From: a virus
Virus record (IMG/VR): IMGVR_UViG_3300021091_005330
Coordinates: 1-64,000 of that record
Length of the DNA stretch: 64,000 bases
Direction: 5' to 3' (one strand)
In this document: positions 1-64,000 of the stretch, piece after piece
How positions within the stretch are numbered: the stretch's first letter is position 1
How the letters are laid out: each line of letters opens with the position of its first letter
Made by a program: the position numbers and the translations under genes
Notes under the pieces: generated by a model
What the model was told of the DNA's origin: nothing
The model's input: only the letters and a program-made list of their open reading frames with translations
Databases searched by the model: none

Positions 1-402
1 CCACCTCCGCCACCTCCACCACCTCCGCCTCCACCGCCAAGTCCAGTTCCAGTTTCGCCTTCAAGCCCAAGCGCGCCAGCGACTACAAATCCACCTCCAC
101 CTCCTCCTGATTGTAGTTGTCCAGCAGGTTTTGTAAATTGCGCACAGTTTCAACTAAGTTGCTGTCCATGTCTGCGGTGCGAATGTGATAGACATATTCC
201 ACCAGATCCCCGCTGTACGAATTCGTGTTCACTATGCAGTGATCCTTGTCCTACCCCATTGTCTCAAGCTTGCGCGCCTTATGGACCTTGTGATTGTGGA
301 ACCGAATCTTATGATACATCTTATTATTGCGAATGTGAAAGTAAAGCTGTTACTTGTACGCGTTGCGCAACTTGTAGCAGTAGTAGTAGTAGTAGTAGTT
401 AA
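1..402 (+). CDS. C-terminal part of a poly-proline / Cys-rich putative virion protein (5'-truncated by window edge)
   Basis: Frame 1 is open from position 1 to TAA at 400-402: PPPPPPPPPPPPPPSPVPVSPSSP...DCSCPAGFVNC...CTRCATCSSSSSSSS*. Same Pro-then-Cys architecture as 11606..13804. Absent from the ORF track because it has no start in the window. Confidence 0.85.
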   Translation, partial: PPPPPPPPPPPPPSPVPVSPSSPSAPATTNPPPPPPDCSCPAGFVNCAQFQLSCCPCLRCECDRHIPPDPRCTNSCSLCSDPCPTPLSQACAPYGPCDCGTESYDTSYYCECESKAVTCTRCATCSSSSSSSS

Positions 403-404
403 AA

Positions 405-410
405 GTGTAA
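405..410 (+). promoter_or_regulatory. GTGTAA putative late-promoter element
   Basis: Recurrent intergenic hexamer, 15 nt before ATG 426. Confidence 0.6.
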
Positions 411-425
411 TTATTTGTACGAATT

Positions 426-1031
426 ATGAGCACTAGAACTCCTAAAATTTTAAAAGTCTCAAATCTACCTAATAATATATTTTATAATCAAAATAATAAA
501 TTTTTGCAAGGATATCTCGAAGACGAAGGAGTATATAATATAAAGATATTTATAGAAGAAAATGGAGAGATTTGTGAAAAAATCTTAAGAATAAATGTAT
601 TTAAAAAATATAAAAAATATATATATCCAATAAATTATCCTATCAATTTAGGATTTATTAAATATAATCCACAAGAAAGATTAGGGATTATTCCAAAGAT
701 AGAAATTTATCAAGATCCGTTTTTAGGTAATGTGTTAAGACATTCTGTTCTAGGAACAATCTACGTTTTTTCGAAAGATACTAATAATCAAATTTCCATG
801 AATATCAATAAAGATTTCTCTCTAATATTTTTAGATAAAATTATAGAAAAAGATACTGGTATTAATATACAACTTTCTTTAAAATATTCTTCATTTTTAA
901 GGAAAAAATATTTAACAATAAATGGTTACCCAGCTTATATTTATCATGGTGATAAAAATATGTACTCTATTGATGGAATTTATCTAAAAGGTTGGGGGTT
1001 TTTTAGGGAAACCGGTCAAAGAGTGTTTTAA
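426..1031 (+). CDS. Putative structural protein (He_PIG-like N-terminus, Lipoprotein_15-like C-terminal motif)
   Basis: NLPNNIFYN..LQG..EDEGVYNIKI resembles He_PIG. LTINGYPAYIYHGDK resembles the secreted-repeat motif. Confidence 0.45.
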   Translation: MSTRTPKILKVSNLPNNIFYNQNNKFLQGYLEDEGVYNIKIFIEENGEICEKILRINVFKKYKKYIYPINYPINLGFIKYNPQERLGIIPKIEIYQDPFLGNVLRHSVLGTIYVFSKDTNNQISMNINKDFSLIFLDKIIEKDTGINIQLSLKYSSFLRKKYLTINGYPAYIYHGDKNMYSIDGIYLKGWGFFRETGQRVF

Positions 1032-1035
1032 AATT

Positions 1036-1063
1036 GTGTAATTTATTTTAAATAGGTAAAAGG
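1036..1063 (+). promoter_or_regulatory. GTGTAA element plus AGGTAAAAGG leader motif
   Basis: GTGTAA 1036-1041, AGGTAAAAGG 1054-1063, ATG 1069. Confidence 0.6.
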
Positions 1064-1068
1064 ATAAT

Positions 1069-4000
1069 ATGGGACTCTATTATATAGAAAATCGACGAGA
1101 GTACAAACACAGTTTCAGTTCAGAAAGTGTAATGGAGGGAGCATATTATTACGTAGGAGGTCAGAGAGATAGTAGACCAGAAGCAAATTTTGGCAAAGTA
1201 AATATATATAAAATAAAAAATTCTTGCAGCAAACCAACAGAAAATTTTATATGGAGAAACAAAACTAAAACCTTTAAAGTTTGCAATACAAAAAATAATA
1301 AAGGAATTTCTTTGGTAGCATCTTATACTCCATACGAAGAGTGGCAGCATAGTCGATTTGATAATACCTTATCGTATAGCGACTTAACTACAGATGACAA
1401 AGGAAATACATATGTTTTTATATACGCTGGAAGTGGTGGATCAAAAAGTTTTATTAAAAAAATTGATATAAATAATAAAAGTTCTTTTTACTGGGGTTAT
1501 CCTGACTTTTTAGATCCTAAAAATGATGAATTACTTATAGGAGGTTGGAAAGAAACTAGCAATAAAGTATTTCAGGAATGGGGTAATTCTGCTATAGTTA
1601 GAGATGCTAGAGGTTATAAAAGTATGACTATAGATGAAGATGATAATATATATTTTATAACTTCTCAAAGAGGATCTGCTGCTGGAGGATATGTTTGGTG
1701 GGAACAGCAAAACGTAATATGGAAACTAAGCAAAGACAAAAAAATATCTAGATTGTGTGGTCATCCATCTGTTACTCTTTTGGGTCCAAATGAGTGGGAA
1801 AAAACTAAAAGGAAAAGTTTATATAATTTTAAGGCAGAAACATTTGATGGGAACGGAACTTCTGTAAGAATAGATACTCCAACTCACATTCAATATAGTA
1901 AAGGATATGTTTATTGGTTAGAAAATAGAGAGCTTATAAGAAGATCAGACCTTCAAGGAAATGTAAGATCATTAATTAGTAGTATAAGGAATAATTTTGT
2001 AAATTTTTGGAATTTTGAAATATATGATAATATTTTATATGTAATTGCTGATGGCACAAACCTAAAAAAAAATCAAAAACTCAGTGATCAAGCTCGACAA
2101 GATAAATCAATTTATAAAATTCCATTAGAAGATATTTTAGAATGCAAATCAGTAGAAGAAGCTAACAAAAAAATATTTGCGAATCCAGAAAAATATCATT
2201 TTGAAGTAGATACAACAGATCCAAATTTTGGATTTTATCTTAACTATAATACAATAGAAGAAGCCTCAATATTTAATTTTGGAGATCAAAGAAATGCACA
2301 AATTAAAATCGATGAAACTGGAACCAAGATGTATGTGCTAAACGCATGGTGGAAAAATAACTTCATCAGAGAAATAGATTTAAATACTGGTAAGGTCATT
2401 GCGTATGCAGGAGAAGTAACGCAAGATAGAATAGGATCAAAAAGCCAAGGATATAAAACCGTAATAAAAAAATCTGCATCTGGTTACCCCTATGAAGACA
2501 GTATACCTCTTGGATCAGACGTAAGCTATACAGATATCTCATGGACTAATCATAATCAAATAATATTTTTTCGAAATGATCCAATAGAAATTACTAGTGA
2601 TTTAAATGTTCAAGGAGAGTTTAATTCTTCTTTTATTTATCAAATAAAAGCAGATGGACTTCCTCAAAGATACTCTTTAACTGGATCGTTGCCCCAAGGA
2701 TTAACTTTTAACGCAAATACTGGAAGAATAACTGGAATTCCTACTGATACAGGAAAATTTTCTGTAGTTATTGGGGCAGAAAAAACTGAAAAAGGAGTAA
2801 AAATATTTGATACTAAAATTTTAGAAATAGGAATTAGTCCAAAAATAACGAGTTCATTAGAAACAATAGGCAAATATAATTCATTTTTATCGTATTTAAT
2901 AACAACTCAAGGATCTACTGATAATTTTGATGCAAAAGTCTTACCAAATAAGACAAACATAAGTACTATTGGTTTGAGTATAAATGCTTCTACTGGAGAG
3001 ATAAGTGGAATTTTAAATTCAGGCGGAGTTTTTGAAATAGAAATTTCTGCATCTATTCAGGGAATAAAATCTACAAGAATATTAAAAATATTCTCTTTAA
3101 GAATTACGAGTCCGTCTAGTATATCAGTAAGCACTAATTCTTATGTTTATTATAAAATAGAATATATAGGAGAACCAGATTCAGTAGAAGTTTTAGGTAA
3201 TTTACCAAATAATCTAGTCTTTAATAATGCATTCGATAAAAATATATCAGGCGTTATTGTAGGTCAAGCCGGAGTGACGATGCCTCAATTATTATTAAAA
3301 ATATCAAAAGGCTCAGTGATCTACACTCATCCTTTAACCATATCAATTGGTATTAAAATATTAAATACTGAATTAGAAAGAAATTTATCTCATTATGAAG
3401 ACTTTGAATATCAATTAGCTTTAGACGATGGTAATCAAATCTTTAATCCTAGTGGGGTAAGCGTCACAATATCAAATCTACCACAAGGATTAGTCTTTAA
3501 TCCTAATAATTTATTGATTTCTGGTAAAATTACAAATAAAAATATTACAGGTCTTTTTAATGCTATAATAAATATAACAAAAAATTCTATAAATGTCTCT
3601 AGAACGTTATCAATTAAAATACCACCATTAATTAATTATGATGGTAAAAAAATTGAAGTTCCTTTAGATAAAAATTTTGAATATACAATTGATGCTCCAG
3701 GTGCAATAGATTTTTTTGCGTTTGGTTTACCTGATGGATTTAAAGTAGATATAGCTAGAGGAGTTATTTCCGGAAAAGCTATTCCAGAATTAATAGGAGA
3801 ATATTTCGTAGAATTTTCTGCTTCAAATTTAGGCGGATCTAGCTCAATTAAAGCACTATTTTTTATAGGACCAAATTTTATTGTAACCAAAAGAAATAAA
3901 ACTGATAAAAATTCTTTTTATGGCAAGGGGCATGATCAAACATTTTTCTTAAATAATGAAGAGTGCCCGCTAATTTATTTAGAGAAAGGTAAATCATATA

Positions 4001-4902
4001 CTTTCGATCAATCAGATCCATCTAATGCTAATGACCGTTTAGGTATATATTTAGATATTAATAAAAAGAATAAACTAAAAGCGCAATATATAAAATCTAA
4101 AGGTACAGAAGGCGTTAATAGAATAATTACTATAACTATTCCTAAAGATTTTGAAGAAAAGAAATTGTATTATTTAAGCGAAACAAAAAATTATGTAGGC
4201 GGAGAAATAAAAATTGTTTCTAAAAATTATAAACTAAAATATAATTTAAAATTGTTAGTTTTTGGAGCCAAACATGACGGAGAAAAATATTATCTCCCAA
4301 ATAAGATATTGAATAATTCCTATTTATTGCGAAATGGAGGTGATTTATATTCAGACAAAGAAAAAGGTATATTAGCTATTTTGTCTTATCCAAAAAATAA
4401 TACAGATCAAGAAATTTCTTACAATAAATTTCCTATTCGAAAAGACATATTAGAGATCAATTTAATAAAAGATGGAGAGTTGCAAACAGATAAATTTCTT
4501 ATAAACTTTTTTGATAATGAATTAAGCTATTCGTATTACGATTATAATCCTGCATCAAATTGGAAAGACCTAGGAGATTTATACGAAAAAATTAATAATA
4601 TAGCTTTTAAAAGTAGTGGATTTTTAGATTTATCCACGTCAAATGATAGACAAATCTATCAGGACATTGGTTATCAACTAACCCCTTGTCGAGGATGCAT
4701 CTTAAAAACTAATTTAATTACTGGTCAAAATAATTTATTTAGTGGACAAATAGAAATATATTATGATACGTTAAAAATTATTAAAGACAACAAAGATTTA
4801 AGCATAATTAATACTAAAGATTTAAAGACAAAAGACTTTATAAGTAGTGATTATATTGGTTTTACTTGTAAAAAAACTTTTGAAGAAATCGAATTAACAT
4901 GA
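1069..4902 (+). CDS. Large virion/tail fibre-like protein (beta-propeller-like N-terminus, tandem He_PIG/Ig repeats)
   Basis: Repeats LPQGLTFNANTGRITGIP, GLSINASTGEISG, LPQGLVFNP, LPDGFKVDIARGVISG. LEKGKSYTFDQSDPSN motif is typical of phage fibre proteins. Confidence 0.7.
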   Translation: MGLYYIENRREYKHSFSSESVMEGAYYYVGGQRDSRPEANFGKVNIYKIKNSCSKPTENFIWRNKTKTFKVCNTKNNKGISLVASYTPYEEWQHSRFDNTLSYSDLTTDDKGNTYVFIYAGSGGSKSFIKKIDINNKSSFYWGYPDFLDPKNDELLIGGWKETSNKVFQEWGNSAIVRDARGYKSMTIDEDDNIYFITSQRGSAAGGYVWWEQQNVIWKLSKDKKISRLCGHPSVTLLGPNEWEKTKRKSLYNFKAETFDGNGTSVRIDTPTHIQYSKGYVYWLENRELIRRSDLQGNVRSLISSIRNNFVNFWNFEIYDNILYVIADGTNLKKNQKLSDQARQDKSIYKIPLEDILECKSVEEANKKIFANPEKYHFEVDTTDPNFGFYLNYNTIEEASIFNFGDQRNAQIKIDETGTKMYVLNAWWKNNFIREIDLNTGKVIAYAGEVTQDRIGSKSQGYKTVIKKSASGYPYEDSIPLGSDVSYTDISWTNHNQIIFFRNDPIEITSDLNVQGEFNSSFIYQIKADGLPQRYSLTGSLPQGLTFNANTGRITGIPTDTGKFSVVIGAEKTEKGVKIFDTKILEIGISPKITSSLETIGKYNSFLSYLITTQGSTDNFDAKVLPNKTNISTIGLSINASTGEISGILNSGGVFEIEISASIQGIKSTRILKIFSLRITSPSSISVSTNSYVYYKIEYIGEPDSVEVLGNLPNNLVFNNAFDKNISGVIVGQAGVTMPQLLLKISKGSVIYTHPLTISIGIKILNTELERNLSHYEDFEYQLALDDGNQIFNPSGVSVTISNLPQGLVFNPNNLLISGKITNKNITGLFNAIINITKNSINVSRTLSIKIPPLINYDGKKIEVPLDKNFEYTIDAPGAIDFFAFGLPDGFKVDIARGVISGKAIPELIGEYFVEFSASNLGGSSSIKALFFIGPNFIVTKRNKTDKNSFYGKGHDQTFFLNNEECPLIYLEKGKSYTFDQSDPSNANDRLGIYLDINKKNKLKAQYIKSKGTEGVNRIITITIPKDFEEKKLYYLSETKNYVGGEIKIVSKNYKLKYNLKLLVFGAKHDGEKYYLPNKILNNSYLLRNGGDLYSDKEKGILAILSYPKNNTDQEISYNKFPIRKDILEINLIKDGELQTDKFLINFFDNELSYSYYDYNPASNWKDLGDLYEKINNIAFKSSGFLDLSTSNDRQIYQDIGYQLTPCRGCILKTNLITGQNNLFSGQIEIYYDTLKIIKDNKDLSIINTKDLKTKDFISSDYIGFTCKKTFEEIELT

Positions 4903-6110
4903 ACTCAAATATATTTTTACTAAACAATATAAAGAGCATTAACAAAAAAATACAAGCATATACTCCTTCTGGAATAAGAAATGAAGATGAAAATCCATTA
5001 AATTCTGGAGAAATTATTTATTTTATAAATAAAATTGGTGATAGTGGATTAGAAAATAAAGGAATAAGTGGTTTAAAGATATTGAACGATATATCTTTTA
5101 TACCATTATCAGAATATTTAGGATATATATATACAGGCTTATTTAATCAATATGAAACTTTAGAATATGATATTGATGAAAATAATTTACCAAAAATAGA
5201 AAAAAGAATAGTAGAAAATTTTAATTTTGAAGAATTAATTAATAAAAATAATCTTTCAGATCGAATAGCTGTTGGATATAATCATAATCTAATAATTTTA
5301 AATGATGGAAGAGTAACTGGTTGGGGATTTAATACTTATGGAGAATTAAATATACCCTCTTCGATACAAGAAAAAACTGTAAAAGTTTATGCTGGAAAGG
5401 ATTATAGTTTTGCTATATTAAATAGCGGTATAATTACTGGGTGGGGAGATAATTCGTCTAACCAGTTAAACGTACCACCTGAAATAATTAATAGTGGGTT
5501 AGATTTAAGTTGCGGAAACGATCATGTTTTAGCAATTTTAAAAAACGGTAGAATAACAGGATGGGGAAATAATACCTTAGGTCAAATTAATATACCACCA
5601 GAATTACAATTTAACGCTAAACAAATTTTAGCTGGAAATGGTATTAGTTTCGCTTTATCAAATAATAACCAAATTTTAATGTGGGGAAATGTCTTTTATA
5701 GAGATAATATACCAATAGATATCCAAGGAAAAACAAAGAAAATATTTGGTCAATACAATCATCGATTAGCTCTTACAGAAGAAAACATAATATATGCGTG
5801 GGGAGAGAATAATGCTAATCAATCTATGCTTCCATTTGATCAATTCTCTTATTCTTTTTTAATAGCTTCTGCTGGAGAAAATCATAGTATAGCTATTTCA
5901 AATGACGCTCTTATAACTGGATGGGGAGGATTATATTCACCGATCCCTTCTGAATTAATATCTACAGGTATAATAGATTTATTCTGTGGGCAAAATCATA
6001 CTGTTGTTATTTTATACGATGGGAAAGTTACTGGTTGGGGAGTGACAATGGACGATTACGGTGACGCAATGAAAATAGCTTTCCCCGCTAATTTAAATTT
6101 ATTTGATTAA
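4899..6110 (+). CDS. RCC1/BLIP-II repeat beta-propeller protein
   Basis: Seven repeats of the form AGxxHxLAL..G.(I/V)TGWGxN..GQLN(I/V)P. Confidence 0.9.
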   Translation: MNSNIFLLNNIKSINKKIQAYTPSGIRNEDENPLNSGEIIYFINKIGDSGLENKGISGLKILNDISFIPLSEYLGYIYTGLFNQYETLEYDIDENNLPKIEKRIVENFNFEELINKNNLSDRIAVGYNHNLIILNDGRVTGWGFNTYGELNIPSSIQEKTVKVYAGKDYSFAILNSGIITGWGDNSSNQLNVPPEIINSGLDLSCGNDHVLAILKNGRITGWGNNTLGQINIPPELQFNAKQILAGNGISFALSNNNQILMWGNVFYRDNIPIDIQGKTKKIFGQYNHRLALTEENIIYAWGENNANQSMLPFDQFSYSFLIASAGENHSIAISNDALITGWGGLYSPIPSELISTGIIDLFCGQNHTVVILYDGKVTGWGVTMDDYGDAMKIAFPANLNLFD

Positions 6111-6118
6111 TATTAAAT

Positions 6119-6145
6119 GTGTAAAATATTAAGTAAGGAAAAAGG
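6119..6145 (+). promoter_or_regulatory. GTGTAA element plus AGGAAAAAGG leader motif
   Basis: GTGTAA 6119-6124, AGGAAAAAGG 6136-6145, ATG 6159. Confidence 0.6.
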
Positions 6146-6158
6146 AAAATAGTATTTT

Positions 6159-9100
6159 ATGCCAAATGATGAGCCTATAATTCTAATATCTCCAATAGAA
6201 ACCCCAATAGCGTTTGGAAAAGAGCTTGTGATAAGCTGGACTATTAATCCTTATGTAAATACAGAGATTAAGAAAACATCAGGTAATGCAGAGATTGTTT
6301 TAAATAGAACAGAAACTCCTTCGAAATATAAAAAAATAGCTTATTTTACTATATTAAAAAGTGGCAGTTTAACACTTAACATTAATGGAAAAAATGATTC
6401 AAATAATGAAACTTCAATCATGCCAGAAGAATATACAATTATATTAGATATAGTTGAAGCAGAAAATAAGAATTTTGATTTAATTAATGAATCAAATAAA
6501 AGTCTTTACGCTGAAGGAGGGTCTCAACCATTAACCGAATATAAATTACTACTTGAAGGTTATGGAGAAAATTATATATCGAATATTATACAAACAGTTA
6601 ATTATACTGAATCTACTGAGCAATTTTATTTAGAAGATAATATACCTCCTTCTAATCCAATCGCACCTTTAACAAACCTGTATCCTATACAAGCTATTTC
6701 GAGTGATCCTAGTATCGCTACTGTTTATTTCTTTACTTCTATTCATAGCCCAAATACTCCTATACCTAGACCAAGTTCTTCGAAAATTTGTCCAGAAAGC
6801 TATAATTGCAATAACTTTAATTTTGAAACTTTAACAAAAATAAACACTAGAGGTTTTACTTATTATCACGGTTTAATTATTGAGCCTAAAAAACAAGGCA
6901 ACGTAAGTATAAAGTTATTTCATAATTCAGATAGAAAATTTAAAAATCAAGAAATACCTTTTCAAATTATAAATTTTAATATAAAAAGAAAAGAATTAGA
7001 TGATCTTGGGATAAAGCCTTTCGATTTAAATGCTACCGCTTCAGAAGTTTTAATAAATAAAAAAATAAAAGTAGGCGCTTCTACTGGACCGTTTCCTCGA
7101 TATAATCAAATTAATCAAGAAATAAAATATTATGAATCTTCTATAATTTCTTCCAAAGAAATAACTACTTCTCCAATACCATCTGGTTCTAGTCGTTTAT
7201 TAGTAAAACATATAGATGAAATCATGGATGAAGTTTATTTTTCTGGAACATTCGCTTCTTTACCAGTTAATAATCAAATTAATACGACAATCATTGGATA
7301 CCAATCTGGAAATGATGAATTTTTACCAAAAGCTAATATTTTTGAAACAATTGCTATTGAACCTTTAGAGGTAAGCTGTAATTTTTTGCCAATTACAGGC
7401 TCTTTCAAACAGCAAATTGTATTAAATAATTTTATAGAAAATGGAAGACATTTCGATGCTCGAACTTTTAAAAATACAAACAATATAAATACTGGTATTG
7501 TTTTTAATTTTGTAGATGAAGATAAATTTAAAGTTTTAGGAATAACTATTTCTGGTAGTGGAGAAGGAATTAATACTCAATATATATTAAAAATTCCAGA
7601 AGGAAAACATTTAAGAGACACAAATGAGAGCTATAAAATATCCTGCGAAATACCAGCTTCAAAAAAATACAAAAGAGCAATTCTAGATTCTTTTTTAAGC
7701 TTAACTAAAGTACATATAAATGGAAAATTCGAATTAGGATCTGAAGCTAAAAAAGACGACGTCCTTTTAGATACTTATAATATAAAATATACCTACGCTT
7801 TGCCTTTTAATTTTTTATCTGATCTTAAACTTGAACCTGTATTTGCGTTAGGAGAGCCTTATAATAATGTTGAAGAGGCTTATGAAGCTAATCAAAATGG
7901 ACTGAACAAAAAATTTCTTGAAGACGATGTAGCAAAAATTAATACAATTTCAAAAACTATATTATTAAAAAAAGCTGGAACAATTAAGTTAACGGCTTAT
8001 CTCGACGGAGGATTAGCGTATAATGACTTAATAAAAACAATCACAATTAACATACAGAAAAATGTTCCTAAATTAGTTTTTCCAAATATACCTCAAAAAA
8101 AAGCTGGAGATGGTAAGTTTTCTTTAAATATCAGTACAGATAATATTGATGGAAAAAAGAATTTTTCAATTTCTAGCCCAATTGCTTCAATTAATGAATT
8201 TGGTGTAGTTAATATTTTAAGACAAGGAACAGCTACTATTACTGTATCTCAAGATGAAGACGACAAATTTTTATTCAAATTTGTATCTCAAAACTTAGTA
8301 GTTACCAAAGGAAATCAAGAAGTAAATTTTCAATTACCTAAAATTACTTTTGGTTTAGATGAATTGCCATTAGAATTATTTGCTTCAAGTAATACTTTAA
8401 ATCCAATTATATTTTCTAGCTCGAATTCTTCTATCGCAAGAATTGTAGACAAAAATCGTTTAGAATTTTTATCAGTTGGTAAAACTACTATATCTGCTTA
8501 TCAAACTTCAACCTTAGATTTTAATGCTTCAGAAATAATTTCTATCCCAATTACTATAAAAAATAAAACGGTTTTAAGTTTTCCTACTATAAAATATAAA
8601 AGAATTGGAGATATTAATTTTAATTTAAATATAACATCAAATAATCCTAGACAAATTATATATTTTAGCACAAATCCTTCAGTAGCAACCGTAGATGATT
8701 TAGGAATGGTATCAATAAAATCCGTGGGGGAAACAAAAATTATAGTACATCAAAAAGAATCTATTCAATTTTTACCAATTATTGAAGAAAGATTATTAGT
8801 CATTAATGATGAAAAAGAAATGACTACTTATCTAAGTCCTACAAATAAATATATAGATCATAGAGCTAAAAAATATAAAATAAGTCAAGAAGATCTTGTT
8901 TATAATTTAGATTTTCCCAGAAAGAACGAGGAACATGTTTTATTATTAGATTTAAACTTATATGGTTTTGAAGAAGATAAAATAGAAGATTGCGATATAG
9001 AACTTAATGCTCAAATATTAAAAACTGGTTATTTTTATCAAATGCCTAAAGATCCTATATTTTTAAATTTTAAAATCCAAGACGCACAGCATCCTTTGCA

Positions 9101-11567
9101 ACCAGTTTTAGGATTAGAAGATTTGCTTTATCAAAAAAATATTATCAAGAATTTTAATGTTCACAACAATATTTATTATAATAATTACTTAGAAAATAGT
9201 TTTGAATTCTCTTCAAATAGCCGTATGATTAGAACAGAATTTGAGATATCTAAACCATTAGCAAGTTTATCGGATATAGTTGGTATACCTATTTTATTTG
9301 AATATAAATCTAATCCATCTAATAATTTTAATTATAATATCGATGAGTATTCTTTAATTATATCTGGAATAAAATCTGAAGAAGAAACTTTTTCAGAATC
9401 AGAACCTGAATTTTTGGAAGAAGGTGCAATAGAAGCAGGAAATATACAAGAATCAGAAATTCAATATAAAAAAGCCGATTATATCACTGGAGAAGTGACT
9501 GGTTTTATGGTTCTACTAAAACCAGGAAAATATGCAGCAATTTTATCTGGAGATGAAAAAGATTTTATTTACAATCAAAATCTTAGCTACGCAAAGAATC
9601 AAAACTTTAATACTGTTCAAATTAACTTGGAATATTTAAGTGGCGATAAATATAAAAAAGTATTTTTAGAAAATCCAGAAGTTGTCTGGGCTAGTTATAA
9701 TTTAGATTATGCAGAATTAATACCAGATTCTGGATACGAAAAATTAACTTCTCAAAATCCAGTAGGATTTAGTATTGACTTTACAAAAGGAATTAGCGGA
9801 ATTAAAGATTTTAGTATACCTAATTTGCTTTATAAAGAATATAGTGGTGATTTTATAGATTTTTGCGGAGTAGATAGAATATTCGTTACTGACACAGATC
9901 CTTTTTGTACTTTAAAATTAAAATTTATATGTCAATTAGCAGTCACATACGAAGGCTCTGGAATATATCAAATGGATGTTCCTAGAACCGCTTTACCTAA
10001 AAGTAAATATCAACAACAAATACCAGGAAATTCTCTTAGGACTGCTAGTTTGCTAGCTTCAGCTGAAGATCCATCCGAAGCTTTAACTGCAATTACTTAC
10101 TTAAACGATCCAGTTGATAAAAACTTTTATACAATTGCCGTAGATGAAAACCTAAAAGCGACTTGCTGTTATTGTCAAGAGCAAGCTAGTCTTGGAGAAA
10201 TTAAATGGGAAGACCCAAAAAGATTAATTCAAAAACAGTTGTATGAGGGATTTACTGTTTCAGATAGCGGAGATGCAATTTATGAAAAAGTGTTCTTTTT
10301 AGATAATATGTCTCCAAATGCTATTCAATTAAAATATAATTTTTCATATTATTCTGGAGATCTAAAATTTAAACAAGAAGATCTTTATGAAGGAGATAAA
10401 ATTATATTTAATCAATATCCATTTGATTTTGAATTTATATATAAAAATTTATATGATAACTATCCTCCGGCATCTCGAACAGCTTTAAAAAAAGAATTTA
10501 TTTATTCAAAAACTTTAAGAGGAGAAAATTATTGGAGTGGAGCAAATGAATTAATTGAAAGAATTAATTCATCGTTAGCTAATAAAAATTATTATACTTG
10601 GAAACCTTTGAAGCATGCAAAAAATGTAGAGTATTTATATGGGCCATTATTAACTGGTATTAATTTAGGTATTAATGATAGTGGAGAAAACGTTTTAGGT
10701 TTAGTAGCTTTACAAAGTGGAAAATTTGGAGCTTTTGATATTCAGCTAGAGTTAGCTAATCGAAATACTGTTTATCCGTATTTACTTCCTAAAGTAGTTA
10801 AAATGCAAACTTCTGAAGACGGAATAAATTGGCAAGATGTTGTTAGTTCTACAAATCGTTTGCCTGTAAATACTTATCTTAAAAATTCTTCTACAGAAAT
10901 TAGTAATATATACAACATTAAATATAATAAAATAGAAGAAACAGCCGTAATTCAAACAAAAAGCATACCTATTGGATCAGAAATAGAAAACGTTGTAAGC
11001 GAAGAACCTGCGTTAGAAGAAGATTTAGCAGATATGGTGACAGGAATTGCTTCTCAATCTCCTTTGGCTTCTGGCAGCTCTAAACCTAAGAAAAGATCAG
11101 ATGTATATTGCTTGCCAAATAAAACGGGCAGCGGAATACAATGCGGAAGTGGATTTATAGATTTTGTCGTTGTACTTCCTTCTGGTGAAAATGTATTTAG
11201 ATATTGTAAACAATCTGAACCTCAAGAACCTTGTCCAATTTGGCCAGGAGATACTATTGTTGATGAATATGGAGAAAGAGGAGAGAGTTTATCTATATTT
11301 TATGATGAAGAACTAGCTTTCTCTCCTTACTTTGGACACAGCGGCTCTTGTTGTACTGGAATATATTCTAGATCTAGAACAGAAGGGTGGTGTTGTTCAG
11401 GGTCATATTCTCCTCTAAATCCTTCTGGATGTAAGCGTGAAGGAGAAAAAGAAAAAGAAAAAAGTAAAAAAGAAAAAGAAAGCAGCAAAACAGCTCTTTT
11501 CCAAACAGTAAAACAGAAAATTAATAGCTATCGATTAGCCTTTTATGATTATTTATCTGAAGATTAA
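6159..11567 (+). CDS. Large virion protein with Big_2-type Ig-like repeats and Cys-containing C-terminus
   Basis: SSDPSIATV, SSNSSIARIV, STNPSVATVDDLGMVSIKSVGETKIIV are Big_2-like motifs; 1802 aa. Confidence 0.7.
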   Translation: MPNDEPIILISPIETPIAFGKELVISWTINPYVNTEIKKTSGNAEIVLNRTETPSKYKKIAYFTILKSGSLTLNINGKNDSNNETSIMPEEYTIILDIVEAENKNFDLINESNKSLYAEGGSQPLTEYKLLLEGYGENYISNIIQTVNYTESTEQFYLEDNIPPSNPIAPLTNLYPIQAISSDPSIATVYFFTSIHSPNTPIPRPSSSKICPESYNCNNFNFETLTKINTRGFTYYHGLIIEPKKQGNVSIKLFHNSDRKFKNQEIPFQIINFNIKRKELDDLGIKPFDLNATASEVLINKKIKVGASTGPFPRYNQINQEIKYYESSIISSKEITTSPIPSGSSRLLVKHIDEIMDEVYFSGTFASLPVNNQINTTIIGYQSGNDEFLPKANIFETIAIEPLEVSCNFLPITGSFKQQIVLNNFIENGRHFDARTFKNTNNINTGIVFNFVDEDKFKVLGITISGSGEGINTQYILKIPEGKHLRDTNESYKISCEIPASKKYKRAILDSFLSLTKVHINGKFELGSEAKKDDVLLDTYNIKYTYALPFNFLSDLKLEPVFALGEPYNNVEEAYEANQNGLNKKFLEDDVAKINTISKTILLKKAGTIKLTAYLDGGLAYNDLIKTITINIQKNVPKLVFPNIPQKKAGDGKFSLNISTDNIDGKKNFSISSPIASINEFGVVNILRQGTATITVSQDEDDKFLFKFVSQNLVVTKGNQEVNFQLPKITFGLDELPLELFASSNTLNPIIFSSSNSSIARIVDKNRLEFLSVGKTTISAYQTSTLDFNASEIISIPITIKNKTVLSFPTIKYKRIGDINFNLNITSNNPRQIIYFSTNPSVATVDDLGMVSIKSVGETKIIVHQKESIQFLPIIEERLLVINDEKEMTTYLSPTNKYIDHRAKKYKISQEDLVYNLDFPRKNEEHVLLLDLNLYGFEEDKIEDCDIELNAQILKTGYFYQMPKDPIFLNFKIQDAQHPLQPVLGLEDLLYQKNIIKNFNVHNNIYYNNYLENSFEFSSNSRMIRTEFEISKPLASLSDIVGIPILFEYKSNPSNNFNYNIDEYSLIISGIKSEEETFSESEPEFLEEGAIEAGNIQESEIQYKKADYITGEVTGFMVLLKPGKYAAILSGDEKDFIYNQNLSYAKNQNFNTVQINLEYLSGDKYKKVFLENPEVVWASYNLDYAELIPDSGYEKLTSQNPVGFSIDFTKGISGIKDFSIPNLLYKEYSGDFIDFCGVDRIFVTDTDPFCTLKLKFICQLAVTYEGSGIYQMDVPRTALPKSKYQQQIPGNSLRTASLLASAEDPSEALTAITYLNDPVDKNFYTIAVDENLKATCCYCQEQASLGEIKWEDPKRLIQKQLYEGFTVSDSGDAIYEKVFFLDNMSPNAIQLKYNFSYYSGDLKFKQEDLYEGDKIIFNQYPFDFEFIYKNLYDNYPPASRTALKKEFIYSKTLRGENYWSGANELIERINSSLANKNYYTWKPLKHAKNVEYLYGPLLTGINLGINDSGENVLGLVALQSGKFGAFDIQLELANRNTVYPYLLPKVVKMQTSEDGINWQDVVSSTNRLPVNTYLKNSSTEISNIYNIKYNKIEETAVIQTKSIPIGSEIENVVSEEPALEEDLADMVTGIASQSPLASGSSKPKKRSDVYCLPNKTGSGIQCGSGFIDFVVVLPSGENVFRYCKQSEPQEPCPIWPGDTIVDEYGERGESLSIFYDEELAFSPYFGHSGSCCTGIYSRSRTEGWCCSGSYSPLNPSGCKREGEKEKEKSKKEKESSKTALFQTVKQKINSYRLAFYDYLSED

Positions 11568-11568
11568 A

Positions 11569-11592
11569 GTGTAAAATTATTAAGGAAAAAGG
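11569..11592 (+). promoter_or_regulatory. GTGTAA element plus AGGAAAAAGG leader motif
   Basis: GTGTAA 11569-11574, AGGAAAAAGG 11583-11592, ATG 11606. Confidence 0.6.
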
Positions 11593-11605
11593 TATAATAT
11601 AGCAA

Positions 11606-13804
11606 ATGAGTCTTACTTTTCCAATTATTAATAATAAATTGTTAGGGGATTTGCCTTTTAATTTAAATGTTACTAGCACTTTATCTGATACAATATCTTA
11701 CAATAGTTCTCATGAAAATGTGGCTCTAGTAGATTACAATGGAAACGTTAGTATTGTTGGCGTAGGAGATTGTGTAATAACCGCTACTCAAAATCAAAAT
11801 ACAGCAAATAGAACTTTAAGAGTTATTATGCCAAATATTTGTGGAGATTTACCTCCAGAGATTTGTGGTTATAATTTTTATAATTATAAATTAACTTTAT
11901 CTGGAGATGAAAATAATGTTAATTTACCAAATACAAAACATAAATTAATCATATCAACAAATTGTAGCGGTAATTTTGTCCCTTTCCATGAAAGCGAATA
12001 TCTTCCGTATAATTCAGAGAATGTATATTATGCTAATTTGAATTCTGGAGATTATAAAGTAGAAATCAAAACTTTACATACTGATCCAACTACTTTTCCA
12101 TGCTGTCCAGTAATTGGAGTAGAAGTACTAAATTTAATAGATTATACATATAGTAATAAAACATCATTATGTGTATTTAATAATAATTTCTTGACTTTTA
12201 TAAGTGGATTTTTAGCGGAAAATCCTTATAATCAAGCTTCAAATATTTATTTTGCAGACAATCCATTTTTTATATCAGGCTCTGATTTAACAAGAAATAC
12301 TGGAGATTTAATTAATACTTTAGTGAAATCAAAAGCAAAAGAAAAAGAATATGAAAGATCTTGCCTTAATCAAGTATTAGATTTAGTAACAGGGAAAGTA
12401 CTAAAAAATGAAGAAGAAGTTCCGTATATTAATTGGAATGAAAATGCTTTTAAAGTAATTAATATTATTACAAATAATCTGCCTTTATTAGAAACATTTC
12501 ATAAGGAACAAGACGATTGTAAAACTTTAGATCCAAATTATCATCCTTCAGTTGGAACAGAAATTACTGGTTTTTATCAAAAATTAAAAGATATAAAAAA
12601 TTTATTGAATCCAGAAAAAACAACTATTAATTTTGTATTTTCAGATAAAGAATTAAATCTTAATTTAGATCAAGAACAATCTTTTGTAAATGAAGAATCA
12701 GCCGTATTAATGTATCAAAAAGCTGCAGAAATTGTTAGCGGATCTTTTTTTAGAAATTCAATCGCTCCTGTATTCCAATCAATTAATGCTATATCAAACT
12801 TTACATGCTCTGGTCAATCTAAAATAGAAATTTCATCTTCATCTTCATCTTCTTCAATCCCACCATTTAATAATCCAATTATTATTTTCCCACCTCCACC
12901 TCCACCACCTCCTCCACCACCTCGGCCACCACCACCTCCGCCACCACCACCTCCACCACCTCCGCCACCACCACCTCCACCACCTCCCCCACCACCCCCT
13001 CCACCTCCCCCCCCCCCACCCCCACCCCCCCCTTCACCACCACCATCTCCTGCTTATCCATCTCCAGTTCCACCTCCTCCTCCACCACCACCATCTCCTG
13101 CTTATCCATCTCCAGCGCCTGTTTCACCACCACCGCCAAATCCTGGTCCTCCTCCACCCAATATTCGATGTAGAGCTTGTGCAAGTTATGATGGAGGAGT
13201 TGGTAATAAAAATCCCTGGTGTGACGCATTTTCTTGTGCAGCTAAACATGGAGGGAGTATTTTTGATTATCAATCTTGCGCTGATGTAGTAGTGGAGGGC
13301 ACACCTGGTTGCGCACGTCCAACATATGTTTGTCAAAAATGTAGAAAAAAATGTTGGGATAATTGCCAATGTAAAGGCTGTCGTGGGTGTACTGCATGTT
13401 GTCCTTGTCCATATTTTTGTTGCGATGCATTTTGTGTTTCTTGTGGAGATTGTGGAACTTGCGTTTATGAATGCAATTGTTTAAGCATAAAAGTAAACTC
13501 TTTGTATGATGCAAACCTATCTAGTAATGATGCAGAATCAATTGCATACGAAATTGTGTTAAAAGAAATTTCTGAATTAAATGATAATTTACAATTTATA
13601 GAATCTGCAATTAGCGCAGCAATGTATATTGGAATGTATCATTTAGATACAAATACAATTAAATTTTCTCCAAACGGAAGAAAGCATTTAGTTTTTTGTT
13701 TAAATGAAATGCTGGGGGCAGATTATTCTAATTATAATGAGATTATTGAGCGACATCAAAATAATGCAAAAAATGAAGTTAAAGCTCAAAGAGGTATATT
13801 ATGA
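11606..13804 (+). CDS. Virion protein: Big_2 Ig domain, poly-Ser, poly-Pro (extensin-like) stalk, Cys-rich domain
   Basis: N-terminal SSHENVALVDYNGNVSIVGVGDCVITATQ; P11-R-P36 tract; SPAYPSP repeats; dense CxxC/CC cluster. Confidence 0.75.
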   Translation: MSLTFPIINNKLLGDLPFNLNVTSTLSDTISYNSSHENVALVDYNGNVSIVGVGDCVITATQNQNTANRTLRVIMPNICGDLPPEICGYNFYNYKLTLSGDENNVNLPNTKHKLIISTNCSGNFVPFHESEYLPYNSENVYYANLNSGDYKVEIKTLHTDPTTFPCCPVIGVEVLNLIDYTYSNKTSLCVFNNNFLTFISGFLAENPYNQASNIYFADNPFFISGSDLTRNTGDLINTLVKSKAKEKEYERSCLNQVLDLVTGKVLKNEEEVPYINWNENAFKVINIITNNLPLLETFHKEQDDCKTLDPNYHPSVGTEITGFYQKLKDIKNLLNPEKTTINFVFSDKELNLNLDQEQSFVNEESAVLMYQKAAEIVSGSFFRNSIAPVFQSINAISNFTCSGQSKIEISSSSSSSSIPPFNNPIIIFPPPPPPPPPPPRPPPPPPPPPPPPPPPPPPPPPPPPPPPPPPPPPPPPSPPPSPAYPSPVPPPPPPPPSPAYPSPAPVSPPPPNPGPPPPNIRCRACASYDGGVGNKNPWCDAFSCAAKHGGSIFDYQSCADVVVEGTPGCARPTYVCQKCRKKCWDNCQCKGCRGCTACCPCPYFCCDAFCVSCGDCGTCVYECNCLSIKVNSLYDANLSSNDAESIAYEIVLKEISELNDNLQFIESAISAAMYIGMYHLDTNTIKFSPNGRKHLVFCLNEMLGADYSNYNEIIERHQNNAKNEVKAQRGIL
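12890..13115 (+). repeat. CCN-codon poly-proline tract with C11 homopolymer and 33-bp direct repeat
   Basis: Pro codons 12890-12922 and 12926-13033; C11 at 13007-13017; caccaccaccatctcctgcttatccatctccag at 13035-13067 and 13083-13115. Confidence 0.9.
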
Positions 13805-14010
13805 ACTGTAAATCATATAAAGAATATTTATTAAAAAGATCTTATATAAATGATCCATTCAAATCGTATAAATTTGTTAATCATTGTAAAATTATAGAGC
13901 AAATATTAGGCCTAAATTGTTCTGATAATTGTCAAGAAAATATATATAAATTATATTGTGAGAAACCAGAAGAACTTAAAGAAATAATAGATTCTATTAC
14001 TTTAGAATGA
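13801..14010 (+). CDS. Small Cys-containing hypothetical protein
   Basis: ATGA overlaps with both neighbours (translational coupling). Confidence 0.7.
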   Translation: MNCKSYKEYLLKRSYINDPFKSYKFVNHCKIIEQILGLNCSDNCQENIYKLYCEKPEELKEIIDSITLE

Positions 14011-14867
14011 AATTTTTTTATTCTTTTTCTTTAAAAAATACGCCAATTAACAAAAAAGAAGAAATATTAAATAAAGATTATTGGAAATTATCTACAGATT
14101 TAGTAAAAAAACACTATAATGAAGTTTATCTTATAACAGATCTTGAAGGCGAAAAATTTTTAAAACATTTAAATTTTACAAAAATATACACAGTATTAGA
14201 TAAAGTCCCAAAATTTAAGAATAAAGTTTTATGGTCATTGTCAAAAATTTATGCATATAGGTTTATAGCTAAAAATTTTAATTCCTTTTGTCATATAGAC
14301 CATGACGTATTTCTTTGGAAACCTATACCAAAATTTTTAATAGAATCTTCAGTATTTCTTCAATCTTATGATGTACCATTATGGAATAAAAATAAAAAAT
14401 CGGGCGTTTACAACGTACACGGTTTTTATGATATAAAAAATATATTATATCCAGTATCTAGAAAAATACCTAACGTTTGGGAAAATCATATTATAAAACC
14501 TAATTTAAATATTAATTTATATAATATGGGCTTGTTTGGAGCTAATAATTCTGAAATTATTTTAAATTATACAAAATTTGTAATAGATATGGTCAGGAAT
14601 CCTGATTATCAAAACGTATGGGAATTTTATTTAGATTATCATAATGTTGCGGTCTTTTTAGAACAATTAAATCTTGGAGTATTTTTTTATATTAATAACA
14701 TTACTCCCAATTTATACTTTAATTCCTATACTAATGGAAGATTTGAAAGTCCGTTAGAATACACCCATCTAATGGTACATAAACAAAGAAATGATATAAA
14801 AAATATAATTAATAATATCGTCAACAAAGATCCTTACGATTTATCTCCTAAAGTTATTTTTAAATAG
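14007..14867 (+). CDS. DUF6734-like, glycosyltransferase-like (GT-A, DxD) protein
   Basis: WSLSKIYAY...FCHIDHDVFLW, NMGLFG, EQ and YTHL motifs. Confidence 0.6.
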   Translation: MKFFYSFSLKNTPINKKEEILNKDYWKLSTDLVKKHYNEVYLITDLEGEKFLKHLNFTKIYTVLDKVPKFKNKVLWSLSKIYAYRFIAKNFNSFCHIDHDVFLWKPIPKFLIESSVFLQSYDVPLWNKNKKSGVYNVHGFYDIKNILYPVSRKIPNVWENHIIKPNLNINLYNMGLFGANNSEIILNYTKFVIDMVRNPDYQNVWEFYLDYHNVAVFLEQLNLGVFFYINNITPNLYFNSYTNGRFESPLEYTHLMVHKQRNDIKNIINNIVNKDPYDLSPKVIFK

Positions 14868-14878
14868 AAATTTAATAA

Positions 14879-14902
14879 GTGTAATCCTATAAAGGTAAAA
14901 GG
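14879..14902 (+). promoter_or_regulatory. GTGTAA element plus AGGTAAAAGG leader motif
   Basis: GTGTAA 14879-14884, AGGTAAAAGG 14893-14902, ATG 14905. Confidence 0.6.
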
Positions 14903-14904
14903 TT

Positions 14905-16572
14905 ATGCCAAAATACGCAAGAATATTATTAAGCGGCTTTGAAAGCGCAAGTTACAAATTAGATGGTAGACCTATGATTATACCTCAAAATAAAATGATA
15001 GTTAAAAAAATTACATTGTATAATGAACATAATTTAGAGCTTGGAGATCCTAAAAATTTAATCTTAACTGGTATGGCTGATATAAATCAATCATTTTTTT
15101 CAGGAGACGCTTTTCCTAAAATTGTTGGATACGCTGAATTTCAAGACGAAGGATCGACTAATGAAAGCGGAGAGTATATAGCTGAAGGTACTGCTATAGG
15201 AAAATTTATAGATAATCAATTTTTTACAGATAAGTTCGGAAGAGAAGTGCAACCAATAAATGAAATAATAAATTTTGAGTGTGATCCTGCTTATAAACTT
15301 ACAGATGAATTTAAAGATATAAATTATTCTGTCTCTGGAACTTATCAACAAAAAGATTTTCAATTAATAGACGGGCAAGTAGAGACATTTCAAATTACTC
15401 CTCCAATTTGCAACAGATATAAAATCTATACAGGAGTCTTTTCAGGATCAAGCATTATCGAAGATAATTTTTATTTTCCAGATGAGTTAAAAGTAAAATT
15501 TAACAAGACAATAAATTATGTTGTTACAGGTACTCAATCATGGAGCCAAAATCATTTGGTTGTTTCAGACGCATCTCCTTCTGGAGGAGGAGTCCCCGGT
15601 ATTAATGTTTTGCAAAAAGTTTTAACAGAAGGAAGTGGTTTTGTTTACATAAAAGAAACTGGACTAATAACTGGAGAATTTTTTAATGTAGGTTTACCTA
15701 GAACAGGCATAACTGGACAATGTAAAATTACTGGTTATGTTACTGGAATTTTAGGGTTTGATGAAAAAGGAATATTTATTTTTAATGATATTGTAACTGG
15801 ACAAAAACTTGGAGAAGCTATACAATTAAATGCAACAGGATATAAAAATGCATATAATTATTTAATTTATAACAATCCAAATTTATTAGATTCAATAGCC
15901 ATCGAAGATGAAGCAAACGATATTTTAAATACTATAACCTTCTCAAATGAACAAGGATTTAATCCTCCAACATATTTTTCTAATATACAAGTTTTAAATA
16001 ATATTATTAATTCTGGTTCCGGATATGGAGTAACATCTAAAATTATTAGCGGAAATATATTATATTTAGAATCTACAATTTCTGGAGAAAGTGGTAATTT
16101 AATTAGAGTAACTTCTATAGGCAGTCAAACAAAACCTTATTTATTAAATGGAGAATATCTCGTCAGCGGAGTAAGCTATTATCCAAGATTAACTCCTACA
16201 GGAGATTATACAGGTTTATTTTCGGGTGAAACTCAAATCACGGGTTATATGAGAATCCCATATGAACATTTTACTACAGGAAATATCAATACTGTTTTAG
16301 GATACAGAACATTTAATGACGAAAATCCAATATGGAGCGTAAGAGTTTCCGAAGATAATGTAGGATTTATTAATTTAACAAGCACAAGATATAAAGAGTT
16401 TAATAAATATAAGTTTACAGGAGATTTTGTAGATGATGCCACAACAAATAACTATAATGTAATTATAGGGTATAATAATCAAGGAAATGTATACAACGAA
16501 GATGCTGTCGAGCTTAAACTTAAAATTAACAATAATGAAGCATATACAGGAGTATTTGTAAAAAGTTTATGA
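14905..16572 (+). CDS. Putative structural protein, strongly enriched in Ser-Gly/Thr-Gly
   Basis: 555-aa beta-rich ORF in the structural cluster; about 31 [ST]G dipeptides by hand count. Confidence 0.6.
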   Translation: MPKYARILLSGFESASYKLDGRPMIIPQNKMIVKKITLYNEHNLELGDPKNLILTGMADINQSFFSGDAFPKIVGYAEFQDEGSTNESGEYIAEGTAIGKFIDNQFFTDKFGREVQPINEIINFECDPAYKLTDEFKDINYSVSGTYQQKDFQLIDGQVETFQITPPICNRYKIYTGVFSGSSIIEDNFYFPDELKVKFNKTINYVVTGTQSWSQNHLVVSDASPSGGGVPGINVLQKVLTEGSGFVYIKETGLITGEFFNVGLPRTGITGQCKITGYVTGILGFDEKGIFIFNDIVTGQKLGEAIQLNATGYKNAYNYLIYNNPNLLDSIAIEDEANDILNTITFSNEQGFNPPTYFSNIQVLNNIINSGSGYGVTSKIISGNILYLESTISGESGNLIRVTSIGSQTKPYLLNGEYLVSGVSYYPRLTPTGDYTGLFSGETQITGYMRIPYEHFTTGNINTVLGYRTFNDENPIWSVRVSEDNVGFINLTSTRYKEFNKYKFTGDFVDDATTNNYNVIIGYNNQGNVYNEDAVELKLKINNNEAYTGVFVKSL

Positions 16573-17285
16573 TTTATACCCCAGTTAGTATAGGAGGAGG
16601 AGGAGGCTGTTGCAAGTGCAGTTGGTTTAAGCCTACGATAATACCTAGTGGACAAGACAATTATGTTAGTATAAATCCAGGCATAATATATAGGTCCTTT
16701 AATTTGAAAGATATGATGGTCTATACTGGATATATAGATGACGCTACAAAATCTCAAATAGAAGCAAAAGAAGGAAATATTAGCGGACATGTTATTAATG
16801 GTTTAATGGAAAATATTGAAATAGAAGAATTTGATGGTATTATTTTAAAAATAGGAGTAGGCCCAAATTTATATGCTACTGGCGCGACTATAGAAAAAGT
16901 AAGTTTAGATGATGACCCAATTTGGTCTGGGTATCCAGAACCTTTTGTTTGGAATCCTCCTTTTGAATTTGAAGACGATGGAACTCCAAAAAATGATGTT
17001 AAATACAGAAGGCAAACACATTGCATAATTCCTGTGGCTTATTTAACCGACGACGAATTTCAAGAAGGCCAAACTGTAACATTTGGAAGCGGAGAGAATG
17101 CTAAAACGCAAAAATTAGTAAGAGTCTTATGCGATAATTTAATGATGACATCTTTTAATTATGACGGAACTCCTGTTGCTTTTCCAATGCAAGCAACTCT
17201 TCATCCGTTTTTTTGGTATAAAACAGGAAGTAATAGTAGCGAAGGTAATGGTGGCGAAGGTAATGGTGGCGGAGGTGGAAGTTAA
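16569..17285 (+). CDS. Hypothetical acidic structural protein with Gly-rich tail
   Basis: Coupled ORF; C-terminal EGNGG repeat encoded by a duplicated gaaggtaatggtggc. Confidence 0.65.
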   Translation: MIYTPVSIGGGGGCCKCSWFKPTIIPSGQDNYVSINPGIIYRSFNLKDMMVYTGYIDDATKSQIEAKEGNISGHVINGLMENIEIEEFDGIILKIGVGPNLYATGATIEKVSLDDDPIWSGYPEPFVWNPPFEFEDDGTPKNDVKYRRQTHCIIPVAYLTDDEFQEGQTVTFGSGENAKTQKLVRVLCDNLMMTSFNYDGTPVAFPMQATLHPFFWYKTGSNSSEGNGGEGNGGGGGS

Positions 17286-17286
17286 A

Positions 17287-18714
17287 ATGAGTTTTATTCT
17301 CAATAAAAAAGTATTAACTCCTAATTGGAATCCTGCATATGGTTTGCAAAGTAAAAGTATTTTAAATAAAACTCCTATGCTCAATGCTGTACCAGTAACA
17401 AATTCTTATATATTTTTTAGAAATGGCGCAATGAAATCAATACCAGAAGATAATATCGTAGATGACCAAGTCAAAACAATCTTTGAAGAAGATAGAAAAC
17501 AATTTCTTTCTGAAACAAGTTTGCAGAATGTAGTTGGTTTTGGTCCAGGAACAAATAGACCGATGGCCTTTACCGAAACAAAATTTTCTGATTTATATTA
17601 TAATGATTATGGATTTTATTTAAATTGGGGAAGTCTTCTCTTTGGTGCATTAACCCCATTGGCAGTATCTGTAGTTTTTGGAATACCTATAACTAGTTTA
17701 ATAGGATTAATGATATGCATAGCGGTATCATTAATGATTATGAATACCCTAAGTCCTAGTTTTGTTGGAGCAGGAGCAGTAAGAATTCCAAGGATGGGCG
17801 TATCTAGAATGTATTTTTATGAACAAGTAACTAAAGCAGAAAATACAAAAATGATTGGCCAAACAATTAACCGTTTTTTTCCTTTAGCTAACACTAGAGA
17901 AAGAAAAATAATTTACAAAAAAATGATTAATTTATGTAGTGATAAAGAATTTCAAAAAACAGTTGGAACTATTAGTGACGCACTTTTGAGTAAAGGAGAA
18001 TGCATGGCTGGAGTTGGATACAGTTCTTCACCGTGGAGGAGCGTTCAAGAAAGTAAAATAAAATCTTACATCAACAATTTAAAAACTAATTCTACAAAAA
18101 AATACGAAAAGCTAGGAAATTTAGGATTTCAAGATCTTGAAGATTTTGAAGAAGGTGAAGAAGATTTTTTAAACGCATTAGAAGAAGTTGGTCTTACTAA
18201 TAGAGTAATGTTTTCAGGAAGACCAACCTCAGTATATATTGATTTTACAGATTGGATTCCTAGTAAAATAACCCGAAGTGGAGTAGGAACAGGATTTTTT
18301 GGAACTTTTTCTTGGGCAGATGGAGGTATAGCCGGCGGAGGAGGAAATAGAACTTATAGAAATATGTATAAAAATCCAGAAAATACAAAATCTATTTTTG
18401 GTCCGTATATTTGCAGAAGTAGATCTAATTGGTTTTATTATCCAAAAATAAATATTACAACTCCAACTTTTTCTACAGGACTTTTGCCTCAAACCTCTGG
18501 TACGCGAGTAAGTTATCTAGGAGGTATAAATTGCTTTGGAGGAATATTGGTAGGAAATACTATTGGTGGCTATAATTTTTTAGAGTTATTACTATTTATA
18601 ATCTCGGTCAGCTTTCCAATATTAGTAGGCACAGGAGGAATGTTTGGTTCTGCAAAAGAGTTAGGGCCTGTATTAAATAGTCCTCCTATATGGTTTCCTA
18701 GAGAAAAAAAATAA
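17287..18714 (+). CDS. Hypothetical membrane-associated protein
   Basis: Likely start is ATG 17287, just after the upstream stop (ORF track start 17161 overlaps the previous gene); several hydrophobic segments. Confidence 0.65.
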   Translation: MSFILNKKVLTPNWNPAYGLQSKSILNKTPMLNAVPVTNSYIFFRNGAMKSIPEDNIVDDQVKTIFEEDRKQFLSETSLQNVVGFGPGTNRPMAFTETKFSDLYYNDYGFYLNWGSLLFGALTPLAVSVVFGIPITSLIGLMICIAVSLMIMNTLSPSFVGAGAVRIPRMGVSRMYFYEQVTKAENTKMIGQTINRFFPLANTRERKIIYKKMINLCSDKEFQKTVGTISDALLSKGECMAGVGYSSSPWRSVQESKIKSYINNLKTNSTKKYEKLGNLGFQDLEDFEEGEEDFLNALEEVGLTNRVMFSGRPTSVYIDFTDWIPSKITRSGVGTGFFGTFSWADGGIAGGGGNRTYRNMYKNPENTKSIFGPYICRSRSNWFYYPKINITTPTFSTGLLPQTSGTRVSYLGGINCFGGILVGNTIGGYNFLELLLFIISVSFPILVGTGGMFGSAKELGPVLNSPPIWFPREKK

Positions 18715-18742
18715 ACCTATGATTTCACAATAAATTTATGGT

Positions 18743-18748
18743 GTGTAA
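18743..18748 (+). promoter_or_regulatory. GTGTAA putative late-promoter element
   Basis: 12 nt before ATG 18761. Confidence 0.6.
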
Positions 18749-18760
18749 TATTATTTAAAT

Positions 18761-19192
18761 ATGCCTTTCACAGTTACTATTACCAAAACTACAGCTGGAT
18801 TAGAAAATTCTTATACTGTTCCAGAAAACTATATAGCAGGAGCCAAACAAGCTATAAGTGAAACTATTAGTGGTTCTACAACTAATCAATTAGTGAATTT
18901 TGATTTCGTACCAGCTAGTGGTAAAGTATTGGCATTTTCTACAGATGCTGATTACAATGTAACGGTAAAAGCAAATAGCACATCTTCTCCAATTAATACA
19001 TTTATTATAACATCGACAACTCCAATGTTATTTAATGCTATAACTGGTTCTAATGGATCTATAGCTAGTTGGGGAGAATATGACTCAAATGGAGCCGATT
19101 TAAGTGCAACTATAACTAGTCTCTATGTGACAAATACCGGCACCACAGATGTCACTTTTAATGTAGATTCTTTGTACGACCCAACTCCATAA
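18761..19192 (+). CDS. Small Thr/Ser-rich putative virion (decoration-type) protein
   Basis: Beta-rich, low-charge composition; ITSLYVTNTG motif; GTGTAA upstream. Confidence 0.6.
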   Translation: MPFTVTITKTTAGLENSYTVPENYIAGAKQAISETISGSTTNQLVNFDFVPASGKVLAFSTDADYNVTVKANSTSSPINTFIITSTTPMLFNAITGSNGSIASWGEYDSNGADLSATITSLYVTNTGTTDVTFNVDSLYDPTP

Positions 19193-19193
19193 G

Positions 19194-19430
19194 TCACCTA
19201 TTATTTTCTAATTTTTCTACAATATTTGTTATTGTATTTCTGTGTTCATCTTTTAATATATTACTATATTTATTTAATATAGGTAACACCGCTTGATTTT
19301 TAAAACTTTTAATAAAGTTAAAATTAAAAGGATATTTCATACCTATATTTTGCCATTCAGTTTTAAAACAAAGATACAAATACCCAAGCTCTTCTTCAGT
19401 TAAAGAATCTAACTGAACTTTTGTTATCAT
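19194..19430 (-). CDS. Hypothetical protein
   Basis: TAATG coupling to the upstream gene. Confidence 0.7.
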   Translation of the reverse strand: MITKVQLDSLTEEELGYLYLCFKTEWQNIGMKYPFNFNFIKSFKNQAVLPILNKYSNILKDEHRNTITNIVEKLENNR

Positions 19431-20209
19431 TACGCTTTAATTTTTTTTAATCTTTCTATCAATTCAAATATTTTAGTCTTGGGTATATCATTGATAGAGC
19501 TAATATTGTCTGCATTATCAAATTTTTCTTTAATTAATTTTGATTTTAAATTATCTAAAGTAATTGATTTTTCTTTCATTACCTTTTCTAGAAGAGAGTG
19601 CGGAGAAGTAGGATTATCTACCGTTACTGCTTCTTCTAGTATTTTTGCATCTCCGAGTTCTTCTTGACTTACGATATTAATTTTAAGGAAATTTCTGACA
19701 CATCTTACGAAAGCCCTATTTTCGGCAATTGCAGCTAAAAAGAATCTAGCAAAACTTTTTGTATTTTGTAATGAAGCATCAGCAAGAGCTTCGAAAGTAA
19801 CTATTTTATTTTGGGTTTCATAGTTTGGTACCCACGTTATTTTACAGCTAGTAGCAAAATAATTTTCTGAGGCTGCTACCACCTTATAGGTAACATCAGT
19901 ATATCCTCTTATTTGAGCCAACTCTTTAATTCCGCCCAAAAGAATTAATAAGTCTTTATCTTCTAGCTTTGAGACATCTGTTTCTTGTGTCCTTTGTCTG
20001 TTTGGTACGAGATATTGATGTTTAACCATTCCTCTCCAATTAATAAATCCATCCTCATTGAAATTATATTTTATGCTTTGATCTTCAAGAAGACCGTAGC
20101 CGTTTCTTGTGATAGCTTTGGGCGGACAATTTTTACATGGTTCATTAGTTTCTTCTACGAACTTAATATTGGGTTGAATAATTGTAGTCTGTGTTTCTGT
20201 ATTTTCCAT
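19430..20209 (-). CDS. Rad52/Sak-like single-strand annealing protein (putative)
   Basis: FEALADAS...AIAENRAFVRCVRNFLKINIVSQEEL resembles the AETRA..RA.R..L....EEL signature. Confidence 0.5.
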   Translation of the reverse strand: MENTETQTTIIQPNIKFVEETNEPCKNCPPKAITRNGYGLLEDQSIKYNFNEDGFINWRGMVKHQYLVPNRQRTQETDVSKLEDKDLLILLGGIKELAQIRGYTDVTYKVVAASENYFATSCKITWVPNYETQNKIVTFEALADASLQNTKSFARFFLAAIAENRAFVRCVRNFLKINIVSQEELGDAKILEEAVTVDNPTSPHSLLEKVMKEKSITLDNLKSKLIKEKFDNADNISSINDIPKTKIFELIERLKKIKA

Positions 20210-20215
20210 ATAGAT

Positions 20216-20244
20216 ATATTAATATAATTTTAAGATTTTGTCAA
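20216..20244 (-). promoter_or_regulatory. sigma70-type promoter, leaderless geometry
   Basis: TTGACA-17-TAATAT-6 nt-ATG(20209). Confidence 0.7.
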
Positions 20245-21426
20245 GTCTAGGCCAAATACATAAAATTTATCAGGATTCTCGTTGATAATATTTATATCAT
20301 AATATTCTTGAGTATTGTCGTTTAATGAATCTACTGGTTTATCATCAAAAAATGCTTTTTCGCTTAAAAATACTTTACCTTTACTTAAGATAAAATTATT
20401 ACTTTTATAAAAAATAGATAAGCCTTTACCTTCGATATTTTTTATTTTTTCTTTAATCTTAGGATGATTTAAATTAATTTTTATAATATTTCCATAATCC
20501 ATAAAATGAAGCTTATATTTGTTTAATTCTTCTTCTTTTAAATATGAAAAAAGCTGATATTTTATATTAAGCGATCTTAAAGTTTTAACAAAGTTTAAAT
20601 TAGATTCGTTTTCTATAAAACAATTAACGCCCATAATATTCTCTTTATTATTTTTTAATATCTCTGTGGTTATTGGCTCAGAGCAAGTTATAACGCATTT
20701 CATTATTTGTAATTGTTTCTTTAAAACTTCTTCATCATGAAGTAAATCCATTCTTGAAATTATATGATTTATAGTTTGATTTTGTTTTACCAAATGATCT
20801 GGTACAACATTAAAAATCTTATTATTATAATAATCACCAATAAAAATTGTTTTTAATTTATTTAAATTGTTTTTAATATTTAATTTATTTAATATCTCTA
20901 TAGCAACTGATTCTGGATTAATAAAATTAATAGTCTTAGGATCTTCTTTAGCAGAAAATGTTGGTTTTTTGCCATCCCTATGAGATTCAATTATTGTATA
21001 GTCTTCTTTGTTACTCCAATAAGGATAAAAATTAGAAGAATACAATACGGTAGATACGCAAACAATTTTCTTTTGAAAATAAGAAGCGAAATGAAGACTC
21101 ATTGTATCATTACCAAAATATAATTTTGAATTATTTAAAATGTAAGCCATTTGTCTTTTGGAAGATCCTCTAGCGTCAAAACACCCTTCTAATAGCTTTT
21201 CTTTTGAGCCTCCGATTTGAATAATTCTTATTTTATACTTGTGCAAAAGTGGACTAATTAAATTAATTACCTCTTGAAAATGATCATAGTTTTTTGAATC
21301 CATACCACTTCCAGAATGAATACATATATAATCTTCTTGGAATGGTATTGGATAAAATTCTTCTAAAATATATGGTTTATTTATTTTAGCCCCACAATTA
21401 ACAGCGTATTGTTCTAGAATATGCAT
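20230..21426 (-). CDS. GT9 (heptosyltransferase-like) glycosyltransferase, C-terminal lobe plus extension
   Basis: YICIHSGSG..SKNYDHFQEVI, IIQIGG, FGNDTMSLHFA motifs. Confidence 0.75.
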   Translation of the reverse strand: MHILEQYAVNCGAKINKPYILEEFYPIPFQEDYICIHSGSGMDSKNYDHFQEVINLISPLLHKYKIRIIQIGGSKEKLLEGCFDARGSSKRQMAYILNNSKLYFGNDTMSLHFASYFQKKIVCVSTVLYSSNFYPYWSNKEDYTIIESHRDGKKPTFSAKEDPKTINFINPESVAIEILNKLNIKNNLNKLKTIFIGDYYNNKIFNVVPDHLVKQNQTINHIISRMDLLHDEEVLKKQLQIMKCVITCSEPITTEILKNNKENIMGVNCFIENESNLNFVKTLRSLNIKYQLFSYLKEEELNKYKLHFMDYGNIIKINLNHPKIKEKIKNIEGKGLSIFYKSNNFILSKGKVFLSEKAFFDDKPVDSLNDNTQEYYDINIINENPDKFYVFGLDLTKS

Positions 21427-21429
21427 ATA

Positions 21430-21807
21430 TCAATTATATTTTTCGTAGCTTTTTTGTTCCATTATATTTGATTTGTAGTAATTATTAATTTGATTTTTTA
21501 TGTCAAACCTTTGATCATTAGTAATATATACTGCTCTCGCTAATTCTATAAACTCAGAATCAAATTCTTTTTTTCTTTCCTTATCTCTTATATCGTCTTC
21601 TATTTTCCAAAGCTTTAAATTAATTTCTTTAATTTTTAAAACCCAATTTATATAAGAATATAATCTATCGGCTTCTTTTGTAAGCGACTCTTTTTCTTTG
21701 TTTATACATAATAATTTAATTGGATCTTTAATTTTTTCCGCTTTTATTTCTAAAATAGAAATTTTATCTATTAATTCTCCAGCAGAAATTTCGCAAAATA
21801 GATTCAT
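21430..21807 (-). CDS. DUF6165-like protein
   Basis: EISAGELIDKISILEIK ... LWKIEDDIR ... FIELARAVYITNDQR. Confidence 0.75.
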   Translation of the reverse strand: MNLFCEISAGELIDKISILEIKAEKIKDPIKLLCINKEKESLTKEADRLYSYINWVLKIKEINLKLWKIEDDIRDKERKKEFDSEFIELARAVYITNDQRFDIKNQINNYYKSNIMEQKSYEKYN

Positions 21808-21808
21808 A

Positions 21809-23725
21809 TTAAAAGTCTTTTATATCAAAAGCTAACTTGTCTTTTCCATTATGCAGATAATTAAGTATTCTTTGAGTTCCTATATATGGAAGGAATGTAA
21901 TTTCAAAATGTCCATTGTGATTACCAACTCCTTCTGACCATAATAAATTATCCATAATTGGATTATACTCTATTGTTTTATAAACATATGGATTTCCATC
22001 TAAAATTTCCATATATTGTTTTTGCGTAGCAAAATATATATTATATTCTGGATATGTATTTTTAATAGAAGGAAGTAGCGATGTGCACCAAAAAACATCT
22101 CCCGCGCTTTGTGGCATTACGAATAATAGCCTTTTACCTTCATCATCTTTAGATAGAATAGTCGAGAAATCATCCTTTTGAAATTGTCCATTTTCTTTAG
22201 CGGCAATTTCTCTAAAATATTGTTCTATAGTGCTTCTTTTTACGCCTTTTTTAATTTCATTAGCCCAATATTTATATCCATCATCATGTTCGTCAACCTC
22301 TTTCATTTTTAAAATATTATGGTAAATATAAATAAGCCATTCTTTATCATCTTTAATTTCTGGTATAACATGGAGCGGATCTCTTTTTTCTTCTTCTAGG
22401 GAAAAATCATAATTGGTAAAAGGCGCATCATCAATAAATTTAGATATTTTCTGGCCTATTGTTTCTATAGAATAATTTTTAATAGTCCATTCTCTAGACT
22501 TTGAACCAATTTCTCTTCTTTTTTCTAAAGACATATTATAGACTTTATTTATTTGCTTGGCTATTGAAGTAGGTTTTGTTGAAGCTTTTCTAAATTCTGT
22601 TCCATGCTCTCTATATTCTGACCATTCCAAAGGAAAACTACCGGATCCTTCTTCGCAAAGCTCTTCTCCACAAGAATAATTAGTGACTAATGTTATTAGT
22701 TCTGTTAACTTAGCTTCTTGTATAGGTATTTCTTGACCTCCACTTGTAAAGGGATGGCAGTAAACATCCATTAAATTATAAATCTGATTCAATTGCTCTT
22801 CTGTAACACCTAGTCCTACATTTGTCGTAATTTGAGACTTTTCTGTTTTGCAAAATCTACAATTTAAATCTTGTCCTTGGAATGGTTTAATTTCATATTC
22901 TCCACAGTTTTTACATATATATGTTGTTAGAATTTCTTTTGGATCTATATTATATTCTTGTGCTAATTTATGTATATTCCAACCTTCTGACCAGTGAGTA
23001 TGCAAAAGCAAAAATGTATTCTTAATTTGTGGATTTGATCTTTTCCATAAAGCATATCCTTCTAACAAATTGGGCACGCTTTTTCTTAATTGATTTCTAA
23101 AAACAAAACCTATAATAAATGAATCTAACGGTATGTTGTACAATTTTCTTAGATTTTCTTTTTCGGAATTAGATAATTTATAAAAACTTTTTGTTTCTAA
23201 TGGTCCGTGCATAGTTTGCGCGTGGGTATGCCCCATGTCGTGCAAAGCTTTTGTGGCAAAATCACTCCAAATCCAATAATTTTTCGTTTTCTTCGCAGCG
23301 TTTATGGCTGTTGGTAGTATAGGAAGAGAATCTAAGGTCGTCCAAAGAACAGAAGTAATTTTATTAAACCATTTTTTTTGTATTGCGAAATCTATGCCCC
23401 AAATGTCTTGGACAGCTATATAAACATCTGGTTTTTCTTCTTTTATAACTTTATCTAAATAATAGGCTCCATAACTAGCCATTCTAGCCATATTCGGATC
23501 TTTTTGTATTTCCTCAAACTCTTTAGAATTAGATGGTAATGTTCCAACAGTCTTCCAAGGAGTCCTAGAAAAATCTGGATGATTACATGGTAGTCCACAT
23601 GAATAGTGTACTATATCATATTTTTCTGTAGAATAAAGATATGATAATAGAGCTTTTGAAGCTCTTCCGAATCCTGTTTTAGCTAAACTAAAATCGGATT
23701 GATATAATAACTTTTTCTTTTTCAT
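21809..23725 (-). CDS. GT4 glycosyltransferase with Zn-ribbon insert, DUF4214-like segment and C-terminal GT9 N-lobe
   Basis: TGFGR, FRNQLRKS, GGQEIPIQEA (GT4); CKNC/CRFC; DGYKYWANEIKKG; SAGDVFWCTSLLPSIKNTYP. Confidence 0.8.
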   Translation of the reverse strand: MKKKKLLYQSDFSLAKTGFGRASKALLSYLYSTEKYDIVHYSCGLPCNHPDFSRTPWKTVGTLPSNSKEFEEIQKDPNMARMASYGAYYLDKVIKEEKPDVYIAVQDIWGIDFAIQKKWFNKITSVLWTTLDSLPILPTAINAAKKTKNYWIWSDFATKALHDMGHTHAQTMHGPLETKSFYKLSNSEKENLRKLYNIPLDSFIIGFVFRNQLRKSVPNLLEGYALWKRSNPQIKNTFLLLHTHWSEGWNIHKLAQEYNIDPKEILTTYICKNCGEYEIKPFQGQDLNCRFCKTEKSQITTNVGLGVTEEQLNQIYNLMDVYCHPFTSGGQEIPIQEAKLTELITLVTNYSCGEELCEEGSGSFPLEWSEYREHGTEFRKASTKPTSIAKQINKVYNMSLEKRREIGSKSREWTIKNYSIETIGQKISKFIDDAPFTNYDFSLEEEKRDPLHVIPEIKDDKEWLIYIYHNILKMKEVDEHDDGYKYWANEIKKGVKRSTIEQYFREIAAKENGQFQKDDFSTILSKDDEGKRLLFVMPQSAGDVFWCTSLLPSIKNTYPEYNIYFATQKQYMEILDGNPYVYKTIEYNPIMDNLLWSEGVGNHNGHFEITFLPYIGTQRILNYLHNGKDKLAFDIKDF

Positions 23726-23728
23726 TAA

Positions 23729-24277
23729 TCACCAAAGATCACTATCTTCAGACTCTTCAATTTTTTCTGTAGATTTATTTTGATCTTTAGGATTATTTTT
23801 TAGTTTTTTAATTGTTTCAATTCTTTGAGATTCAAATATACAGTTTAAAGCATATTGCAAGAACTCTTTGAGAAGTCTAGCCTCATTAAAATAAAATCCT
23901 ATTAAATAAGATTGCTTGTTTTCACTATTTTGTTTATCGGTTTTATTCACAATATAAGAATATCCAACCTGTTTCTCATCCCTTATGTAAGGGCTTAGTT
24001 TAATTTGAGTAGATTGTTTTTCTGAAGTGTGATACGCAGAAAATTCAGTATTTCTTTCAAGAGCGTCAAGTAGTCCAGCGGCTTCTGTAAGAGCAAATTT
24101 AATTTTTACACTTTTGTTTGGATTATTTTGATTTTCGGAAAATGATCCTATTTTTTTAGAATCATTCCAGGAGCTCTGTTTAATCAATGAACTCCATATA
24201 GATTCGTCTTTTGGGTTAACTGAAAAACTACAGGCTGTCCCTGTATTCTTGCTATTTGGTTTATAAAATGATATCAT
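23729..24277 (-). CDS. Hypothetical protein (possible ssDNA-binding, Whirly/PC4-like)
   Basis: Replication-cluster position, acidic C-terminal tail (EESEDSDLW); fold assignment tentative. Confidence 0.4.
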   Translation of the reverse strand: MISFYKPNSKNTGTACSFSVNPKDESIWSSLIKQSSWNDSKKIGSFSENQNNPNKSVKIKFALTEAAGLLDALERNTEFSAYHTSEKQSTQIKLSPYIRDEKQVGYSYIVNKTDKQNSENKQSYLIGFYFNEARLLKEFLQYALNCIFESQRIETIKKLKNNPKDQNKSTEKIEESEDSDLW

Positions 24278-24283
24278 AATAAT

Positions 24284-24313
24284 ATAGTATCCTATATATA
24301 AATATTTGTCAAG
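24284..24313 (-). promoter_or_regulatory. sigma70-type promoter, leaderless geometry
   Basis: TTGACA-18-TACTAT-6 nt-ATG(24277). Confidence 0.65.
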
Positions 24314-24316
24314 TTT

Positions 24317-26890
24317 TTATTTAATTTTAAGTTCACTCAATTTCATATATATTTTTTGATCTTGAATGGCTATAACCTCTCCAAATACAGCATTATCTTT
24401 TTTAGTACCTTTAACAACTACTATATTTTTTTCTTGATAATTTTTATTGTTATTAAGAGATTTGTTAGTTTCTATAAAATCATTAAATAAAAGAGTATCT
24501 ATAGTATTAGTTTCGTCCGTAATTGTTACTCTACAAAATTTAGTTTTTCTTTCGTTTTGGGCTATGCCAGTATAAACATCTACTATTTCTCCTACAAAGA
24601 ATAATCTTGTCCCAATAGGGGCATTTAATACTTCGGTAATAGAAAGCAAGTCTTGCCTTTTATCGGCAAAAATATCTCTCAATGTTTTTTCATAGGTATA
24701 TCCAAGAAGCCTTCTTTCGTAATACCAATTAGCAAAACTTTCGCTTTTGCTGTTTTGATTATAAATATCCAAATAAGGCTCATACCTTTTTTTAATGGTT
24801 TCGAGTCTGGTAGTTTTAATTATTACTTTACCTTTTTCATCCGTGAATGTATTAAGATGTTTTATAATTTTAATTAAATCATAATCAAATTTTTCTCCAA
24901 AAGATATAGAAAATTTCTTCTCTTTAACATTTAAAATATTCCATAATTGGGCCTCTAATACAATTTTACTTCTAGATTGCTTGAACCCAGTTAAAGCCCC
25001 TGCCTGTATCAATGAGCATAGTACTCCAATATTTAAATCTGCTTCTTCTGCGGCTTGGAATATTTCAAATTTATTAGAGTACTTATTTCTAAAACTATTT
25101 AATTTTTCTATTGATTTATCTGATATACCTTTAACAGAAAGTAATCCAAATCTAATATCTTCATTTTCAATTGAAAAATCCATATCAGATTTAATAATAT
25201 GAGGTCTAAGAAGTTTTATTCCAAAGGATCCCATTTCTTTTTGAATTTTAGATATTTCACCAATAGGATCAGGTTCGTGTCTAGTCATTTTTAACAAAGA
25301 TAAAAAGAATTGTTTTGGATAGTTAAATTTCAAATATATTGTACATGCTGCTAAAGCCGCATAAGCAATAGAATGAGATTTATTAAAAGAGTAATTCGCA
25401 GAATCTTCTAAAATTTTCCATAAAATATCACCTACTTCTTTTGGTACTTTATTATTTTTACATTTTTCTTTAATCTTATTTTTCCACTCTTTAATTTCTT
25501 CTACCTTTTTCTTACCCACAATTCTTCTTAGAATTTCTGCTTCATCTAGAGTAAATCCAATTTTATTAGCCATTTGCATTAATTGTTCTTGATATAATGC
25601 TACTCCGCCAGTCTGTTTTAAAATATCATCGAAGAACGGATGTATTCCTTCGTATTCCTTTGTGTTTGTATATCTAGCGTATGTATCAGCGAAATCTAAA
25701 GCTCCAGGTCTAGCCAAAGCTAACACAGCGCTAAGTTCTTCTAAATTTTTAGGTTTGACTTTTTGACACACTCTAAAGTTTGTATCCGCTTCGATTTGAA
25801 ATAGTCCATGTGGGGTTTGAAGATCTTGCAGAGATCTATAAATAGATGGATCATTTAAGTCTATTTCCGTTATTTTTATGCCTATTTGTTTGCAAACGTC
25901 ATCTACTACGGAAACGCTTCTTAATCCGAGAATATCTAACTTGATATTAAACAAAGAGACCCAATTCATATCAAAAGATGACACCGGTTCTTTATCGCTA
26001 GAAAACTCTGTTGGACAAGATTCTTCTAGTTTATTATAAGATAACAATACTCCAGAAGGATGAACTCCTTTATTCTTAATAAGATTTCTAAGTTTTAAAG
26101 CGATTTCATAAGTTTCTTTATTTTCATCACACCATTTTCTGAATTTAGAAACTTCTTCATAAGCCTCTTTGATGTCTTTAACTTGACCGAAAATTTTTGG
26201 AACCATTCCAGATACCAGGGTCATTTCTTGATCAGATTTTTCTCCGATTATTTTTCCACATTCTTTAATTAAAAGTCTTCCGCTCAAACTGTTTAAGGTT
26301 AAAATTTTGCTAGTCTTGCCTTTAAATTTTTCTTCTAAATGTTGAAGTACTTTTTGTCTATTGTAGTAACATATATCTAAATCAACATCACACATCAACG
26401 TGCCGTCTAGATACATTACCCCGTTTACTTCTTGTTTTTTTGCTCTAATCTTAGATATAAATCTTTCAAAATAAAGGTTGTATTTCAAACTGTCTATTTG
26501 CGTGACTCCTATTAAAAATAAAATTAATGATCCTGCGGCAGATCCTCTTCCTAAGCCGACCGGAATATTGTTTTCTTTACAATAATTAATAACATACCAA
26601 ACGAGTAAGATATAATCTATAAATCCTAATTCTTTAATTGTATCTAATTCGTATTTAATTCTATTAATATAATTATGATATTCCTCAGAATCCTTTTTAA
26701 GATTCAAGCTTTTTAGCCCTTTTAAGGTTAAAGCTCTAAGAAAATCATAATTCGACGAGTCTTCGCTAATGCCTACTTCGTGTTTATATTTATCATCTAT
26801 AATAAATTCTGGTAGCCTTACCCCATGAAGCGGAAGATCTATGTTAGAAAAATTGGATTCGAACTTTTTTAAATCAACTAAATTCACCAT
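24317..26890 (-). CDS. dnaE: DNA polymerase III alpha subunit, catalytic part (no N-terminal PHP)
   Basis: GRGSAAGSL, DVDLD, HPSGV, KLDILGL, FNKSHS, C-terminal OB fold. Confidence 0.95.
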   Translation of the reverse strand: MVNLVDLKKFESNFSNIDLPLHGVRLPEFIIDDKYKHEVGISEDSSNYDFLRALTLKGLKSLNLKKDSEEYHNYINRIKYELDTIKELGFIDYILLVWYVINYCKENNIPVGLGRGSAAGSLILFLIGVTQIDSLKYNLYFERFISKIRAKKQEVNGVMYLDGTLMCDVDLDICYYNRQKVLQHLEEKFKGKTSKILTLNSLSGRLLIKECGKIIGEKSDQEMTLVSGMVPKIFGQVKDIKEAYEEVSKFRKWCDENKETYEIALKLRNLIKNKGVHPSGVLLSYNKLEESCPTEFSSDKEPVSSFDMNWVSLFNIKLDILGLRSVSVVDDVCKQIGIKITEIDLNDPSIYRSLQDLQTPHGLFQIEADTNFRVCQKVKPKNLEELSAVLALARPGALDFADTYARYTNTKEYEGIHPFFDDILKQTGGVALYQEQLMQMANKIGFTLDEAEILRRIVGKKKVEEIKEWKNKIKEKCKNNKVPKEVGDILWKILEDSANYSFNKSHSIAYAALAACTIYLKFNYPKQFFLSLLKMTRHEPDPIGEISKIQKEMGSFGIKLLRPHIIKSDMDFSIENEDIRFGLLSVKGISDKSIEKLNSFRNKYSNKFEIFQAAEEADLNIGVLCSLIQAGALTGFKQSRSKIVLEAQLWNILNVKEKKFSISFGEKFDYDLIKIIKHLNTFTDEKGKVIIKTTRLETIKKRYEPYLDIYNQNSKSESFANWYYERRLLGYTYEKTLRDIFADKRQDLLSITEVLNAPIGTRLFFVGEIVDVYTGIAQNERKTKFCRVTITDETNTIDTLLFNDFIETNKSLNNNKNYQEKNIVVVKGTKKDNAVFGEVIAIQDQKIYMKLSELKIK

Positions 26891-27089
26891 CGTTTTTCCT
26901 TTTATCTATTTCTTCGCTAAAAATTTTTAAACCTTTAGTTAAAATTCTTAGAGAATCGTCATTTTTAAGATTATAAAAAACATCTGCCTTGCCTTGTTTT
27001 TTTCCTTTTTGGATAGCTATCAATAGATATTCTGCTCCAGCTTTATCAAGAATATCGATAGAATCATATATGTCGTCCAAAGAGGCCAT
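26874..27089 (-). CDS. Hypothetical protein
   Basis: 71-aa ORF tightly packed between the exonuclease and dnaE. Confidence 0.7.
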   Translation of the reverse strand: MASLDDIYDSIDILDKAGAEYLLIAIQKGKKQGKADVFYNLKNDDSLRILTKGLKIFSEEIDKRKNDGEFS

Positions 27090-27090
27090 A

Positions 27091-27729
27091 TCAGAGATCC
27101 ACCTGCCATTTTAATTTATTCCATATTTTTAAATTTAATTCGAGGTCATTCAAAGCGTCGTGTAGTCTTTCGTAATCGTGATCTATTGCGTTCTCTTTAC
27201 CTAGTGTGATTAAAGAGCTTTTTACATCTTTTCTTCTTGTGTGATATATTTTGTATTGATATTCTAGAAAATTCTCTGATCTTTTATATGGAAGATTGTA
27301 TTTTATGCCTCTAGCTACGCAGTTTGTATCTATGAGTTTATTTACAAGATGATCCCAATGACATCCCATTTTTTTGTAAAGTTCTTTAATTAAGTAAATA
27401 TCAAATCCTAATATATTGTGACCGATGATATAATCTGAATGATCTAGCCAATCTTTAATAGTAGGGAAAACTTCTTCTGGTTTCATTCCTAGTTTTTTTA
27501 CTTTATTATGATCGTATCTAGTTATTCTTGCTGCATCATCACTTATTTTTAAGTCAGTATCCCAATTAACATAATAGTTTTTGCTATCAGTTTTAAAATC
27601 TCCTTTTACTTTAATCATACCAATTTGCCAAGGTAAATTGTGACAAAAATTTAAACATAAATTAAATGTCTCACAGTCAATAAAAACATAATTTTTATTT
27701 TTATCGTATCTTAAAAGATGCTCGTCCAT
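27091..27729 (-). CDS. DEDDh 3'-5' exonuclease (DnaQ/epsilon-like)
   Basis: IDCET, GHNILGFD, HDALND motifs. Confidence 0.9.
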   Translation of the reverse strand: MDEHLLRYDKNKNYVFIDCETFNLCLNFCHNLPWQIGMIKVKGDFKTDSKNYYVNWDTDLKISDDAARITRYDHNKVKKLGMKPEEVFPTIKDWLDHSDYIIGHNILGFDIYLIKELYKKMGCHWDHLVNKLIDTNCVARGIKYNLPYKRSENFLEYQYKIYHTRRKDVKSSLITLGKENAIDHDYERLHDALNDLELNLKIWNKLKWQVDL

Positions 27730-27730
27730 T

Positions 27731-28492
27731 TTAGCCTCTTTCTTTCTCTTTCCAACTTTCGAAAGAAAAGTCGTTACTAGTCATATGTTCAATTTCTGGT
27801 TTATTTAAATTAGTTCTTGCATTGATGCATCTAAAAGTCAAGTAAGCTTTAAAATCTGTTTTTAGTTTATAATAAATACTTTTTACATTAATAATTTGAT
27901 TTTTATTTTTCGAACAATAATCTATTACTTTTGATTTTATTAAGTTATCGAATGGAATATTATTATTTTCAATAAAAAATATAGGGGAGCAGAAGTCTAT
28001 CTGTGGGGTACAAAGAGTATTTTTTAATACATTATTAAATATGAATGAATCGTAAAAGGGGACAGAGAGTAATAAATCATTATTATCCCATATAGATTTT
28101 AACGTTTTAAAATCTGTTCTTGGTTCATAATAGAAACCATTTTTTGCTGCTATACTAAATATTTTAATAAGTCTTTTGTAGCCTTCATTATTTTTAAAAA
28201 AAATTACGAACTTAGAATTTTTTACTCTACTCTCTTCGCTTTTGTCCTCTAGATTATCTGTTACAGTTAATCTTAACCCGTATCTTAAATTAATATTATT
28301 TTTCTTGCAATTTGTATAGGCTTGTAAAAAGGATGTCATATTATCTTCTACTAGATAAAGATTCTTTAAATTATTTTCTTTTATAATATTAATAATTGAA
28401 TTGGGATAAAATTCTTCTTGGGCCTCATCTTCAAGAGTCAATATAGATCTACCTATGCTATAGTGAGATTTAAATAAAGGTAATGCATCCAT
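27731..28492 (-). CDS. Stand-alone PHP domain of DNA polymerase III alpha (metal ligands degenerate)
   Basis: FKSHYSIGRS, YGLRL, FFKNNEGYKRLIKIFS..GFYYEPR match the DnaE N-terminus. Confidence 0.85.
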   Translation of the reverse strand: MDALPLFKSHYSIGRSILTLEDEAQEEFYPNSIINIIKENNLKNLYLVEDNMTSFLQAYTNCKKNNINLRYGLRLTVTDNLEDKSEESRVKNSKFVIFFKNNEGYKRLIKIFSIAAKNGFYYEPRTDFKTLKSIWDNNDLLLSVPFYDSFIFNNVLKNTLCTPQIDFCSPIFFIENNNIPFDNLIKSKVIDYCSKNKNQIINVKSIYYKLKTDFKAYLTFRCINARTNLNKPEIEHMTSNDFSFESWKEKERG

Positions 28493-28498
28493 AAGCTA

Positions 28499-28526
28499 AT
28501 TATATTTATAATATTTATCTTGTCAA
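28499..28526 (-). promoter_or_regulatory. sigma70-type promoter, leaderless geometry
   Basis: TTGACA-16-TATAAT-6 nt-ATG(28492). Confidence 0.75.
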
Positions 28527-29488
28527 TCTAAAAATTCGTCTTTTGTTAGAGTATTATTTTCTGATTTATTGATAGGCTGCTTCCATCTTGGACAACCATC
28601 ATATACCCTTTTTTCTACTTTAAATCCATTTAAATTTTTAAATTTACCATCTAAGCTTGATTCTATTATCTCTCCTTCATTGTTTAATTTAACGTAATAT
28701 TCATATGAATCTTTATAAGGGCATTTCCATCCTCCAACTTGACACATCCATTTATTTTTATCATTATCCGCCGCAAAGTTTGTTTGAGCAGATTTTTCGT
28801 CAAATTTATTAATATAATCATTAATGTGTTCTAAATAATATTCAAATCCTTTGATTTGATCTTCTGTAAAAGTCAATTCTTGGATAGGTTGCTTAGGAAA
28901 TCTTAAAAATAAGAATTTAACTATTGGTTTTAATTTAGGCCAAGTTTTTAAACTAGCTAAACTATACATCATTGCTTGAATATTTGCTTCGAGGTCATCT
29001 CCTCTAAATTTATATTTAGAGCTTTTATAATCGATTATATGCATTTCTTTTTTCTTTTTAATAGGCTTATCAATAAAACCCTTGATATGATACTTGGGAG
29101 TTTCATTCTTTATTTCAAATGGGTATTCTGGTTGAATGATTTTACCATCTTCGCCAAAAAAATCATGTTTTAGTCCTACCATTATCATTTGGTCTAGTAT
29201 TTCAAAATTAGATTCACTTAATCCGAATTTTGCTTTTAACTTTTTAACTAATCTTGTTATGGCTTCACTTCCTTTAATAGAATTTTTCTTTATAATTTTA
29301 TTAAAATGTCTTTTATGTTTTGAATTTAAGAGTAATTCAAATATAGTGTGACAAATCGTTCCTCTGAGTGCGCCATCATTTTGGGTTTGTGGTACTTTAG
29401 TGTGATAATTATTCCAATAAACCCAAGAGCAAGTCTCTAGGGTTTTAATTCTTGAAGCAGATAAAATTTTTAAATTTTTGTCTTCCAT
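28523..29488 (-). CDS. PD-(D/E)XK nuclease, RecB/Cas4-like
   Basis: LSASRIKTLETC, GTICH, E...GFID...IIDYKSS, QAMMY, C-terminal Cys residues. Confidence 0.85.
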   Translation of the reverse strand: MEDKNLKILSASRIKTLETCSWVYWNNYHTKVPQTQNDGALRGTICHTIFELLLNSKHKRHFNKIIKKNSIKGSEAITRLVKKLKAKFGLSESNFEILDQMIMVGLKHDFFGEDGKIIQPEYPFEIKNETPKYHIKGFIDKPIKKKKEMHIIDYKSSKYKFRGDDLEANIQAMMYSLASLKTWPKLKPIVKFLFLRFPKQPIQELTFTEDQIKGFEYYLEHINDYINKFDEKSAQTNFAADNDKNKWMCQVGGWKCPYKDSYEYYVKLNNEGEIIESSLDGKFKNLNGFKVEKRVYDGCPRWKQPINKSENNTLTKDEFLD

Positions 29489-30381
29489 GCTCTTATTTCT
29501 TCTATAGACATTTCTCCAAAATCTTTTTTATTTGGTAATTTTATTTCTAATTGCTTATTGTCAAAATACCTTAATAATTTTTTAATAGCTTTTTGAGAAG
29601 CATTATTTCCGGCATTATTTTTTTCGGCATCATTATTCAGAGAGATATAAATTTTATTTGGATCTACTTTAAGTAGAAGATTCAGTATTGATATGCTTAT
29701 TTCTAACCCAAATGTAACGACAGTATTTTTGATTCCAGCATCCCATAATGATAAACAATCACCAATGCTTTCAATAAGATATATTTCTTTATTTTCTTTT
29801 AAGTAGTTTAAGTTAAAACACGTTGGATAACACCAATTAGATTTATCTCCAAGATGTTTCCACTTTATTTTACTTTCATTCGTAATATCTCTTCCAGAAA
29901 ATCCCACAATTTCTTCTTTACTATTAAAGATGGGGAAAACATATCTATTTTTCATTTTGCCAGCTTTAGCTAATCCGCCTTTAAATAAATTTAAAGTTTC
30001 TACTTGGACTCCTCTATTAATCCAATAAGAATGATTCTTTTCGAGTTTCAATAATAGGTCTTTATCAAATGTTTTTTTATCTTTTATTTTTGGTTGGTCT
30101 GCTTCGTTGTTATTTATATAAGAATAATTTTTTTCTTTTAGCCATACTTTAGCTTGATCTTCAGAGTCTAATTTTAAACTTTTTTTAATTAGTAACGGAA
30201 AATTTCCACTTATATTTTCTTTAAAATCTACCCAAAAACCTGTGTCTTTGTATATTCTTAATACTGTATCATTATCGCTATCTCTATAAAGAGGCTTAGT
30301 TCTATACTCTCTTCCATAATCTTTCAAAGAGTAACCAATATTCGTAAGAATTTGATATATATTATTTATATTTTCTTCCAT
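29470..30381 (-). CDS. DNA primase (DnaG-like, TOPRIM)
   Basis: NRYVFPI...GFSGR, LIESIGD, LNND, KDFGEM. Confidence 0.85.
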   Translation of the reverse strand: MEENINNIYQILTNIGYSLKDYGREYRTKPLYRDSDNDTVLRIYKDTGFWVDFKENISGNFPLLIKKSLKLDSEDQAKVWLKEKNYSYINNNEADQPKIKDKKTFDKDLLLKLEKNHSYWINRGVQVETLNLFKGGLAKAGKMKNRYVFPIFNSKEEIVGFSGRDITNESKIKWKHLGDKSNWCYPTCFNLNYLKENKEIYLIESIGDCLSLWDAGIKNTVVTFGLEISISILNLLLKVDPNKIYISLNNDAEKNNAGNNASQKAIKKLLRYFDNKQLEIKLPNKKDFGEMSIEEIRAWKTKI

Positions 30382-31025
30382 TCTAATGCCTCAGAGATTA
30401 TTGGAAATTTTTCTATAAAGATATTTTTACATTCGTCTGCTATAATTCTATGTTCTTTTTGAGTGTTCTGTTCTGCTCTTAATTCTATATAATGAACCCA
30501 AGATCTCAAATTACCTTTCATATACATCGTAGTTTGAGTAGTTAAGGGAAGGATCATTCTTGCTACTTCTTTTGCTATTCCGTTCTCTATCATTGTATTA
30601 TAACAATGATCACTTAAGGATAAAACTTCTGCCACCAAATGATTTAAAGAGTCATGAGCTGGGTTATTTTTTGGCAATAAATTCTCGCCGACTTGTCTAT
30701 TTTTATCTCCTTGTAATCTTAATTCTATATCTTCATATTCTGTAGCAGTACTATACCTTAAACTAAATTCTTGAAATGAAAAAGATTTATGTCTTAAAAT
30801 TTGAGCAGCAATAGCTCTACTAGTTTTTATTTCTAAAGTCATATCTACCATTTCTAATGGTGACCAATGTTTATGTTTTATTAAAAATTTTAATAATTTA
30901 GGCGCAGTTTCTGTATTTATTTGATTCGACGGGTTACTGACTCTAGCGCAATAAGCGACTAAATCTTCTGAGTTGATAATCCCTTCAACACTGGGTTGAG
31001 TTACAGAAATAAATTTTACATTCAC
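30366..31025 (-). CDS. thyX: FAD-dependent thymidylate synthase
   Basis: HWSPLE, QILRHKSFSFQEFSLRY, ARMILP. Confidence 0.97.
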   Translation of the reverse strand: MNVKFISVTQPSVEGIINSEDLVAYCARVSNPSNQINTETAPKLLKFLIKHKHWSPLEMVDMTLEIKTSRAIAAQILRHKSFSFQEFSLRYSTATEYEDIELRLQGDKNRQVGENLLPKNNPAHDSLNHLVAEVLSLSDHCYNTMIENGIAKEVARMILPLTTQTTMYMKGNLRSWVHYIELRAEQNTQKEHRIIADECKNIFIEKFPIISEALEWKKI

Positions 31026-32506
31026 AAAATTTCTCCATCATTTTGGTTTCTATCATTTAATTCATACTGCTCTCTTTGCCTTTGAGCGATTGTTAATAAC
31101 GAACCTCTTTCTTCTATTTTAAAATTATGTACATTATAATTTAAATAATTTTGAGCCCAAATTTGTTTGCCACTAGCGTCCAGTCTTCTAACCAAATCTT
31201 GGTGTCCGGCTGCTTCTTTTCCTTGAAATCTTGTTTTTGTTGGTATTAGTTTATGAGTGCCAAAGTCTTGACCATCTAGAGCCAGTTCGTCTAATGTCTT
31301 TCTCCTAAAGATGGCTACAAAAGAAGCAAACCACTGAAGTCTATCTGACAAAGCTATGACAGAACTATCGTCCACTACATTGGCAGCGGTTCTATTAAAA
31401 TTCTCTCCAGTTCTATTTAATTGCATCGCTGTTACAATTGGACATTGTATTTCTTCTGATATTCTTTTTAACTTATCTATTTTTTGTCCTATCGCTTGAT
31501 GTTCCGCCCAATTTTGACCAACTTTTTCGCCAGTAAGCTTAACGTAATCATAAGCGATCAGAGCTTGATTTCCTCGTCCGACTTTAGAAAGATACCACCT
31601 TCTAATAATAGAACAGATCTGATCTATGTTTTTGCTACCGACATGATAATGATAATATTCATGATTTTTAATGACAGCCCAAGCAGCTCTAACTTTTGAT
31701 GTCATTTCCTCGTTCTTTCTCCAATTTCCTGTTTCCAAATACCACATTGGAACATCAGTCATAGAAGATATCATCCTTAATTGAATGTCTAGAGTTTGCA
31801 TCTCTGTATCTAGAACTAGTGTTTTAGTTTTATTTCTTGGAATTTTACTGGTATTAAAACATATATCATTTATCCAAGTAGATTTTCCTTGACCAGGTCT
31901 ACTAACAATTGCATAAATATTGCCATTTTTTAATCCTCCATACAGCCTATTAAATTCTTGATATGGAGTTATTAATCCAACTTCTTCTCTTGGAGAATTT
32001 CCAATTTCTTCGATGATATCTTCTACGTTTTCAAAAAGATTTACTGGCTCTTCATTTGATTCATAAGAAGATATTTTATCGTTGTAAATCGCATCAGCCT
32101 CAGATATAATTTTATCTATTGGTTCTTCTCCACTTTCGGCAACATATTTTTTTAATTTTTCTGCTGTTTCCGCTATCTCTCTTCTTATTCTTAATTTCAT
32201 TAGCTCTTTACAGGCATTCATTGTGGCTTCTTCTGTTATTTGAGAAAAACTTAAATTATCTATATAGTCATATATATTAATATCATCTTTAAAAGAAATG
32301 CCTAAATTTTTGATTTTTTCTGCTAGTAAAACTTTATCTACTTTTTCTCCTTTATATTTAGTGTTTTTGTATACAGCATATATAGTAGAATGAACATCAT
32401 GATAAAAATCATCTTCTGATAGGAAGATGTCTACATCTGTGAATAAATGTTGATATTTTATTAGCCCGCTTAATACGTGGCGCTCAATCTGAAGAGAATA
32501 AATCAT
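31022..32506 (-). CDS. dnaB: Replicative DNA helicase
   Basis: SRPGQGKS Walker A, DTEM, YDYVKL, QLNR. Confidence 0.92.
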   Translation of the reverse strand: MIYSLQIERHVLSGLIKYQHLFTDVDIFLSEDDFYHDVHSTIYAVYKNTKYKGEKVDKVLLAEKIKNLGISFKDDINIYDYIDNLSFSQITEEATMNACKELMKLRIRREIAETAEKLKKYVAESGEEPIDKIISEADAIYNDKISSYESNEEPVNLFENVEDIIEEIGNSPREEVGLITPYQEFNRLYGGLKNGNIYAIVSRPGQGKSTWINDICFNTSKIPRNKTKTLVLDTEMQTLDIQLRMISSMTDVPMWYLETGNWRKNEEMTSKVRAAWAVIKNHEYYHYHVGSKNIDQICSIIRRWYLSKVGRGNQALIAYDYVKLTGEKVGQNWAEHQAIGQKIDKLKRISEEIQCPIVTAMQLNRTGENFNRTAANVVDDSSVIALSDRLQWFASFVAIFRRKTLDELALDGQDFGTHKLIPTKTRFQGKEAAGHQDLVRRLDASGKQIWAQNYLNYNVHNFKIEERGSLLTIAQRQREQYELNDRNQNDGEIL

Positions 32507-32513
32507 CTCTATA

Positions 32514-32542
32514 ATGATATCTATTTATATTTTAAAAGTCAA
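32514..32542 (-). promoter_or_regulatory. sigma70-type promoter, leaderless geometry
   Basis: TTGACT-17-TATCAT-7 nt-ATG(32506). Confidence 0.65.
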
Positions 32543-32550
32543 GTAAAGTA

Positions 32551-32826
32551 TTAATCTTCTGATTCTTCGTCTTCTTGGCTATTATGTTTATTGTTTTCTC
32601 TGTTTATTGCATCAGCCGTAGCGTCTATATTCATTTGATCCACGGTGCTAATCCATGAGCCTAAATAATATAGCAAAGCCATAGCATTCATTTGATTGTC
32701 AAATTTTGTAAAAACTTGTGGGTCTCCTTGAGAATTAAAATTAAATAAAATATATCCTCCAAAACTACATTCGTCTAGCTGTTTAAGAAGATTATTTGGA
32801 AAGTTAAACTTTTTTTTATTTGTCAC
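32551..32826 (-). CDS. Hypothetical protein
   Basis: ORF track start 32832; GTG at 32826 lies 9 nt after GTGTAA (32841-32836), matching the motif spacing. Confidence 0.65.
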   Translation of the reverse strand: MTNKKKFNFPNNLLKQLDECSFGGYILFNFNSQGDPQVFTKFDNQMNAMALLYYLGSWISTVDQMNIDATADAINRENNKHNSQEDEESED

Positions 32827-32841
32827 CAACAATTTTTACAC

Positions 32842-33261
32842 TTAAATAATTAAAATTCCACATTTTTCTTCTATATATTCTGGTGATAAATTTGTTAAAT
32901 CATTTTCGTACAACTCTAAGAATTTAAAATTATTCATCTCTAGCCATTTAACTTTTTGAACATCTCGTTTGATGCTTTGTAAATATTTTAATCTAGAGTT
33001 TTCGTGAAAAAATTTATTAAATGATTCATGTTGATTTCCTTGTATCTCAACAGCTATTCGTTTTGTTGCATTTAAAAAATCAACTTTAAGCATTGTCCCA
33101 TATACAGGAAACTCTTCATAAACTATATGGTTTCTCCAAAGTGGGTAAAAGAAATTTTTAAACTCTAATTGTAGTTTGCTTCTGCTTTTGCCCTGCCAGT
33201 CTATTAAATTTTTTCTTACATTTTTATTAACGAGTTTACCGTTAATATTTAATAATCTCAT
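32842..33261 (-). CDS. DUF559/Vsr-like PD-(D/E)XK endonuclease
   Basis: EEFPV...VDF...AVEIQGNQH...RD..K. Confidence 0.7.
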   Translation of the reverse strand: MRLLNINGKLVNKNVRKNLIDWQGKSRSKLQLEFKNFFYPLWRNHIVYEEFPVYGTMLKVDFLNATKRIAVEIQGNQHESFNKFFHENSRLKYLQSIKRDVQKVKWLEMNNFKFLELYENDLTNLSPEYIEEKCGILII

Positions 33262-34403
33262 GATGCCAATGTGTTTATAAATTTATTGTAAAAATAATCT
33301 ACGATTGATTTATTATCTTCTAAATAAGATCTTAAATTATCTATTCCTTGATGCTGTTTTTTAAGTTCTAAATTAGACTTTTTAAGCTCTTCAATTATCT
33401 CATCAGTAAATGTAACCCAAGCCCCTTTTGCTGTAGCAAATTCCCATGATAATATTTGGTCTATTACTTCGTACTCTTTCCAAATAGAAGAGCCATCTTT
33501 TCTTCCATATTTAATAGGATATTGAATTTTAGAATTAGTCGTTTCGTTTGTAGATTTTTTAATAGTAATTTTTACATTATGACCTATAATTTTATTTTTA
33601 ATTTGATCATATTTTTCATTAGGTTTTTCTAATATCAGGTCTTTGTTATATCTTGGTTCAAATTCAAGAATCCAATTAGCAAAATGCAAAAGAGCATTTC
33701 CACCTGTAGCGGTTGTTTGCCTAATATCTTTATTAGCAGCATACGGATCTAATTTGATGTCTGATCTAACTTGGCTAATAAATATAGCCATATGTCCGCG
33801 CTTAGATAAAGCTAGAGAAATCTTTTTCATTAGCATTGAAGATATAACTGCCCCACCAGCAACTTTAGTTGCTTCATTTAAGCTTTTTTGACTATCGCTT
33901 TTAGTCATTAAACCATCTACGGAATCTAGAATAAAAATATACCTTTTATTTTCATCATTATTTTGAATTAAGTCTTTCATTAATTCAGAAACTGTTTCAA
34001 ATATATTTGACTCAAATACAAAACAAGTGCCATCTTCCCATTCTTCTGGATTTGTAACAAATTTAATGCCCGATCTTTCTTGTATTTCTTTACTTAATCT
34101 TCCTTCGGCTTTAAGCAATAAAGCTCTTGAGCCATTAACTGAGTTTAAGAAGTTCTTAGTAACCTCTAATGCTTCACTAGTCTTGCCCCCTTCATTCATT
34201 CCAAGAAATCTATGCAGTCCTGGGCTTAATCCTCCTCCAGTCGCTATATCAAGATTTAAACTACCAGTTGAAACTTTATAATAAATTTCTTCTTCAAAAT
34301 TATAATGATCTTCTTTGTTTTCTTTTAAAAAAGATAAAAGCCTTGATTTTGCTGAAGGTCCAGTGGACTCTATTGCAGATTCTTCTTTTAGTTTACGTCC
34401 CAT
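33258..34403 (-). CDS. recA: RecA/UvsX-like recombinase
   Basis: STGSLNLDIATGGG, GGKTS, ILDSV, ISQVR, TGGNALLHFA; probable start ATG 34403 (ORF track 34442). Confidence 0.9.
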   Translation of the reverse strand: MGRKLKEESAIESTGPSAKSRLLSFLKENKEDHYNFEEEIYYKVSTGSLNLDIATGGGLSPGLHRFLGMNEGGKTSEALEVTKNFLNSVNGSRALLLKAEGRLSKEIQERSGIKFVTNPEEWEDGTCFVFESNIFETVSELMKDLIQNNDENKRYIFILDSVDGLMTKSDSQKSLNEATKVAGGAVISSMLMKKISLALSKRGHMAIFISQVRSDIKLDPYAANKDIRQTTATGGNALLHFANWILEFEPRYNKDLILEKPNEKYDQIKNKIIGHNVKITIKKSTNETTNSKIQYPIKYGRKDGSSIWKEYEVIDQILSWEFATAKGAWVTFTDEIIEELKKSNLELKKQHQGIDNLRSYLEDNKSIVDYFYNKFINTLAS

Positions 34404-34723
34404 AATCTTATAAATTCTAGTACATTCTTGGGTTTTTGGCAAGTCTTTTTATCTTCTCCTATTTTTTTGTCTTGAATATTATGAATTTGTTTTTTTATCT
34501 CTTTTAAAGATTGTTTCTTTAATTCAAGATTTATAAATCTTTTGCCATCTTCAGTAAGAAACCAAGCTAAACTATTCAGTTTAATTTGATTTAAATTATT
34601 CCAAAAGGTATATCCTTTGTATTCTTTGAGTAATTTTTGGGCTATTTTTATTTCTCTAGGCCAATTAATATTGATTGGTATATACTTTTTAATTATAAAT
34701 TGGCACAGTTTATGACTATTCAC
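34388..34723 (-). CDS. Hypothetical protein
   Basis: GTG start 6 nt after a consensus promoter. Confidence 0.7.
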   Translation of the reverse strand: MNSHKLCQFIIKKYIPININWPREIKIAQKLLKEYKGYTFWNNLNQIKLNSLAWFLTEDGKRFINLELKKQSLKEIKKQIHNIQDKKIGEDKKTCQKPKNVLEFIRLWDVN

Positions 34724-34729
34724 TAAATA

Positions 34730-34758
34730 AGTTTAACACGATAGTATTTTATTGTCAA
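34730..34758 (-). promoter_or_regulatory. sigma70-type promoter, leaderless geometry
   Basis: TTGACA-17-TAAACT-6 nt-GTG(34723). Confidence 0.7.
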
Positions 34759-34880
34759 ATTCTTTTTTAATAGCGACTCATAGATTACACTTAAGAGATT
34801 ATGTTCAGTTTAATAATTTTATGAATTTTTTCCACGAATATTTTACACTTTTTAATTAGAAATAATGTGTAATTTAAGTC

Positions 34881-35276
34881 ATGATAGAAAACTATGGCTC
34901 GATTTATTATAATAAAGATAAGATCGAGATCCATAACCCTTGGGAGTTAGCGCAACTTCAAAAGGAATATCCTATCTTTAAAGATCAAGAAATCTTAAAT
35001 TTAATTGAATTAATAAATAATCCTGTGGTGGCCTGTAAAGATTTAAGAGAAAATGAATATGTTGATCTCTCTAAAGAAATAAATAAAAAATATAAGTCCG
35101 TATTTACTAATACATTTGATTTTATATCAGCAATAAACTGGTCCGCTGTTCCTAATGAATGGGCAGCAAAAAAAATTATAATTTTGTGTGATTCTTTAAT
35201 TTTAAAATCTGTAAGCGTATCGCCCGTCTTCTCAAGATTGCCACCATTTTTCTCCGTCACTGGGGAATATATTTAA
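34881..35276 (+). CDS. Hypothetical protein
   Basis: Isolated + strand ORF preceded by GTGTAA (34867-34872). Confidence 0.7.
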   Translation: MIENYGSIYYNKDKIEIHNPWELAQLQKEYPIFKDQEILNLIELINNPVVACKDLRENEYVDLSKEINKKYKSVFTNTFDFISAINWSAVPNEWAAKKIIILCDSLILKSVSVSPVFSRLPPFFSVTGEYI

Positions 35277-36143
35277 GTCCCTTAGTAATGTTTTTGTGTC
35301 ATATGCTGGGCCAAAAACTATCGACCAAGATCTTTCGCATAAATATCCATACACCCAGTGTTTTAAATTTAAATCTTTTATTTTTTTATAGCTCTCTATA
35401 GAGTTTTGTAAAATTCTATCTTTTTTAACACCGAAGCATGCGCCAATGCACATAAAATATATTGATGGAAATTTTCTTTGATTAAATTTTGGAGTTATCT
35501 CGCATTTATTTAAAAAATTTTCAATTATATTGATATTAGCATCTTTCTTGAGCGTATGACACAAACTATCTATACTTGTAAATTTTTCATTTGGAAATCC
35601 AAGTTCTTTTAAAACTTCTAAATATAAATTCATATCATATGGAAAAAAATAATCTGCCGCTAATAAATACTTTAAATTATAAAGATGCCCTGAGCATCTG
35701 TATTCTTTTAAATGCTTATTTTTTATGTGCTCTGCCTCTAAAACTTTTTTTGGAGGAACTTCGTGTTCATCTGAATATCGGTCAGTCAAACACTGAAAAC
35801 TTTCATAATCTTCATAATTTTTTAATAATTTCGAAAAATCAGGAGAGTGCTTATGAGGTTCAGCCTGAGTAAATATTGTTAAATCTGCTAAATTATCATA
35901 GTTTTTTATTATGTGGTGTAAGTATGTATCGCTTTCTCTGCCTTCGTTGGGTAATTTTAATATTTTAGATTTTGGATTTTTTTGTAATGTTGTTAAAAAA
36001 TAAGATAAAGACATAGTCGGTTCTAAATTGGATTCATCTAATTTCTGATAAAAATATACATTAAAATTATTTGGTATATCATTTAAAATCCAATTAATTT
36101 CAGATTCATTATAATAAGATATAACTATGTCTATTTTATTCAT
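35232..36143 (-). CDS. DUF3431-like (glycosyltransferase-like) protein
   Basis: PNEGRESDTYLHHIIKNYDNLADLTIFTQ; ERSW..VF. Confidence 0.75.
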   Translation of the reverse strand: MNKIDIVISYYNESEINWILNDIPNNFNVYFYQKLDESNLEPTMSLSYFLTTLQKNPKSKILKLPNEGRESDTYLHHIIKNYDNLADLTIFTQAEPHKHSPDFSKLLKNYEDYESFQCLTDRYSDEHEVPPKKVLEAEHIKNKHLKEYRCSGHLYNLKYLLAADYFFPYDMNLYLEVLKELGFPNEKFTSIDSLCHTLKKDANINIIENFLNKCEITPKFNQRKFPSIYFMCIGACFGVKKDRILQNSIESYKKIKDLNLKHWVYGYLCERSWSIVFGPAYDTKTLLRDLNIFPSDGEKWWQS

Positions 36144-37227
36144 TTATTTTATTAAATTTATTTATAGCAGATCCAATAATTTGATGCATATCATAATACT
36201 TATATTCTGCTAATCTCCCTCCAAAGATTACCTTTGTTTCTTTTACACTCAAATCTTTATATTTTTTATAAACTTCATTATTCATGTCATTATTAACTGG
36301 GTAGTATGGAGTTTTGTCTTTATTCCATTCGTCTGGATATTCTTTAGTTACATATGTGTATTCTTGGTCTTTAAATTCGAAATGTTTATGTTCTATTATC
36401 CTTGTGTAAGGTATATTATAATCCGTATAGTTTATAACCGCATTTCCTTGGTAATCCTTAATTAAATATTTTTTCGTTTCAAATCTCAAGCTTCTGTATT
36501 CTAGTTGTCCGTATTCATAATTAAAAAATTCATCTATTTTACCAGTATAAACTATACATTTAGCTTTTTTATCCCAATAATCTTTTCTGTCAAAATAATT
36601 TTCATTCAAGATGATATCCGCACCATCTACCATATTTTCTATCATTTTTGTATAACCCCCAATTGGAATTCCTTGATATTTATCAAAAAAATAATTATCA
36701 TCAAAATTTAATCTAATTGGTAGTCTTTTTATAATAAAAGATGGAAGCTCTTTGGGCTCTTTTCCCCATTGTTTTTTAGTATAACCATATATAAAGGTAT
36801 GATAAATTTCTTCCCCAACTTGACTTAATATCCATTCTTCTAGATTCTTTGGTTCTTTGATTTTAAGTTTAACTTCTTTTAGTTTATTTTTCGCTTCTTC
36901 TGGCGTATTAACTCCCCAAAGCTGGTATAATGTGAAAAGATTGATAGGAAAAGAAAACAATTTATTCTTAAAATTAACTTTTGGTCTATTAATATAATTA
37001 TTAAATTTTGTAAATTTATTTATATAATCCCAAATTTCATCATTATTTGTATGAAATATATGAGGGCCATACTTGTGGATATTAATTCCTTCAATATTTT
37101 CTGTATAGCAATTTCCTCCTATATGATTTCTTGAGTCTATGATTAAACATTTTTTACCGTTTTCTTTGGCTTTATTCGCAAATGTAGCTCCAAAAAGACC
37201 ACAACCAACAATTAGAAAATCATACAT
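36136..37227 (-). CDS. glf: UDP-galactopyranose mutase
   Basis: GCGLFG, HIGGNCY, HKYGPHIFHT, PYYP, GRLAEYKYYDMHQ. Confidence 0.97.
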   Translation of the reverse strand: MYDFLIVGCGLFGATFANKAKENGKKCLIIDSRNHIGGNCYTENIEGINIHKYGPHIFHTNNDEIWDYINKFTKFNNYINRPKVNFKNKLFSFPINLFTLYQLWGVNTPEEAKNKLKEVKLKIKEPKNLEEWILSQVGEEIYHTFIYGYTKKQWGKEPKELPSFIIKRLPIRLNFDDNYFFDKYQGIPIGGYTKMIENMVDGADIILNENYFDRKDYWDKKAKCIVYTGKIDEFFNYEYGQLEYRSLRFETKKYLIKDYQGNAVINYTDYNIPYTRIIEHKHFEFKDQEYTYVTKEYPDEWNKDKTPYYPVNNDMNNEVYKKYKDLSVKETKVIFGGRLAEYKYYDMHQIIGSAINKFNKINE

Positions 37228-37229
37228 AA

Positions 37230-37853
37230 TTATTCTGTGTTAAATATTTTAGCCCAAGATCTTTCATAAAAATGTCCAATTTCGGGATCTAATTCGTTTA
37301 GTTCTGGATCATTTAATAAACTCTCATAAAACTTTAAGGGTCTAGTATGAATATATTCTCTAGAAATAGCAAAAATAGCCTTTTGATACCACTTAAACTT
37401 TCCTTCATCATCAGAGATTTCAAAATGTTTTTTCCATTCGTATAAGGTATGTCTTGATTTCGAAACAGGTTTGTTTCCGTGATTGTTGATTTTAAAATTT
37501 TTATAACCGCCAAATGGTTCAACCCATTCTGGATAAAAATTTTTGTTTAAAGAATAGCCATAAATTTGTGCTTCAATATATAGCTTGTGTAAATAGCTCT
37601 CTGAAAAGCCGTGGTCATTAATTGATCCTTGAGAAAATATATTTATTTCATTTAAATTATTGTATTTATTTACAATATGATATATATACGTATGAGATTC
37701 TCGACCAACATTTTCTAATTTAGTAATATTAAAAGTTCCATTTAAGTCTTCTTCTCCTTTATTATATACAAAAATATTATCGTATTCAGATGTTACCCAT
37801 GATAAATCTTCTTTATATCTTGCGACTATTAAATCTGCTTTATGAAATTTCAT
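37230..37853 (-). CDS. DUF3431-like protein
   Basis: IVARYKEDLSW, ENVGRESHTYIYHIV, GHFYERSW. Confidence 0.8.
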   Translation of the reverse strand: MKFHKADLIVARYKEDLSWVTSEYDNIFVYNKGEEDLNGTFNITKLENVGRESHTYIYHIVNKYNNLNEINIFSQGSINDHGFSESYLHKLYIEAQIYGYSLNKNFYPEWVEPFGGYKNFKINNHGNKPVSKSRHTLYEWKKHFEISDDEGKFKWYQKAIFAISREYIHTRPLKFYESLLNDPELNELDPEIGHFYERSWAKIFNTE

Positions 37854-38913
37854 TATTTTCTATATCATTTTTCACCATTCTTTTCACTAAATCATCAAAA
37901 GAATTTTTTGGATTCCATTTTAATTCATTTCTAGCTATAGAAGAATCTCCTAACAAAAGACTGACTTCAGCTGGTCTATAAAATTGTTTATTTATTTTAA
38001 CCAAAGTCAATGGCATATATCTTGGTGTGGAATTAATTGCAGTTTTATATTCTAGATTTTCTGGAATTTCTTCATTAGAAGAATATGACCAATGAGCTAA
38101 AACCCCTGCTGATTTAAAAGCTTTTTCTACGAACTCTTTAATAGTATGAGTTTCGCCAGAAGAAAGTATATATTCTTTGGGCTCATTTTGATTTAACATC
38201 AGCCAGATGCCTTCAATAAAATCTTCTGCATGACTCCAATCTCTTTTAGCTTCTAAATTGCCAAGTTCAATTGGCAAAAAATTTTCATTCTTTTTTAAGC
38301 TATGAAATATTCTTGCTACTCCTTTTGTAATTTTTCTGCTTACGAATTCTTCTCCTCTTCTTTCGCTTTCGTGATTATAAAGTATTGAGTGAATAGCATA
38401 TAAATTATAAGATTCCCTATATACCTTTGTTATATGTCTAGCAGAAGCTTTTGCTGCTCCATAAGGGCTTCTAGGTCTAATTGGATGATTTAAATCTTGA
38501 GGACTATACAAAACATCTCCCATTTCTTCGCTAGAACCAGCAGAATAAAATCTACAATTCGGCGCATATTTTCTTATTGCTTCTAAGCACCTTAGAACTC
38601 CTAAAGCTACAGTATCAAATGTTTGTATAGGCAGTTGCCAACTACTACCTACAAAAGATTGAGCCGCAAAATTAATAAAATAGTCTGGCTTAACATCTTT
38701 TACTATTTCGTCTATAGAATTGCTATCAGATAGGTCAGCTATAATAATTTTTAGTCTAGGGTTATTAATATTATGTTTTATATTTTTTAAATTTGGATTA
38801 GAGCTTCTTCTTCTTATGCCATAAATTTCATAATCAGTATTATTTAATATAAAATCAACCATATAAGAGCCATCTTGTCCCGTGACTCCTGTGACTATAA
38901 CTTTTTTGCTCAT
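37840..38913 (-). CDS. gmd: GDP-mannose 4,6-dehydratase
   Basis: GVTGQDGSY, AAQSFV, PRSPYGAAK, NHESERRG, RDW, FYRPAEV. Confidence 0.95.
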   Translation of the reverse strand: MSKKVIVTGVTGQDGSYMVDFILNNTDYEIYGIRRRSSNPNLKNIKHNINNPRLKIIIADLSDSNSIDEIVKDVKPDYFINFAAQSFVGSSWQLPIQTFDTVALGVLRCLEAIRKYAPNCRFYSAGSSEEMGDVLYSPQDLNHPIRPRSPYGAAKASARHITKVYRESYNLYAIHSILYNHESERRGEEFVSRKITKGVARIFHSLKKNENFLPIELGNLEAKRDWSHAEDFIEGIWLMLNQNEPKEYILSSGETHTIKEFVEKAFKSAGVLAHWSYSSNEEIPENLEYKTAINSTPRYMPLTLVKINKQFYRPAEVSLLLGDSSIARNELKWNPKNSFDDLVKRMVKNDIENNEIS

Positions 38914-39548
38914 ACTTTTATAATATCTTTAAGTTGTTCTAATTTAGATTTTTCATTTCCAGTATTATTTTCGGTAAGTCCTAAGGCATGATAAATAAAG
39001 CTTCCATGATCATTAAAAGAGTGAGACGGAAAAGTAGAAGTTTTTTCAGCAAATTTTTTATAATTTTCTCTAAGCATGGCTTGAAAAATTGGTTGATCGT
39101 CTATTGAGCCATCGTTTATTTCACAAGCTTCTATTGAGGAATTAATTATATCCAACATATATTCAGAACTTTTAATAAAAAATACTCCAAAATTAAAATT
39201 CCAATATCTATCTTGTGGCTTTTGATTAACGTAACATACTATAAATTCAGCATTTTTGTCGGACATCTCTATAAAATTTTTTAAATTGATGTCATGATTT
39301 AATATTACAGCATCCGCATCTAAATAAAAAATCCAGTCATATTTTTCATTTTCTATTATTGATTTTAATATAAATGGTTTATTCCAGTATGCTCTTCTTT
39401 CATTAGTTATGCTTTTAGGAACAAAATCTCCAATATAGTCTTGATAATCTAAATTGTATTTTTTGCAATACTCTATATTCTTTGGTTTAGTTAAATTGAG
39501 CGCGTTCATAAACCTGTCATCGGAATGTTGTATGACTTTAATACGCAT
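38910..39548 (-). CDS. GT34-like glycosyltransferase
   Basis: YWNKPF, WIFYLDADAVI, NFGVFFIK, DQ. Confidence 0.75.
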   Translation of the reverse strand: MRIKVIQHSDDRFMNALNLTKPKNIEYCKKYNLDYQDYIGDFVPKSITNERRAYWNKPFILKSIIENEKYDWIFYLDADAVILNHDINLKNFIEMSDKNAEFIVCYVNQKPQDRYWNFNFGVFFIKSSEYMLDIINSSIEACEINDGSIDDQPIFQAMLRENYKKFAEKTSTFPSHSFNDHGSFIYHALGLTENNTGNEKSKLEQLKDIIKV

Positions 39549-39554
39549 ATTAAA

Positions 39555-39583
39555 ATTATAAAATAAAAATATTTTTAAGTCAA
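39555..39583 (-). promoter_or_regulatory. sigma70-type promoter, leaderless geometry
   Basis: TTGACT-17-TATAAT-6 nt-ATG(39548). Confidence 0.75.
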
Positions 39584-39591
39584 AATAATTT

Positions 39592-39620
39592 TTGACAAAA
39601 TTATAAATACTTTATAATAT
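39592..39620 (+). promoter_or_regulatory. sigma70-type promoter facing the structured non-coding segment
   Basis: TTGACA 39592-39597, 17 nt, TAATAT 39615-39620; no start codon at the usual leaderless distance. Confidence 0.65.
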
Positions 39621-39629
39621 AAATCATAC

Positions 39630-39910
39630 ATACCGCTCAATTAGCGGATAAGGTTTGTCGTACTCCGTGAAACGATAAGTCTTATTAGTTCGCGCGTGGG
39701 CAACGCTATCGGAGCTTGCGACCCAGAAAACCACTAGTAATAATGGGTGTGTAGGTGTAAGGGCTAACACGAGAATGACAGTCCTACCGGTGTCTGATAA
39801 GTGTTAGGAGCCGAAAGGCTTATGGACTCAATTGGGAAGTTGAACTAATAGACTTTTATAGCCCTTTTACAGGGAAAGCTCCGCTTTGGGGAGCTCATTG
39901 GGAAGTTAAA
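39630..39910 (+). ncRNA. Putative structured ncRNA of unrecognised family
   Basis: GC-elevated ORF-free island with multiple hairpins, GNRA loops, long-range pairing and two candidate pseudoknots, behind its own promoter. Confidence 0.6.
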
Positions 39911-40034
39911 TAATTAAACGTAACGATACACTTGATTATGTCTTTTTATTAAATGTTAATAACAAATTAAAATTTTCTTTTTAAAAAAGTAAAACTACTG
40001 TAACATAAATATATCTGTTGGAGAAAGTTATTTA

Positions 40035-42296
40035 ATGAATAAAAGTTTTAATGTAAAAAAAAGAAATGGGGCAACTGAAAAATTTGATATAGAAAAAATA
40101 CATAAAGTAATTAACTGGGCGATAGAAGATTTATCTAATGTTAGCTTAACGGATATAGAAATAAATGCTAAAATTAATTTGCACGACGGAGTTTCAACAA
40201 AAGAAATACATAAACTTTTAATTGAATCTGCTGCCAATTTAATTTCTGTACAAAAACCTAATTATCAATATGTCGCTGGTAGGCTTTTGAATTATCAACT
40301 TAGAAAAGATGTATGGAAAGGAAAGCATGCTCCAAGATTACTAGAATTCCTTAATCAAGGACTAAAAAATAAAATTTATGATCCTATCATATTAGGAAAA
40401 TATACAGAAGATGAAATTAACAAAATGGGTGAATTTGTGGACCATGAAAAAGATTATGATTTTACATACGCTGGTATAAAACAATTGTGTGACAAATATT
40501 TAATAAAAGATCGGGTTACGCATAAGATATACGAAACTCCTCAATTTGCTTATGTATTAATATCTGCTTATGCTTTTATTAACTATCCAAAAGAAACTAG
40601 ATTATCATATGTTAGAAAATTTTATGAGGCTATAAGCAAACATAAGATTAATCTTCCTACGCCAGTTATGGCTGGAGTAAGAACTCCTAGTAAGAATTAT
40701 GCTAGTTGTTGCTTAATTGGTGTTGACGATACTCGCGAAAGCATAACAGCAAGTGCTACTGCAGTTAGTATGGCTACAGCTAACAGATGTGGCATTGGAA
40801 TAGATGTTAGCAAAATTAGAGCTCTTGGCTCTCCAATTAAAAACGGAGAAGTAGTGCATACAGGTTTGATTCCTTTTTTAAAAATCTATGAAAGTAGTGT
40901 TAAAGCTTGGCAGCAAAATGGGTTAAGAGGAGGAAGCGCCACTTGTAATATTCAATGGTGGCATTATGAAATAGAAGACATTGTTGTATTAAAAAATAAT
41001 GCTGGTACAGATGATAATCGTGTTAGAAAATTAGATTATACAGTTGGAATGAGTAAACTTTTTTACGATAGAGTATTAAAAGATGAAGACATTATTCTAT
41101 TTAATACTGTTGAAGTTCCAGAACTTTATGAAGCTTGGGGCACGAAAGACTTTGATAAAATATATAAAGAATGCGAATCTAAAAAATTAAAAATAAAAAA
41201 GAAAATTTCTGCTAGAAGATTATTTTCTTTAATAATTAAAGAAAGAGTTGAGACTGGAAGAATTTATATTCTTAACGTAGATCACGCTAATAATCATGGG
41301 GCTTGGTTAGACAAAGTAACAATGAGTAATTTATGTACCGAAGTTATACATCCAACTATTCCTTTAAACGATTATAATGATAAAGACGGAGAAATTGGAA
41401 TGTGCATTCTTTCAGCAGTCAATATGCTTGAAATTAAAAATTGGCAAGATTTAGAAAAAACTTGTGATCTTATCGTTAGGTTTCTTGACGAAATTATCGA
41501 GCTTCAAGATTATTTTAATATTGCTGCAGAAAATTTTGCAAAAAAACGTCGTAGTCTTGGAATAGGCATAACAAATCTTGCTGCTTATTTCGCTAAAAAT
41601 GAATTAAAATATACTTCTGATAAAACGTTATCAACTTTAGACGAATGGATGGAGCACTTTCAATATTATCTTTTAAAATCTAGTTTAGAATTAGCCAAAG
41701 AAAAAGGTAAATGCGAAAAATTTGATAGAACAAAATACGCTAAAGGTATACTTCCTATTGATACATACAAAGATAAAGTAGATGAAATTTGTAAAAGGAA
41801 ACTTTGTTTAGATTGGGAATCTCTTAGGAAAGAAATAAAAGAACATGGTTTAAGACATTCTACATTATCTTCATGTATGCCTTGTGAAAGTAGTTCTGTT
41901 ATTCAATCTTCTACTAATGGAGTAGAGCCAATAAGAAGCTTAATAACGTATAAAATGAGTAAAATGGGTAAGCTACCAGTATTAGTTCCAGGGGTTGGTA
42001 AATATGATGATAATTATGAATTAGCCTATGATTTTAAAGATAATACTGGAATATTAAAAGTTAATGCTATTATTCAAAAATATATTGACATGGCTATTTC
42101 AACTAATGTATACTATAATTATTCACATTATGAAAACAATATTCTTCCAGATTCAAAAGTTATGAAAGAAATTATGTATGCTTATAGTTTAGGCTTAATT
42201 AGCTTATATTACAATAATAGCGATGATGGAGATAAAGAACAGCTAATGAACCAAAAAGAAGATAGAGATTGCTCCTCTGGAGCATGTAAACTATAA
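40035..42296 (+). CDS. nrdA: Ribonucleoside-diphosphate reductase class Ia, alpha subunit (with ATP cone)
   Basis: VKKRNG ATP cone, PTPVMAG, ASCCL, SNLCTE, C-terminal CSSGAC. Confidence 0.97.
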   Translation: MNKSFNVKKRNGATEKFDIEKIHKVINWAIEDLSNVSLTDIEINAKINLHDGVSTKEIHKLLIESAANLISVQKPNYQYVAGRLLNYQLRKDVWKGKHAPRLLEFLNQGLKNKIYDPIILGKYTEDEINKMGEFVDHEKDYDFTYAGIKQLCDKYLIKDRVTHKIYETPQFAYVLISAYAFINYPKETRLSYVRKFYEAISKHKINLPTPVMAGVRTPSKNYASCCLIGVDDTRESITASATAVSMATANRCGIGIDVSKIRALGSPIKNGEVVHTGLIPFLKIYESSVKAWQQNGLRGGSATCNIQWWHYEIEDIVVLKNNAGTDDNRVRKLDYTVGMSKLFYDRVLKDEDIILFNTVEVPELYEAWGTKDFDKIYKECESKKLKIKKKISARRLFSLIIKERVETGRIYILNVDHANNHGAWLDKVTMSNLCTEVIHPTIPLNDYNDKDGEIGMCILSAVNMLEIKNWQDLEKTCDLIVRFLDEIIELQDYFNIAAENFAKKRRSLGIGITNLAAYFAKNELKYTSDKTLSTLDEWMEHFQYYLLKSSLELAKEKGKCEKFDRTKYAKGILPIDTYKDKVDEICKRKLCLDWESLRKEIKEHGLRHSTLSSCMPCESSSVIQSSTNGVEPIRSLITYKMSKMGKLPVLVPGVGKYDDNYELAYDFKDNTGILKVNAIIQKYIDMAISTNVYYNYSHYENNILPDSKVMKEIMYAYSLGLISLYYNNSDDGDKEQLMNQKEDRDCSSGACKL

Positions 42297-42833
42297 ATGT
42301 ATTTTTCTCAGATAGGACAGGATAGGCTTGTGGATAATTTTTTAGATTTTAAAACTAATGGATATTTTTTAGATATAGGAGCTCATCATTACAGACACAT
42401 AAGTAATACTTACTTTTTTGAAAAGGTAAGAAATTGGCGAGGAATCGCAGTAGAGCTAGATCAATCATTTCAAAACGAATGGATCTCTAATAGACCTAAT
42501 TCTATTTTTATTAATCAAAACGCTTTAGATATTAACTATAGAGATTTATTATTAAAATATGATTTTTCATTAAAAATAGATTTTCTTTCTTTAGATTTAG
42601 AGCCACCAGAAGTAACTCTTGAGGCTTTATACAAAATATTTCAAAGTGATATTACTTTTAACACTATAGCTTTTGAAGTAGATGATTATAGACAAAAGAA
42701 TACTAAGAATAAATCTCGGGAATTTTTATCATCTAAAGGTTACCATTTTGTAGCAGAACTTTATGATAGAAATAATTCTGGTATGATACATGTAGACGAT
42801 TTTTGGGTACATAAGTCTATTCTAAAAAATTAG
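42297..42833 (+). CDS. FkbM-like SAM methyltransferase
   Basis: SQIGQD, FLDIGA, SNTYFFE..W.GI.VE, IDFLSLDLE. Confidence 0.8.
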   Translation: MYFSQIGQDRLVDNFLDFKTNGYFLDIGAHHYRHISNTYFFEKVRNWRGIAVELDQSFQNEWISNRPNSIFINQNALDINYRDLLLKYDFSLKIDFLSLDLEPPEVTLEALYKIFQSDITFNTIAFEVDDYRQKNTKNKSREFLSSKGYHFVAELYDRNNSGMIHVDDFWVHKSILKN

Positions 42834-42847
42834 TGTAAATATAAGCT

Positions 42848-43912
42848 ATGAAATCAGTTTTAAATTTAAAAAATATAGACCATACTAAACAACCATTATT
42901 TTTTGGAGAAGATCTCAATCTACAAAGATATGATCGATTTAAATATCCTATATTTTTTGAGTTATTTAAAAAACAAGAAGAATTTTTTTGGTGGCCCCAC
43001 GAAGTATCCTTAAACAAAGACAGAAGTGATTATAAAGAACTAGCTGGTCAAGAAAGATTTGTTTTTGATACTAATTTAAAATTTCAAACTCTTGGAGATA
43101 GTATGCTTTCTAGAAGCATTCATTCTCTTAAAGATTACGTAAGTAATCCAGAGCTTGAAATATGTATGAACACTTGGCAAAGATTTGAAGGAATTCATAG
43201 TTATTCTTATTCATATTTACTTAATAATGTGCACCCAGATGCTAGTAAATTTTTTGATAGCATTATGGAAGATAAAGAGATTACTTCTAGAGCAGAGTTA
43301 ATAAAAAATAATTTTGATAAAATCCTTGGCTCAGATGAGAAAAAAGACTTAAAACAAAAAATATTTGATTGTGTTCTTTCCGTTAATGTAATGGAAGGGC
43401 TTGTGTTTTATGTATCTTTTGCTTGTTCTTTTTATTTTGGATATCGCGGCAAGATGGAAGGGAATGCCAAAATTATTAAATTTATTCAAAGAGATGAAGC
43501 CTTACATTTTGCGACTACTCAAAATATCATTAAGATATTAAAAGAAGAAGATAAAGAAGGTTTTACTTCTATAGTAAAGAAAAGCGAAGATAAGATTTAT
43601 GCATTTTATGAACAAGCTGCGAAGAATGAAATAGAGTGGGCGCAGTACCTCTTCAAGAATGGATCATTACTTGGATTAAATGCTGAAGTTTTAGGGGGAT
43701 ATGCAAAATGGTTATGCGACAACAGATTAAGATCTTTAGGATATAAAAAGATTTTTAATCAAAAAGATAATCCTATAGCTGGTTGGATGGATAGCTATAT
43801 GGATAGTAGTAAGGTACAAACTGCTCCACAAGAGACAGAGCTACAATCTTATAAAATAGGAGCTAGAAAAACCGATATATCTGATAACGATTTTAATGAT
43901 TTAAAATTATAA
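42848..43912 (+). CDS. nrdB: Ribonucleoside-diphosphate reductase class Ia, beta subunit
   Basis: FWWPHE, FEGIHSYSY, EGLVFYVSF, RDEALH, APQETE; GTGTAA at 42833-42838. Confidence 0.97.
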   Translation: MKSVLNLKNIDHTKQPLFFGEDLNLQRYDRFKYPIFFELFKKQEEFFWWPHEVSLNKDRSDYKELAGQERFVFDTNLKFQTLGDSMLSRSIHSLKDYVSNPELEICMNTWQRFEGIHSYSYSYLLNNVHPDASKFFDSIMEDKEITSRAELIKNNFDKILGSDEKKDLKQKIFDCVLSVNVMEGLVFYVSFACSFYFGYRGKMEGNAKIIKFIQRDEALHFATTQNIIKILKEEDKEGFTSIVKKSEDKIYAFYEQAAKNEIEWAQYLFKNGSLLGLNAEVLGGYAKWLCDNRLRSLGYKKIFNQKDNPIAGWMDSYMDSSKVQTAPQETELQSYKIGARKTDISDNDFNDLKL

Positions 43913-43953
43913 TTTTACATATAATATTAATTCCCATTAGTGTAATTATTTAT

Positions 43954-44289
43954 ATGGAACATCTTCAGTGGTTATTAAATATATCTTTTGGAATTGGAGC
44001 CTTTCTTGCAGGATGGGTATTTACCCGTCTTTTTTCTATGATGGATAATCAAGATAAATTAATGAAAGATATAAATGACAAAACTTTCACAGATTTTATT
44101 ACTTTAAGAAAAGAAGTAGAAGCAGAAAGCAGAAAACATCAACAAGATATATCTGATTTAGCATTAAAAATAAGCACTACTTATGTTACAAAAGAGTCGT
44201 TTGAGATATATTTTGATAGGATAGAAGCTAAATTAGATAGAAATTTTGAAATTATTCAACAGCATTTAATCAATAAAAATAAACATTAA
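43954..44289 (+). CDS. Single-TM, coiled-coil membrane protein (holin/XhlA-like candidate)
   Basis: N-terminal hydrophobic helix, YVTKE..F..IE.KLD; GTGTAA at 43940-43945. Confidence 0.45.
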   Translation: MEHLQWLLNISFGIGAFLAGWVFTRLFSMMDNQDKLMKDINDKTFTDFITLRKEVEAESRKHQQDISDLALKISTTYVTKESFEIYFDRIEAKLDRNFEIIQQHLINKNKH

Positions 44290-45065
44290 CTATATAGTTT
44301 ATCTATTTTACCTCTCATAGAAACTTTTGAATAATTTTTAACTTGTTCGTCTATTGGCATCAGCTCATTATTATTATTTAGCTGAAAAAATTGTTTAGCT
44401 AAATGCATTTTAGGGTCGAACATATAAATATTTAACATTGGATTGCATATCATAGATATGTCAATCTCATTAACCATAGGAATCATTTTGGTTAAGACTT
44501 TATTTATATTTTCACCTTTAATTAAATATGCATGACATCCTATGCCTGGATAATCCGGCCATGGAGGATTGTAAACGCCTTGGAAAACATTATGTTTTTG
44601 AAAATTTATTTTTTTAACTTTAGTAGAATATATTTCATTATCTTTGTAATTAAAATTCTCTTCTGTTAGGGTATCTAGAAAGCAAATATCATAGTTATTT
44701 GGTATACTATTGGTTATTATATTTAATATATTTCTATTTACGACTACATCATCTTCTAAAATTAAGAAATCTTCATTTCCTAAAGCTTGATTTTTTTTTA
44801 CTTTATCTTGTATATTTTTCCACATTTTAATATGAGATAAGGCTGCCCCAGCCGACCATTTAACTTTCTTTAATCTTCCATATAAAAATGCACCACTTAA
44901 ATTCGGGTTTTTTAATTCATCGTCCAGCAATGCTCCATTAATTCCATCGAAATAAATTATTTCGTATTTATTTAAATTAGCTTCTTTTATATAGTTTTTT
45001 ATTACTTCTAATCTATCTTGACATTCTTTAAAATGTTTAGCTAAAGTTAGTACATATATGATCAT
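44286..45065 (-). CDS. GT25 glycosyltransferase
   Basis: FDGING, LSHIKMW, LILEDDV, GCHAYLI, EID. Confidence 0.8.
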   Translation of the reverse strand: MIIYVLTLAKHFKECQDRLEVIKNYIKEANLNKYEIIYFDGINGALLDDELKNPNLSGAFLYGRLKKVKWSAGAALSHIKMWKNIQDKVKKNQALGNEDFLILEDDVVVNRNILNIITNSIPNNYDICFLDTLTEENFNYKDNEIYSTKVKKINFQKHNVFQGVYNPPWPDYPGIGCHAYLIKGENINKVLTKMIPMVNEIDISMICNPMLNIYMFDPKMHLAKQFFQLNNNNELMPIDEQVKNYSKVSMRGKIDKLYS

Positions 45066-45070
45066 ATATG

Positions 45071-45418
45071 TTAATTTTCTAAAGTAGGATGTCTTTTATT
45101 TTTTCTTTTTTTCTTCCACCCTTGTAAATATTTCTTTTTTAGTGGATCTTCTCCATATATTTTTTTTCTTTTTTCAGAAAGTTCAGAGCTTCTATCCATT
45201 AGATCACCGATAGTACCTTTTTTATTTTTTGTAAATTCAGAAAATTGTTTTTCTGTGCAATTAACATCAAGAGTACCTTCTGTATTTAATTGAGGAATCG
45301 TAAATACTCTTTCCCACTTAACACCTTCTTTATCAATGTATTCGTGTGTCTCATGAATACTTTGAATTATTTCTATGATTTTTTTAGTAGTGGGATGCTG
45401 ATATATATATTGAGGCAT
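45071..45418 (-). CDS. FmdB-like small protein (Zn ligands absent)
   Basis: MPQYIYQ....IEIIQSIHE...WERVF.IP. Confidence 0.5.
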   Translation of the reverse strand: MPQYIYQHPTTKKIIEIIQSIHETHEYIDKEGVKWERVFTIPQLNTEGTLDVNCTEKQFSEFTKNKKGTIGDLMDRSSELSEKRKKIYGEDPLKKKYLQGWKKKRKNKRHPTLEN

Positions 45419-46515
45419 TATTTATTTATAATATTTATAATATTATCATACATTTTTTTATCAGAGAAAGATTCTTGTAATTTTAATCCTTCTGTATTAA
45501 TTGGATCTTTTTCTACTTTTTCTATTGCTTTTTCGCAACCATGTATGAATTCTTCTTCATCAAAATCGTATATATGTCCTTGATTAAATGGGATATCTTT
45601 TTTGAAGAACATATTATCATACGCTTCTATTTTATCCTTACTAGGGTTTACTAATATAGAATTGTTTTCATTAGCCCATCCTTTGTATCCGTGAGCATTC
45701 ATAATAATTCCATGTTTACCTAACGCAACAGAATGAAACTCGGGTAAACCCCAACCTTCGCCGCCACTCATACCAATTATAATATTCGCACTATTTAGAA
45801 AATCATTGTACGCCGTATTTTTTTCCATCATGCCTAAGAAAGATATATTAAAATATTTATTTCCTTCTAAAATATTTAAAATAAGATTCTGTTGATCTTC
45901 AATTTTTAAAAACGGATTAAATATAGCGCACTGTAAGAAATATTTTTTATTATTTCCAAATTTTTTAATCCATGATTTTATTATTTTCTGATGTCTTTTT
46001 CTTTTTTCTAATTTGCCACATAGATTGAAAACTATTCTTCCATCTTGAAAATACTTTTTTGATGTCTGTTTAAAATTGTAATGATCAAACGCTAATGGTA
46101 CGTAATGCACATTTTTACAGCCCTTAGATCTAAAATTTTCTACCGAAAATTCAGAACTAAATATTACATTTTTTTGATTTGCTACGATGTTTACTTCTTC
46201 TTTTGTTGGAGCATCTAATTCGTAGAATGTGAATAAATTTTGTTCTTTAGAAAGACTCTCTAAAGAACCGTTAAGATGCCATAATTTAAAATTAGGATTA
46301 TTTCTATCATGCCTACTTAATGATATAGAAATTTTATTTTCTATCCATTTTATAAAATTAGGATTGATAGATTCTTGAGCTGATAAATCTATTTGATTTC
46401 CTATAACAAATAAATCAGGATCTACCTTACTATCAAGAAGAAAATTTCTCAATAATAAGGTAGAAACCTGACCAAAACTTACAGAATTAACTGGAAGATT
46501 TAGACAAATTCTCAC
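45418..46515 (-). CDS. GT4 glycosyltransferase
   Basis: GKLEKRK, GEGWGLPEFHSVALGK. Confidence 0.85.
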   Translation of the reverse strand: MRICLNLPVNSVSFGQVSTLLLRNFLLDSKVDPDLFVIGNQIDLSAQESINPNFIKWIENKISISLSRHDRNNPNFKLWHLNGSLESLSKEQNLFTFYELDAPTKEEVNIVANQKNVIFSSEFSVENFRSKGCKNVHYVPLAFDHYNFKQTSKKYFQDGRIVFNLCGKLEKRKRHQKIIKSWIKKFGNNKKYFLQCAIFNPFLKIEDQQNLILNILEGNKYFNISFLGMMEKNTAYNDFLNSANIIIGMSGGEGWGLPEFHSVALGKHGIIMNAHGYKGWANENNSILVNPSKDKIEAYDNMFFKKDIPFNQGHIYDFDEEEFIHGCEKAIEKVEKDPINTEGLKLQESFSDKKMYDNIINIINK

Positions 46516-46832
46516 AATAGAGATTCGTCGCTTTCTTCTACAACTTCCTTAGTTTTTTTAACAGAAGCAGTTACTTTTTTAGCAACTACTGGTTCGTTAG
46601 ATGATTTTGTAGTTTCTAATGGTTTAGAAATATAGATTCTATAATCGGGAGCTTTTTCATTATTGTTTTTATTCTTATTAGAAAATACAACAATTTTTAG
46701 CTCTTTTTCAATACCTAATTCGTCTACTTTTACATAGCCAGATAGATACTTTTGACTTTGTCCTTCTCTTTTCCAGAGAGCTCCAATATCTCTTTTTGAC
46801 CATTCATTTTGTGTTTTATTATTTGTATTCAT
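46512..46832 (-). CDS. DUF736-like putative ssDNA-binding protein
   Basis: IGALWKR...YLSG...KAPDYRIY; acidic tail. Confidence 0.55.
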   Translation of the reverse strand: MNTNNKTQNEWSKRDIGALWKREGQSQKYLSGYVKVDELGIEKELKIVVFSNKNKNNNEKAPDYRIYISKPLETTKSSNEPVVAKKVTASVKKTKEVVEESDESLL

Positions 46833-46868
46833 ATATACTTACCTTTCGTTGTTTATTTTTTTGTCCTT

Positions 46869-47480
46869 TTAAATAGTATCATAAAGTTTGTCACTTTCTA
46901 ATTTATTTTTAAGAAATTTTAAAGTTTTGTTATGCAAATTTATGACTGTTTGCGTACTGACTTTTAGTTTCTTAGCGATTTTACTCCATGATACATTTTT
47001 TTTATCAGAAAAATATCTTATTTTAAATATTTTTTCTATTCTTTTGTCTTTTAATTTAGATAATATATTAAATATATATTCATAATTTTCTTTGTGAATA
47101 ATTTTAAATATCTCTAAAGACTGCTTTTGTTCAATAATATTTTTAATATTTTCATGATCCATAGATATTGAAGAGTTATTTTTATTCATAGAATTTAAAC
47201 AATAAAATCTCATTTGATTACCTACCCAAGTAGAAAATTTAATATTTTTTGTAGGATCAAAATTTAGTGCAGATTTATACATAACATAATCTTTCTCTTT
47301 CGCTAATTCATTTGGGTCTACTCCCACGGAAGATAAAGCATTATAATATTTTTTAATCATAGAGAAACATACTCCGCTATGTCTTTGTTCTAGTTCTTTC
47401 ATTGCTTCGCTGCAATTCTTACATTTTACTTCTTCTACAAGATCTAAATCGTTTTTAAGTTTGTATATTGAGTTTTCCAT
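46869..47480 (-). CDS. Phage RNA polymerase sigma factor (sigma70 family regions 2 and 4)
   Basis: FDPTKNIKFSTWV (region 2); SWSKIAKKLKVSTQTVINLHNKTLKFLK (region 4 HTH). Confidence 0.85.
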   Translation of the reverse strand: MENSIYKLKNDLDLVEEVKCKNCSEAMKELEQRHSGVCFSMIKKYYNALSSVGVDPNELAKEKDYVMYKSALNFDPTKNIKFSTWVGNQMRFYCLNSMNKNNSSISMDHENIKNIIEQKQSLEIFKIIHKENYEYIFNILSKLKDKRIEKIFKIRYFSDKKNVSWSKIAKKLKVSTQTVINLHNKTLKFLKNKLESDKLYDTI

Positions 47481-48060
47481 ATATTTGTTCTAGAAATTTT
47501 AAATGCTCATAATAAAGAGCATCATTATTTTCTTCCGTTCTCCATGTTAATTTTAAGTCAGCCATATTTTTTATCTTTACATCGTTTTCTTTTTCTTCTA
47601 TATTTGCTGGTGGTATTAAATTACCATTAAGATCTAATCTTGAAATATGAATTAAAATGCCATTTTTATTTTTAAGCCAATAGTATTCGTCTTCTGGATA
47701 TTCCATATACCTAATGTCAGTTATTATTGGTATAATATTTTTTGATATTAATCTCTCTAATTCATCCTCTACTTTCTGTGTCCAGTGTGTCCCTTTAGAT
47801 ATAGATCTTCTTATTTTTCCATATGAAACCATGATTGGTCTAACGAGAGATTTTTCTTCTGCTGTAGATTTAGTTATATCAATTAAAAATTTATCTAAGA
47901 TAAAATCTTTTAAATCATTTTTTAAATTATCAGCAAGAGCAATTCTTTTAGAAATTATATTTTTTTGGCTTAGATATCTAGCAATCATATTACAAAGAGT
48001 ATCTTTTCCAGATGTAGCTACTCCAGATATTCCAATTAGTTTAATTATATTTTTTGACAT
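47455..48060 (-). CDS. Deoxynucleoside monophosphate kinase
   Basis: IGISGVATSGKDT, ALADNLK, ITDIRY. Confidence 0.8.
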   Translation of the reverse strand: MSKNIIKLIGISGVATSGKDTLCNMIARYLSQKNIISKRIALADNLKNDLKDFILDKFLIDITKSTAEEKSLVRPIMVSYGKIRRSISKGTHWTQKVEDELERLISKNIIPIITDIRYMEYPEDEYYWLKNKNGILIHISRLDLNGNLIPPANIEEKENDVKIKNMADLKLTWRTEENNDALYYEHLKFLEQIYGKLNIQT

Positions 48061-48452
48061 TTTATGTTATAAAATTTGAAAATATCTTTAGAAGAGCAGT
48101 CGTGTTCATACTCTTCTGAGTATACAACATGTTTTATTCCATAGCAAGCTATTAAATTAGCGCAATAACCGCAAGGAAGAAGTGTCACATATATAAAATA
48201 TGGATTATCATATCTAGATATGCAAGATAAAGCATTTACCTCTGCATGTATCATATACCCTCTTCTTGTGTTTCTATTGGTCCAAAACGATTTCTTTACA
48301 TTTTTATTTTGAATTAAACCATTATATCCAGTAGATAATATTCTTCCTTCATCATTTAATACTACTGCTCCTACTTTTCTGTGAGGGTCTTCTGATGTAG
48401 ACGCTATCTGTAAGCCTATTTTCTTAGCCATTAATATAAATTTTTCTTTCAT
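48045..48452 (-). CDS. dCMP deaminase
   Basis: KVGAV, TGYNG, HAEVNAL, PCGYC. Confidence 0.92.
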   Translation of the reverse strand: MKEKFILMAKKIGLQIASTSEDPHRKVGAVVLNDEGRILSTGYNGLIQNKNVKKSFWTNRNTRRGYMIHAEVNALSCISRYDNPYFIYVTLLPCGYCANLIACYGIKHVVYSEEYEHDCSSKDIFKFYNIKCQKI

Positions 48453-48500
48453 TAAAAATATTTGAAACCTATTCTATTTTAAATATAATTTATTGTCAAG

Positions 48501-48842
48501 ATGATAGATATATTAAATCAAATAAGTCTTATAATTTTTATACTAGTTATCTGGTTCAAAACAGAAGCTTTTTTAGAATACTCTAGCTTATTTAAACTAG
48601 ATAAATTATTTAAAATAGATCAGTTTAAAGAATACAAGAAAATTAATATATCTATAGATTATATAACTTATTTATCTGTAAAACATAAAAATTTCTTTAC
48701 CAAACTAATTAGCTGCCCTTATTGCATAGGCTTTTGGGTTGTACTACTCTCTTGTTTATTATTTAATAATATTTTATTCTTGCCATTTTATTATGTTTTT
48801 GGTATTGTTGTGTATAAAATATTAGATAAATATATATTATGA
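48501..48842 (+). CDS. Membrane protein with CPYC motif (DUF1360-like)
   Basis: KLISCPYCIGFW plus hydrophobic helices. Confidence 0.55.
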   Translation: MIDILNQISLIIFILVIWFKTEAFLEYSSLFKLDKLFKIDQFKEYKKINISIDYITYLSVKHKNFFTKLISCPYCIGFWVVLLSCLLFNNILFLPFYYVFGIVVYKILDKYIL

Positions 48843-49123
48843 AAACCATATTGATAGGATCACTAGAGCACCTATATGATTTACTTGTGAATAATGAAGA
48901 CATAATTTACAAAGATGGAAGAATGGCTATAATCAAAGATTATCTTGATGCGGCGTATACTGGATGTTCTTGTCAAAGAAAAAATAATGAAGGTAAAGCA
49001 TTTGAAATTGTAAAGTCTTTAAAAGATACAATAAATCAAACAGTTCTAAAGGAATTAAAAGATAAAAATCAGGCAGAAAAAATAATTTTTCAATTTGAAA
49101 ACGTACTTTCATTCGAATTGTAA
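48839..49123 (+). CDS. Hypothetical protein
   Basis: Coupled ORF, GCSC motif. Confidence 0.7.
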   Translation: MKTILIGSLEHLYDLLVNNEDIIYKDGRMAIIKDYLDAAYTGCSCQRKNNEGKAFEIVKSLKDTINQTVLKELKDKNQAEKIIFQFENVLSFEL

Positions 49124-50139
49124 TGGATATTTACTTTTTTCAATGGATATCTGAACTCGGTGGAGCAGATACAAGACTTAAAGATTTAATTAAATTATTC
49201 AGTAATAATACAAATTTTAATTTACATTCAATACCAAATGATAGTTTTAGATTAAAAGAGAAGCATAATGTAGATTTTCTAAAATCTCATAATGTAAAAA
49301 TTTTAAGTTGGGACGAGCTTCCATATAAACTTAATGGCTTTGCAATTTCTTTTTGTAATTTTAAATTATTTTTAGATAGGTGGAGACTAGAAAGAATTAA
49401 ACAGTCTGGATTAAAATTTATATGGTCAAACGATATGACTTGGAGACTAGAAGAAGAAGTCTCAGCTATTCAAAATGGATGCGTAGATGCACTTTTATAT
49501 ATAGATGAATACCATAGAGACAATCTCTTAAAAGAAAAATATGATTCGCATAAATCTTTTTTTATAGAAAATTATTTTGATATTGAATCGTATCCGTTAA
49601 TTAATAGAAGTAATGATATTTTTTCCGTAGGTAAACACAGCAGACCAGATTATTTGAAATTTTCTGATGATTTTCCGCAGGTTTATGATTTAGGTCTTAA
49701 CTCGGTAAAATATAAAATAATGGGAGTCCATAAAAATTTTAAAGAAAGATTTAGTTGGTTTAAATTCGATGATAAGTGGGATTTGATGGAAGCAAATACT
49801 CAACCTACATTAGAATTTTTAAAATCACTAGACCTATACATGTATAATAGTCATCATTCATTTACGGAAACTCAATGTAGAGCGACAATAGAATCTATGC
49901 TGACAGGCTTACCTGTCATTGCTCCTAAAAAACATAACTTTTTAAAACAAATTATTCATAATCAAACTGGATTTTTATTTAATTCGGCAGAAGAATCTAA
50001 ACAATACGCTAAAGAATTAGCTAGGAATAATAGCTTAAGATATCGAATGGGTAAAGAAGCTAGAGAGCTTAATAAAAGTTTATGGTGCAATGAGCAAAAA
50101 CATTTAGAAAAATGGCAAAAAATATTTAATGCTATATGA
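49123..50139 (+). CDS. GT4 glycosyltransferase
   Basis: GGAD, SRPDYLKF, ETQCRATIESMLTGLPVI, TGFL. Confidence 0.85.
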   Translation: MDIYFFQWISELGGADTRLKDLIKLFSNNTNFNLHSIPNDSFRLKEKHNVDFLKSHNVKILSWDELPYKLNGFAISFCNFKLFLDRWRLERIKQSGLKFIWSNDMTWRLEEEVSAIQNGCVDALLYIDEYHRDNLLKEKYDSHKSFFIENYFDIESYPLINRSNDIFSVGKHSRPDYLKFSDDFPQVYDLGLNSVKYKIMGVHKNFKERFSWFKFDDKWDLMEANTQPTLEFLKSLDLYMYNSHHSFTETQCRATIESMLTGLPVIAPKKHNFLKQIIHNQTGFLFNSAEESKQYAKELARNNSLRYRMGKEARELNKSLWCNEQKHLEKWQKIFNAI

Positions 50140-50936
50140 AAATTTGTTATTGGACTATAGCTTACGGAGAATACGCTTATATGGCTCAAGCTCTTATCGA
50201 TTCTTTTAATAGACACGAAATTCATGGAGACTTTCTTTGTTATTCAAATCTAGAACTTAAAAATTGCATCAATAAAAGCATAGATAAAGATATATCTTTA
50301 GACCTAAACTCTTATTTATTTAAATTTTTATATTTAAATAAATTAAAAGATTTTGATTATGATTATTTTATTTTTTTAGATTGCGATTCTTTCTTTGTTA
50401 GAAAACCAGAGATTGGTATATCTTATATTATTGAAGATGGAGTTCCTTGGCATTCTTTTTTAGAAAGTCCAATAAATTCGTATAAAACACTTAGAAGAGA
50501 TTGGTGGGGCGTAGAAGTTAATGATCTTACTACATTTTATAGAGAACTAGGAGTTAATCACGAAGAAATAAGAAATACAAACGCTGGATTCTGGATCTGC
50601 AAAAAAGATTTTATAGACGAAGCAATAAACTTAGGAATGAAATGCTATAATTATATTTCAAATAAAGGATATAAAATAACAGAAGAAATCCCTATGGCTT
50701 ATATAGCTAATATAGTTAGCAAAAAAGTAGAGAAAAGATTTCATGATTATTATTTTAATTATTGGGCTTCTGATTGGACGGGTGCATTTAGGAACATTAT
50801 TCCATATAACAAAGCTTGGGAATATGAGTCTTATATGACTACTGAAAAATATATTATACAACCAGCCTTAATCCACGCTATGAGAAGTAAAAGAGCTTTA
50901 ATTGATCTTGGCAAAAATATCTTGACCCAATCATAA
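50136..50936 (+). CDS. GT-A fold glycosyltransferase (DxD)
   Basis: YFIFLDCD, NAGFW, TEE, C-terminal His. Confidence 0.65.
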   Translation: MKICYWTIAYGEYAYMAQALIDSFNRHEIHGDFLCYSNLELKNCINKSIDKDISLDLNSYLFKFLYLNKLKDFDYDYFIFLDCDSFFVRKPEIGISYIIEDGVPWHSFLESPINSYKTLRRDWWGVEVNDLTTFYRELGVNHEEIRNTNAGFWICKKDFIDEAINLGMKCYNYISNKGYKITEEIPMAYIANIVSKKVEKRFHDYYFNYWASDWTGAFRNIIPYNKAWEYESYMTTEKYIIQPALIHAMRSKRALIDLGKNILTQS

Positions 50937-50950
50937 ATATAAAATAAAAT
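50922..50950 (+). promoter_or_regulatory. sigma70-type promoter, leaderless geometry
   Basis: TTGACC-17-TAAAAT-7 nt-ATG(50958). Confidence 0.65.
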
Positions 50951-50957
50951 TGTTCTT

Positions 50958-52061
50958 ATGTTTAATTTTAAAGAATCAATAGGTTACGATGATATTTGTT
51001 TGTTACCAAACTTTTCAGATATTGTTTCCAGAAAAGAGGTTAATACGATAACTAAAATAAGTAGGACAAAATATATAGATTATCCAATAATTATATCTCC
51101 TATGGATACTGTCTCTTCAGTTAAAGGCTGTATTAAAATAAATAAATTAGGTGGAGCAGGAGTTTTGCATAGATTTATGTCCGTAGAAGAGCAAGCAGCA
51201 AAAGCGAAAAGAATAAAAGATGAAAGCGGTTTTTGTATTACTGCAATAGGTTTAAAAGATTTTCACGAAAGGGTAGAAGCCACTAAAAATTATACAGATA
51301 TTTATTTTCTAGACACAGCGAACGGTCTATCTAAAAATGTCGAAGACTTTTTAATTCAATTCAAAACTGCTAGTTATAATCAAGATATTATCGTTGGTAA
51401 TACTCTCACTAAAGAAAGCGTCTATAGATTAGCTAATTTAAAAGCTGATGGCTTTAGGCATTTAATAGGCCCTGGGAGTATGTGTTTGACCCAAATGAAA
51501 ACTGGAATAGGTTGTCCTAGCGTTACTGGATTGTATTATGCATGGAAAGCTGCAAGAAATTGGCAACTAGCTAATTTAGATTATTTTAGACACGAAAACA
51601 TTAGCGATGATAATCGCCCTAGTATTTTAGCGGATGGTGGCATAAGATATCCAAAAGATCTTGTGAAAGCTATAGCTAGTGGAGCAGACGCTGTAATTTG
51701 TGGAAGAATTTTTGCTGGACTAAGTGATATAGTTGATGAAGAAAATATTGTAAAAAGGGGAGGAAAGTATTATGCTAAATATAGAGGAATGGCTAGCAAA
51801 GATGTTGTTGAAGATTATGATTTATCCGATGGCTCAAAACAAAATCTTTTTGTAGAAGGAGATACTACGCTAATTCCTTTGATCACCAACAAAACCTTAG
51901 AGGATGTAGTATTTGATTTCGTTAATGGTTTAAGAAGTGCCATGAGTTATCTTGGATTTAGAAATATTCAAGAGATGCGCGGTGGGTTATGGACAGAAAA
52001 AATTAGAGCCATAAGAGTAACACCTAACAGTCTGTACGAAGGTTTCTCTCATGGTAAATAA
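50958..52061 (+). CDS. IMP dehydrogenase/GMP reductase family protein (no CBS domains), GMP reductase favoured
   Basis: SPMDTV, IGPGSMCLT, ADGGI, YRGMAS, GLRSAMSY; flap lacks the Arg-Tyr dyad. Confidence 0.85.
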   Translation: MFNFKESIGYDDICLLPNFSDIVSRKEVNTITKISRTKYIDYPIIISPMDTVSSVKGCIKINKLGGAGVLHRFMSVEEQAAKAKRIKDESGFCITAIGLKDFHERVEATKNYTDIYFLDTANGLSKNVEDFLIQFKTASYNQDIIVGNTLTKESVYRLANLKADGFRHLIGPGSMCLTQMKTGIGCPSVTGLYYAWKAARNWQLANLDYFRHENISDDNRPSILADGGIRYPKDLVKAIASGADAVICGRIFAGLSDIVDEENIVKRGGKYYAKYRGMASKDVVEDYDLSDGSKQNLFVEGDTTLIPLITNKTLEDVVFDFVNGLRSAMSYLGFRNIQEMRGGLWTEKIRAIRVTPNSLYEGFSHGK

Positions 52062-52710
52062 ATATTTAATAATTTCAGACATTCATCTTGGAGACAAAGA
52101 TTCAAAACCAGAAGTATTACTAAAAGTATTAAAAAAATATAAAGCTAAAAATATTATTATTGCTGGTGATCTTTTCGACCATCATAATTTAAAAAGATTA
52201 AAAAAGAATCATTGGAAAGTATTGTCACAATTAAGAAAACTAAGCAAGAAATCAAAAGTAATTTATTTAATAGGCAATCATTGTTTTCTTAATTCAGAGT
52301 TTATGAGCATCTTATTAGGATTTGATTGTAGAGACGAATTAGAAATAGAATTAAACGGAAAAAAGATTTTAATAGTTCACGGCGATATATTTGATATATA
52401 TTTTACAAAGTATAAATGGATTAGTAATCTTATAATTAAAATATATTATTGTGCTAGAAAAACTATTATAGGAGAGATATTCTTTGATATTTTCAAACAC
52501 CATACTAAAAATTTTGTTGAAAAAAGCGGAAAAATAAAATACAACGCTCTCAAATATATAAAAGAGAATGGATACGATAAAGTTATATATGGGCATAGTC
52601 ACATCCCTGATCATGATGACAAATGTATTAATACAGGAAGCTTTTGCGAAGAAAAATGTTCGTTTGTTTTAATTAATAAAAAGAATGAAATTTTGTTAAA
52701 TTATTTATGA
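52051..52710 (+). CDS. Calcineurin-like metallophosphoesterase (LpxH-like)
   Basis: DIHLG, GD, GNH, HGD, GHSH, NTGS. Confidence 0.85.
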   Translation: MVNKYLIISDIHLGDKDSKPEVLLKVLKKYKAKNIIIAGDLFDHHNLKRLKKNHWKVLSQLRKLSKKSKVIYLIGNHCFLNSEFMSILLGFDCRDELEIELNGKKILIVHGDIFDIYFTKYKWISNLIIKIYYCARKTIIGEIFFDIFKHHTKNFVEKSGKIKYNALKYIKENGYDKVIYGHSHIPDHDDKCINTGSFCEEKCSFVLINKKNEILLNYL

Positions 52711-53222
52711 TTGTTAGCGTAGAAAACTTATTAGATTTTAATTGCTGTAATAATTTAATATCTATTTATAAAGATAACAGCGATAAAAGTAAACTATGGG
52801 GAACCTCTTTCCCATTAAATGTTTTTCAAATACCTTTTCGCAAACAACAAAATTATATTTTCGAAGTAAAAAATTTTATTAAAAATTTTGCTGTGAATTT
52901 CTATAAAGAAAATTTAATAGAAGAACATATAGATATTGTGAAGTGGCCTAATGATTCATATCAGAATTACCATTTAGACACAGCAAGAAATACTACAGTT
53001 TTAACTTCTATATCTTATTTAAATGATGATTTTCAAGGAGGAGAAACCATTATAAATACAGAAGAAAAAGCTGTGAAAATTGTTCCCACTAAGGGTAAAA
53101 CAGTATTTTTTGATGGTTTAAAATACTTGCATTGCGTAAATAAGGTTTTTGGAGAAAGATATGTTTTGGCTATATGGTATAAAAGTTTAAATTTAAAAAA
53201 TATTGACTTTAAAGCTACTTAA
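52707..53222 (+). CDS. 2OG-Fe(II) oxygenase, prolyl 4-hydroxylase-like
   Basis: HLD...YLNDDFQGGET...H.V..V..GERY. Confidence 0.85.
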   Translation: MIVSVENLLDFNCCNNLISIYKDNSDKSKLWGTSFPLNVFQIPFRKQQNYIFEVKNFIKNFAVNFYKENLIEEHIDIVKWPNDSYQNYHLDTARNTTVLTSISYLNDDFQGGETIINTEEKAVKIVPTKGKTVFFDGLKYLHCVNKVFGERYVLAIWYKSLNLKNIDFKAT

Positions 53223-53231
53223 TGGTATTAT
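53203..53231 (+). promoter_or_regulatory. sigma70-type promoter, leaderless geometry
   Basis: TTGACT-17-TATTAT-6 nt-ATG(53238). Confidence 0.65.
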
Positions 53232-53237
53232 TTAAAA

Positions 53238-53450
53238 ATGAGCGAAAAAACAAGTTTAAAATTTAATATTTTAAAAAAAATAATTGGAAGAAAGATGGTT
53301 GTAGTTAAAGACTATATTAAAAATCAATATTACTATGGAACAGTTCAGTCTATTGTAGATGATACGACTGTGAAAATAAAAAGTCCTTCTGGAGAAACAG
53401 AAAATATCTCGATTTTTGATTTAAGGTCTCCGTCATCAGATTATGAATGA
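53238..53450 (+). CDS. Hypothetical small beta-barrel-like protein
   Basis: 70-aa ORF with its own promoter. Confidence 0.65.
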   Translation: MSEKTSLKFNILKKIIGRKMVVVKDYIKNQYYYGTVQSIVDDTTVKIKSPSGETENISIFDLRSPSSDYE

Positions 53451-53721
53451 AGAAAAAAAATATATAGAAGTCGAAGCTGAGCAGCTTGACAATGGAGACA
53501 TAGATTTTTCGTCAATAAAACCTTACGTTCAACCTTATGAAAGAGGCCCAATCCATAGAATAGCACCTAAAATGGGTAGAAATGAATATTGCCTAATCGA
53601 AAGTAAAAAATTTAAAGATTGTTGTGGTAAAAATGGAAATAATTTTTGTCATAAAATGCTCGCTACTTTTTTAGAAAAAGCTCAAACACCTAATTCAGGT
53701 TTAGCGAATGAATCAAATTAA
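53443..53721 (+). CDS. SEC-C-like motif protein
   Basis: KMGRNEYC...KKFKDCCG. Confidence 0.6.
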   Translation: MNEEKKYIEVEAEQLDNGDIDFSSIKPYVQPYERGPIHRIAPKMGRNEYCLIESKKFKDCCGKNGNNFCHKMLATFLEKAQTPNSGLANESN

Positions 53722-54721
53722 TTATGTAGATATTATTTTTGGTCTTCAATGGGGAGATGAAGGAAAAGGAAAAATTAGTAACGCTATATCAAATGATTAT
53801 GATATAGTTTGCCGTTGGAATGGTGGGCCAAATGCTGGTCATACGGTTTACATCAATGATAAAAAATATAAAACACATATAATTCCATGTGGAGTATTTA
53901 AAAACAAATTAAGCATTATTGGTCCAAATTGCGTTATTAATATAAAGAAATTTTATGAGGAGATAGAATATTTAAATAAAGAAGGCTTTGACACTTCTTT
54001 GGTTAAGGTTAGCCCTAAAGCACATATTATAACAGAGAAGCATATTGCTTACGATAAACTGCATCTTCAAGAAAAATTAGGCACTACGGCTCAAGGTATA
54101 GCCCCCGCTTATTCAGACAAGATGCTTAGGTGCGGTAATCTTGCTAAAGATTATATTGATAAAAAATATATTTGGGATGAGAATTTATATGGTAAAATAT
54201 TATGCGAAGGAGCGCAAAGTTTTTGGTTAGATATAAATTATGGAAATTATCCATATGTTACAAGTAGTGAAACGTTACCTTATTCAGCTTGTTCTTTAGG
54301 ATTTTCTCCTAAAATTATTAGAGATATTATTGGTATCGCTAAGATTTATGACACAAAAAGCGGAGTAGATCCCCTTTTTCCAAATTCATTATGGGAAAAT
54401 GAAGAAATAAATATGCTTATTCAATTAGGAAATGAGTATGGATCTACTACTGGAAGAAAAAGATGCGCCAATTGGATAAGGCTTAATCACCTTATTAAAG
54501 CCATAAATATTTCTGGTACAACTAAACTTATTTTGAATAAATGTGATGTTATAGAAAATTTAGGAATTTATAAAACTATTCTTGATAGCGCAAAAGATGG
54601 TCCTAATTTTTTAAAATTCATATCATTTGATGCTATGAAAAATTTTATATTTAAATATATTAAAGAAAATACCAACAAAGATCTTGAGATAATTTTTTCT
54701 GGAGATAAATCAAAAATATGA
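53708..54721 (+). CDS. purA: Adenylosuccinate synthetase (short type)
   Basis: GLQWGDEGKGK, GGPNAGHT, EGAQ, YPYVTSS, GSTTGRKR, NKCD. Confidence 0.92.
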   Translation: MNQINYVDIIFGLQWGDEGKGKISNAISNDYDIVCRWNGGPNAGHTVYINDKKYKTHIIPCGVFKNKLSIIGPNCVINIKKFYEEIEYLNKEGFDTSLVKVSPKAHIITEKHIAYDKLHLQEKLGTTAQGIAPAYSDKMLRCGNLAKDYIDKKYIWDENLYGKILCEGAQSFWLDINYGNYPYVTSSETLPYSACSLGFSPKIIRDIIGIAKIYDTKSGVDPLFPNSLWENEEINMLIQLGNEYGSTTGRKRCANWIRLNHLIKAINISGTTKLILNKCDVIENLGIYKTILDSAKDGPNFLKFISFDAMKNFIFKYIKENTNKDLEIIFSGDKSKI

Positions 54722-55461
54722 GTTGTCCATTTTTAAATAAAAATAATAAACCTGAATCAGAAGAGAAACCTTCAAAAAGAGTATTAAAAGAAAAAGATAT
54801 AGAACTATACCTTATGCTTCCGTACGATAAATCTCTTTTGCCCAAAAAACCAGAAATATATAGAGATTGGTGGGAAAAAGACAGAAAAACAATACAGCAT
54901 GCTAAATTTTGTTTACCGCTTTTGATGGCTAATGGTCTAGGTTATGATATATTATCCCCAGCTACATTTGAAGTAGAATGGGATGGGGATGAAAATCATA
55001 ATGCAGATATAAAAATTTTAGAGTCTGCAGCTCATTCAGTAGTAGACAATCATTCTGCTTGTGGGAGTTTTACTGTTCAAGCTCATTTTATCCCCAAAAC
55101 AGAAGAAGGATGCTTTACATTCATCAAAGGAATACCGAATGTACGTAGGCCTTTTTCTGTAATGGAAGGATTAGTCGAAACATGGTGGAATCCTGCTCAT
55201 TTTGGGATCGTGTGTTTGTGCAATTATGCAGGAAAGTTTACTATCCAAAAAGGAGAACCAATAGCTAGAATGGTATTTTTTGACGACACATATATTAAAA
55301 CTAATTTACTTATAAAAGACAATCAATACGAAGTGCATCAAAGAAATGAATTTCTTTCTAAAAGAGAAAAACAGATAGGACATGTATTAGATTATTTTAA
55401 AGGTTTTTTTCCAAATGGTGAAAAAACAAAATATCATTTAAAACCATCCGATTATAAATGA
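54718..55461 (+). CDS. DUF6065-like protein
   Basis: RDWW...HAKFCLPLLMANGLGY, GLVETWW, KGEPIA. Confidence 0.7.
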   Translation: MSCPFLNKNNKPESEEKPSKRVLKEKDIELYLMLPYDKSLLPKKPEIYRDWWEKDRKTIQHAKFCLPLLMANGLGYDILSPATFEVEWDGDENHNADIKILESAAHSVVDNHSACGSFTVQAHFIPKTEEGCFTFIKGIPNVRRPFSVMEGLVETWWNPAHFGIVCLCNYAGKFTIQKGEPIARMVFFDDTYIKTNLLIKDNQYEVHQRNEFLSKREKQIGHVLDYFKGFFPNGEKTKYHLKPSDYK

Positions 55462-56252
55462 ATAAAACTTTAGATATAAAAGAAAATATTCCTGATCTTG
55501 TAGACGTTCCAGAAAACGTATTACTAGCCATAACTCATCATGATGTTTATAAAGAAGCAGCAAAAAATTTGATAGTTAATTTAAATGGTAAAAAATTAAG
55601 AGATTGGTTTATAGATCATGCTTATTTTTGTCTTCCATTAACTATAGCTAATGAACACGGATTTATTTTGAAGGCAGCTTTTGATTTTAGCGTTATTTGG
55701 AATGGAGATGAATGCCCACAAGCAGTAAAAGTTTTTCATGATGGACAGCAACCTCCTTACCAACAAATAAAATCACATTTCGGTATGGGTACAATTACAA
55801 TAGAAACTCCTTGGATAATAAGAACTCCAAAAGGAGTAAACACATTAATAATGAATCCGCCAAATTATTATATAGATGGTATAGTTCATATGTCTGCTTG
55901 CGTAGAAACAGATAATTTACGAAGAAATTTTACGTTTAATTTAAAAATTACTAGACCAAATTTTTTGATTGAAATTAAAAAAGATACGCCAATAGGCTAC
56001 ATGCTTCCATATCCAAGGCATTTTATAGATAAATATCAATTAAAAATTGATGAGGAAGTTATCTCTAAAGAGACTATTGAAAATGAAAGAAAAACTAGTT
56101 CTCTTTTTGGTAGAGAAAGGTCTGAAATAGACACGTATTCAAACAAAAGACAAATAGGTAAAAGATACATGAATGGCGTAGATATATATGGAAATAAATT
56201 TTCAGATCATCAAAAAAGCTTAAAATGTCCATTCGGTTTTGGGAGTAAATAA
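55458..56252 (+). CDS. DUF6065-like protein (paralogue)
   Basis: RDWF...HAYFCLPLTIANEHG, PPNYYIDG, VETD. Confidence 0.75.
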   Translation: MNKTLDIKENIPDLVDVPENVLLAITHHDVYKEAAKNLIVNLNGKKLRDWFIDHAYFCLPLTIANEHGFILKAAFDFSVIWNGDECPQAVKVFHDGQQPPYQQIKSHFGMGTITIETPWIIRTPKGVNTLIMNPPNYYIDGIVHMSACVETDNLRRNFTFNLKITRPNFLIEIKKDTPIGYMLPYPRHFIDKYQLKIDEEVISKETIENERKTSSLFGRERSEIDTYSNKRQIGKRYMNGVDIYGNKFSDHQKSLKCPFGFGSK

Positions 56253-56253
56253 T

Positions 56254-56808
56254 TTAATTACTTTTAATTTGATTTATAAAATTTAAAGTTTCTTGTTTTG
56301 TAAAATCATTTTTCATTACATTGATACAATAGCATACAAATTCAACATTACCTTTAATGTAACCCTTATTTGGGTCTATTCTGTCAAGACTTGCTTTTAT
56401 TGGGGTTTTCTTAATATCTTCATCTCCGCTTGTTCTACCCAATTCCATTTCTAGTCCTGTATATGCACAAAGACCGTTTTGATTATCCCAAAGTTGTTTT
56501 AAATATTGTACATTTAAATCTGTCTCATATCCTTTTTGTTTGCTTCTAGATCTCGCTTTGTTTGCGTGATATTTAAATGGACTATATTCATCTAGCCTAT
56601 TACTTTCATAACCTTTTAATAAGCTAATATCGCCTCTATTTTTTTCTAATTTTTTTGGATTATTTTTATAATCAGCTTTACCAGAGCATTTTAGGCTGCA
56701 GTAAAATTTACCTTGACCAGCTTTAATTTTTCTATTATAGTCTCCTTGTCTTATTTCATGCTCTTTATTACAATTAGCGCAAATTATTTTTATCTTTTTT
56801 ATGTTCAT
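56254..56808 (-). CDS. HNH-type (homing-like) endonuclease with N-terminal Zn finger
   Basis: CANC, YCSLKC, CAYTG, SLDRIDPNKGYIKGNVEFVC..IN.MK; start 56808 fits TAGACA-17-TACAAT-6 (ORF track 56832). Confidence 0.8.
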   Translation of the reverse strand: MNIKKIKIICANCNKEHEIRQGDYNRKIKAGQGKFYCSLKCSGKADYKNNPKKLEKNRGDISLLKGYESNRLDEYSPFKYHANKARSRSKQKGYETDLNVQYLKQLWDNQNGLCAYTGLEMELGRTSGDEDIKKTPIKASLDRIDPNKGYIKGNVEFVCYCINVMKNDFTKQETLNFINQIKSN

Positions 56809-56874
56809 GTAAAGATTGTATGAAGTATACATACGATTGTCTAATAAAAATGCAGACAGGGGGATTCGTTTGCT

Positions 56875-57262
56875 TGGACCCGAAGAGAATTGAACTCTTG
56901 TCTTTTAGTGAATTTAAATTAAAATACTACAAGTTTAGTTATTTTTAGTTTTAGCTTTATATAGAAAAACAACAAACATATTTAGCGATTTTATTTTGAA
57001 TACTAAGCCAATAAAGAACAAAAAAACTTTAAAGACCAAGACATCTAAATACGCAACTATCCATTAGATGTGTCATGGTAATCACGCTGTAGAACTTAGG
57101 CTACAGATACGGTCTCCTCAACTAGAGAAACTCTAGCAGAGATATGACCTTTGTATTTGGCTGTTTTAGCAGTTAATACTTTTAAGGCTTTTTAAAGAGA
57201 CCCACCTAAACCTCTACCTGCATTTTAATTTCGACTCCTAAAATCGAAACCAGTACGGGCCC
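56875..57262 (-). ncRNA. ssrA: tmRNA (transfer-messenger RNA)
   Basis: 5' GGGCCCGUACUGGUUUCGA, 3' GACAAGAGUUCAAUUCUCUUCGGGUCCA; acceptor stem with G3.U70; resume context UAACU-GCU; tag ORF 57170-57096 AKTAKYKGHISARVSLVEETVSVA*; CCA not encoded. Confidence 0.92.
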
Positions 57263-57331
57263 AATGAGAAAGAACTATATTGAATTATACACTATGTTTT
57301 GAATATATTCAAGTTATTATATATAATATAT

Positions 57332-57556
57332 ATGAGTTTTATGGGACCAAGCGCATCGCCAGAAGATTTAAAAAAATCAGAAAAGTATTGGAAAGATGAA
57401 TTAAAATTAGCTTTTAATTTGTTAGACCAAATAATAGAAAAAAAACAATTCGATAATAGTAAAGAAAATAAACCAGGAGAATCTTGGGATTTGCACCATT
57501 TAAAATTACTTAAAAAGACACTAAGAAATGCCGTAGGTCCATTTGAAGTGGAATAA
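57332..57556 (+). CDS. Hypothetical protein
   Basis: ATG 57332 follows TTGAAT-17-TATAAT; ORF track TTG 57299 is the -35 element. Confidence 0.65.
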   Translation: MSFMGPSASPEDLKKSEKYWKDELKLAFNLLDQIIEKKQFDNSKENKPGESWDLHHLKLLKKTLRNAVGPFEVE

Positions 57557-57561
57557 TTAAT

Positions 57562-57726
57562 ATGCCCAAAGTAAAAAAGAGTAAATATTATGCTATATAT
57601 TCTAAAAATGATAACTTTTTACATGGAGTATTCCCATTATCAAAAGATGGACTAAAATGTGCAAAGGCATATATAGGTAAAATAGCTCCTAAAAATCAAA
57701 AAAATTACTACATAGAGACAAAATAA
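57562..57726 (+). CDS. Small basic hypothetical protein (54 aa, below ORF-track cutoff)
   Basis: MPKVKKSKYYAIYSKNDNFLHGVFPLSKDGLKCAKAYIGKIAPKNQKNYYIETK* fills the gap exactly. Confidence 0.65.
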   Translation: MPKVKKSKYYAIYSKNDNFLHGVFPLSKDGLKCAKAYIGKIAPKNQKNYYIETK

Positions 57727-57742
57727 GTGTAATGTTATAGTA

Positions 57743-58342
57743 ATGAAAAAAACTATTTTTGAAGTTGATTTTGTTTCGTTTTCAGCCGAAGAAAAAAAGA
57801 AAAAAGCTCTTAATAAACCCTTTAGACTTCCAAAAGGTAGTAATAAAAAATTTGGAGTATATGTTAAAAATGATAAAGGTAATGTAGTAGTCGTTAAGTT
57901 TGGCGATCCAAATATGGAAATTAAAAGAGATAATCCAGAAAGAAGAAAAGCTTATAGAGCAAGACATAATTGCTCAAATCCTGGTCCTAAATGGAAAGCA
58001 AATTATTGGAGTTGTAAAATGTGGAGCGCAAAACCTGTTAGTAAGGTAGCTGGGTCTTGTGGCAAACCAGGATGTGGATCAAGCGAGGATTCTGAATCCA
58101 CTTTAGAGATAGATCTTCAAGCTAAAAACAAAGGTCTTTGGCACAACATTAGAGAAAAGAAAAAAAGAATGGGAAAAAATTATAAACCAGCAAAACCAGG
58201 TTCACCAGATCGCCCAAAGAAAGACGCTTGGGAAAAAGCTCAAGGCGAATACGAATGGGATGGTGAAGAAGAATTTAATCAAGAAGAATTTTTAAAATTA
58301 GACCCTACATTAGCTAACGCAGAAATTATTGAAGAAGATTAA
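57743..58342 (+). CDS. Basic phage protein (DUF6321-like KFGDP...RARH.C...YWSC domain)
   Basis: VKFGDPNM..KRDNPERRKAYRARHNC...ANYWSCKMW; GLWHNIREKKKR module; GTGTAA at 57727-57732. Confidence 0.6.
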   Translation: MKKTIFEVDFVSFSAEEKKKKALNKPFRLPKGSNKKFGVYVKNDKGNVVVVKFGDPNMEIKRDNPERRKAYRARHNCSNPGPKWKANYWSCKMWSAKPVSKVAGSCGKPGCGSSEDSESTLEIDLQAKNKGLWHNIREKKKRMGKNYKPAKPGSPDRPKKDAWEKAQGEYEWDGEEEFNQEEFLKLDPTLANAEIIEED

Positions 58343-58364
58343 TTAGATTCGTGTAAATTACTGT

Positions 58365-58895
58365 ATGCTTGGCATTGGTGATTTAGAGTACCTATCGTAT
58401 AGAACTGGTTTAAGCGAAGAAAAAGTCATCTTGCTATCTGAGTCTCAAGAAGATTTAGATTTAATTATAAATGAATTAGCAAAAGAAGAAATAGAGGATG
58501 GTCTTTTACATATTAGTTTTGAACTTTTTACTAAGTTATATGTTTATAGAATAAGCTCAGAATTAGATTTTAAATTAAAAGAAAAAAGTTATGTTAGCTC
58601 TACTATTAGTTCTATATATCCCAAACTAGAAAAACACAAGATAGAAAACGTTACAATACAAGAAGACTGGGAAAGCTTGTGGAAGCCAGACGAAGAGATA
58701 GCAAAGTATTATTTTGTTTTATTAAGTATGTTTAAAGACAGCTTAGAAAGACGCAGGAGGTCTTATCCAAACTTAAATATGTTTTATTTAAAAGCTGTAG
58801 AGGGTTTTGAAAATTCAAACAAAAAAGAATTAGCGGCACATTTAAAAATTTGGATTAACTTGATGAGAAGAATGAAAGAAGAGTATTGGTTTTAA
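58365..58895 (+). CDS. Hypothetical protein
   Basis: 176-aa ORF; GTGTAA at 58351-58356. Confidence 0.7.
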   Translation: MLGIGDLEYLSYRTGLSEEKVILLSESQEDLDLIINELAKEEIEDGLLHISFELFTKLYVYRISSELDFKLKEKSYVSSTISSIYPKLEKHKIENVTIQEDWESLWKPDEEIAKYYFVLLSMFKDSLERRRRSYPNLNMFYLKAVEGFENSNKKELAAHLKIWINLMRRMKEEYWF

Positions 58896-58940
58896 AATAT
58901 AGATTGAACGTTTTTGCTTTAGTGTAATCTATACTAAATA

Positions 58941-59474
58941 GTGAATAGAATTAAAAGATTCTTCGCTTGGTTTGGATGGAAAAGTAAACTAACATTAGTA
59001 CTTTTAATAAATGGAGCGATAGCTTATGGCGCACTCCAATTTGGATTTAACTTAGCAAAGACCAGAAGCATATCCAAACTACCAAATTCTTGCTTTGTTG
59101 ATTCTGTTGTTTTTGCTTCTAACGCCAATTATATACTATCTGATGAAAATGTATGGGCGCAAGTTTTTGCTTTTCAATTTCATTATACAGATGAATTAGA
59201 TAGCACAAAGGTCATCTTTGATAAAAATTTGATAGAGTATGTAGTATCTATACCTAGACACAGAGGACATGCAATATGTGTTTTTGAGCATAAGGGCATG
59301 CTTTGGGTTTATGACAGCAATCATGGTACTATGCCAGTTGGAGTTGCTGGTAATAGAGCAGAATATCAAATAAGAGTTACAAAATGGATTGAAGAAAAAT
59401 ACAAAGCTATAGTTTTTAATAGTATATTAATAGATGATGATACAGAAAGAACTAAAGCATGGATAAAAGAATAA
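58941..59474 (+). CDS. N-anchored protein with putative Cys-His-Asp (transglutaminase/papain-like) triad
   Basis: TM helix, then NSCFVDS...GHAICVF...WVYDSN; GTGTAA at 58922-58927. Confidence 0.5.
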   Translation: MNRIKRFFAWFGWKSKLTLVLLINGAIAYGALQFGFNLAKTRSISKLPNSCFVDSVVFASNANYILSDENVWAQVFAFQFHYTDELDSTKVIFDKNLIEYVVSIPRHRGHAICVFEHKGMLWVYDSNHGTMPVGVAGNRAEYQIRVTKWIEEKYKAIVFNSILIDDDTERTKAWIKE

Positions 59475-59644
59475 CTAAATTAATTAGAGATGTTAAATTA
59501 ATAGCACCATCTTGCAATAACACTGAACAATTTATAGCTGAATTTTGGAAATATCACAAAAGAGAAAATAAGAAAAGAAACATCTTCTGGTTTTCACTTT
59601 TAGCTGTAATCTTCTTTATATGTTGGATACTATCAAAAAATTAA
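59459..59644 (+). CDS. Small membrane protein
   Basis: C-terminal TM helix; overlaps neighbours. Confidence 0.55.
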   Translation: MDKRITKLIRDVKLIAPSCNNTEQFIAEFWKYHKRENKKRNIFWFSLLAVIFFICWILSKN

Positions 59645-59907
59645 AGGATTGGTGGAATGGACTTGAATATTACGAAAAGTTCTTTTTTATTGTTTTTATT
59701 CCAGCTATTTTGTTTACAATTTACGGAATCAGCGATCTTTACCTTAATCATTTTGATCTTCTTTCTAAAGATCACCATATGGGATTTTTTCTTAGATTCT
59801 TTTTTCCGATCTCTTTAGCTCTTTTAGTTACTAGTTTAGAACGCAGAAGAAGGAACAAATTAGTTAAAGATATAAAAGAATATTTAGAAGATGAAAAAGA
59901 TCAGTAA
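59620..59907 (+). CDS. Two-TM membrane protein (holin-like candidate)
   Basis: Two hydrophobic helices, charged C-terminus. Confidence 0.45.
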   Translation: MLDTIKKLKDWWNGLEYYEKFFFIVFIPAILFTIYGISDLYLNHFDLLSKDHHMGFFLRFFFPISLALLVTSLERRRRNKLVKDIKEYLEDEKDQ

Positions 59908-61138
59908 AGTTGTGTCTCTTGGCGCAACTTATTATTATATGGAGATCTGGCTTACAACCCTAAAAGACAATCTAGTAGATCCAAGTTCTGAAAGATATGA
60001 TTGGATAAAGAAAAATATTAATTTATACCCCGAAATCAAAATAATACATTCTGTAGATGGTAGGAATAAAGACTTAGTTAAACTTGCTTTAAAAGAATCT
60101 GGATTAAATCTTTATCAACTTGGATTTAGAACTTACGGAACTTTAGCTGTTTTTTTAACAAAATTTTTAGCGTGGAAAAAACAAGTCAAAGATAATATTC
60201 CTTACGTATGTCTTATAGAAGACGACATAGAATTAAATGAAGCATTTTGGCCTTTTTTAGAAAGCAAAAAACATTTACTAGAAGATCCAAGCATCAACAT
60301 TGTAAGGCTTGGCGACTGGGGCGAAGCCTATTTAACTTCTTTGTCTTCCGCCAAAAGATTAATAGAGAAAATACAAAAAGATGGAATTTGGAGAAATATT
60401 GATGAACAATTATGGGAATGCGGAGAGTCGGTTGTAAACAAATCTATTGGCGGGGGTCAATCTGGAGTTCATTACGAAAATAGGTGGGTAAATGGCGTAT
60501 GGGAACATACAGGTTATCAAGAAAATATATTTAAGCTTTTAAAGCAAACAAATGAAGGTTTACCATTAAACACCCAACTCATAGACCAAGAACTTAGCGA
60601 AAGTTATTTTGCGGGTGGACCATTTGACATGAGAAAACGAGAAATTCAAGACATTTTAGAAAGCGTAACGTCTCCTAGTAATTATCTAACTTTTGGTCTT
60701 GGCTCTTCGGCTATTATACTATTGAAAAATTTAAAAGAGAATGAATCTCTTACAAGTTATGAATGGGGCGAAAGCTATCTTTCTTGTCTTAAATATAAAA
60801 ATAGTTTTAATATTACTGATGAAAAGTTTATGATAAATGATTTGTCTAAAAATGATCCTTCTTTGTTGGAAGATTTTATCAAAAAATGGGGGAAGTATGA
60901 TGAAGAAATACCAAATAAAATTTTATACGATTTAATAGCGATTGACTATAAAAAATATGATACTTACATCTTAGACGGTTTTTTAAGGGGTTTGACTACT
61001 TTTTTAGCTTTAAATAATAATTCCAAGGCAGAAGTATTCATCCACGATGCTTCTAGAGATTGGTACGATTGGCTAAAGGTTATATTTAATGTAGAGCATA
61101 TCTCTCAAGATATAATTAAAATTTTTAATAAAAAATAA
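59891..61138 (+). CDS. GT25 glycosyltransferase fused to a methyltransferase-like domain
   Basis: SVDG, CLIEDDI, EAYL, NID; C-terminal YLTFGLGSS..SYE..ILDGFLR..FIHDASR. Confidence 0.7.
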   Translation: MKKISKVVSLGATYYYMEIWLTTLKDNLVDPSSERYDWIKKNINLYPEIKIIHSVDGRNKDLVKLALKESGLNLYQLGFRTYGTLAVFLTKFLAWKKQVKDNIPYVCLIEDDIELNEAFWPFLESKKHLLEDPSINIVRLGDWGEAYLTSLSSAKRLIEKIQKDGIWRNIDEQLWECGESVVNKSIGGGQSGVHYENRWVNGVWEHTGYQENIFKLLKQTNEGLPLNTQLIDQELSESYFAGGPFDMRKREIQDILESVTSPSNYLTFGLGSSAIILLKNLKENESLTSYEWGESYLSCLKYKNSFNITDEKFMINDLSKNDPSLLEDFIKKWGKYDEEIPNKILYDLIAIDYKKYDTYILDGFLRGLTTFLALNNNSKAEVFIHDASRDWYDWLKVIFNVEHISQDIIKIFNKK

Positions 61139-61181
61139 ATTTATACAATTGAATTAACAGCTTATAGAGCCCCTCTTCTTT

Positions 61182-61322
61182 TTATCTCTTCTTCTGCAGT
61201 TTTTTTGTGATTGAATCATACGCTGGTTTAAGGCCTTTTGCTATTTTGAGAAGGTTTTCTCCGCTCATTCCTTTAGGAAGATTTAAATAGCCTCCAGGAA
61301 ATATACCGCCTACTTTGCTCAA
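61182..61322 (-). CDS. Possible short hypothetical protein
   Basis: Non-overlapping part of ORF 61182..61451, from TTG 61322 (MSKVGGIFPGGYLNLPKG...); start uncertain. Confidence 0.35.
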   Translation of the reverse strand: MSKVGGIFPGGYLNLPKGMSGENLLKIAKGLKPAYDSITKKLQKKR

Positions 61323-61402
61323 TCCGTCTTTATCATTTGGTGGAAAAATTATAAAAGAAAATTTTGATTTGAGCGACTTAAATAAAGTGTAATTTAAATA
61401 TA

Positions 61403-62335
61403 ATGAGAATAAAAGGCGCGAGAATAAAAGGCACAAAACAATTAGGCTCATTTAAAAGAGATATAAATTCATATAATAATCTTAAACTTTTTCCTAATCT
61501 TCCTAAATCTATACTAGATAATAATTCTTTATCCCCTTATCATCAATTTATAGATCTGCCTACTGCTAATGGGATACCCAAATGGACAGAAAGTGCACCA
61601 GTTGGTTGGCAGCAATCTGCACCATATTATAATGTATTTTTAAAATTTTATTTAAAATCAAATGGTGGAGACGAAACAGTTCCTAATGGAGGCCAAAGAA
61701 TTCATGCTTTAAAAGCTGCTAGTTTTGGTTCAGCTTTAGGTAATCACAAAGCCAAGAATGTTACGAAGAATACTATTGGTACATCTAATCACGCTAATGA
61801 TTGGAGTTTAAGCACCATAAGGCGCACCGTCAATATTCCACCATCCCAAACATTTGTTAATTTTGGATGTTTTTATAAAGTTCTTAGTAAAGATCCTTTA
61901 AGACCATTAAATTTTGGTGCAATTGCTATACATTTCTCAAGACAAGGAGTAGCAAGTTATGTAAATTATTCAGTAATACATGGCGGAGAAGTTGATCTTC
62001 TTGGAAACAGCGCTACATATACATATTTAAATACTTATAATTCATCTAAAGTTAGGGAATCTTATCATCAATGGCTTGGTCAACCAATAATAAGATTTAG
62101 AAAACTTTCTCAAATAAATCAAAATTCAGTATTTAATCGATGGCAATTTCTAAATCATAAAGTCGTAATACCAACATTTCAATCCTCCCCATCAGAAGGC
62201 GATATAGTCGATGGTAAAGCGGATTCTTGTACGATTATGATATGTTTTGGAGAGAATAATAGTTACCTTGATGATGGTTCTGGTTTAAATACTGGCGCTG
62301 TTCAATTTTTATATCCATTTTTAAGTTTAACTTAA
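61403..62335 (+). CDS. Hypothetical (probable virion, jelly-roll-like) protein
   Basis: Beta-rich 310 aa; GTGTAA at 61387-61392. Confidence 0.55.
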   Translation: MRIKGARIKGTKQLGSFKRDINSYNNLKLFPNLPKSILDNNSLSPYHQFIDLPTANGIPKWTESAPVGWQQSAPYYNVFLKFYLKSNGGDETVPNGGQRIHALKAASFGSALGNHKAKNVTKNTIGTSNHANDWSLSTIRRTVNIPPSQTFVNFGCFYKVLSKDPLRPLNFGAIAIHFSRQGVASYVNYSVIHGGEVDLLGNSATYTYLNTYNSSKVRESYHQWLGQPIIRFRKLSQINQNSVFNRWQFLNHKVVIPTFQSSPSEGDIVDGKADSCTIMICFGENNSYLDDGSGLNTGAVQFLYPFLSLT

Positions 62336-62360
62336 GCGGCGAGCGTTCAAATGCCTTAAT

Positions 62361-62435
62361 CTATTTAATTCTCTCTTTTAAATAAAGTATATAAAGCAAC
62401 ACAACACCACATAATAGCCAAGAAGATATACTCAT
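62361..62435 (-). CDS. 24-aa single-TM microprotein
   Basis: MSISSWLLCGVVLLYILYLKERIK*, 9 nt downstream of a minus-strand GTGTAA (62450-62445). Confidence 0.5.
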   Translation of the reverse strand: MSISSWLLCGVVLLYILYLKERIK

Positions 62436-62493
62436 ACCTATAACTTACACATAGAAATTATTGATTTTCTATGGTTACGATAATATAATTATT

Positions 62494-63384
62494 ATGAATT
62501 TAGAACTTCTTAAAAATCATCCATATATTTCGCCAGATATAAAAATAGAAAGATTTAATAGCCCATACAATTATATTGTAATAGATAATTTATTTAAAGA
62601 AGAAATATACAACTCAATGTGCGAACTATTTCCTAAATATATTGATCGCCAGAAAAAGCCAGCAGGAAAAATAGGAGACAGCGAAAGATTTTACAATGCT
62701 CTTATATATTCTATGAAAGAAGAAGATTGCAAAGGCGGATATGATTTTTTTACAAGTGAAATATGGAAAGATTTTATAGCAGAAACTTTTGGATTAATAT
62801 TAAATCAACATACTGCATATTCTTTGCATTTTCATAATGGATCTCCAGAAACTCCTTCTAAAAGCGGTTGGCCTCATGGAGATATAGCTGTTTGCTCTGT
62901 TATAGATGATCCATCTAAAAAGATTAAAATAGCAGCGCATGATTGCATATATGATGAAGACACAGAAGATCTTCAACCTCACACCAATAAAGTTGTAAGA
63001 CAAGTTGCGCTCTTGTATTATTTTAATAACAAAAAAGACTTACAAGAAGGAGATGGTGGAGGTACTGGCGTTTATACTTCTTATGATGAAGAAAGTCTTG
63101 TAAAAGAAGTTAAACCAATTAATAATCGTATATTTGCTTTCGAAGTGTGCCCACATTCTTATCATGGATTTATTGGAGCAAAGTTTGATAGATCATCTAT
63201 AGTTCAATGGTTTCACTCAAGCCCTTCTTACTTTTTATATAGAAATTTGGCGGGGATGAAAAACAGAGTTAAGAACAACTTAGAGTTTTTTGAAAGATGG
63301 AAGAAGGGTACGCTTTGGAATATTGAAAAAGATCCTTACTATTTTAAATATTTTAATAGTAGTTTAAAAGAGTTGTTAAAGTGA
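62494..63384 (+). CDS. 2OG-Fe(II) oxygenase
   Basis: PYNYIVIDNLF, WPHGD, ALLYY, NNRIFAF..SYHG..R; ATG 62494 follows TTGATT-17-TATAAT (ORF track TTG 62461 is the -35 element). Confidence 0.8.
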   Translation: MNLELLKNHPYISPDIKIERFNSPYNYIVIDNLFKEEIYNSMCELFPKYIDRQKKPAGKIGDSERFYNALIYSMKEEDCKGGYDFFTSEIWKDFIAETFGLILNQHTAYSLHFHNGSPETPSKSGWPHGDIAVCSVIDDPSKKIKIAAHDCIYDEDTEDLQPHTNKVVRQVALLYYFNNKKDLQEGDGGGTGVYTSYDEESLVKEVKPINNRIFAFEVCPHSYHGFIGAKFDRSSIVQWFHSSPSYFLYRNLAGMKNRVKNNLEFFERWKKGTLWNIEKDPYYFKYFNSSLKELLK

Positions 63385-64000
63385 AAAAAGACATTATTAT
63401 TGTAGATGATTTTTATGAAAATCCAATTGAAGTAAGGCAGTATGCTTTAAAAGAATTAAGAGAAAAAGCGTATCGTCCATATAACGATGAACCTTCTAGT
63501 TGGTTTGCCACACCTTTTAAAGAATCCAAAGACTGTCCTTTTAAAAGTTCAAAAGAACTTATATCTAAGTTGGAATTTTTAATAGGAGAAACCATAGATT
63601 TAGAACATTGGAATAGTACTTTTGATCCATATTTTAATGGAGAGGTCTCTTCAAAAAGCACTAGATGGAATTGTTGTTTTCATTTTAAGCCTATTTGTCC
63701 TACAGAAAAACCTGGAAATAGAGTACATACTCATTGTGTTAATCCTAAGAATAGCTGGAATAACGTAGGATATAAAAATTGGGCAGGACTAATTTATTTA
63801 AATCCTTTACAGCCTTTGAATGCGGGCTTAATGAATTTTACACACATTCATGGAAAAGAAATGAATAATAAAGAATATATGTTTACGGATGTGCCTATAA
63901 ATCCAGAATCTAGATGGAAATGGGTAGATTCATTTGGAGCAGTTTTTAATAGGTTGATTTTAGAAAGATCAGACATACCTCATCAAGGAGCTAACGGGTT
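63381..64000 (+). CDS. DUF6445-like 2OG-Fe(II) oxygenase (3'-truncated by window edge)
   Basis: GTG 63381: IIIVDDFYENPIEVRQYAL ... VHTH ... WAGLIYLNP ... FNRLIL..H; open to the window end. Confidence 0.75.
   Translation, partial: MKKDIIIVDDFYENPIEVRQYALKELREKAYRPYNDEPSSWFATPFKESKDCPFKSSKELISKLEFLIGETIDLEHWNSTFDPYFNGEVSSKSTRWNCCFHFKPICPTEKPGNRVHTHCVNPKNSWNNVGYKNWAGLIYLNPLQPLNAGLMNFTHIHGKEMNNKEYMFTDVPINPESRWKWVDSFGAVFNRLILERSDIPHQGANG

Follow-up and report, generated by a model that had tools for sequence, protein, structure and literature searches.

The DUF6734 protein of a phage that probably comes from fresh water and is uncultured may quite possibly O-glycosylate Ser and Thr residues in the spacers of the fibre protein encoded directly upstream, as sequence and gene context suggest. 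Sugar genes, fibres with Pro and Ser runs and a transferase that travels with such fibres in unrelated phages come together here, so that the phage probably coats its own fibres with sugar. The window analysed is the first 64 kb (64,000 nucleotides) of a 77.6-kb phage fragment, the whole genome being about 150-170 kb by CheckV-style estimates, with a GC content of about 29%, DnaE-type replication and a tmRNA. Relatives of the phage are environmental metagenome contigs, some of them presumably lake samples, and eight of these were used to compare gene conservation.

Table 1 Features of the window discussed in the text
Position	Strand	Feature	Evidence or remark
1..402	+	3' end of a contig-truncated gene	Poly-Pro/SP-rich tract, Cys-rich region (20 Cys), poly-Ser end
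426..11567	+	Fibre-like gene set	Pfam; PHROG tail fibre / Ig structural protein matches
11606..13804	+	732-aa fibre-like protein	N-terminal ~420 aa conserved; C-terminal module described in the text
13801..14010	+	69-aa ORF, 5 Cys	ATGA overlaps with both neighbour genes
14007..14867	+	DUF6734 protein, predicted retaining GT-A glycosyltransferase	D98-x-D100 and H254; Pfam E=3.5e-24
20230..23725	-	Three genes, co-oriented with replication genes	398 aa; 125 aa, DUF6165/DUF4254; 638 aa, GT-B glycosyltransferase
35232..39548	-	Sugar-nucleotide/transferase cluster	GT34-like, Gmd, DUF3431, Glf, DUF3431-like
42297..42833	+	178-aa protein, possible FkbM-type methyltransferase	Sub-threshold: E=0.019, 15.5 bits vs 22.7-bit cut-off
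44286..46515	-	GT25 glycosyltransferase, 115-aa ORF, 365-aa GT-B-like protein	Profiles
49123..50936	+	GT4/GT1 glycosyltransferase and 266-aa protein	Both in G008 only
52707..53222	+	171-aa 2OG-Fe(II) oxygenase, P4H/PHD-like	PF13640 E=7e-11; H89, D91, H142, R151
59891..61138	+	415-aa protein, N-terminal GT25 domain	Profile match; accessory
62461..64000	+	307-aa PF13640 oxygenase, then 238-aa protein	PF13640 E=1.7e-7; weak OGFOD1 match

Two proteins with long Pro runs had been reported in a preliminary description of this DNA, and both are real: the truncated one at the contig start and that encoded at 11606. They had also been placed in a structural cluster. Ig-like, He_PIG and RCC1 domains together with PHROG tail-fibre matches agree with this and suggest that the fibre-like proteins may be virion parts; the contig contains neither capsid nor tail core genes. 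The gene set between the two encodes products of 201 aa, 1277 aa (He_PIG Ig domains), 403 aa (RCC1 propeller) and 1802 aa (Big_2), and is common to G001, L001 and L002 only. The motif GTGTAA occurs 15-34 nt 5' of the starts at 426, 1069 and 6159 and also precedes 11606; there is none before 4899. A module of the same kind as that at 1..402, Cys-rich and with SPPP repeats and at least 52 Pro, is found at the contig end of G001, 5' of a giant fibre gene.

The C-terminal module of the 11606 protein consists of a Ser8 run (12833-12856), a Pro tract (about 12890-13162), a Cys-rich region (about 13163-13490; 26 Cys in ~100 residues) and a helical end. Over about 90 residues the tract is nearly all Pro, interspersed with SPPPSPAYPSP motifs. 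Its Pro codons are a mix of CCN triplets, and this in a genome of 29% GC, so that it is no product of chance. The fibre-like proteins would thus be built of folded domains linked to a distal Cys-rich knob through homopolymer spacers, here a Ser run followed by a polyproline rod, some 25-28 nm long if it adopts a PPII helix. Poly-Ser and Pro/Thr linkers also occur as unmodified spacers in bacterial enzymes.

The transferase gene had been described as translationally coupled to the poly-Pro gene via one small ORF, and both ATGA overlaps (13801-13804 and 14007-14010) are indeed present in the sequence. In L001, L002 and G001, the 11606 homologues (443 aa; 51-53% identity) end just past the Ser run, without the Pro/Cys tail, and are followed directly by the 14905 homologue, with no DUF6734 gene between. 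Where the tail is missing, so are the small ORF and DUF6734, and by this sequence comparison the three were gained in one ~2.6-kb indel. No homologue of the 69-aa ORF was found in the relatives or among the small ORFs 5' of other DUF6734 genes.

Across 62 sequences of the DUF6734 family, in which we collected 715 relatives of the 14007 product, K80, F94, D98, D100 and H254 are invariant. The AF2 model (pLDDT 89.7, pTM 0.91) matches GT6 enzymes in Foldseek with probability 1.0, and VIA-align gave Z scores of 11-12 against glycogenin, the Skp1 alpha-galactosyltransferase Gat1, LgtC, BoGT6a, UGGT and GT-A glucosylating toxins, and 10.2 against GlyE of the pneumococcal serine-rich-repeat system. 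These matches are tied among many GT-A families, and several of the latter have glycans, not proteins, as acceptors. The model is that of a GT8/GT6-like retaining GT-A enzyme whose metal site is formed by DxD...His. Fold and metal site, the coupling, the shared indel and the recurrence beside Ser/Thr/Pro tracts described below support a functional tie to the poly-Pro fibre gene. We infer acceptor, sugar, timing and virion incorporation as follows: in the host cytoplasm, before virion assembly, DUF6734 would transfer sugar from a nucleotide-sugar donor to Ser/Thr of the 11606 protein, either within its spacer or next to it. Such a role would resemble that of the GT8-type enzymes that decorate serine-rich-repeat adhesins, and the proposed fibre decoration that of capsid and tail proteins by mycobacteriophage transferases.

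The recurrence was assessed in 33 IMG/VR loci with DUF6734 (25 clusters at 60% identity), although many contexts are incomplete as homopolymer tracts break assemblies. A gene rich in Ser, Thr or Pro homopolymers lies directly 5' and co-oriented in 5/30 cases, compared to 6/564 other ORFs (Fisher p=8.8e-5), and three of the five neighbours are Cys-rich as well (0/564 other ORFs). Their tracts are (PT)n in L055, poly-Ser with Cys in L060 and L079, and poly-Pro with Ser-rich and Cys stretches in L061 and L065; a Peptidase_S74 tail-fibre chaperone domain forms the C-terminus of the L061 protein. All six background ORFs with tracts are large fibre-like proteins from the same clusters. In G007, a DUF6734 gene (31% identity) stands in a row with genes for 1775- and 1292-aa proteins, the former with (TPTS)n. 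Statistically, the adjacency of DUF6734 to tract-bearing genes in unrelated phages is non-random.

This adjacency bears on a different reading, which we consider possible but somewhat doubtful: the glycan genes would be envelope-remodelling islands acting on LPS, capsule or wall of the infected host (superinfection exclusion or decoy loss), the tracts unmodified linkers, rigid or flexible, and DUF6734 would adjoin them merely since fibre regions are hot spots of gene gain. The statistics, the frequent overlap of stop and start codons between DUF6734 and tract-bearing genes and the acquisition of tail, small ORF and DUF6734 as a single block argue against it, as does a second transferase family that accompanies SPn proteins. 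G002 and L009 share a conserved cassette of Cys-rich SPn/poly-Pro proteins with an HPAT-family transferase (PF23452, E=1.5e-21), a protein-O-glycosyltransferase-type family different from DUF6734. In favour of the envelope reading, the PHROG neighbours of DUF6734 are of mixed function (dUTPase, DNA polymerase, RNR, UvsX, portal, tail fibre, baseplate). With the five tract-bearing neighbours falling in only 4/25 clusters, this shows that DUF6734 is not restricted to fibre modules. The proposed fibre glycosylation is further weakened by G002, whose five SPn/poly-Pro proteins are accompanied by no DUF6734, and by a second DUF6734-like gene of our phage (70534-71517) that has no tract-bearing neighbour.

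Of about 14 glycan genes proposed earlier, 11 were confirmed by Pfam or PHROG profiles; 20230 and 42297 are weak cases, and 50136 (266 aa) has no support as a glycan gene. That they form a single system did not hold, as they lie in at least five separate places, with two upstream motif classes, and are mostly accessory among the eight relatives. This patchiness fits envelope remodelling, as do the strand and the sigma70-like motifs that the Glf/Gmd cluster and the GT-B genes share with replication rather than fibre genes; such a motif precedes both the cluster and the replication genes. In the cluster, 35232 and 37230 match DUF3431, 36136 encodes Glf (E=1.5e-77), 37840 Gmd (E=3.5e-104) and 38910 a GT34-like protein, with a sigma70-like hexamer pair 6 nt 5' of its start codon (39548, minus strand). 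The complete cluster is found in G001 and G008 only, Gmd alone in all relatives. Profile searches gave no match for 20230; the top Foldseek hits of its low-confidence model (pLDDT 60) are GT9 heptosyltransferases (TM ~0.3), and the product is tentatively GT9-like. Like GT25, this possible GT9-like protein would belong to the LPS-type families, again in line with an envelope target. The 21809 product matches Glycos_transf_1 at threshold and PHROG 2170 (glycosyltransferase); 20230 and 21809 are lineage-core (kept in G002, G005, G006 and G007), and 21430 occurs in near relatives only. The GT25 gene 44286 is accessory, the 365-aa GT-B-like protein (45418; PHROG glycosyltransferase match, weak DUF3880) lineage-core, and 42297 is present in G008 and G006 only. 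In large cyanophages, sets of up to 13 glycosyltransferases and 22 cell-wall genes have been interpreted as host-surface modification (PMC12801897), a precedent for the envelope. However, no flippase, polymerase, ligase or initiating phosphoglycosyltransferase was found among the Pfam-scanned ORFs. Glf and Gmd would supply UDP-Galf and a GDP-6-deoxyhexose precursor, and together with the GT34-like, DUF3431, GT25, GT4 and GT-B proteins they could either extend fibre glycans or remodel the host envelope.

The preliminary description had the Pro tracts hydroxylated by a P4H-like enzyme and the hydroxyproline then serving as base for Galf/deoxyhexose glycans, comparable to the extensins of plants and algae or to protist Skp1; we regard this as improbable. 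Two of its three 2OG-Fe(II) oxygenases stand, 52707 and 62461..63384 (given there as 62494, which falls within this ORF), but 63381 (238 aa) had no match in Pfam or PDB and matched only PHROG 1644. The 52707 ORF is intact, its table-listed residues are conserved across the family, and among solved structures Bacillus anthracis P4H is its best match (E=0.0017). SPPPS and SPn motifs in the phage and its relatives, the HPAT-family gene beside SPn proteins in G002 and L009 and the Skp1 hydroxyproline-glycan galactosyltransferase among the tied best fold matches of DUF6734 would likewise fit, and a passage in PMC9301287 citing Eriksson 1999 describes a chlorovirus P4H that acts on Pro-rich repeats. 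Nevertheless, 52707 is absent as an intact gene from all eight relatives, lies in pieces with stop codons in the closest, G008, and belongs to a nucleotide-metabolism gene row, its start overlapping the stop of a metallophosphoesterase gene; 62461..64000 begins a row unique to this phage. Among the compared genomes PF13640 is found in G000 and G006 only. Neither PF13640 nor PF03171 has a match in G002 (86% complete), which carries the SPn proteins and the HPAT-like gene, and in L009, too, the cassette comes with no detectable prolyl hydroxylase. Co-occurrence of PF13640 genes and Pro-rich proteins was not borne out, and 0/902 ORFs are Pro-rich across 68 viral loci of the 52707 family. No HPAT gene was found in our contig. 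As judged from sequence, the oxygenases are unlinked accessory genes. In other phages, the tracts next to DUF6734 are often poly-Ser or (PT)n and then contain Pro runs rarely or not at all, so that Ser/Thr is what the tracts have in common, and O-glycosylation at these residues would not require hydroxyproline.

Finally, some of the transferases could glycosylate modified phage bases against restriction, which we consider very improbable. Several lie among replication and nucleotide genes (21809 by dnaE; 44286-46515 by dNMP kinase and dCMP deaminase genes), and DNA hypermodification by phage transferases is well documented (Pyle 2024, as cited in PMC12619734). However, the Pfam-scanned ORFs include no hydroxymethylase, TET/JBP-type dioxygenase or DNA methyltransferase, and ThyX, dCMP deaminase and the kinase are all ordinary. 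The presence of Glf and Gmd, and of transferases of the GT25, GT34 and possibly GT9 types, suggests complex glycans instead, and the context of DUF6734 is that of fibre genes.

Both Pro-rich proteins singled out in the preliminary description are real and striking, and the ATGA overlaps that join the fibre-like gene 11606 (Ser8, Pro tract, Cys-rich region), a 69-aa ORF and the DUF6734 gene 14007 are seen in the sequence. SPPPSPAYPSP and SPn motifs are present, but unbroken stretches of 11 to 45 Pro make up most of the tract. The Cys-rich tails or knobs had no detectable relatives or fold in an Atlas search, and no homologue of the 69-aa ORF was found upstream of other DUF6734 genes. In three related contigs (L001, L002 and G001), the 11606 homologue is a complete 443-aa ORF that ends shortly past the Ser run and is directly followed by the homologue of gene 14905. 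A single insertion/deletion of about 2.6 kb thus takes in the Pro/Cys tail, the 69-aa ORF and the DUF6734 gene. When viral contigs were scanned with single proteins, neither DUF6734 nor the fibre N-terminus gave a match.

DUF6734 has 715 representatives at E≤0.001 and about 700 clusters at 50% identity, which are labelled mostly viral in the Atlas. An alignment of 62 members revealed invariant K80, F94, D98, D100 and H254, with H96 at least 90% conserved; D98, D100 and H254 supply the DxD motif and distal His of a metal-nucleotide site. The AF2 model (pLDDT 89.7) was matched by Foldseek to GT6 retaining transferases with a probability of 1.0. VIA-align, whose alignments to GT8, GT6 and GT24 enzymes span about 200-227 residues, tied glycogenin, Skp1 alpha-galactosyltransferase, WbbM, BoGT6a, UGGT, LgtC and LARGE1 at Z 11-12, just ahead of protein-glucosylating toxins and the serine-rich-repeat enzyme GlyE (Z 10.2). 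DUF6734 is accordingly predicted, from its modelled fold, to be a retaining GT-A enzyme of the GT8/GT6 structural class. As these ties extend across many GT-A enzymes, its acceptor cannot be read from the fold alone. The protein matched PF20508 (DUF6734) only and no named CAZy or Pfam GT family, with no hit in NCBIfam or PHROG and nothing relevant by phmmer against the PDB. A two-sequence DUF6734 alignment found no match in viral and metagenome contigs, and a literature search returned no paper mentioning the family.

Gene neighbourhoods point to a candidate acceptor. Among 33 further IMG/VR loci, a tract (a window with at least 24 S/T/P in 30 residues) occurred in the gene immediately upstream of DUF6734 on the same strand in 5/30 cases, compared to 6/564 other ORFs (Fisher p=8.8e-5). 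Of these five tract-bearing neighbours, three are Cys-rich as well (0/564 for the other ORFs), and one carries a Peptidase_S74 tail-fibre chaperone domain at its end. The 33 loci form 25 clusters at 60% identity, four of them tract-positive, and all six tract-bearing 'background' ORFs encode large fibre-like proteins within the same gene rows. The DUF6734 homologue of the related contig G007 belongs to a co-oriented row that also encodes proteins of 1775 and 1292 aa, the former carrying (TPTS)n. The tracts vary by locus (poly-Ser, (PT)n, or poly-Pro plus poly-Ser) and have in common Ser/Thr beside a Cys-rich region, which makes Ser/Thr, rather than modified Pro, the candidate acceptor of DUF6734. 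The link between DUF6734 and tracts is not universal; its neighbours in PHROG tallies include replication, head, fibre and baseplate genes, and a second DUF6734-like gene of the record (327 aa, hmmsearch E=1.8e-24 against the family alignment) has neighbours without a tract. Taken together, the original observation is largely real, and comparative evidence supports fibre glycosylation for one gene pair, 11606 and DUF6734, but not as the system of about 14 genes that had been proposed.

As a separate observation, the proteins just upstream of DUF6734 at five loci in other phages (L053, L055, L065, L079 and L080) share a Gly-rich-type C-terminal motif, with the ends GGGIGGGGI, GVGGGGI, GQGLGVTLL, AQGLGMEFLN and GDGIGLSLL. 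This motif could be a recognition or processing signal.

The preliminary description further listed three oxygenases and envisaged glycosylation possibly on hydroxyproline, in a eukaryote-like pathway. Two of the three, 52707 and 62461, are PF13640 members, while 63381 was not confirmed and has no similarity to 62461. Gene 52707 matches PF13640 at E=7e-11, and its catalytic set (H89, D91, H142, R151) is intact and invariant in five homologues; its best PDB relative, a B. anthracis P4H, reaches only E=0.0017. With its HxD...H intact and a basic residue to bind 2OG, it is probably a 2OG-Fe(II) oxygenase of the prolyl 4-hydroxylase family. The hydroxyproline pathway itself is unsupported, as nothing connects 52707 to the Pro tracts. 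The gene overlaps the stop codon of a metallophosphoesterase gene within a nucleotide-metabolism row and is absent from all eight IMG/VR relatives, the closest of which (G008, with about 90% identical proteins) has only fragments with stop codons. PF13640 was found in the present record and in G006 (a 419-aa, more canonical-looking protein), and neither PF13640 nor PF03171 was found in G002, which is rated 86% complete and encodes five Cys-rich SPn/poly-Pro proteins. At 68 IMG/VR loci of the 52707 family, 0/902 ORFs had a Pro-rich or S/T/P-rich tract. These comparisons cover gene neighbourhoods, outside which substrates may lie, and relatives of which several are incomplete. The suggested co-occurrence of P4H with poly-Pro genes thus fails.

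There are likenesses to extensin and Skp1 glycosylation in the Ser-Pro(n) motifs, the P4H-family oxygenase, the sugar-nucleotide genes, the HPAT-family transferase of two relatives and the Skp1-glycan transferase among the tied DUF6734 folds. Unlike in those systems, however, oxygenase and Pro-rich proteins do not go together here, HPAT, GT77 and GT47 all stay below threshold in this contig, and the tracts seem to be mostly pure poly-Pro instead of SP3-5 repeat blocks. A search of the whole record for Hyp-directed transferases gave no match to PF23452 (HPAT/GT95), and PF03407 (GT77) scored 17.4 bits (cut-off 22) on 38910, a gene scored as GT34. Judged by title and abstract, none of the papers returned by a full-text search dealt with hydroxyproline glycans on bacteriophage virions. 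We consider it highly improbable that these are true hydroxyproline-rich phage glycoproteins, in which a P4H would act on poly-Pro/SPn tracts of fibre or knob proteins and HPAT-family or GT8-like enzymes would build Galf/deoxyhexose glycans on Hyp in the bacterial cytoplasm. DNA is an unlikely target of glycosylation too, because the scanned ORFs include no base-hydroxymethylating or TET-type enzyme.

A transferase of the HPAT family (PF23452) is encoded in G002 (E=1.5e-21), with a 32%-identical copy in the related contig L009, in both cases within a conserved cassette. This cassette comprises proteins of about 930 aa, 268 aa (Cys-rich), about 150 aa and about 385 aa (S/T/N/G/Y-rich; no PDB relative) together with the HPAT-like gene. 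The 268-aa protein ends in C-S-P(n)-SPP...-C, so that SPn/poly-Pro is bracketed by Cys. This arrangement strengthens the view that the lineage may pair Pro/Ser-tract, Cys-rich proteins with protein-type transferases. No detectable prolyl hydroxylase family occurs in G002, and the cassette also makes hydroxyproline less needed.

Low-complexity spacers are a habit of this lineage. Large proteins of G006 carry (APTVAPTS)n, (PSPG)n and (GAPVP)n tracts; Gly-rich, SPP-repeat and collagen-like examples are listed in the table. The run of Pro codons where G008 ends turned out to be the antisense of a poly-Gly C-terminus and was discarded. Pro, Ser and Gly homopolymer tracts end the contigs of the present record, G001, G008, L060 and L061 (the last two with DUF6734 loci of other phages). 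It follows, as a practical point, that homopolymer-bearing genes are systematically truncated in public metagenomic assemblies.

Positions of features in the present record (G000, whose first 64,000 bases are the window) and in related contigs
Feature	Coordinates	Strand	Remarks
Fibre-like gene 11606	window 11606-13804		
238-aa protein	window 16569-17285		ends in GNGGEGNGGGGGS
Lineage-core gene row	window 50958-56252		GMP reductase-type enzyme, metallophosphoesterase, 337-aa PurA-like enzyme, two DUF6065 proteins
tmRNA, one-piece, full-length	window 56874-57262	-	Rfam 96 bits
Row unique to this phage (62461-66019)	window 62461-64000; G000 64088-66019		PF13640 oxygenase; 238-aa protein (PHROG 1644, 'minor coat protein'); two apparently hydrophobic proteins; one more; no homologues in the eight relatives
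Second DUF6734-like gene	G000 70534-71517		
HPAT cassette	G002 77752-84256; L009 12898-19024		between PurA-like and DUF6065 genes
Four further small paralogous Cys-rich SPP-repeat proteins	G002 25416-28774		several start M-G-C or M-C
Homologue of the 16569-17285 protein	G008 1-141		at least 45 C-terminal Gly, 15-nt repeat; contig breaks there
Collagen-like (G-A-T)n and G-x-y repeat proteins	G007 28911-32534, 54683-58407		599-1207 aa

Eleven of the 14 proposed glycan ORFs were confirmed by profiles: DUF6734, a 638-aa GT-B, two DUF3431 proteins, Glf, Gmd, a GT34-like protein, two GT25, a 365-aa GT-B-like protein and a GT4. The match of 42297 to FkbM was sub-threshold only, and 50136 lacked any support. 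Gene 20230, likewise without a profile match, gave a low-confidence model (pLDDT 60) that retrieves GT9 heptosyltransferases at TM ~0.3, and is tentatively GT9-like. When every gene of the contig was scored against the whole relatives, the set did not behave as a single system but as a mix of core and accessory genes. Replication and nucleotide genes, 19430, 20230, the GT-B gene 21809, 23729, Gmd and the GT-B-like gene 45418 are lineage-core, while Glf, both DUF3431 genes and the GT34-like gene occur in the two nearest relatives only. The GT25 gene 44286, the GT4 gene 49123, 50136, the GT25-like gene 59891 and the whole 62461-66019 row are found in one relative or none, and the fibre genes 426-18714 are common only to G001, L001, L002 and partly G008.

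Many transferase and NDP-sugar genes therefore vary among close relatives, as in the islands of LPS-type cell-envelope genes of the large cyanophages P-SSM2 and S-SCSM2R, for which remodelling of the host envelope is the usual reading (PMC12801897). The likeness extends to the number of such genes (at least 10), the large aquatic phage and the patchy distribution. Glf, Gmd, GT25, GT34, GT4 and GT-B may either lengthen a glycan on the fibres or alter the envelope of the host. Unlike the cyanophages, the present phage belongs to another lineage (DnaE replication, ~29% GC), and one transferase, DUF6734, is specifically and recurrently tied to tract-bearing fibre genes.

To our knowledge, mycobacteriophages are the only phages in which virion glycosylation by phage-encoded enzymes has been demonstrated by chemical means; giant viruses offer well-studied parallels. 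Freeman et al. (2023, Cell Host Microbe; cited in PMC12619734 and PMC12801897) reportedly described mycobacteriophage virion O-glycosylation, with transferase genes beside the structural genes modified, and the modification reportedly takes place in the host cytoplasm on C-terminal regions of virion proteins. Fibre glycosylation by DUF6734 would resemble this in gene arrangement, a transferase gene adjacent to a structural gene, known here from metagenomic sequence alone. In contrast to the mycobacteriophages, the enzyme belongs to an uncharacterised family, and the putative acceptor is the homopolymer spacer of a fibre-like protein and not a capsid or tail-tube C-terminus. Serine-rich-repeat adhesins are fibrillar surface proteins with long, low-complexity Ser-rich tracts, to which GT-A (GT8-type) enzymes from neighbouring genes add sugars in the cytoplasm; one example is GlyE, a GT8 enzyme acting on pneumococcal PsrP. 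The likeness to this Gram-positive system is by fold (GlyE is among the DUF6734 matches) and arrangement only, whereas neither a GtfA/GtfB priming pair nor an accessory Sec system was seen here, and the homopolymer tracts come with a polyproline rod and a Cys-rich knob. Chlorovirus capsid glycans and mimivirus fibrils are examples of virions decorated by virus-encoded sugar synthesis and transferases (PMC9614988). Gmd-type sugar-nucleotide synthesis and several transferases are shared with these, and chlorovirus has a P4H too. However, giant viruses have eukaryotic hosts and chemically shown glycans, whereas here it is a bacteriophage represented by its genes, and transferase homology is not established.

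Under this proposal, DUF6734, a large, mostly viral family of unknown function, would acquire a testable role and, as a simple acceptor candidate, a homopolymer Ser/Thr/Pro spacer with a Cys-rich knob behind it. If this model is true, aquatic phages would commonly carry fibres with mucin-like coats, which would matter for the recognition of hosts, for the stability of particles and for losses to grazing or adsorption. The analysis also corrects an attractive idea that lacks support, as the 'P4H' genes abundant in aquatic viromes are here unlinked to Pro-rich virion proteins.

The record comprises 77,651 bp (G+C 26-33%, rated about 50% complete), lacks a terminal repeat and begins within a poly-Pro coding run. 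Pfam matches include a split DnaE replicase (PHP, exonuclease, Pol III alpha), DnaB, a DnaG-type primase, ThyX and a RecA-like protein, as well as class I ribonucleotide reductase, dCMP deaminase, a dNMP kinase-like protein, a GMP reductase-type enzyme and a short PurA-like enzyme. The latter scored below the cut-offs of every PurA model and of PurZ (107 bits vs 300); together with GMP reductase it could shift G nucleotides to A nucleotides in this AT-rich phage. No isolated phage is close: neither a megablast search of 50,697 phage records with 50 kb nor tblastn of the poly-Pro protein against phages gave a match, and DnaE is just ~26-32% identical to that of isolated phages. The 'moraphage' lineage (PMC12619734) was set aside as another group, with PolB and genomes of 200-307 kb. 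The relatives are eight IMG/VR contigs, among them G006 (171.9 kb, rated complete), and three metagenome contigs, with 60-97% amino-acid identity in replication genes. Long consecutive-Pro runs stall ribosomes and need EF-P; a connection of the tmRNA to the translation of runs of 36-60 consecutive prolines is speculation.

A simple motif scan confirmed the placement of two classes of upstream motif, both with a candidate role only. GTGTAA lies 8-34 nt before the starts of 426, 1069, 6159, 11606, 14905, 18761, 42848, 43954, 57743, 58365, 58941 and 61403, with only 28 copies on both strands of the whole 77.6-kb contig; at fibre genes with intergenic gaps, including 11606, the distance is 12-34 nt. 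Sigma70-like TTGAC(A/T)-N16-18-TAnn(A/T)T pairs precede the starts of 19430, 23729, 27731, 31022 and 38910 by 6-7 nt, and are thus placed at the first gene of the Glf/Gmd cluster and at several replication genes.

What the first reader, a model, noticed from the sequence alone, without database searches (positions are those of the whole stretch)
39592..39910. Unassigned, promoter-driven, pseudoknotted ncRNA of about 280 nt at the strand switch before nrdA
Seen: this is the only long ORF-free region apart from the tmRNA. It is markedly GC-richer than the flanks and starts just downstream of a TTGACA-17-TAATAT promoter that, unlike its siblings, has no start codon 6-7 nt later. Hand-found pairings: CCGCT/AGCGG (39633-37/39643-47); TAAGGTTTGTCGT/ACGATAAGTCTTA (39649-61/39672-84), whose loop CTCCG (39663-67) matches CGGAG (39710-14); GCGT/ACGC (39694-39706); CCACTA-GTAA-TAATGG; GTAGG/CCTAC (39751-55/39783-87); GTGT/ACAC enclosing AAGGGCTA (39759-66), a perfect complement of TAGCCCTT (39859-66); AGCC-GAAA-GGCT (39809-20); long-range TATTAGTTC/GAACTAATA (39683-91/39842-50); AGCTCC/GGAGCT (39877-95). 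Inference: a compact multi-pseudoknot RNA (ribozyme, scaffold, primer RNA or nrdA leader). I cannot match it to tRNA, tmRNA, RNase P, 6S or group I/II intron cores.
Basis: partly seen in the sequence, partly recalled or inferred. Interest (0 to 1): 0.85.

Follow-up and report, generated by a model that had tools for sequence, protein, structure and literature searches.

The report
Knotted twin-box RNA of lake phages
The gene-free, GC-rich stretch before nrdA is a real stand-alone gene for a roughly 285-base, doubly knotted RNA that matches no catalogued RNA family; it carries two short stretches that drift in evolution yet always stay identical to each other, and its job is unknown.

Summary
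Window 39628-39910 (+) is a promoter-driven, ORF-free, GC-rich island. It has homologues in 203 lake-virus and lake-metagenome loci (115 distinct full-length sequences) and none in the cellular genomes that matched my search pattern.

A full-length covariance model aligned 71 distinct copies. 95.7% of base-pair cells form pairs, against 31-42% in slid controls, and 57 of 69 pairs show compensatory changes. Both of its pseudoknots and three hairpins are not. The real pseudoknots are 39710-17/39876-83 and 39751-55/39783-87.

It is not an nrdA leader. In many relatives the gene lies elsewhere, in 72 loci back-to-back with the phage tmRNA gene. There is no match in Rfam, including RNase P, cobalamin and Polynucleobacter-1.

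Every copy carries them as an exact 10-13-nt repeat, in 16 variants with no exception. I found no complementary partner in the RNA or in a complete carrier genome.

Function is unknown. My best inference, at low confidence, is a mechanism that depends on the two boxes being identical, as in persistent RNA:DNA hybrids. A twin-seed trans-acting RNA is the close rival.

This scan had already noted the same family on other genomes.

The parts
39592..39620 (+). Sigma-70-type promoter TTGACA-17 nt-TAATAT of the RNA gene. It stands back-to-back with the leaderless promoter of the minus-strand glycosyltransferase operon (39583-39555).
   Evidence: TTGACA(A)-17-TAnnAT, followed 6-8 nt later by ACATA, is kept in nearly all homologues.
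39628..39910 (+). The RNA itself, about 283 nt. The conserved 5' end is ACAUA. Conservation stops just after box 2. The 3' end is not defined by an intrinsic terminator.
   Evidence: nhmmer and covariance-model matches are full length, 1-289, in 71 distinct homologues. No terminator-like site was found.
39633..39647 (+). P1 hairpin (39633-36 with 39644-47).
   Evidence: helix 1: 97.5% paired, 4 of 4 pairs with compensatory changes.
39650..39657 (+). J1/2, AAGGUUUG: a nearly invariant single-stranded stretch.
   Evidence: Invariant or near-invariant columns. No supported partner was found.
39657..39676 (+). P2a hairpin (39657-61 with 39672-76).
   Evidence: helix 2: 99.7% paired, 5 of 5 pairs compensatory.
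39677..39691 (+). P2L 5' strand. It forms a long-range helix with 39842-39855, with U39682 bulged, and closes the central multiloop.
   Evidence: helix 3: 14 pairs, 98.5% paired, 14 of 14 compensatory.
39698..39724 (+). P3 hairpin (39698-700 with 39722-24; 39704-06 with 39718-20). It has a conserved CAA/A internal loop, and its apical loop is the 5' strand of pseudoknot A.
   Evidence: helices 4 and 5: 100% paired, 4 of 6 pairs compensatory.
39710..39717 (+). Pseudoknot A, 5' strand (CGGAGCUU). It pairs with 39876-39883.
   Evidence: helix 6: 97.8% paired within group 1. helix 6: 85% paired, with alignment slips in group 2, and 4 pairs compensatory. The pairing can also be read directly in all groups.
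39731..39746 (+). P4 hairpin with a GNRA loop (GUAA, 39737-40). It is longer in group 2.
   Evidence: helix 7: 95.9% paired, 5 of 6 pairs compensatory.
39751..39755 (+). Pseudoknot B (P5), 5' strand GUAGG. It pairs with CCUAC at 39783-87, which lies in the loop of P6/P7.
   Evidence: helix 8: 98.3% paired, 2 pairs compensatory.
39764..39807 (+). P6 (39764-70 with 39801-07) enclosing P7 (39776-80 with 39791-95). The P7 loop carries CCUAC (39783-87).
   Evidence: helices 9-11: helix 9 (six P6 pairs) 100% paired and helix 11 (P7) 96.8% paired, 9 of 11 pairs compensatory. The seventh P6 pair (39770/39801, helix 10) is only 51% paired, partly because of alignment slips in group 2.
39808..39821 (+). 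P8 hairpin with a GAAA tetraloop (39813-16).
   Evidence: helix 11: 100% paired. It is replaced by a longer hairpin in group 2.
39828..39841 (+). Box 1: UC, one extra A (39830), then AUUGGGAAGUU (39831-41). It is single-stranded and abuts the P2L 3' strand.
39842..39855 (+). P2L 3' strand.
   Evidence: helix 3.
39862..39874 (+). Px hairpin (39862-65 with 39871-74). Its 3' strand runs into the conserved GGGAAAG.
   Evidence: helix 14: 90% paired, 4 of 4 pairs compensatory.
39876..39883 (+). Pseudoknot A, 3' strand (AAGCUCCG).
   Evidence: helix 6.
39895..39907 (+). Box 2: UC followed by AUUGGGAAGUU (39897-907). It is the last conserved element of the RNA.
56875..57262 (-). Phage tmRNA gene. It is 17 kb away in this genome, but it is the immediate divergent neighbour of the twin-box RNA gene in 72 related loci.

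Best explanation
Shown:
- Window 39628-~39910 (+) is a stand-alone gene for a structured non-coding RNA of about 285 nt.
- It has its own sigma-70-type promoter, of the same TTGACA-17-TAnnnT type as the leaderless promoters in this window.
- It is found only in a clade of AT-rich, uncultured lake phages that also encode a tmRNA.
- The RNA folds into a closed multiloop (P2L) that holds four hairpins and two pseudoknots.
- The fold leaves two identical purine-rich 10-13-nt boxes with no paired partner in the covariation model. Box 1 sits in the junction next to P2L. Box 2 forms the 3' tail just behind pseudoknot A.

Inferred:
- The only visible constraint on the boxes is that they equal each other.
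- They therefore most likely work through nucleic-acid pairing in which one copy is read against the other locus. For example, the RNA copy of box 1 could pair with the template DNA strand, or with any complementary strand, at box 2.
- That would give a persistent RNA:DNA hybrid of the ColE1 RNA II kind. Such a hybrid could end the transcript, which has no terminator, or provide a primer.
- In this reading the folded body positions box 1.

I put the 'real, new, stand-alone structured RNA' part at about 0.9. I put the self-referential hybrid mechanism at about 0.3. The confidence given for this entry is that of the whole statement, mechanism included.
For: Structure:
- 71 distinct homologues align full length to model R1.
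- 95.7% of pair cells are paired, against 31-42% when the partners are slid.
- 57 of 69 pairs show compensatory changes.
- The covariation score is 0.51, against 0.04-0.08 in the controls. No shuffle out of 500 reached the observed values.

Gene status:
- The promoter is conserved.
- No ORF is present and the GC island is clear.

Not a leader:
- The gene occupies at least three genomic contexts.

Boxes:
- All 115 distinct full-length sequences carry an exact 10-13-nt repeat at the same two places. There are 16 variants, and the spacing is 64-76 nt.
- The preceding UC/UU changes in both copies together: 97 and 16 cases, with none mixed.
- Cell identity between the boxes is 702 of 707; the five odd cells are all in L012, whose boxes the model alignment puts out of register although they are an exact repeat.
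- Transitions such as G to A and C to U are always matched in both copies. Wobble pairing to a fixed RNA partner would have tolerated unmatched ones.

No partner found:
- No covarying partner lies within the RNA.
- Matches to the complement of the box at up to one mismatch are no more frequent than chance in the window, in G001, in G002 or in the complete genome G157.

Other points:
- No terminator follows box 2.
- Each box contains an all-purine run of 5-9 nt.
- In ColE1, pairing of an rG stretch of RNA II with a dC stretch of the template is needed for the persistent hybrid, and phage T4 oriF/oriG use R-loops (PMC4412123).
Against: - No experiment or transcript data exist. The 3' end is unknown.
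- In the complete relative G157 the gene lies 9 kb from the main strand switch and GC-skew minimum. It points head-on at the nrd operon. An origin role therefore gets no positional support. The coincidence with the skew minimum in this genome (39638) is explained by gene orientation.
- A fold this elaborate is more than a primer is known to need.
- The one extra nucleotide in box 1 is conserved, which a pure identity mechanism does not predict.
- A partner encoded by the unknown host cannot be excluded.
Confidence: 0.3

Rival explanations
1. A trans-acting regulator or sponge RNA with twin seeds. The knotted body is a stable scaffold that shows two equal single-stranded seeds to two copies of one partner. 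The partner could be a host RNA or ssDNA, a repeated host sequence such as a defence RNA, or a dimeric protein. That partner differs between hosts and drags both boxes along.
For: The boxes have no paired partner in the covariation model, contain an all-purine run and each lie downstream of a structured element. The sequence differs between closely related phages whose nrdA is 88-93% identical, as expected if the partner is host-specific. No phage-encoded target was found, so any target would be in the host. Phage-encoded anti-sRNAs and RNA anti-CRISPRs are known kinds (my own knowledge, not tested here).
Against: Seeds of base-pairing RNAs are normally the most conserved part, whereas here the boxes change as freely as loops do. 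Wobble-compatible single changes (G/A, C/U) in only one box never occur among 115 sequences. The host is unknown, so no target could be tested. The RNA has no Rho-independent terminator or U-tail of the kind typical of Hfq-dependent sRNAs.
Confidence: 0.3
2. An RNA template with terminal repeats. A polymerase copies the 64-76-nt unit from box 2 to box 1. The new strand then re-aligns on box 2. Telomerase templates and DRT2 ncRNA work this way, and RNA polymerase copies a short product RNA from 6S RNA.
For: Exact direct repeats flanking a unit of nearly constant length, which stay identical while drifting, are what re-alignment needs.
Against: No reverse transcriptase was found in G000, G001, G002, G158 or the complete G157. 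The unit length is not a multiple of three, and no frame stays open around the unit across the homologues. No three-box or tandem forms occur in IMG/VR contigs. The unit consists of strands that are needed for the fold (P2L 3', Px, pseudoknot A 3').
Confidence: 0.08
3. A partner or accessory of the phage tmRNA, or of stable-RNA and ribosome biology in general. It could be a processing, docking or regulatory RNA for the phage's own ribosome-rescue system. Or it could be an RNA-only architectural particle like ROOL and GOLLD, which also sit beside tRNA genes.
For: The gene lies back-to-back with the tmRNA gene in 72 of 203 loci, always divergent, with spacers of 109 to 299 nt. Six more loci are divergent at 0.8-4.5 kb. 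All carriers examined encode the tmRNA (G000, G001, G002, G157). The related T4-like G003 lacks both.
Against: The adjacency is confined to two sub-lineages (2b, 2c) and may trace to a single rearrangement. Here and in G001 and G002 the two genes are 16-18 kb apart. No convincing or homologous complementarity exists between the boxes and the tmRNA or its leader. The phages encode no SmpB.
Confidence: 0.12
4. A cis-acting leader or riboswitch of nrdA. Cobalamin and NrdR-type controls of nrd genes would be the analogues.
For: In this window the RNA lies 125 nt upstream of nrdA on the same strand with no terminator between them. GGGAAG recalls a conserved cobalamin-riboswitch word (my own knowledge).
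Against: In groups 2b and 2c the gene is on the opposite strand downstream of the nrd cluster. In L143 it is next to other genes. No hit to the cobalamin families or any other Rfam family at E up to 10. GGGAAG is absent from group 2.
Confidence: 0.03
5. A diverged or permuted member of a known large RNA class: RNase P RNA, a tmRNA fragment, a group I intron core or 6S RNA.
For: Short words resemble RNase P conserved regions: GAGG(G)AAAGUC before a pseudoknot strand, GGUGUAAGGG and GAUAAGUG. This comes from my reading against remembered consensus sequences.
Against: cmscan at E up to 10 gives nothing for these classes on ten family members. The order and strand polarity of the look-alike words cannot be obtained from RNase P by circular permutation (my own analysis). 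The RNA has no tRNA-like domain.
Confidence: 0.02

Closest known systems
ColE1 RNA II (plasmid primer RNA) and T4 oriF/oriG R-loop origins
   Same: A promoter-driven, folded, non-coding transcript without a classical terminator. In ColE1 an upstream purine (rG) stretch of the RNA must pair with the matching dC stretch of the template further downstream to form a persistent hybrid (PMC4412123). That amounts to the same word occurring twice on the coding strand, as with the twin boxes.
   Different: There is no sequence or structural homology. ColE1 has homopolymer G/C runs, not a drifting 10-13-nt word. RNA II has no pseudoknots. An R-loop or primer role is untested here, and the position of the gene in the complete genome G157 does not support an origin.
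Large 'ornate' bacterial and phage ncRNAs of unknown function (ROOL, GOLLD, raiA, OLE; Rfam)
   Same: An intricately folded RNA of unknown function found by comparative analysis. It is phage-borne and in many genomes lies beside a stable-RNA gene (the tmRNA here; tRNA genes for ROOL and GOLLD, from my own knowledge and 10.1101/2024.12.08.627333).
   Different: It is much smaller (about 285-325 nt against 500-800 nt). No covariance-model match was found. The twin co-evolving boxes have no described counterpart in those classes.
Polynucleobacter-1 RNA motif (Rfam RF01718; Weinberg et al. 2010, PMC2864571)
   Same: A freshwater habitat and unknown function. Earlier notes of this scan linked larger 'twin-box' RNAs of other lake phages to it.
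   Different: RF01718 finds nothing in G000-G003. My model R1 gives only noise on three genuine RF01718 loci with the filters off. No shared motifs are visible.
Template RNAs with terminal repeats (telomerase RNA, DRT2 ncRNA)
   Same: Two identical short direct repeats bound a unit of nearly fixed length.
   Different: No reverse transcriptase is present in the carrier genomes. There is no conserved open frame around the unit and no tandem products in assemblies.

Membership tests
Any Rfam 15 family | A covariance-model score at or near the family's gathering threshold. | tested here: not met
   Only the tmRNA at 56874-57262 passes in the window. On 39450-40100 at E up to 10 the only match is a 20-bit csRNA chance hit over the promoter. 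Nine related loci at E up to 10 give only tmRNA and chance hits.
Polynucleobacter-1 (RF01718) | A match to the 141-position RF01718 model, and reciprocal recognition. | tested here: not met
   No match at E up to 10 in G000-G003. R1, run with filters off on the loci of the three genuine RF01718 instances and one sub-threshold match, gives only fragments of 13.6 bits or less, and none coincides with the RF01718 element.
Bacterial RNase P RNA (RF00010/RF00011) | Conserved regions CR-I to CR-V in order, with the P4 pseudoknot formed by CR-I (5') and CR-V (3'). | tested here: not met
   No cmscan hit. The GGGAAAG-bearing strand is the 3' strand of the pseudoknot here. The order of the look-alike words is not a circular permutation of RNase P (my reading).
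Cobalamin riboswitch (RF00174/RF01689) or other nrd leader | A conserved core with the B12 box, and a constant position upstream of the regulated gene. | tested here: not met
   No cmscan hit. The gene is not upstream of nrdA in groups 2b and 2c.
ColE1-type primer RNA / R-loop origin | A persistent RNA:DNA hybrid at a defined site, processed by RNase H and extended by a DNA polymerase. | not testable with these tools
   Only indirect features were seen: a promoter, no terminator, and twin boxes that each contain an all-purine run. Position relative to the strand switch and GC skew agrees in G000 but not in the complete G157.
Retron/DRT-type template ncRNA | An associated reverse transcriptase gene. 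| tested here: not met
   PF00078 is absent from G000, G001 and G002 and from G157 (100% complete) and G158. The control genomes gave matches.
Protein-coding or tmRNA-like tag ORF | A conserved reading frame or stop codons across the boxes. | tested here: not met
   The box spacing is 64-76 nt, in all three residue classes modulo 3. No frame is open in all groups. There is no conserved start codon, and stops follow box 1 only in some groups (my reading).

The most novel reading that the evidence does not exclude
The twin boxes reveal a mechanism not yet described for a bacterial or phage ncRNA. A rigid, doubly knotted RNA would hold one copy of a freely drifting 10-13-nt word so that it pairs with the DNA template, or with a nascent complementary strand, at the second copy. 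That would create a programmed persistent hybrid that ends transcription, primes DNA synthesis or supports repeat synthesis. This could be coupled to the phage's own tmRNA locus.
Probability: 0.3. Interest if true: 0.9.

Novelty: categorically new. Interest (0 to 1): 0.8.

Why it matters
New large structured RNAs with strong covariation support are rare, and several such classes discovered earlier turned out to be riboswitches. This one is abundant in lake viromes. It has two verified pseudoknots, and it shows a clean signature of constraint: two sites that must be identical but may be anything. That signature points to a pairing or templating mechanism that can be tested directly with compensatory box mutants. 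Its repeated back-to-back placement with a phage tmRNA gene offers a second handle. If the boxes do programme an RNA:DNA hybrid, this would be a new way for a phage to end a transcript or start DNA synthesis. If they are seeds, it is a new class of phage anti-host RNA.

Tried and rejected
1. Rfam at gathering and at E up to 10 on the window and on nine related loci: nothing.
2. Permuted RNase P, a tmRNA paralogue or a group I intron core: word resemblances only, with the wrong topology.
3. A never-ending (Neo-like) ORF around the inter-box unit: the spacing is not a multiple of three and no frame is open across the homologues.
4. Small peptides across the boxes: no conserved start, frame or stop.
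5. A partner for the boxes within the RNA. Scans of all column pairs on the MAFFT and covariance-model alignments gave only a weak, all-wobble four-column run against the invariant GCUUUG linker, and that run does not covary with the variable end of the box.
6. A phage-encoded complementary target: matches at up to one mismatch are no more frequent than chance in G000, G001, G002 and the complete G157.
7. Pairing with the phage tmRNA or its leader: the predicted sites are not homologous.
8. Reverse transcriptase or SmpB in the carriers: absent.
9. Tandem three-box forms in IMG/VR: none belongs to the family.
10. Polynucleobacter-1 kinship: not detectable in either direction.
11. An origin read from GC skew: the minimum at 39638 in this genome is the gene-strand switch. 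In complete G157 the RNA lies 9 kb from the minimum.
12. The 'T4-like' label used in earlier notes: no Gp23 capsid match in G000, G001, G002, G157 or G158, although the search does find it in G003.
13. The phage collection of GenBank records (INPHARED): no blastn match.

Full report
**What is there**

Window 39549-40027 is the longest stretch of the window without an ORF of 60 aa or more. The tmRNA locus is the second longest. Between 39650 and 39900 the GC content is 44-49%, in a genome of 29% GC and against flanks of 16-30%. A sigma-70-type promoter, TTGACA-17-TAATAT, lies at 39592-39620. It stands back-to-back with the promoter of the minus-strand glycosyltransferase operon. Seven sibling promoters in the window have a start codon 6-7 nt after the -10 element, so their mRNAs are leaderless. 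This promoter has none. No Rfam family matches, either at the gathering thresholds or at E up to 10.

**Relatives**

The window comes from a 77.6-kb IMG/VR virus record. nrdA-anchored loci, two pattern scans of IMG/VR and one scan of metagenomes gave 203 loci with a homologue of the element. Among them are 115 distinct full-length sequences. None of the 70 pattern matches in the collection of 185,579 prokaryotic species genomes is a family member, and GenBank phages gave no match. Nearly all copies keep TTGACA(A)-17-TAnnAT followed by ACATA.

The carriers are AT-rich phages of about 135-172 kb with their own DNA polymerase and a DnaB-type helicase. They gave no match to the T4 Gp23 capsid family, even in a 100%-complete genome, although the same search finds Gp23 in the unrelated G003. 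The 'T4-like' label of earlier notes therefore does not hold for this clade.

**Structure**

I derived helices by reading subgroup representatives. I then built a full-length covariance model from 23 group-1 sequences (A2, R1). All 71 distinct sequences that I searched aligned to it end to end. On that alignment I counted eleven nested helices plus two pseudoknots:

- 95.7% of cells are paired, against 31-42% when the partners are slid.
- 57 of 69 pairs show changes on both sides.
- The covariation score is 0.51, against 0.04-0.08 in the controls.
- No shuffle out of 500 reached the observed values.

Group 1 alone, on a plain MAFFT alignment, already gave 96.4% against 32-46%.

In window coordinates the architecture is:

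| Element | Coordinates | Note |
|---|---|---|
| P1 | 39633-36 / 39644-47 | hairpin |
| P2a | 39657-61 / 39672-76 | hairpin |
| P2L | 39677-91 / 39842-55 | long-range, closes the multiloop |
| P3 | 39698-700 / 39722-24 and 39704-06 / 39718-20 | its loop forms pseudoknot A |
| Pseudoknot A | 39710-17 / 39876-83 | |
| P4 | 39731-36 / 39741-46 | GNRA loop |
| Pseudoknot B (P5) | 39751-55 / 39783-87 | 3' strand lies in the P7 loop |
| P6 | 39764-70 / 39801-07 | encloses P7 |
| P7 | 39776-80 / 39791-95 | |
| P8 | 39808-12 / 39817-21 | GAAA loop |
| Px | 39862-65 / 39871-74 | |

- loop CTCCG/CGGAG, 54% paired;
- AAGGGCTA/TAGCCCTT, 51.5%;
- AGCTCC/GGAGCT, 63%;
- GCGT/ACGC, 62%;
- GTGT/ACAC, which conflicts with P6.

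The single-sequence folding energy is unremarkable (z = -1.47).

**Not an nrdA leader**

In group 1, group 2a and L012 the gene sits upstream of nrdA at a divergent junction, as it does here. In groups 2b and 2c it lies downstream of the nrd cluster on the opposite strand. In L143 it lies beside unrelated genes. In the complete genome G157 it is a lone plus-strand gene inside a block of 43 minus-strand genes.

**The tmRNA neighbour**

cmscan of small related loci unexpectedly showed a tmRNA gene next to the RNA. Across all loci, 72 have the two genes back-to-back and divergent, with spacers of 109-299 nt and most often 297 nt. Six more are divergent at 0.8-4.5 kb. In most loci the 297-nt spacer holds a small leaderless ORF, while the shortest spacers hold only the two promoters. 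All carriers examined encode the tmRNA, with a nearly identical tag, AKTAKYKGHISARVSLVEET(V/A)SVA in most. G003 has neither RNA. In this window the tmRNA is 17 kb away. The linkage is confined to two sub-lineages, so it counts as a lead, not as evidence of function. I found no convincing complementarity between the two RNAs, and the phages encode no SmpB.

**The twin boxes**

AUUGGGAAGUU occurs at 39831-41 and again at 39897-907.

- Every one of the 115 distinct sequences has an exact 10-13-nt repeat at these two places.
- There are 16 variants, for example AUUGGAAAGUA, ACUGGGAAGU, AUUGGGAAUUU, AAAGAAAAGUU and AGGGAAAAAGUUU.
- The spacing is 64-76 nt.
- The UC or UU in front changes in both copies together: 97 and 16 cases, none mixed.
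- Box 1 always carries one extra nucleotide after this dinucleotide.
- In the model alignment 702 of 707 box cells are identical between the two copies; the five odd cells are in L012, whose boxes are misaligned there although they are an exact repeat.

The boxes change about as freely as loop sequence does between phages whose nrdA is 88-93% identical. Transition differences, which wobble pairing to a fixed RNA partner would tolerate in one copy only, are always matched in both. No covarying partner exists inside the RNA. Matches to the complement at up to one mismatch are no more frequent than chance in the window, in G001, in G002 or in the complete G157. The unit between the boxes does not encode a peptide or an endless frame. 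The carriers lack a reverse transcriptase. No tandem three-box forms exist in assemblies.

**What it most likely does**

What is established is this: it is a stand-alone RNA gene under a promoter of the same type as the window's leaderless promoters, with a closed, doubly knotted fold. The fold leaves two identical boxes, each containing an all-purine run, without a paired partner. One lies in the central junction and one at the 3' end.

The rest is inference. The only visible constraint on the boxes is mutual identity, so I favour a mechanism in which one copy is read against the other locus. The simplest version is that the RNA copy of box 1 pairs with the template DNA strand at box 2.

The known precedent is ColE1 RNA II. 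There, an upstream rG stretch must pair with the matching dC stretch of the template to form the persistent hybrid. Phage T4 also uses promoter-driven R-loops (PMC4412123). Two features fit this reading:

- No terminator follows box 2.
- The pseudoknot A strand ends about 14 nt before box 2. By my estimate from the usual length of nascent RNA held inside RNA polymerase (own knowledge), the fold can close only while the polymerase is on box 2.

An origin role as such is not supported by position. In G157 the gene lies 9 kb from the strand switch and skew minimum. The match in this genome simply follows gene orientation.

The close rival is a twin-seed trans-acting RNA aimed at a host-specific partner. 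I could not test that without knowing the host.

**Comparison with the known, and novelty**

It is not a member of any Rfam family. That includes Polynucleobacter-1, which earlier notes of this scan linked to larger twin-box RNAs and which I tested in both directions. It resembles ROOL and GOLLD only in being an ornate phage RNA next to stable-RNA genes. It resembles ColE1 RNA II only in logic. I know of no described bacterial or phage ncRNA with a co-evolving identical pair of boxes.

The same family was already noted by this scan on other genomes. My results agree on the fold and the boxes. They add the tmRNA linkage, the complete-genome tests and the non-T4 capsid result. They do not support kinship with Polynucleobacter-1 for this form.

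Noticed in passing
window 20216-20244(-), 24284-24312(-), 28499-28526(-), 32514-32542(-), 34730-34758(-), 39555-39583(-), 53203-53231(+): Seven TTGAC(A/T)-17-TAnnnT promoters are followed by ATG or GTG exactly 6-7 nt after the -10 element. Many genes of this phage therefore appear to be expressed as leaderless mRNAs. The same holds for a small ORF between the tmRNA and the twin-box RNA in L192.
   Followed up: partly
window 56875-57262 (-): A phage-encoded one-piece tmRNA with an unusually long tag, AKTAKYKGHISARVSLVEETVSVA. It does not end in the usual ALAA. It is nearly identical in G001, G002 and G157. The phages encode no SmpB.
   Followed up: partly
window 12880-13130 (+), inside ORF 11606-13804: A 69%-GC island turns out to be a run of about 80 codons that are almost all proline (CCA/CCT/CCC/CCG), inside a 732-aa protein. 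It is not an RNA element.
   Followed up: partly
window 39927-39941 (+); also 34786, 34844, 57725(-): ACACTTGATTATGT lies between the RNA and nrdA and resembles an NrdR-box half-palindrome. A (G)TACAC(T) word recurs downstream of the RNA in arrangement-A relatives and just upstream of the -35 element in L006-type promoters. TACACTT is not over-represented in the window as a whole (11 observed against 8.2 expected).
   Followed up: partly
window 42297-42833 (+): A 178-aa ORF with no Pfam match is wedged between nrdA and nrdB. Relatives such as L009 have nrdA directly followed by nrdB.
   Followed up: no
window 36136-39548 (-): A sugar-modification operon lies directly divergent from the RNA gene: UDP-galactopyranose mutase, DUF3431, a GDP-mannose 4,6-dehydratase-like protein and a GT34-like glycosyltransferase.
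   Followed up: no
G000:C1:68910-68996 (outside the window); G001 28171-28260: ARAGORN calls a tRNA-Ser with the unusual anticodon ACU in two carrier genomes. In G001 it lies about 1 kb from the tmRNA gene.
   Followed up: no
G157 (L493-L501), ends: The first 200 nt of the 171.9-kb record recur at 171559. The contig therefore closes on itself with an overlap of about 357 bp.
   Followed up: no
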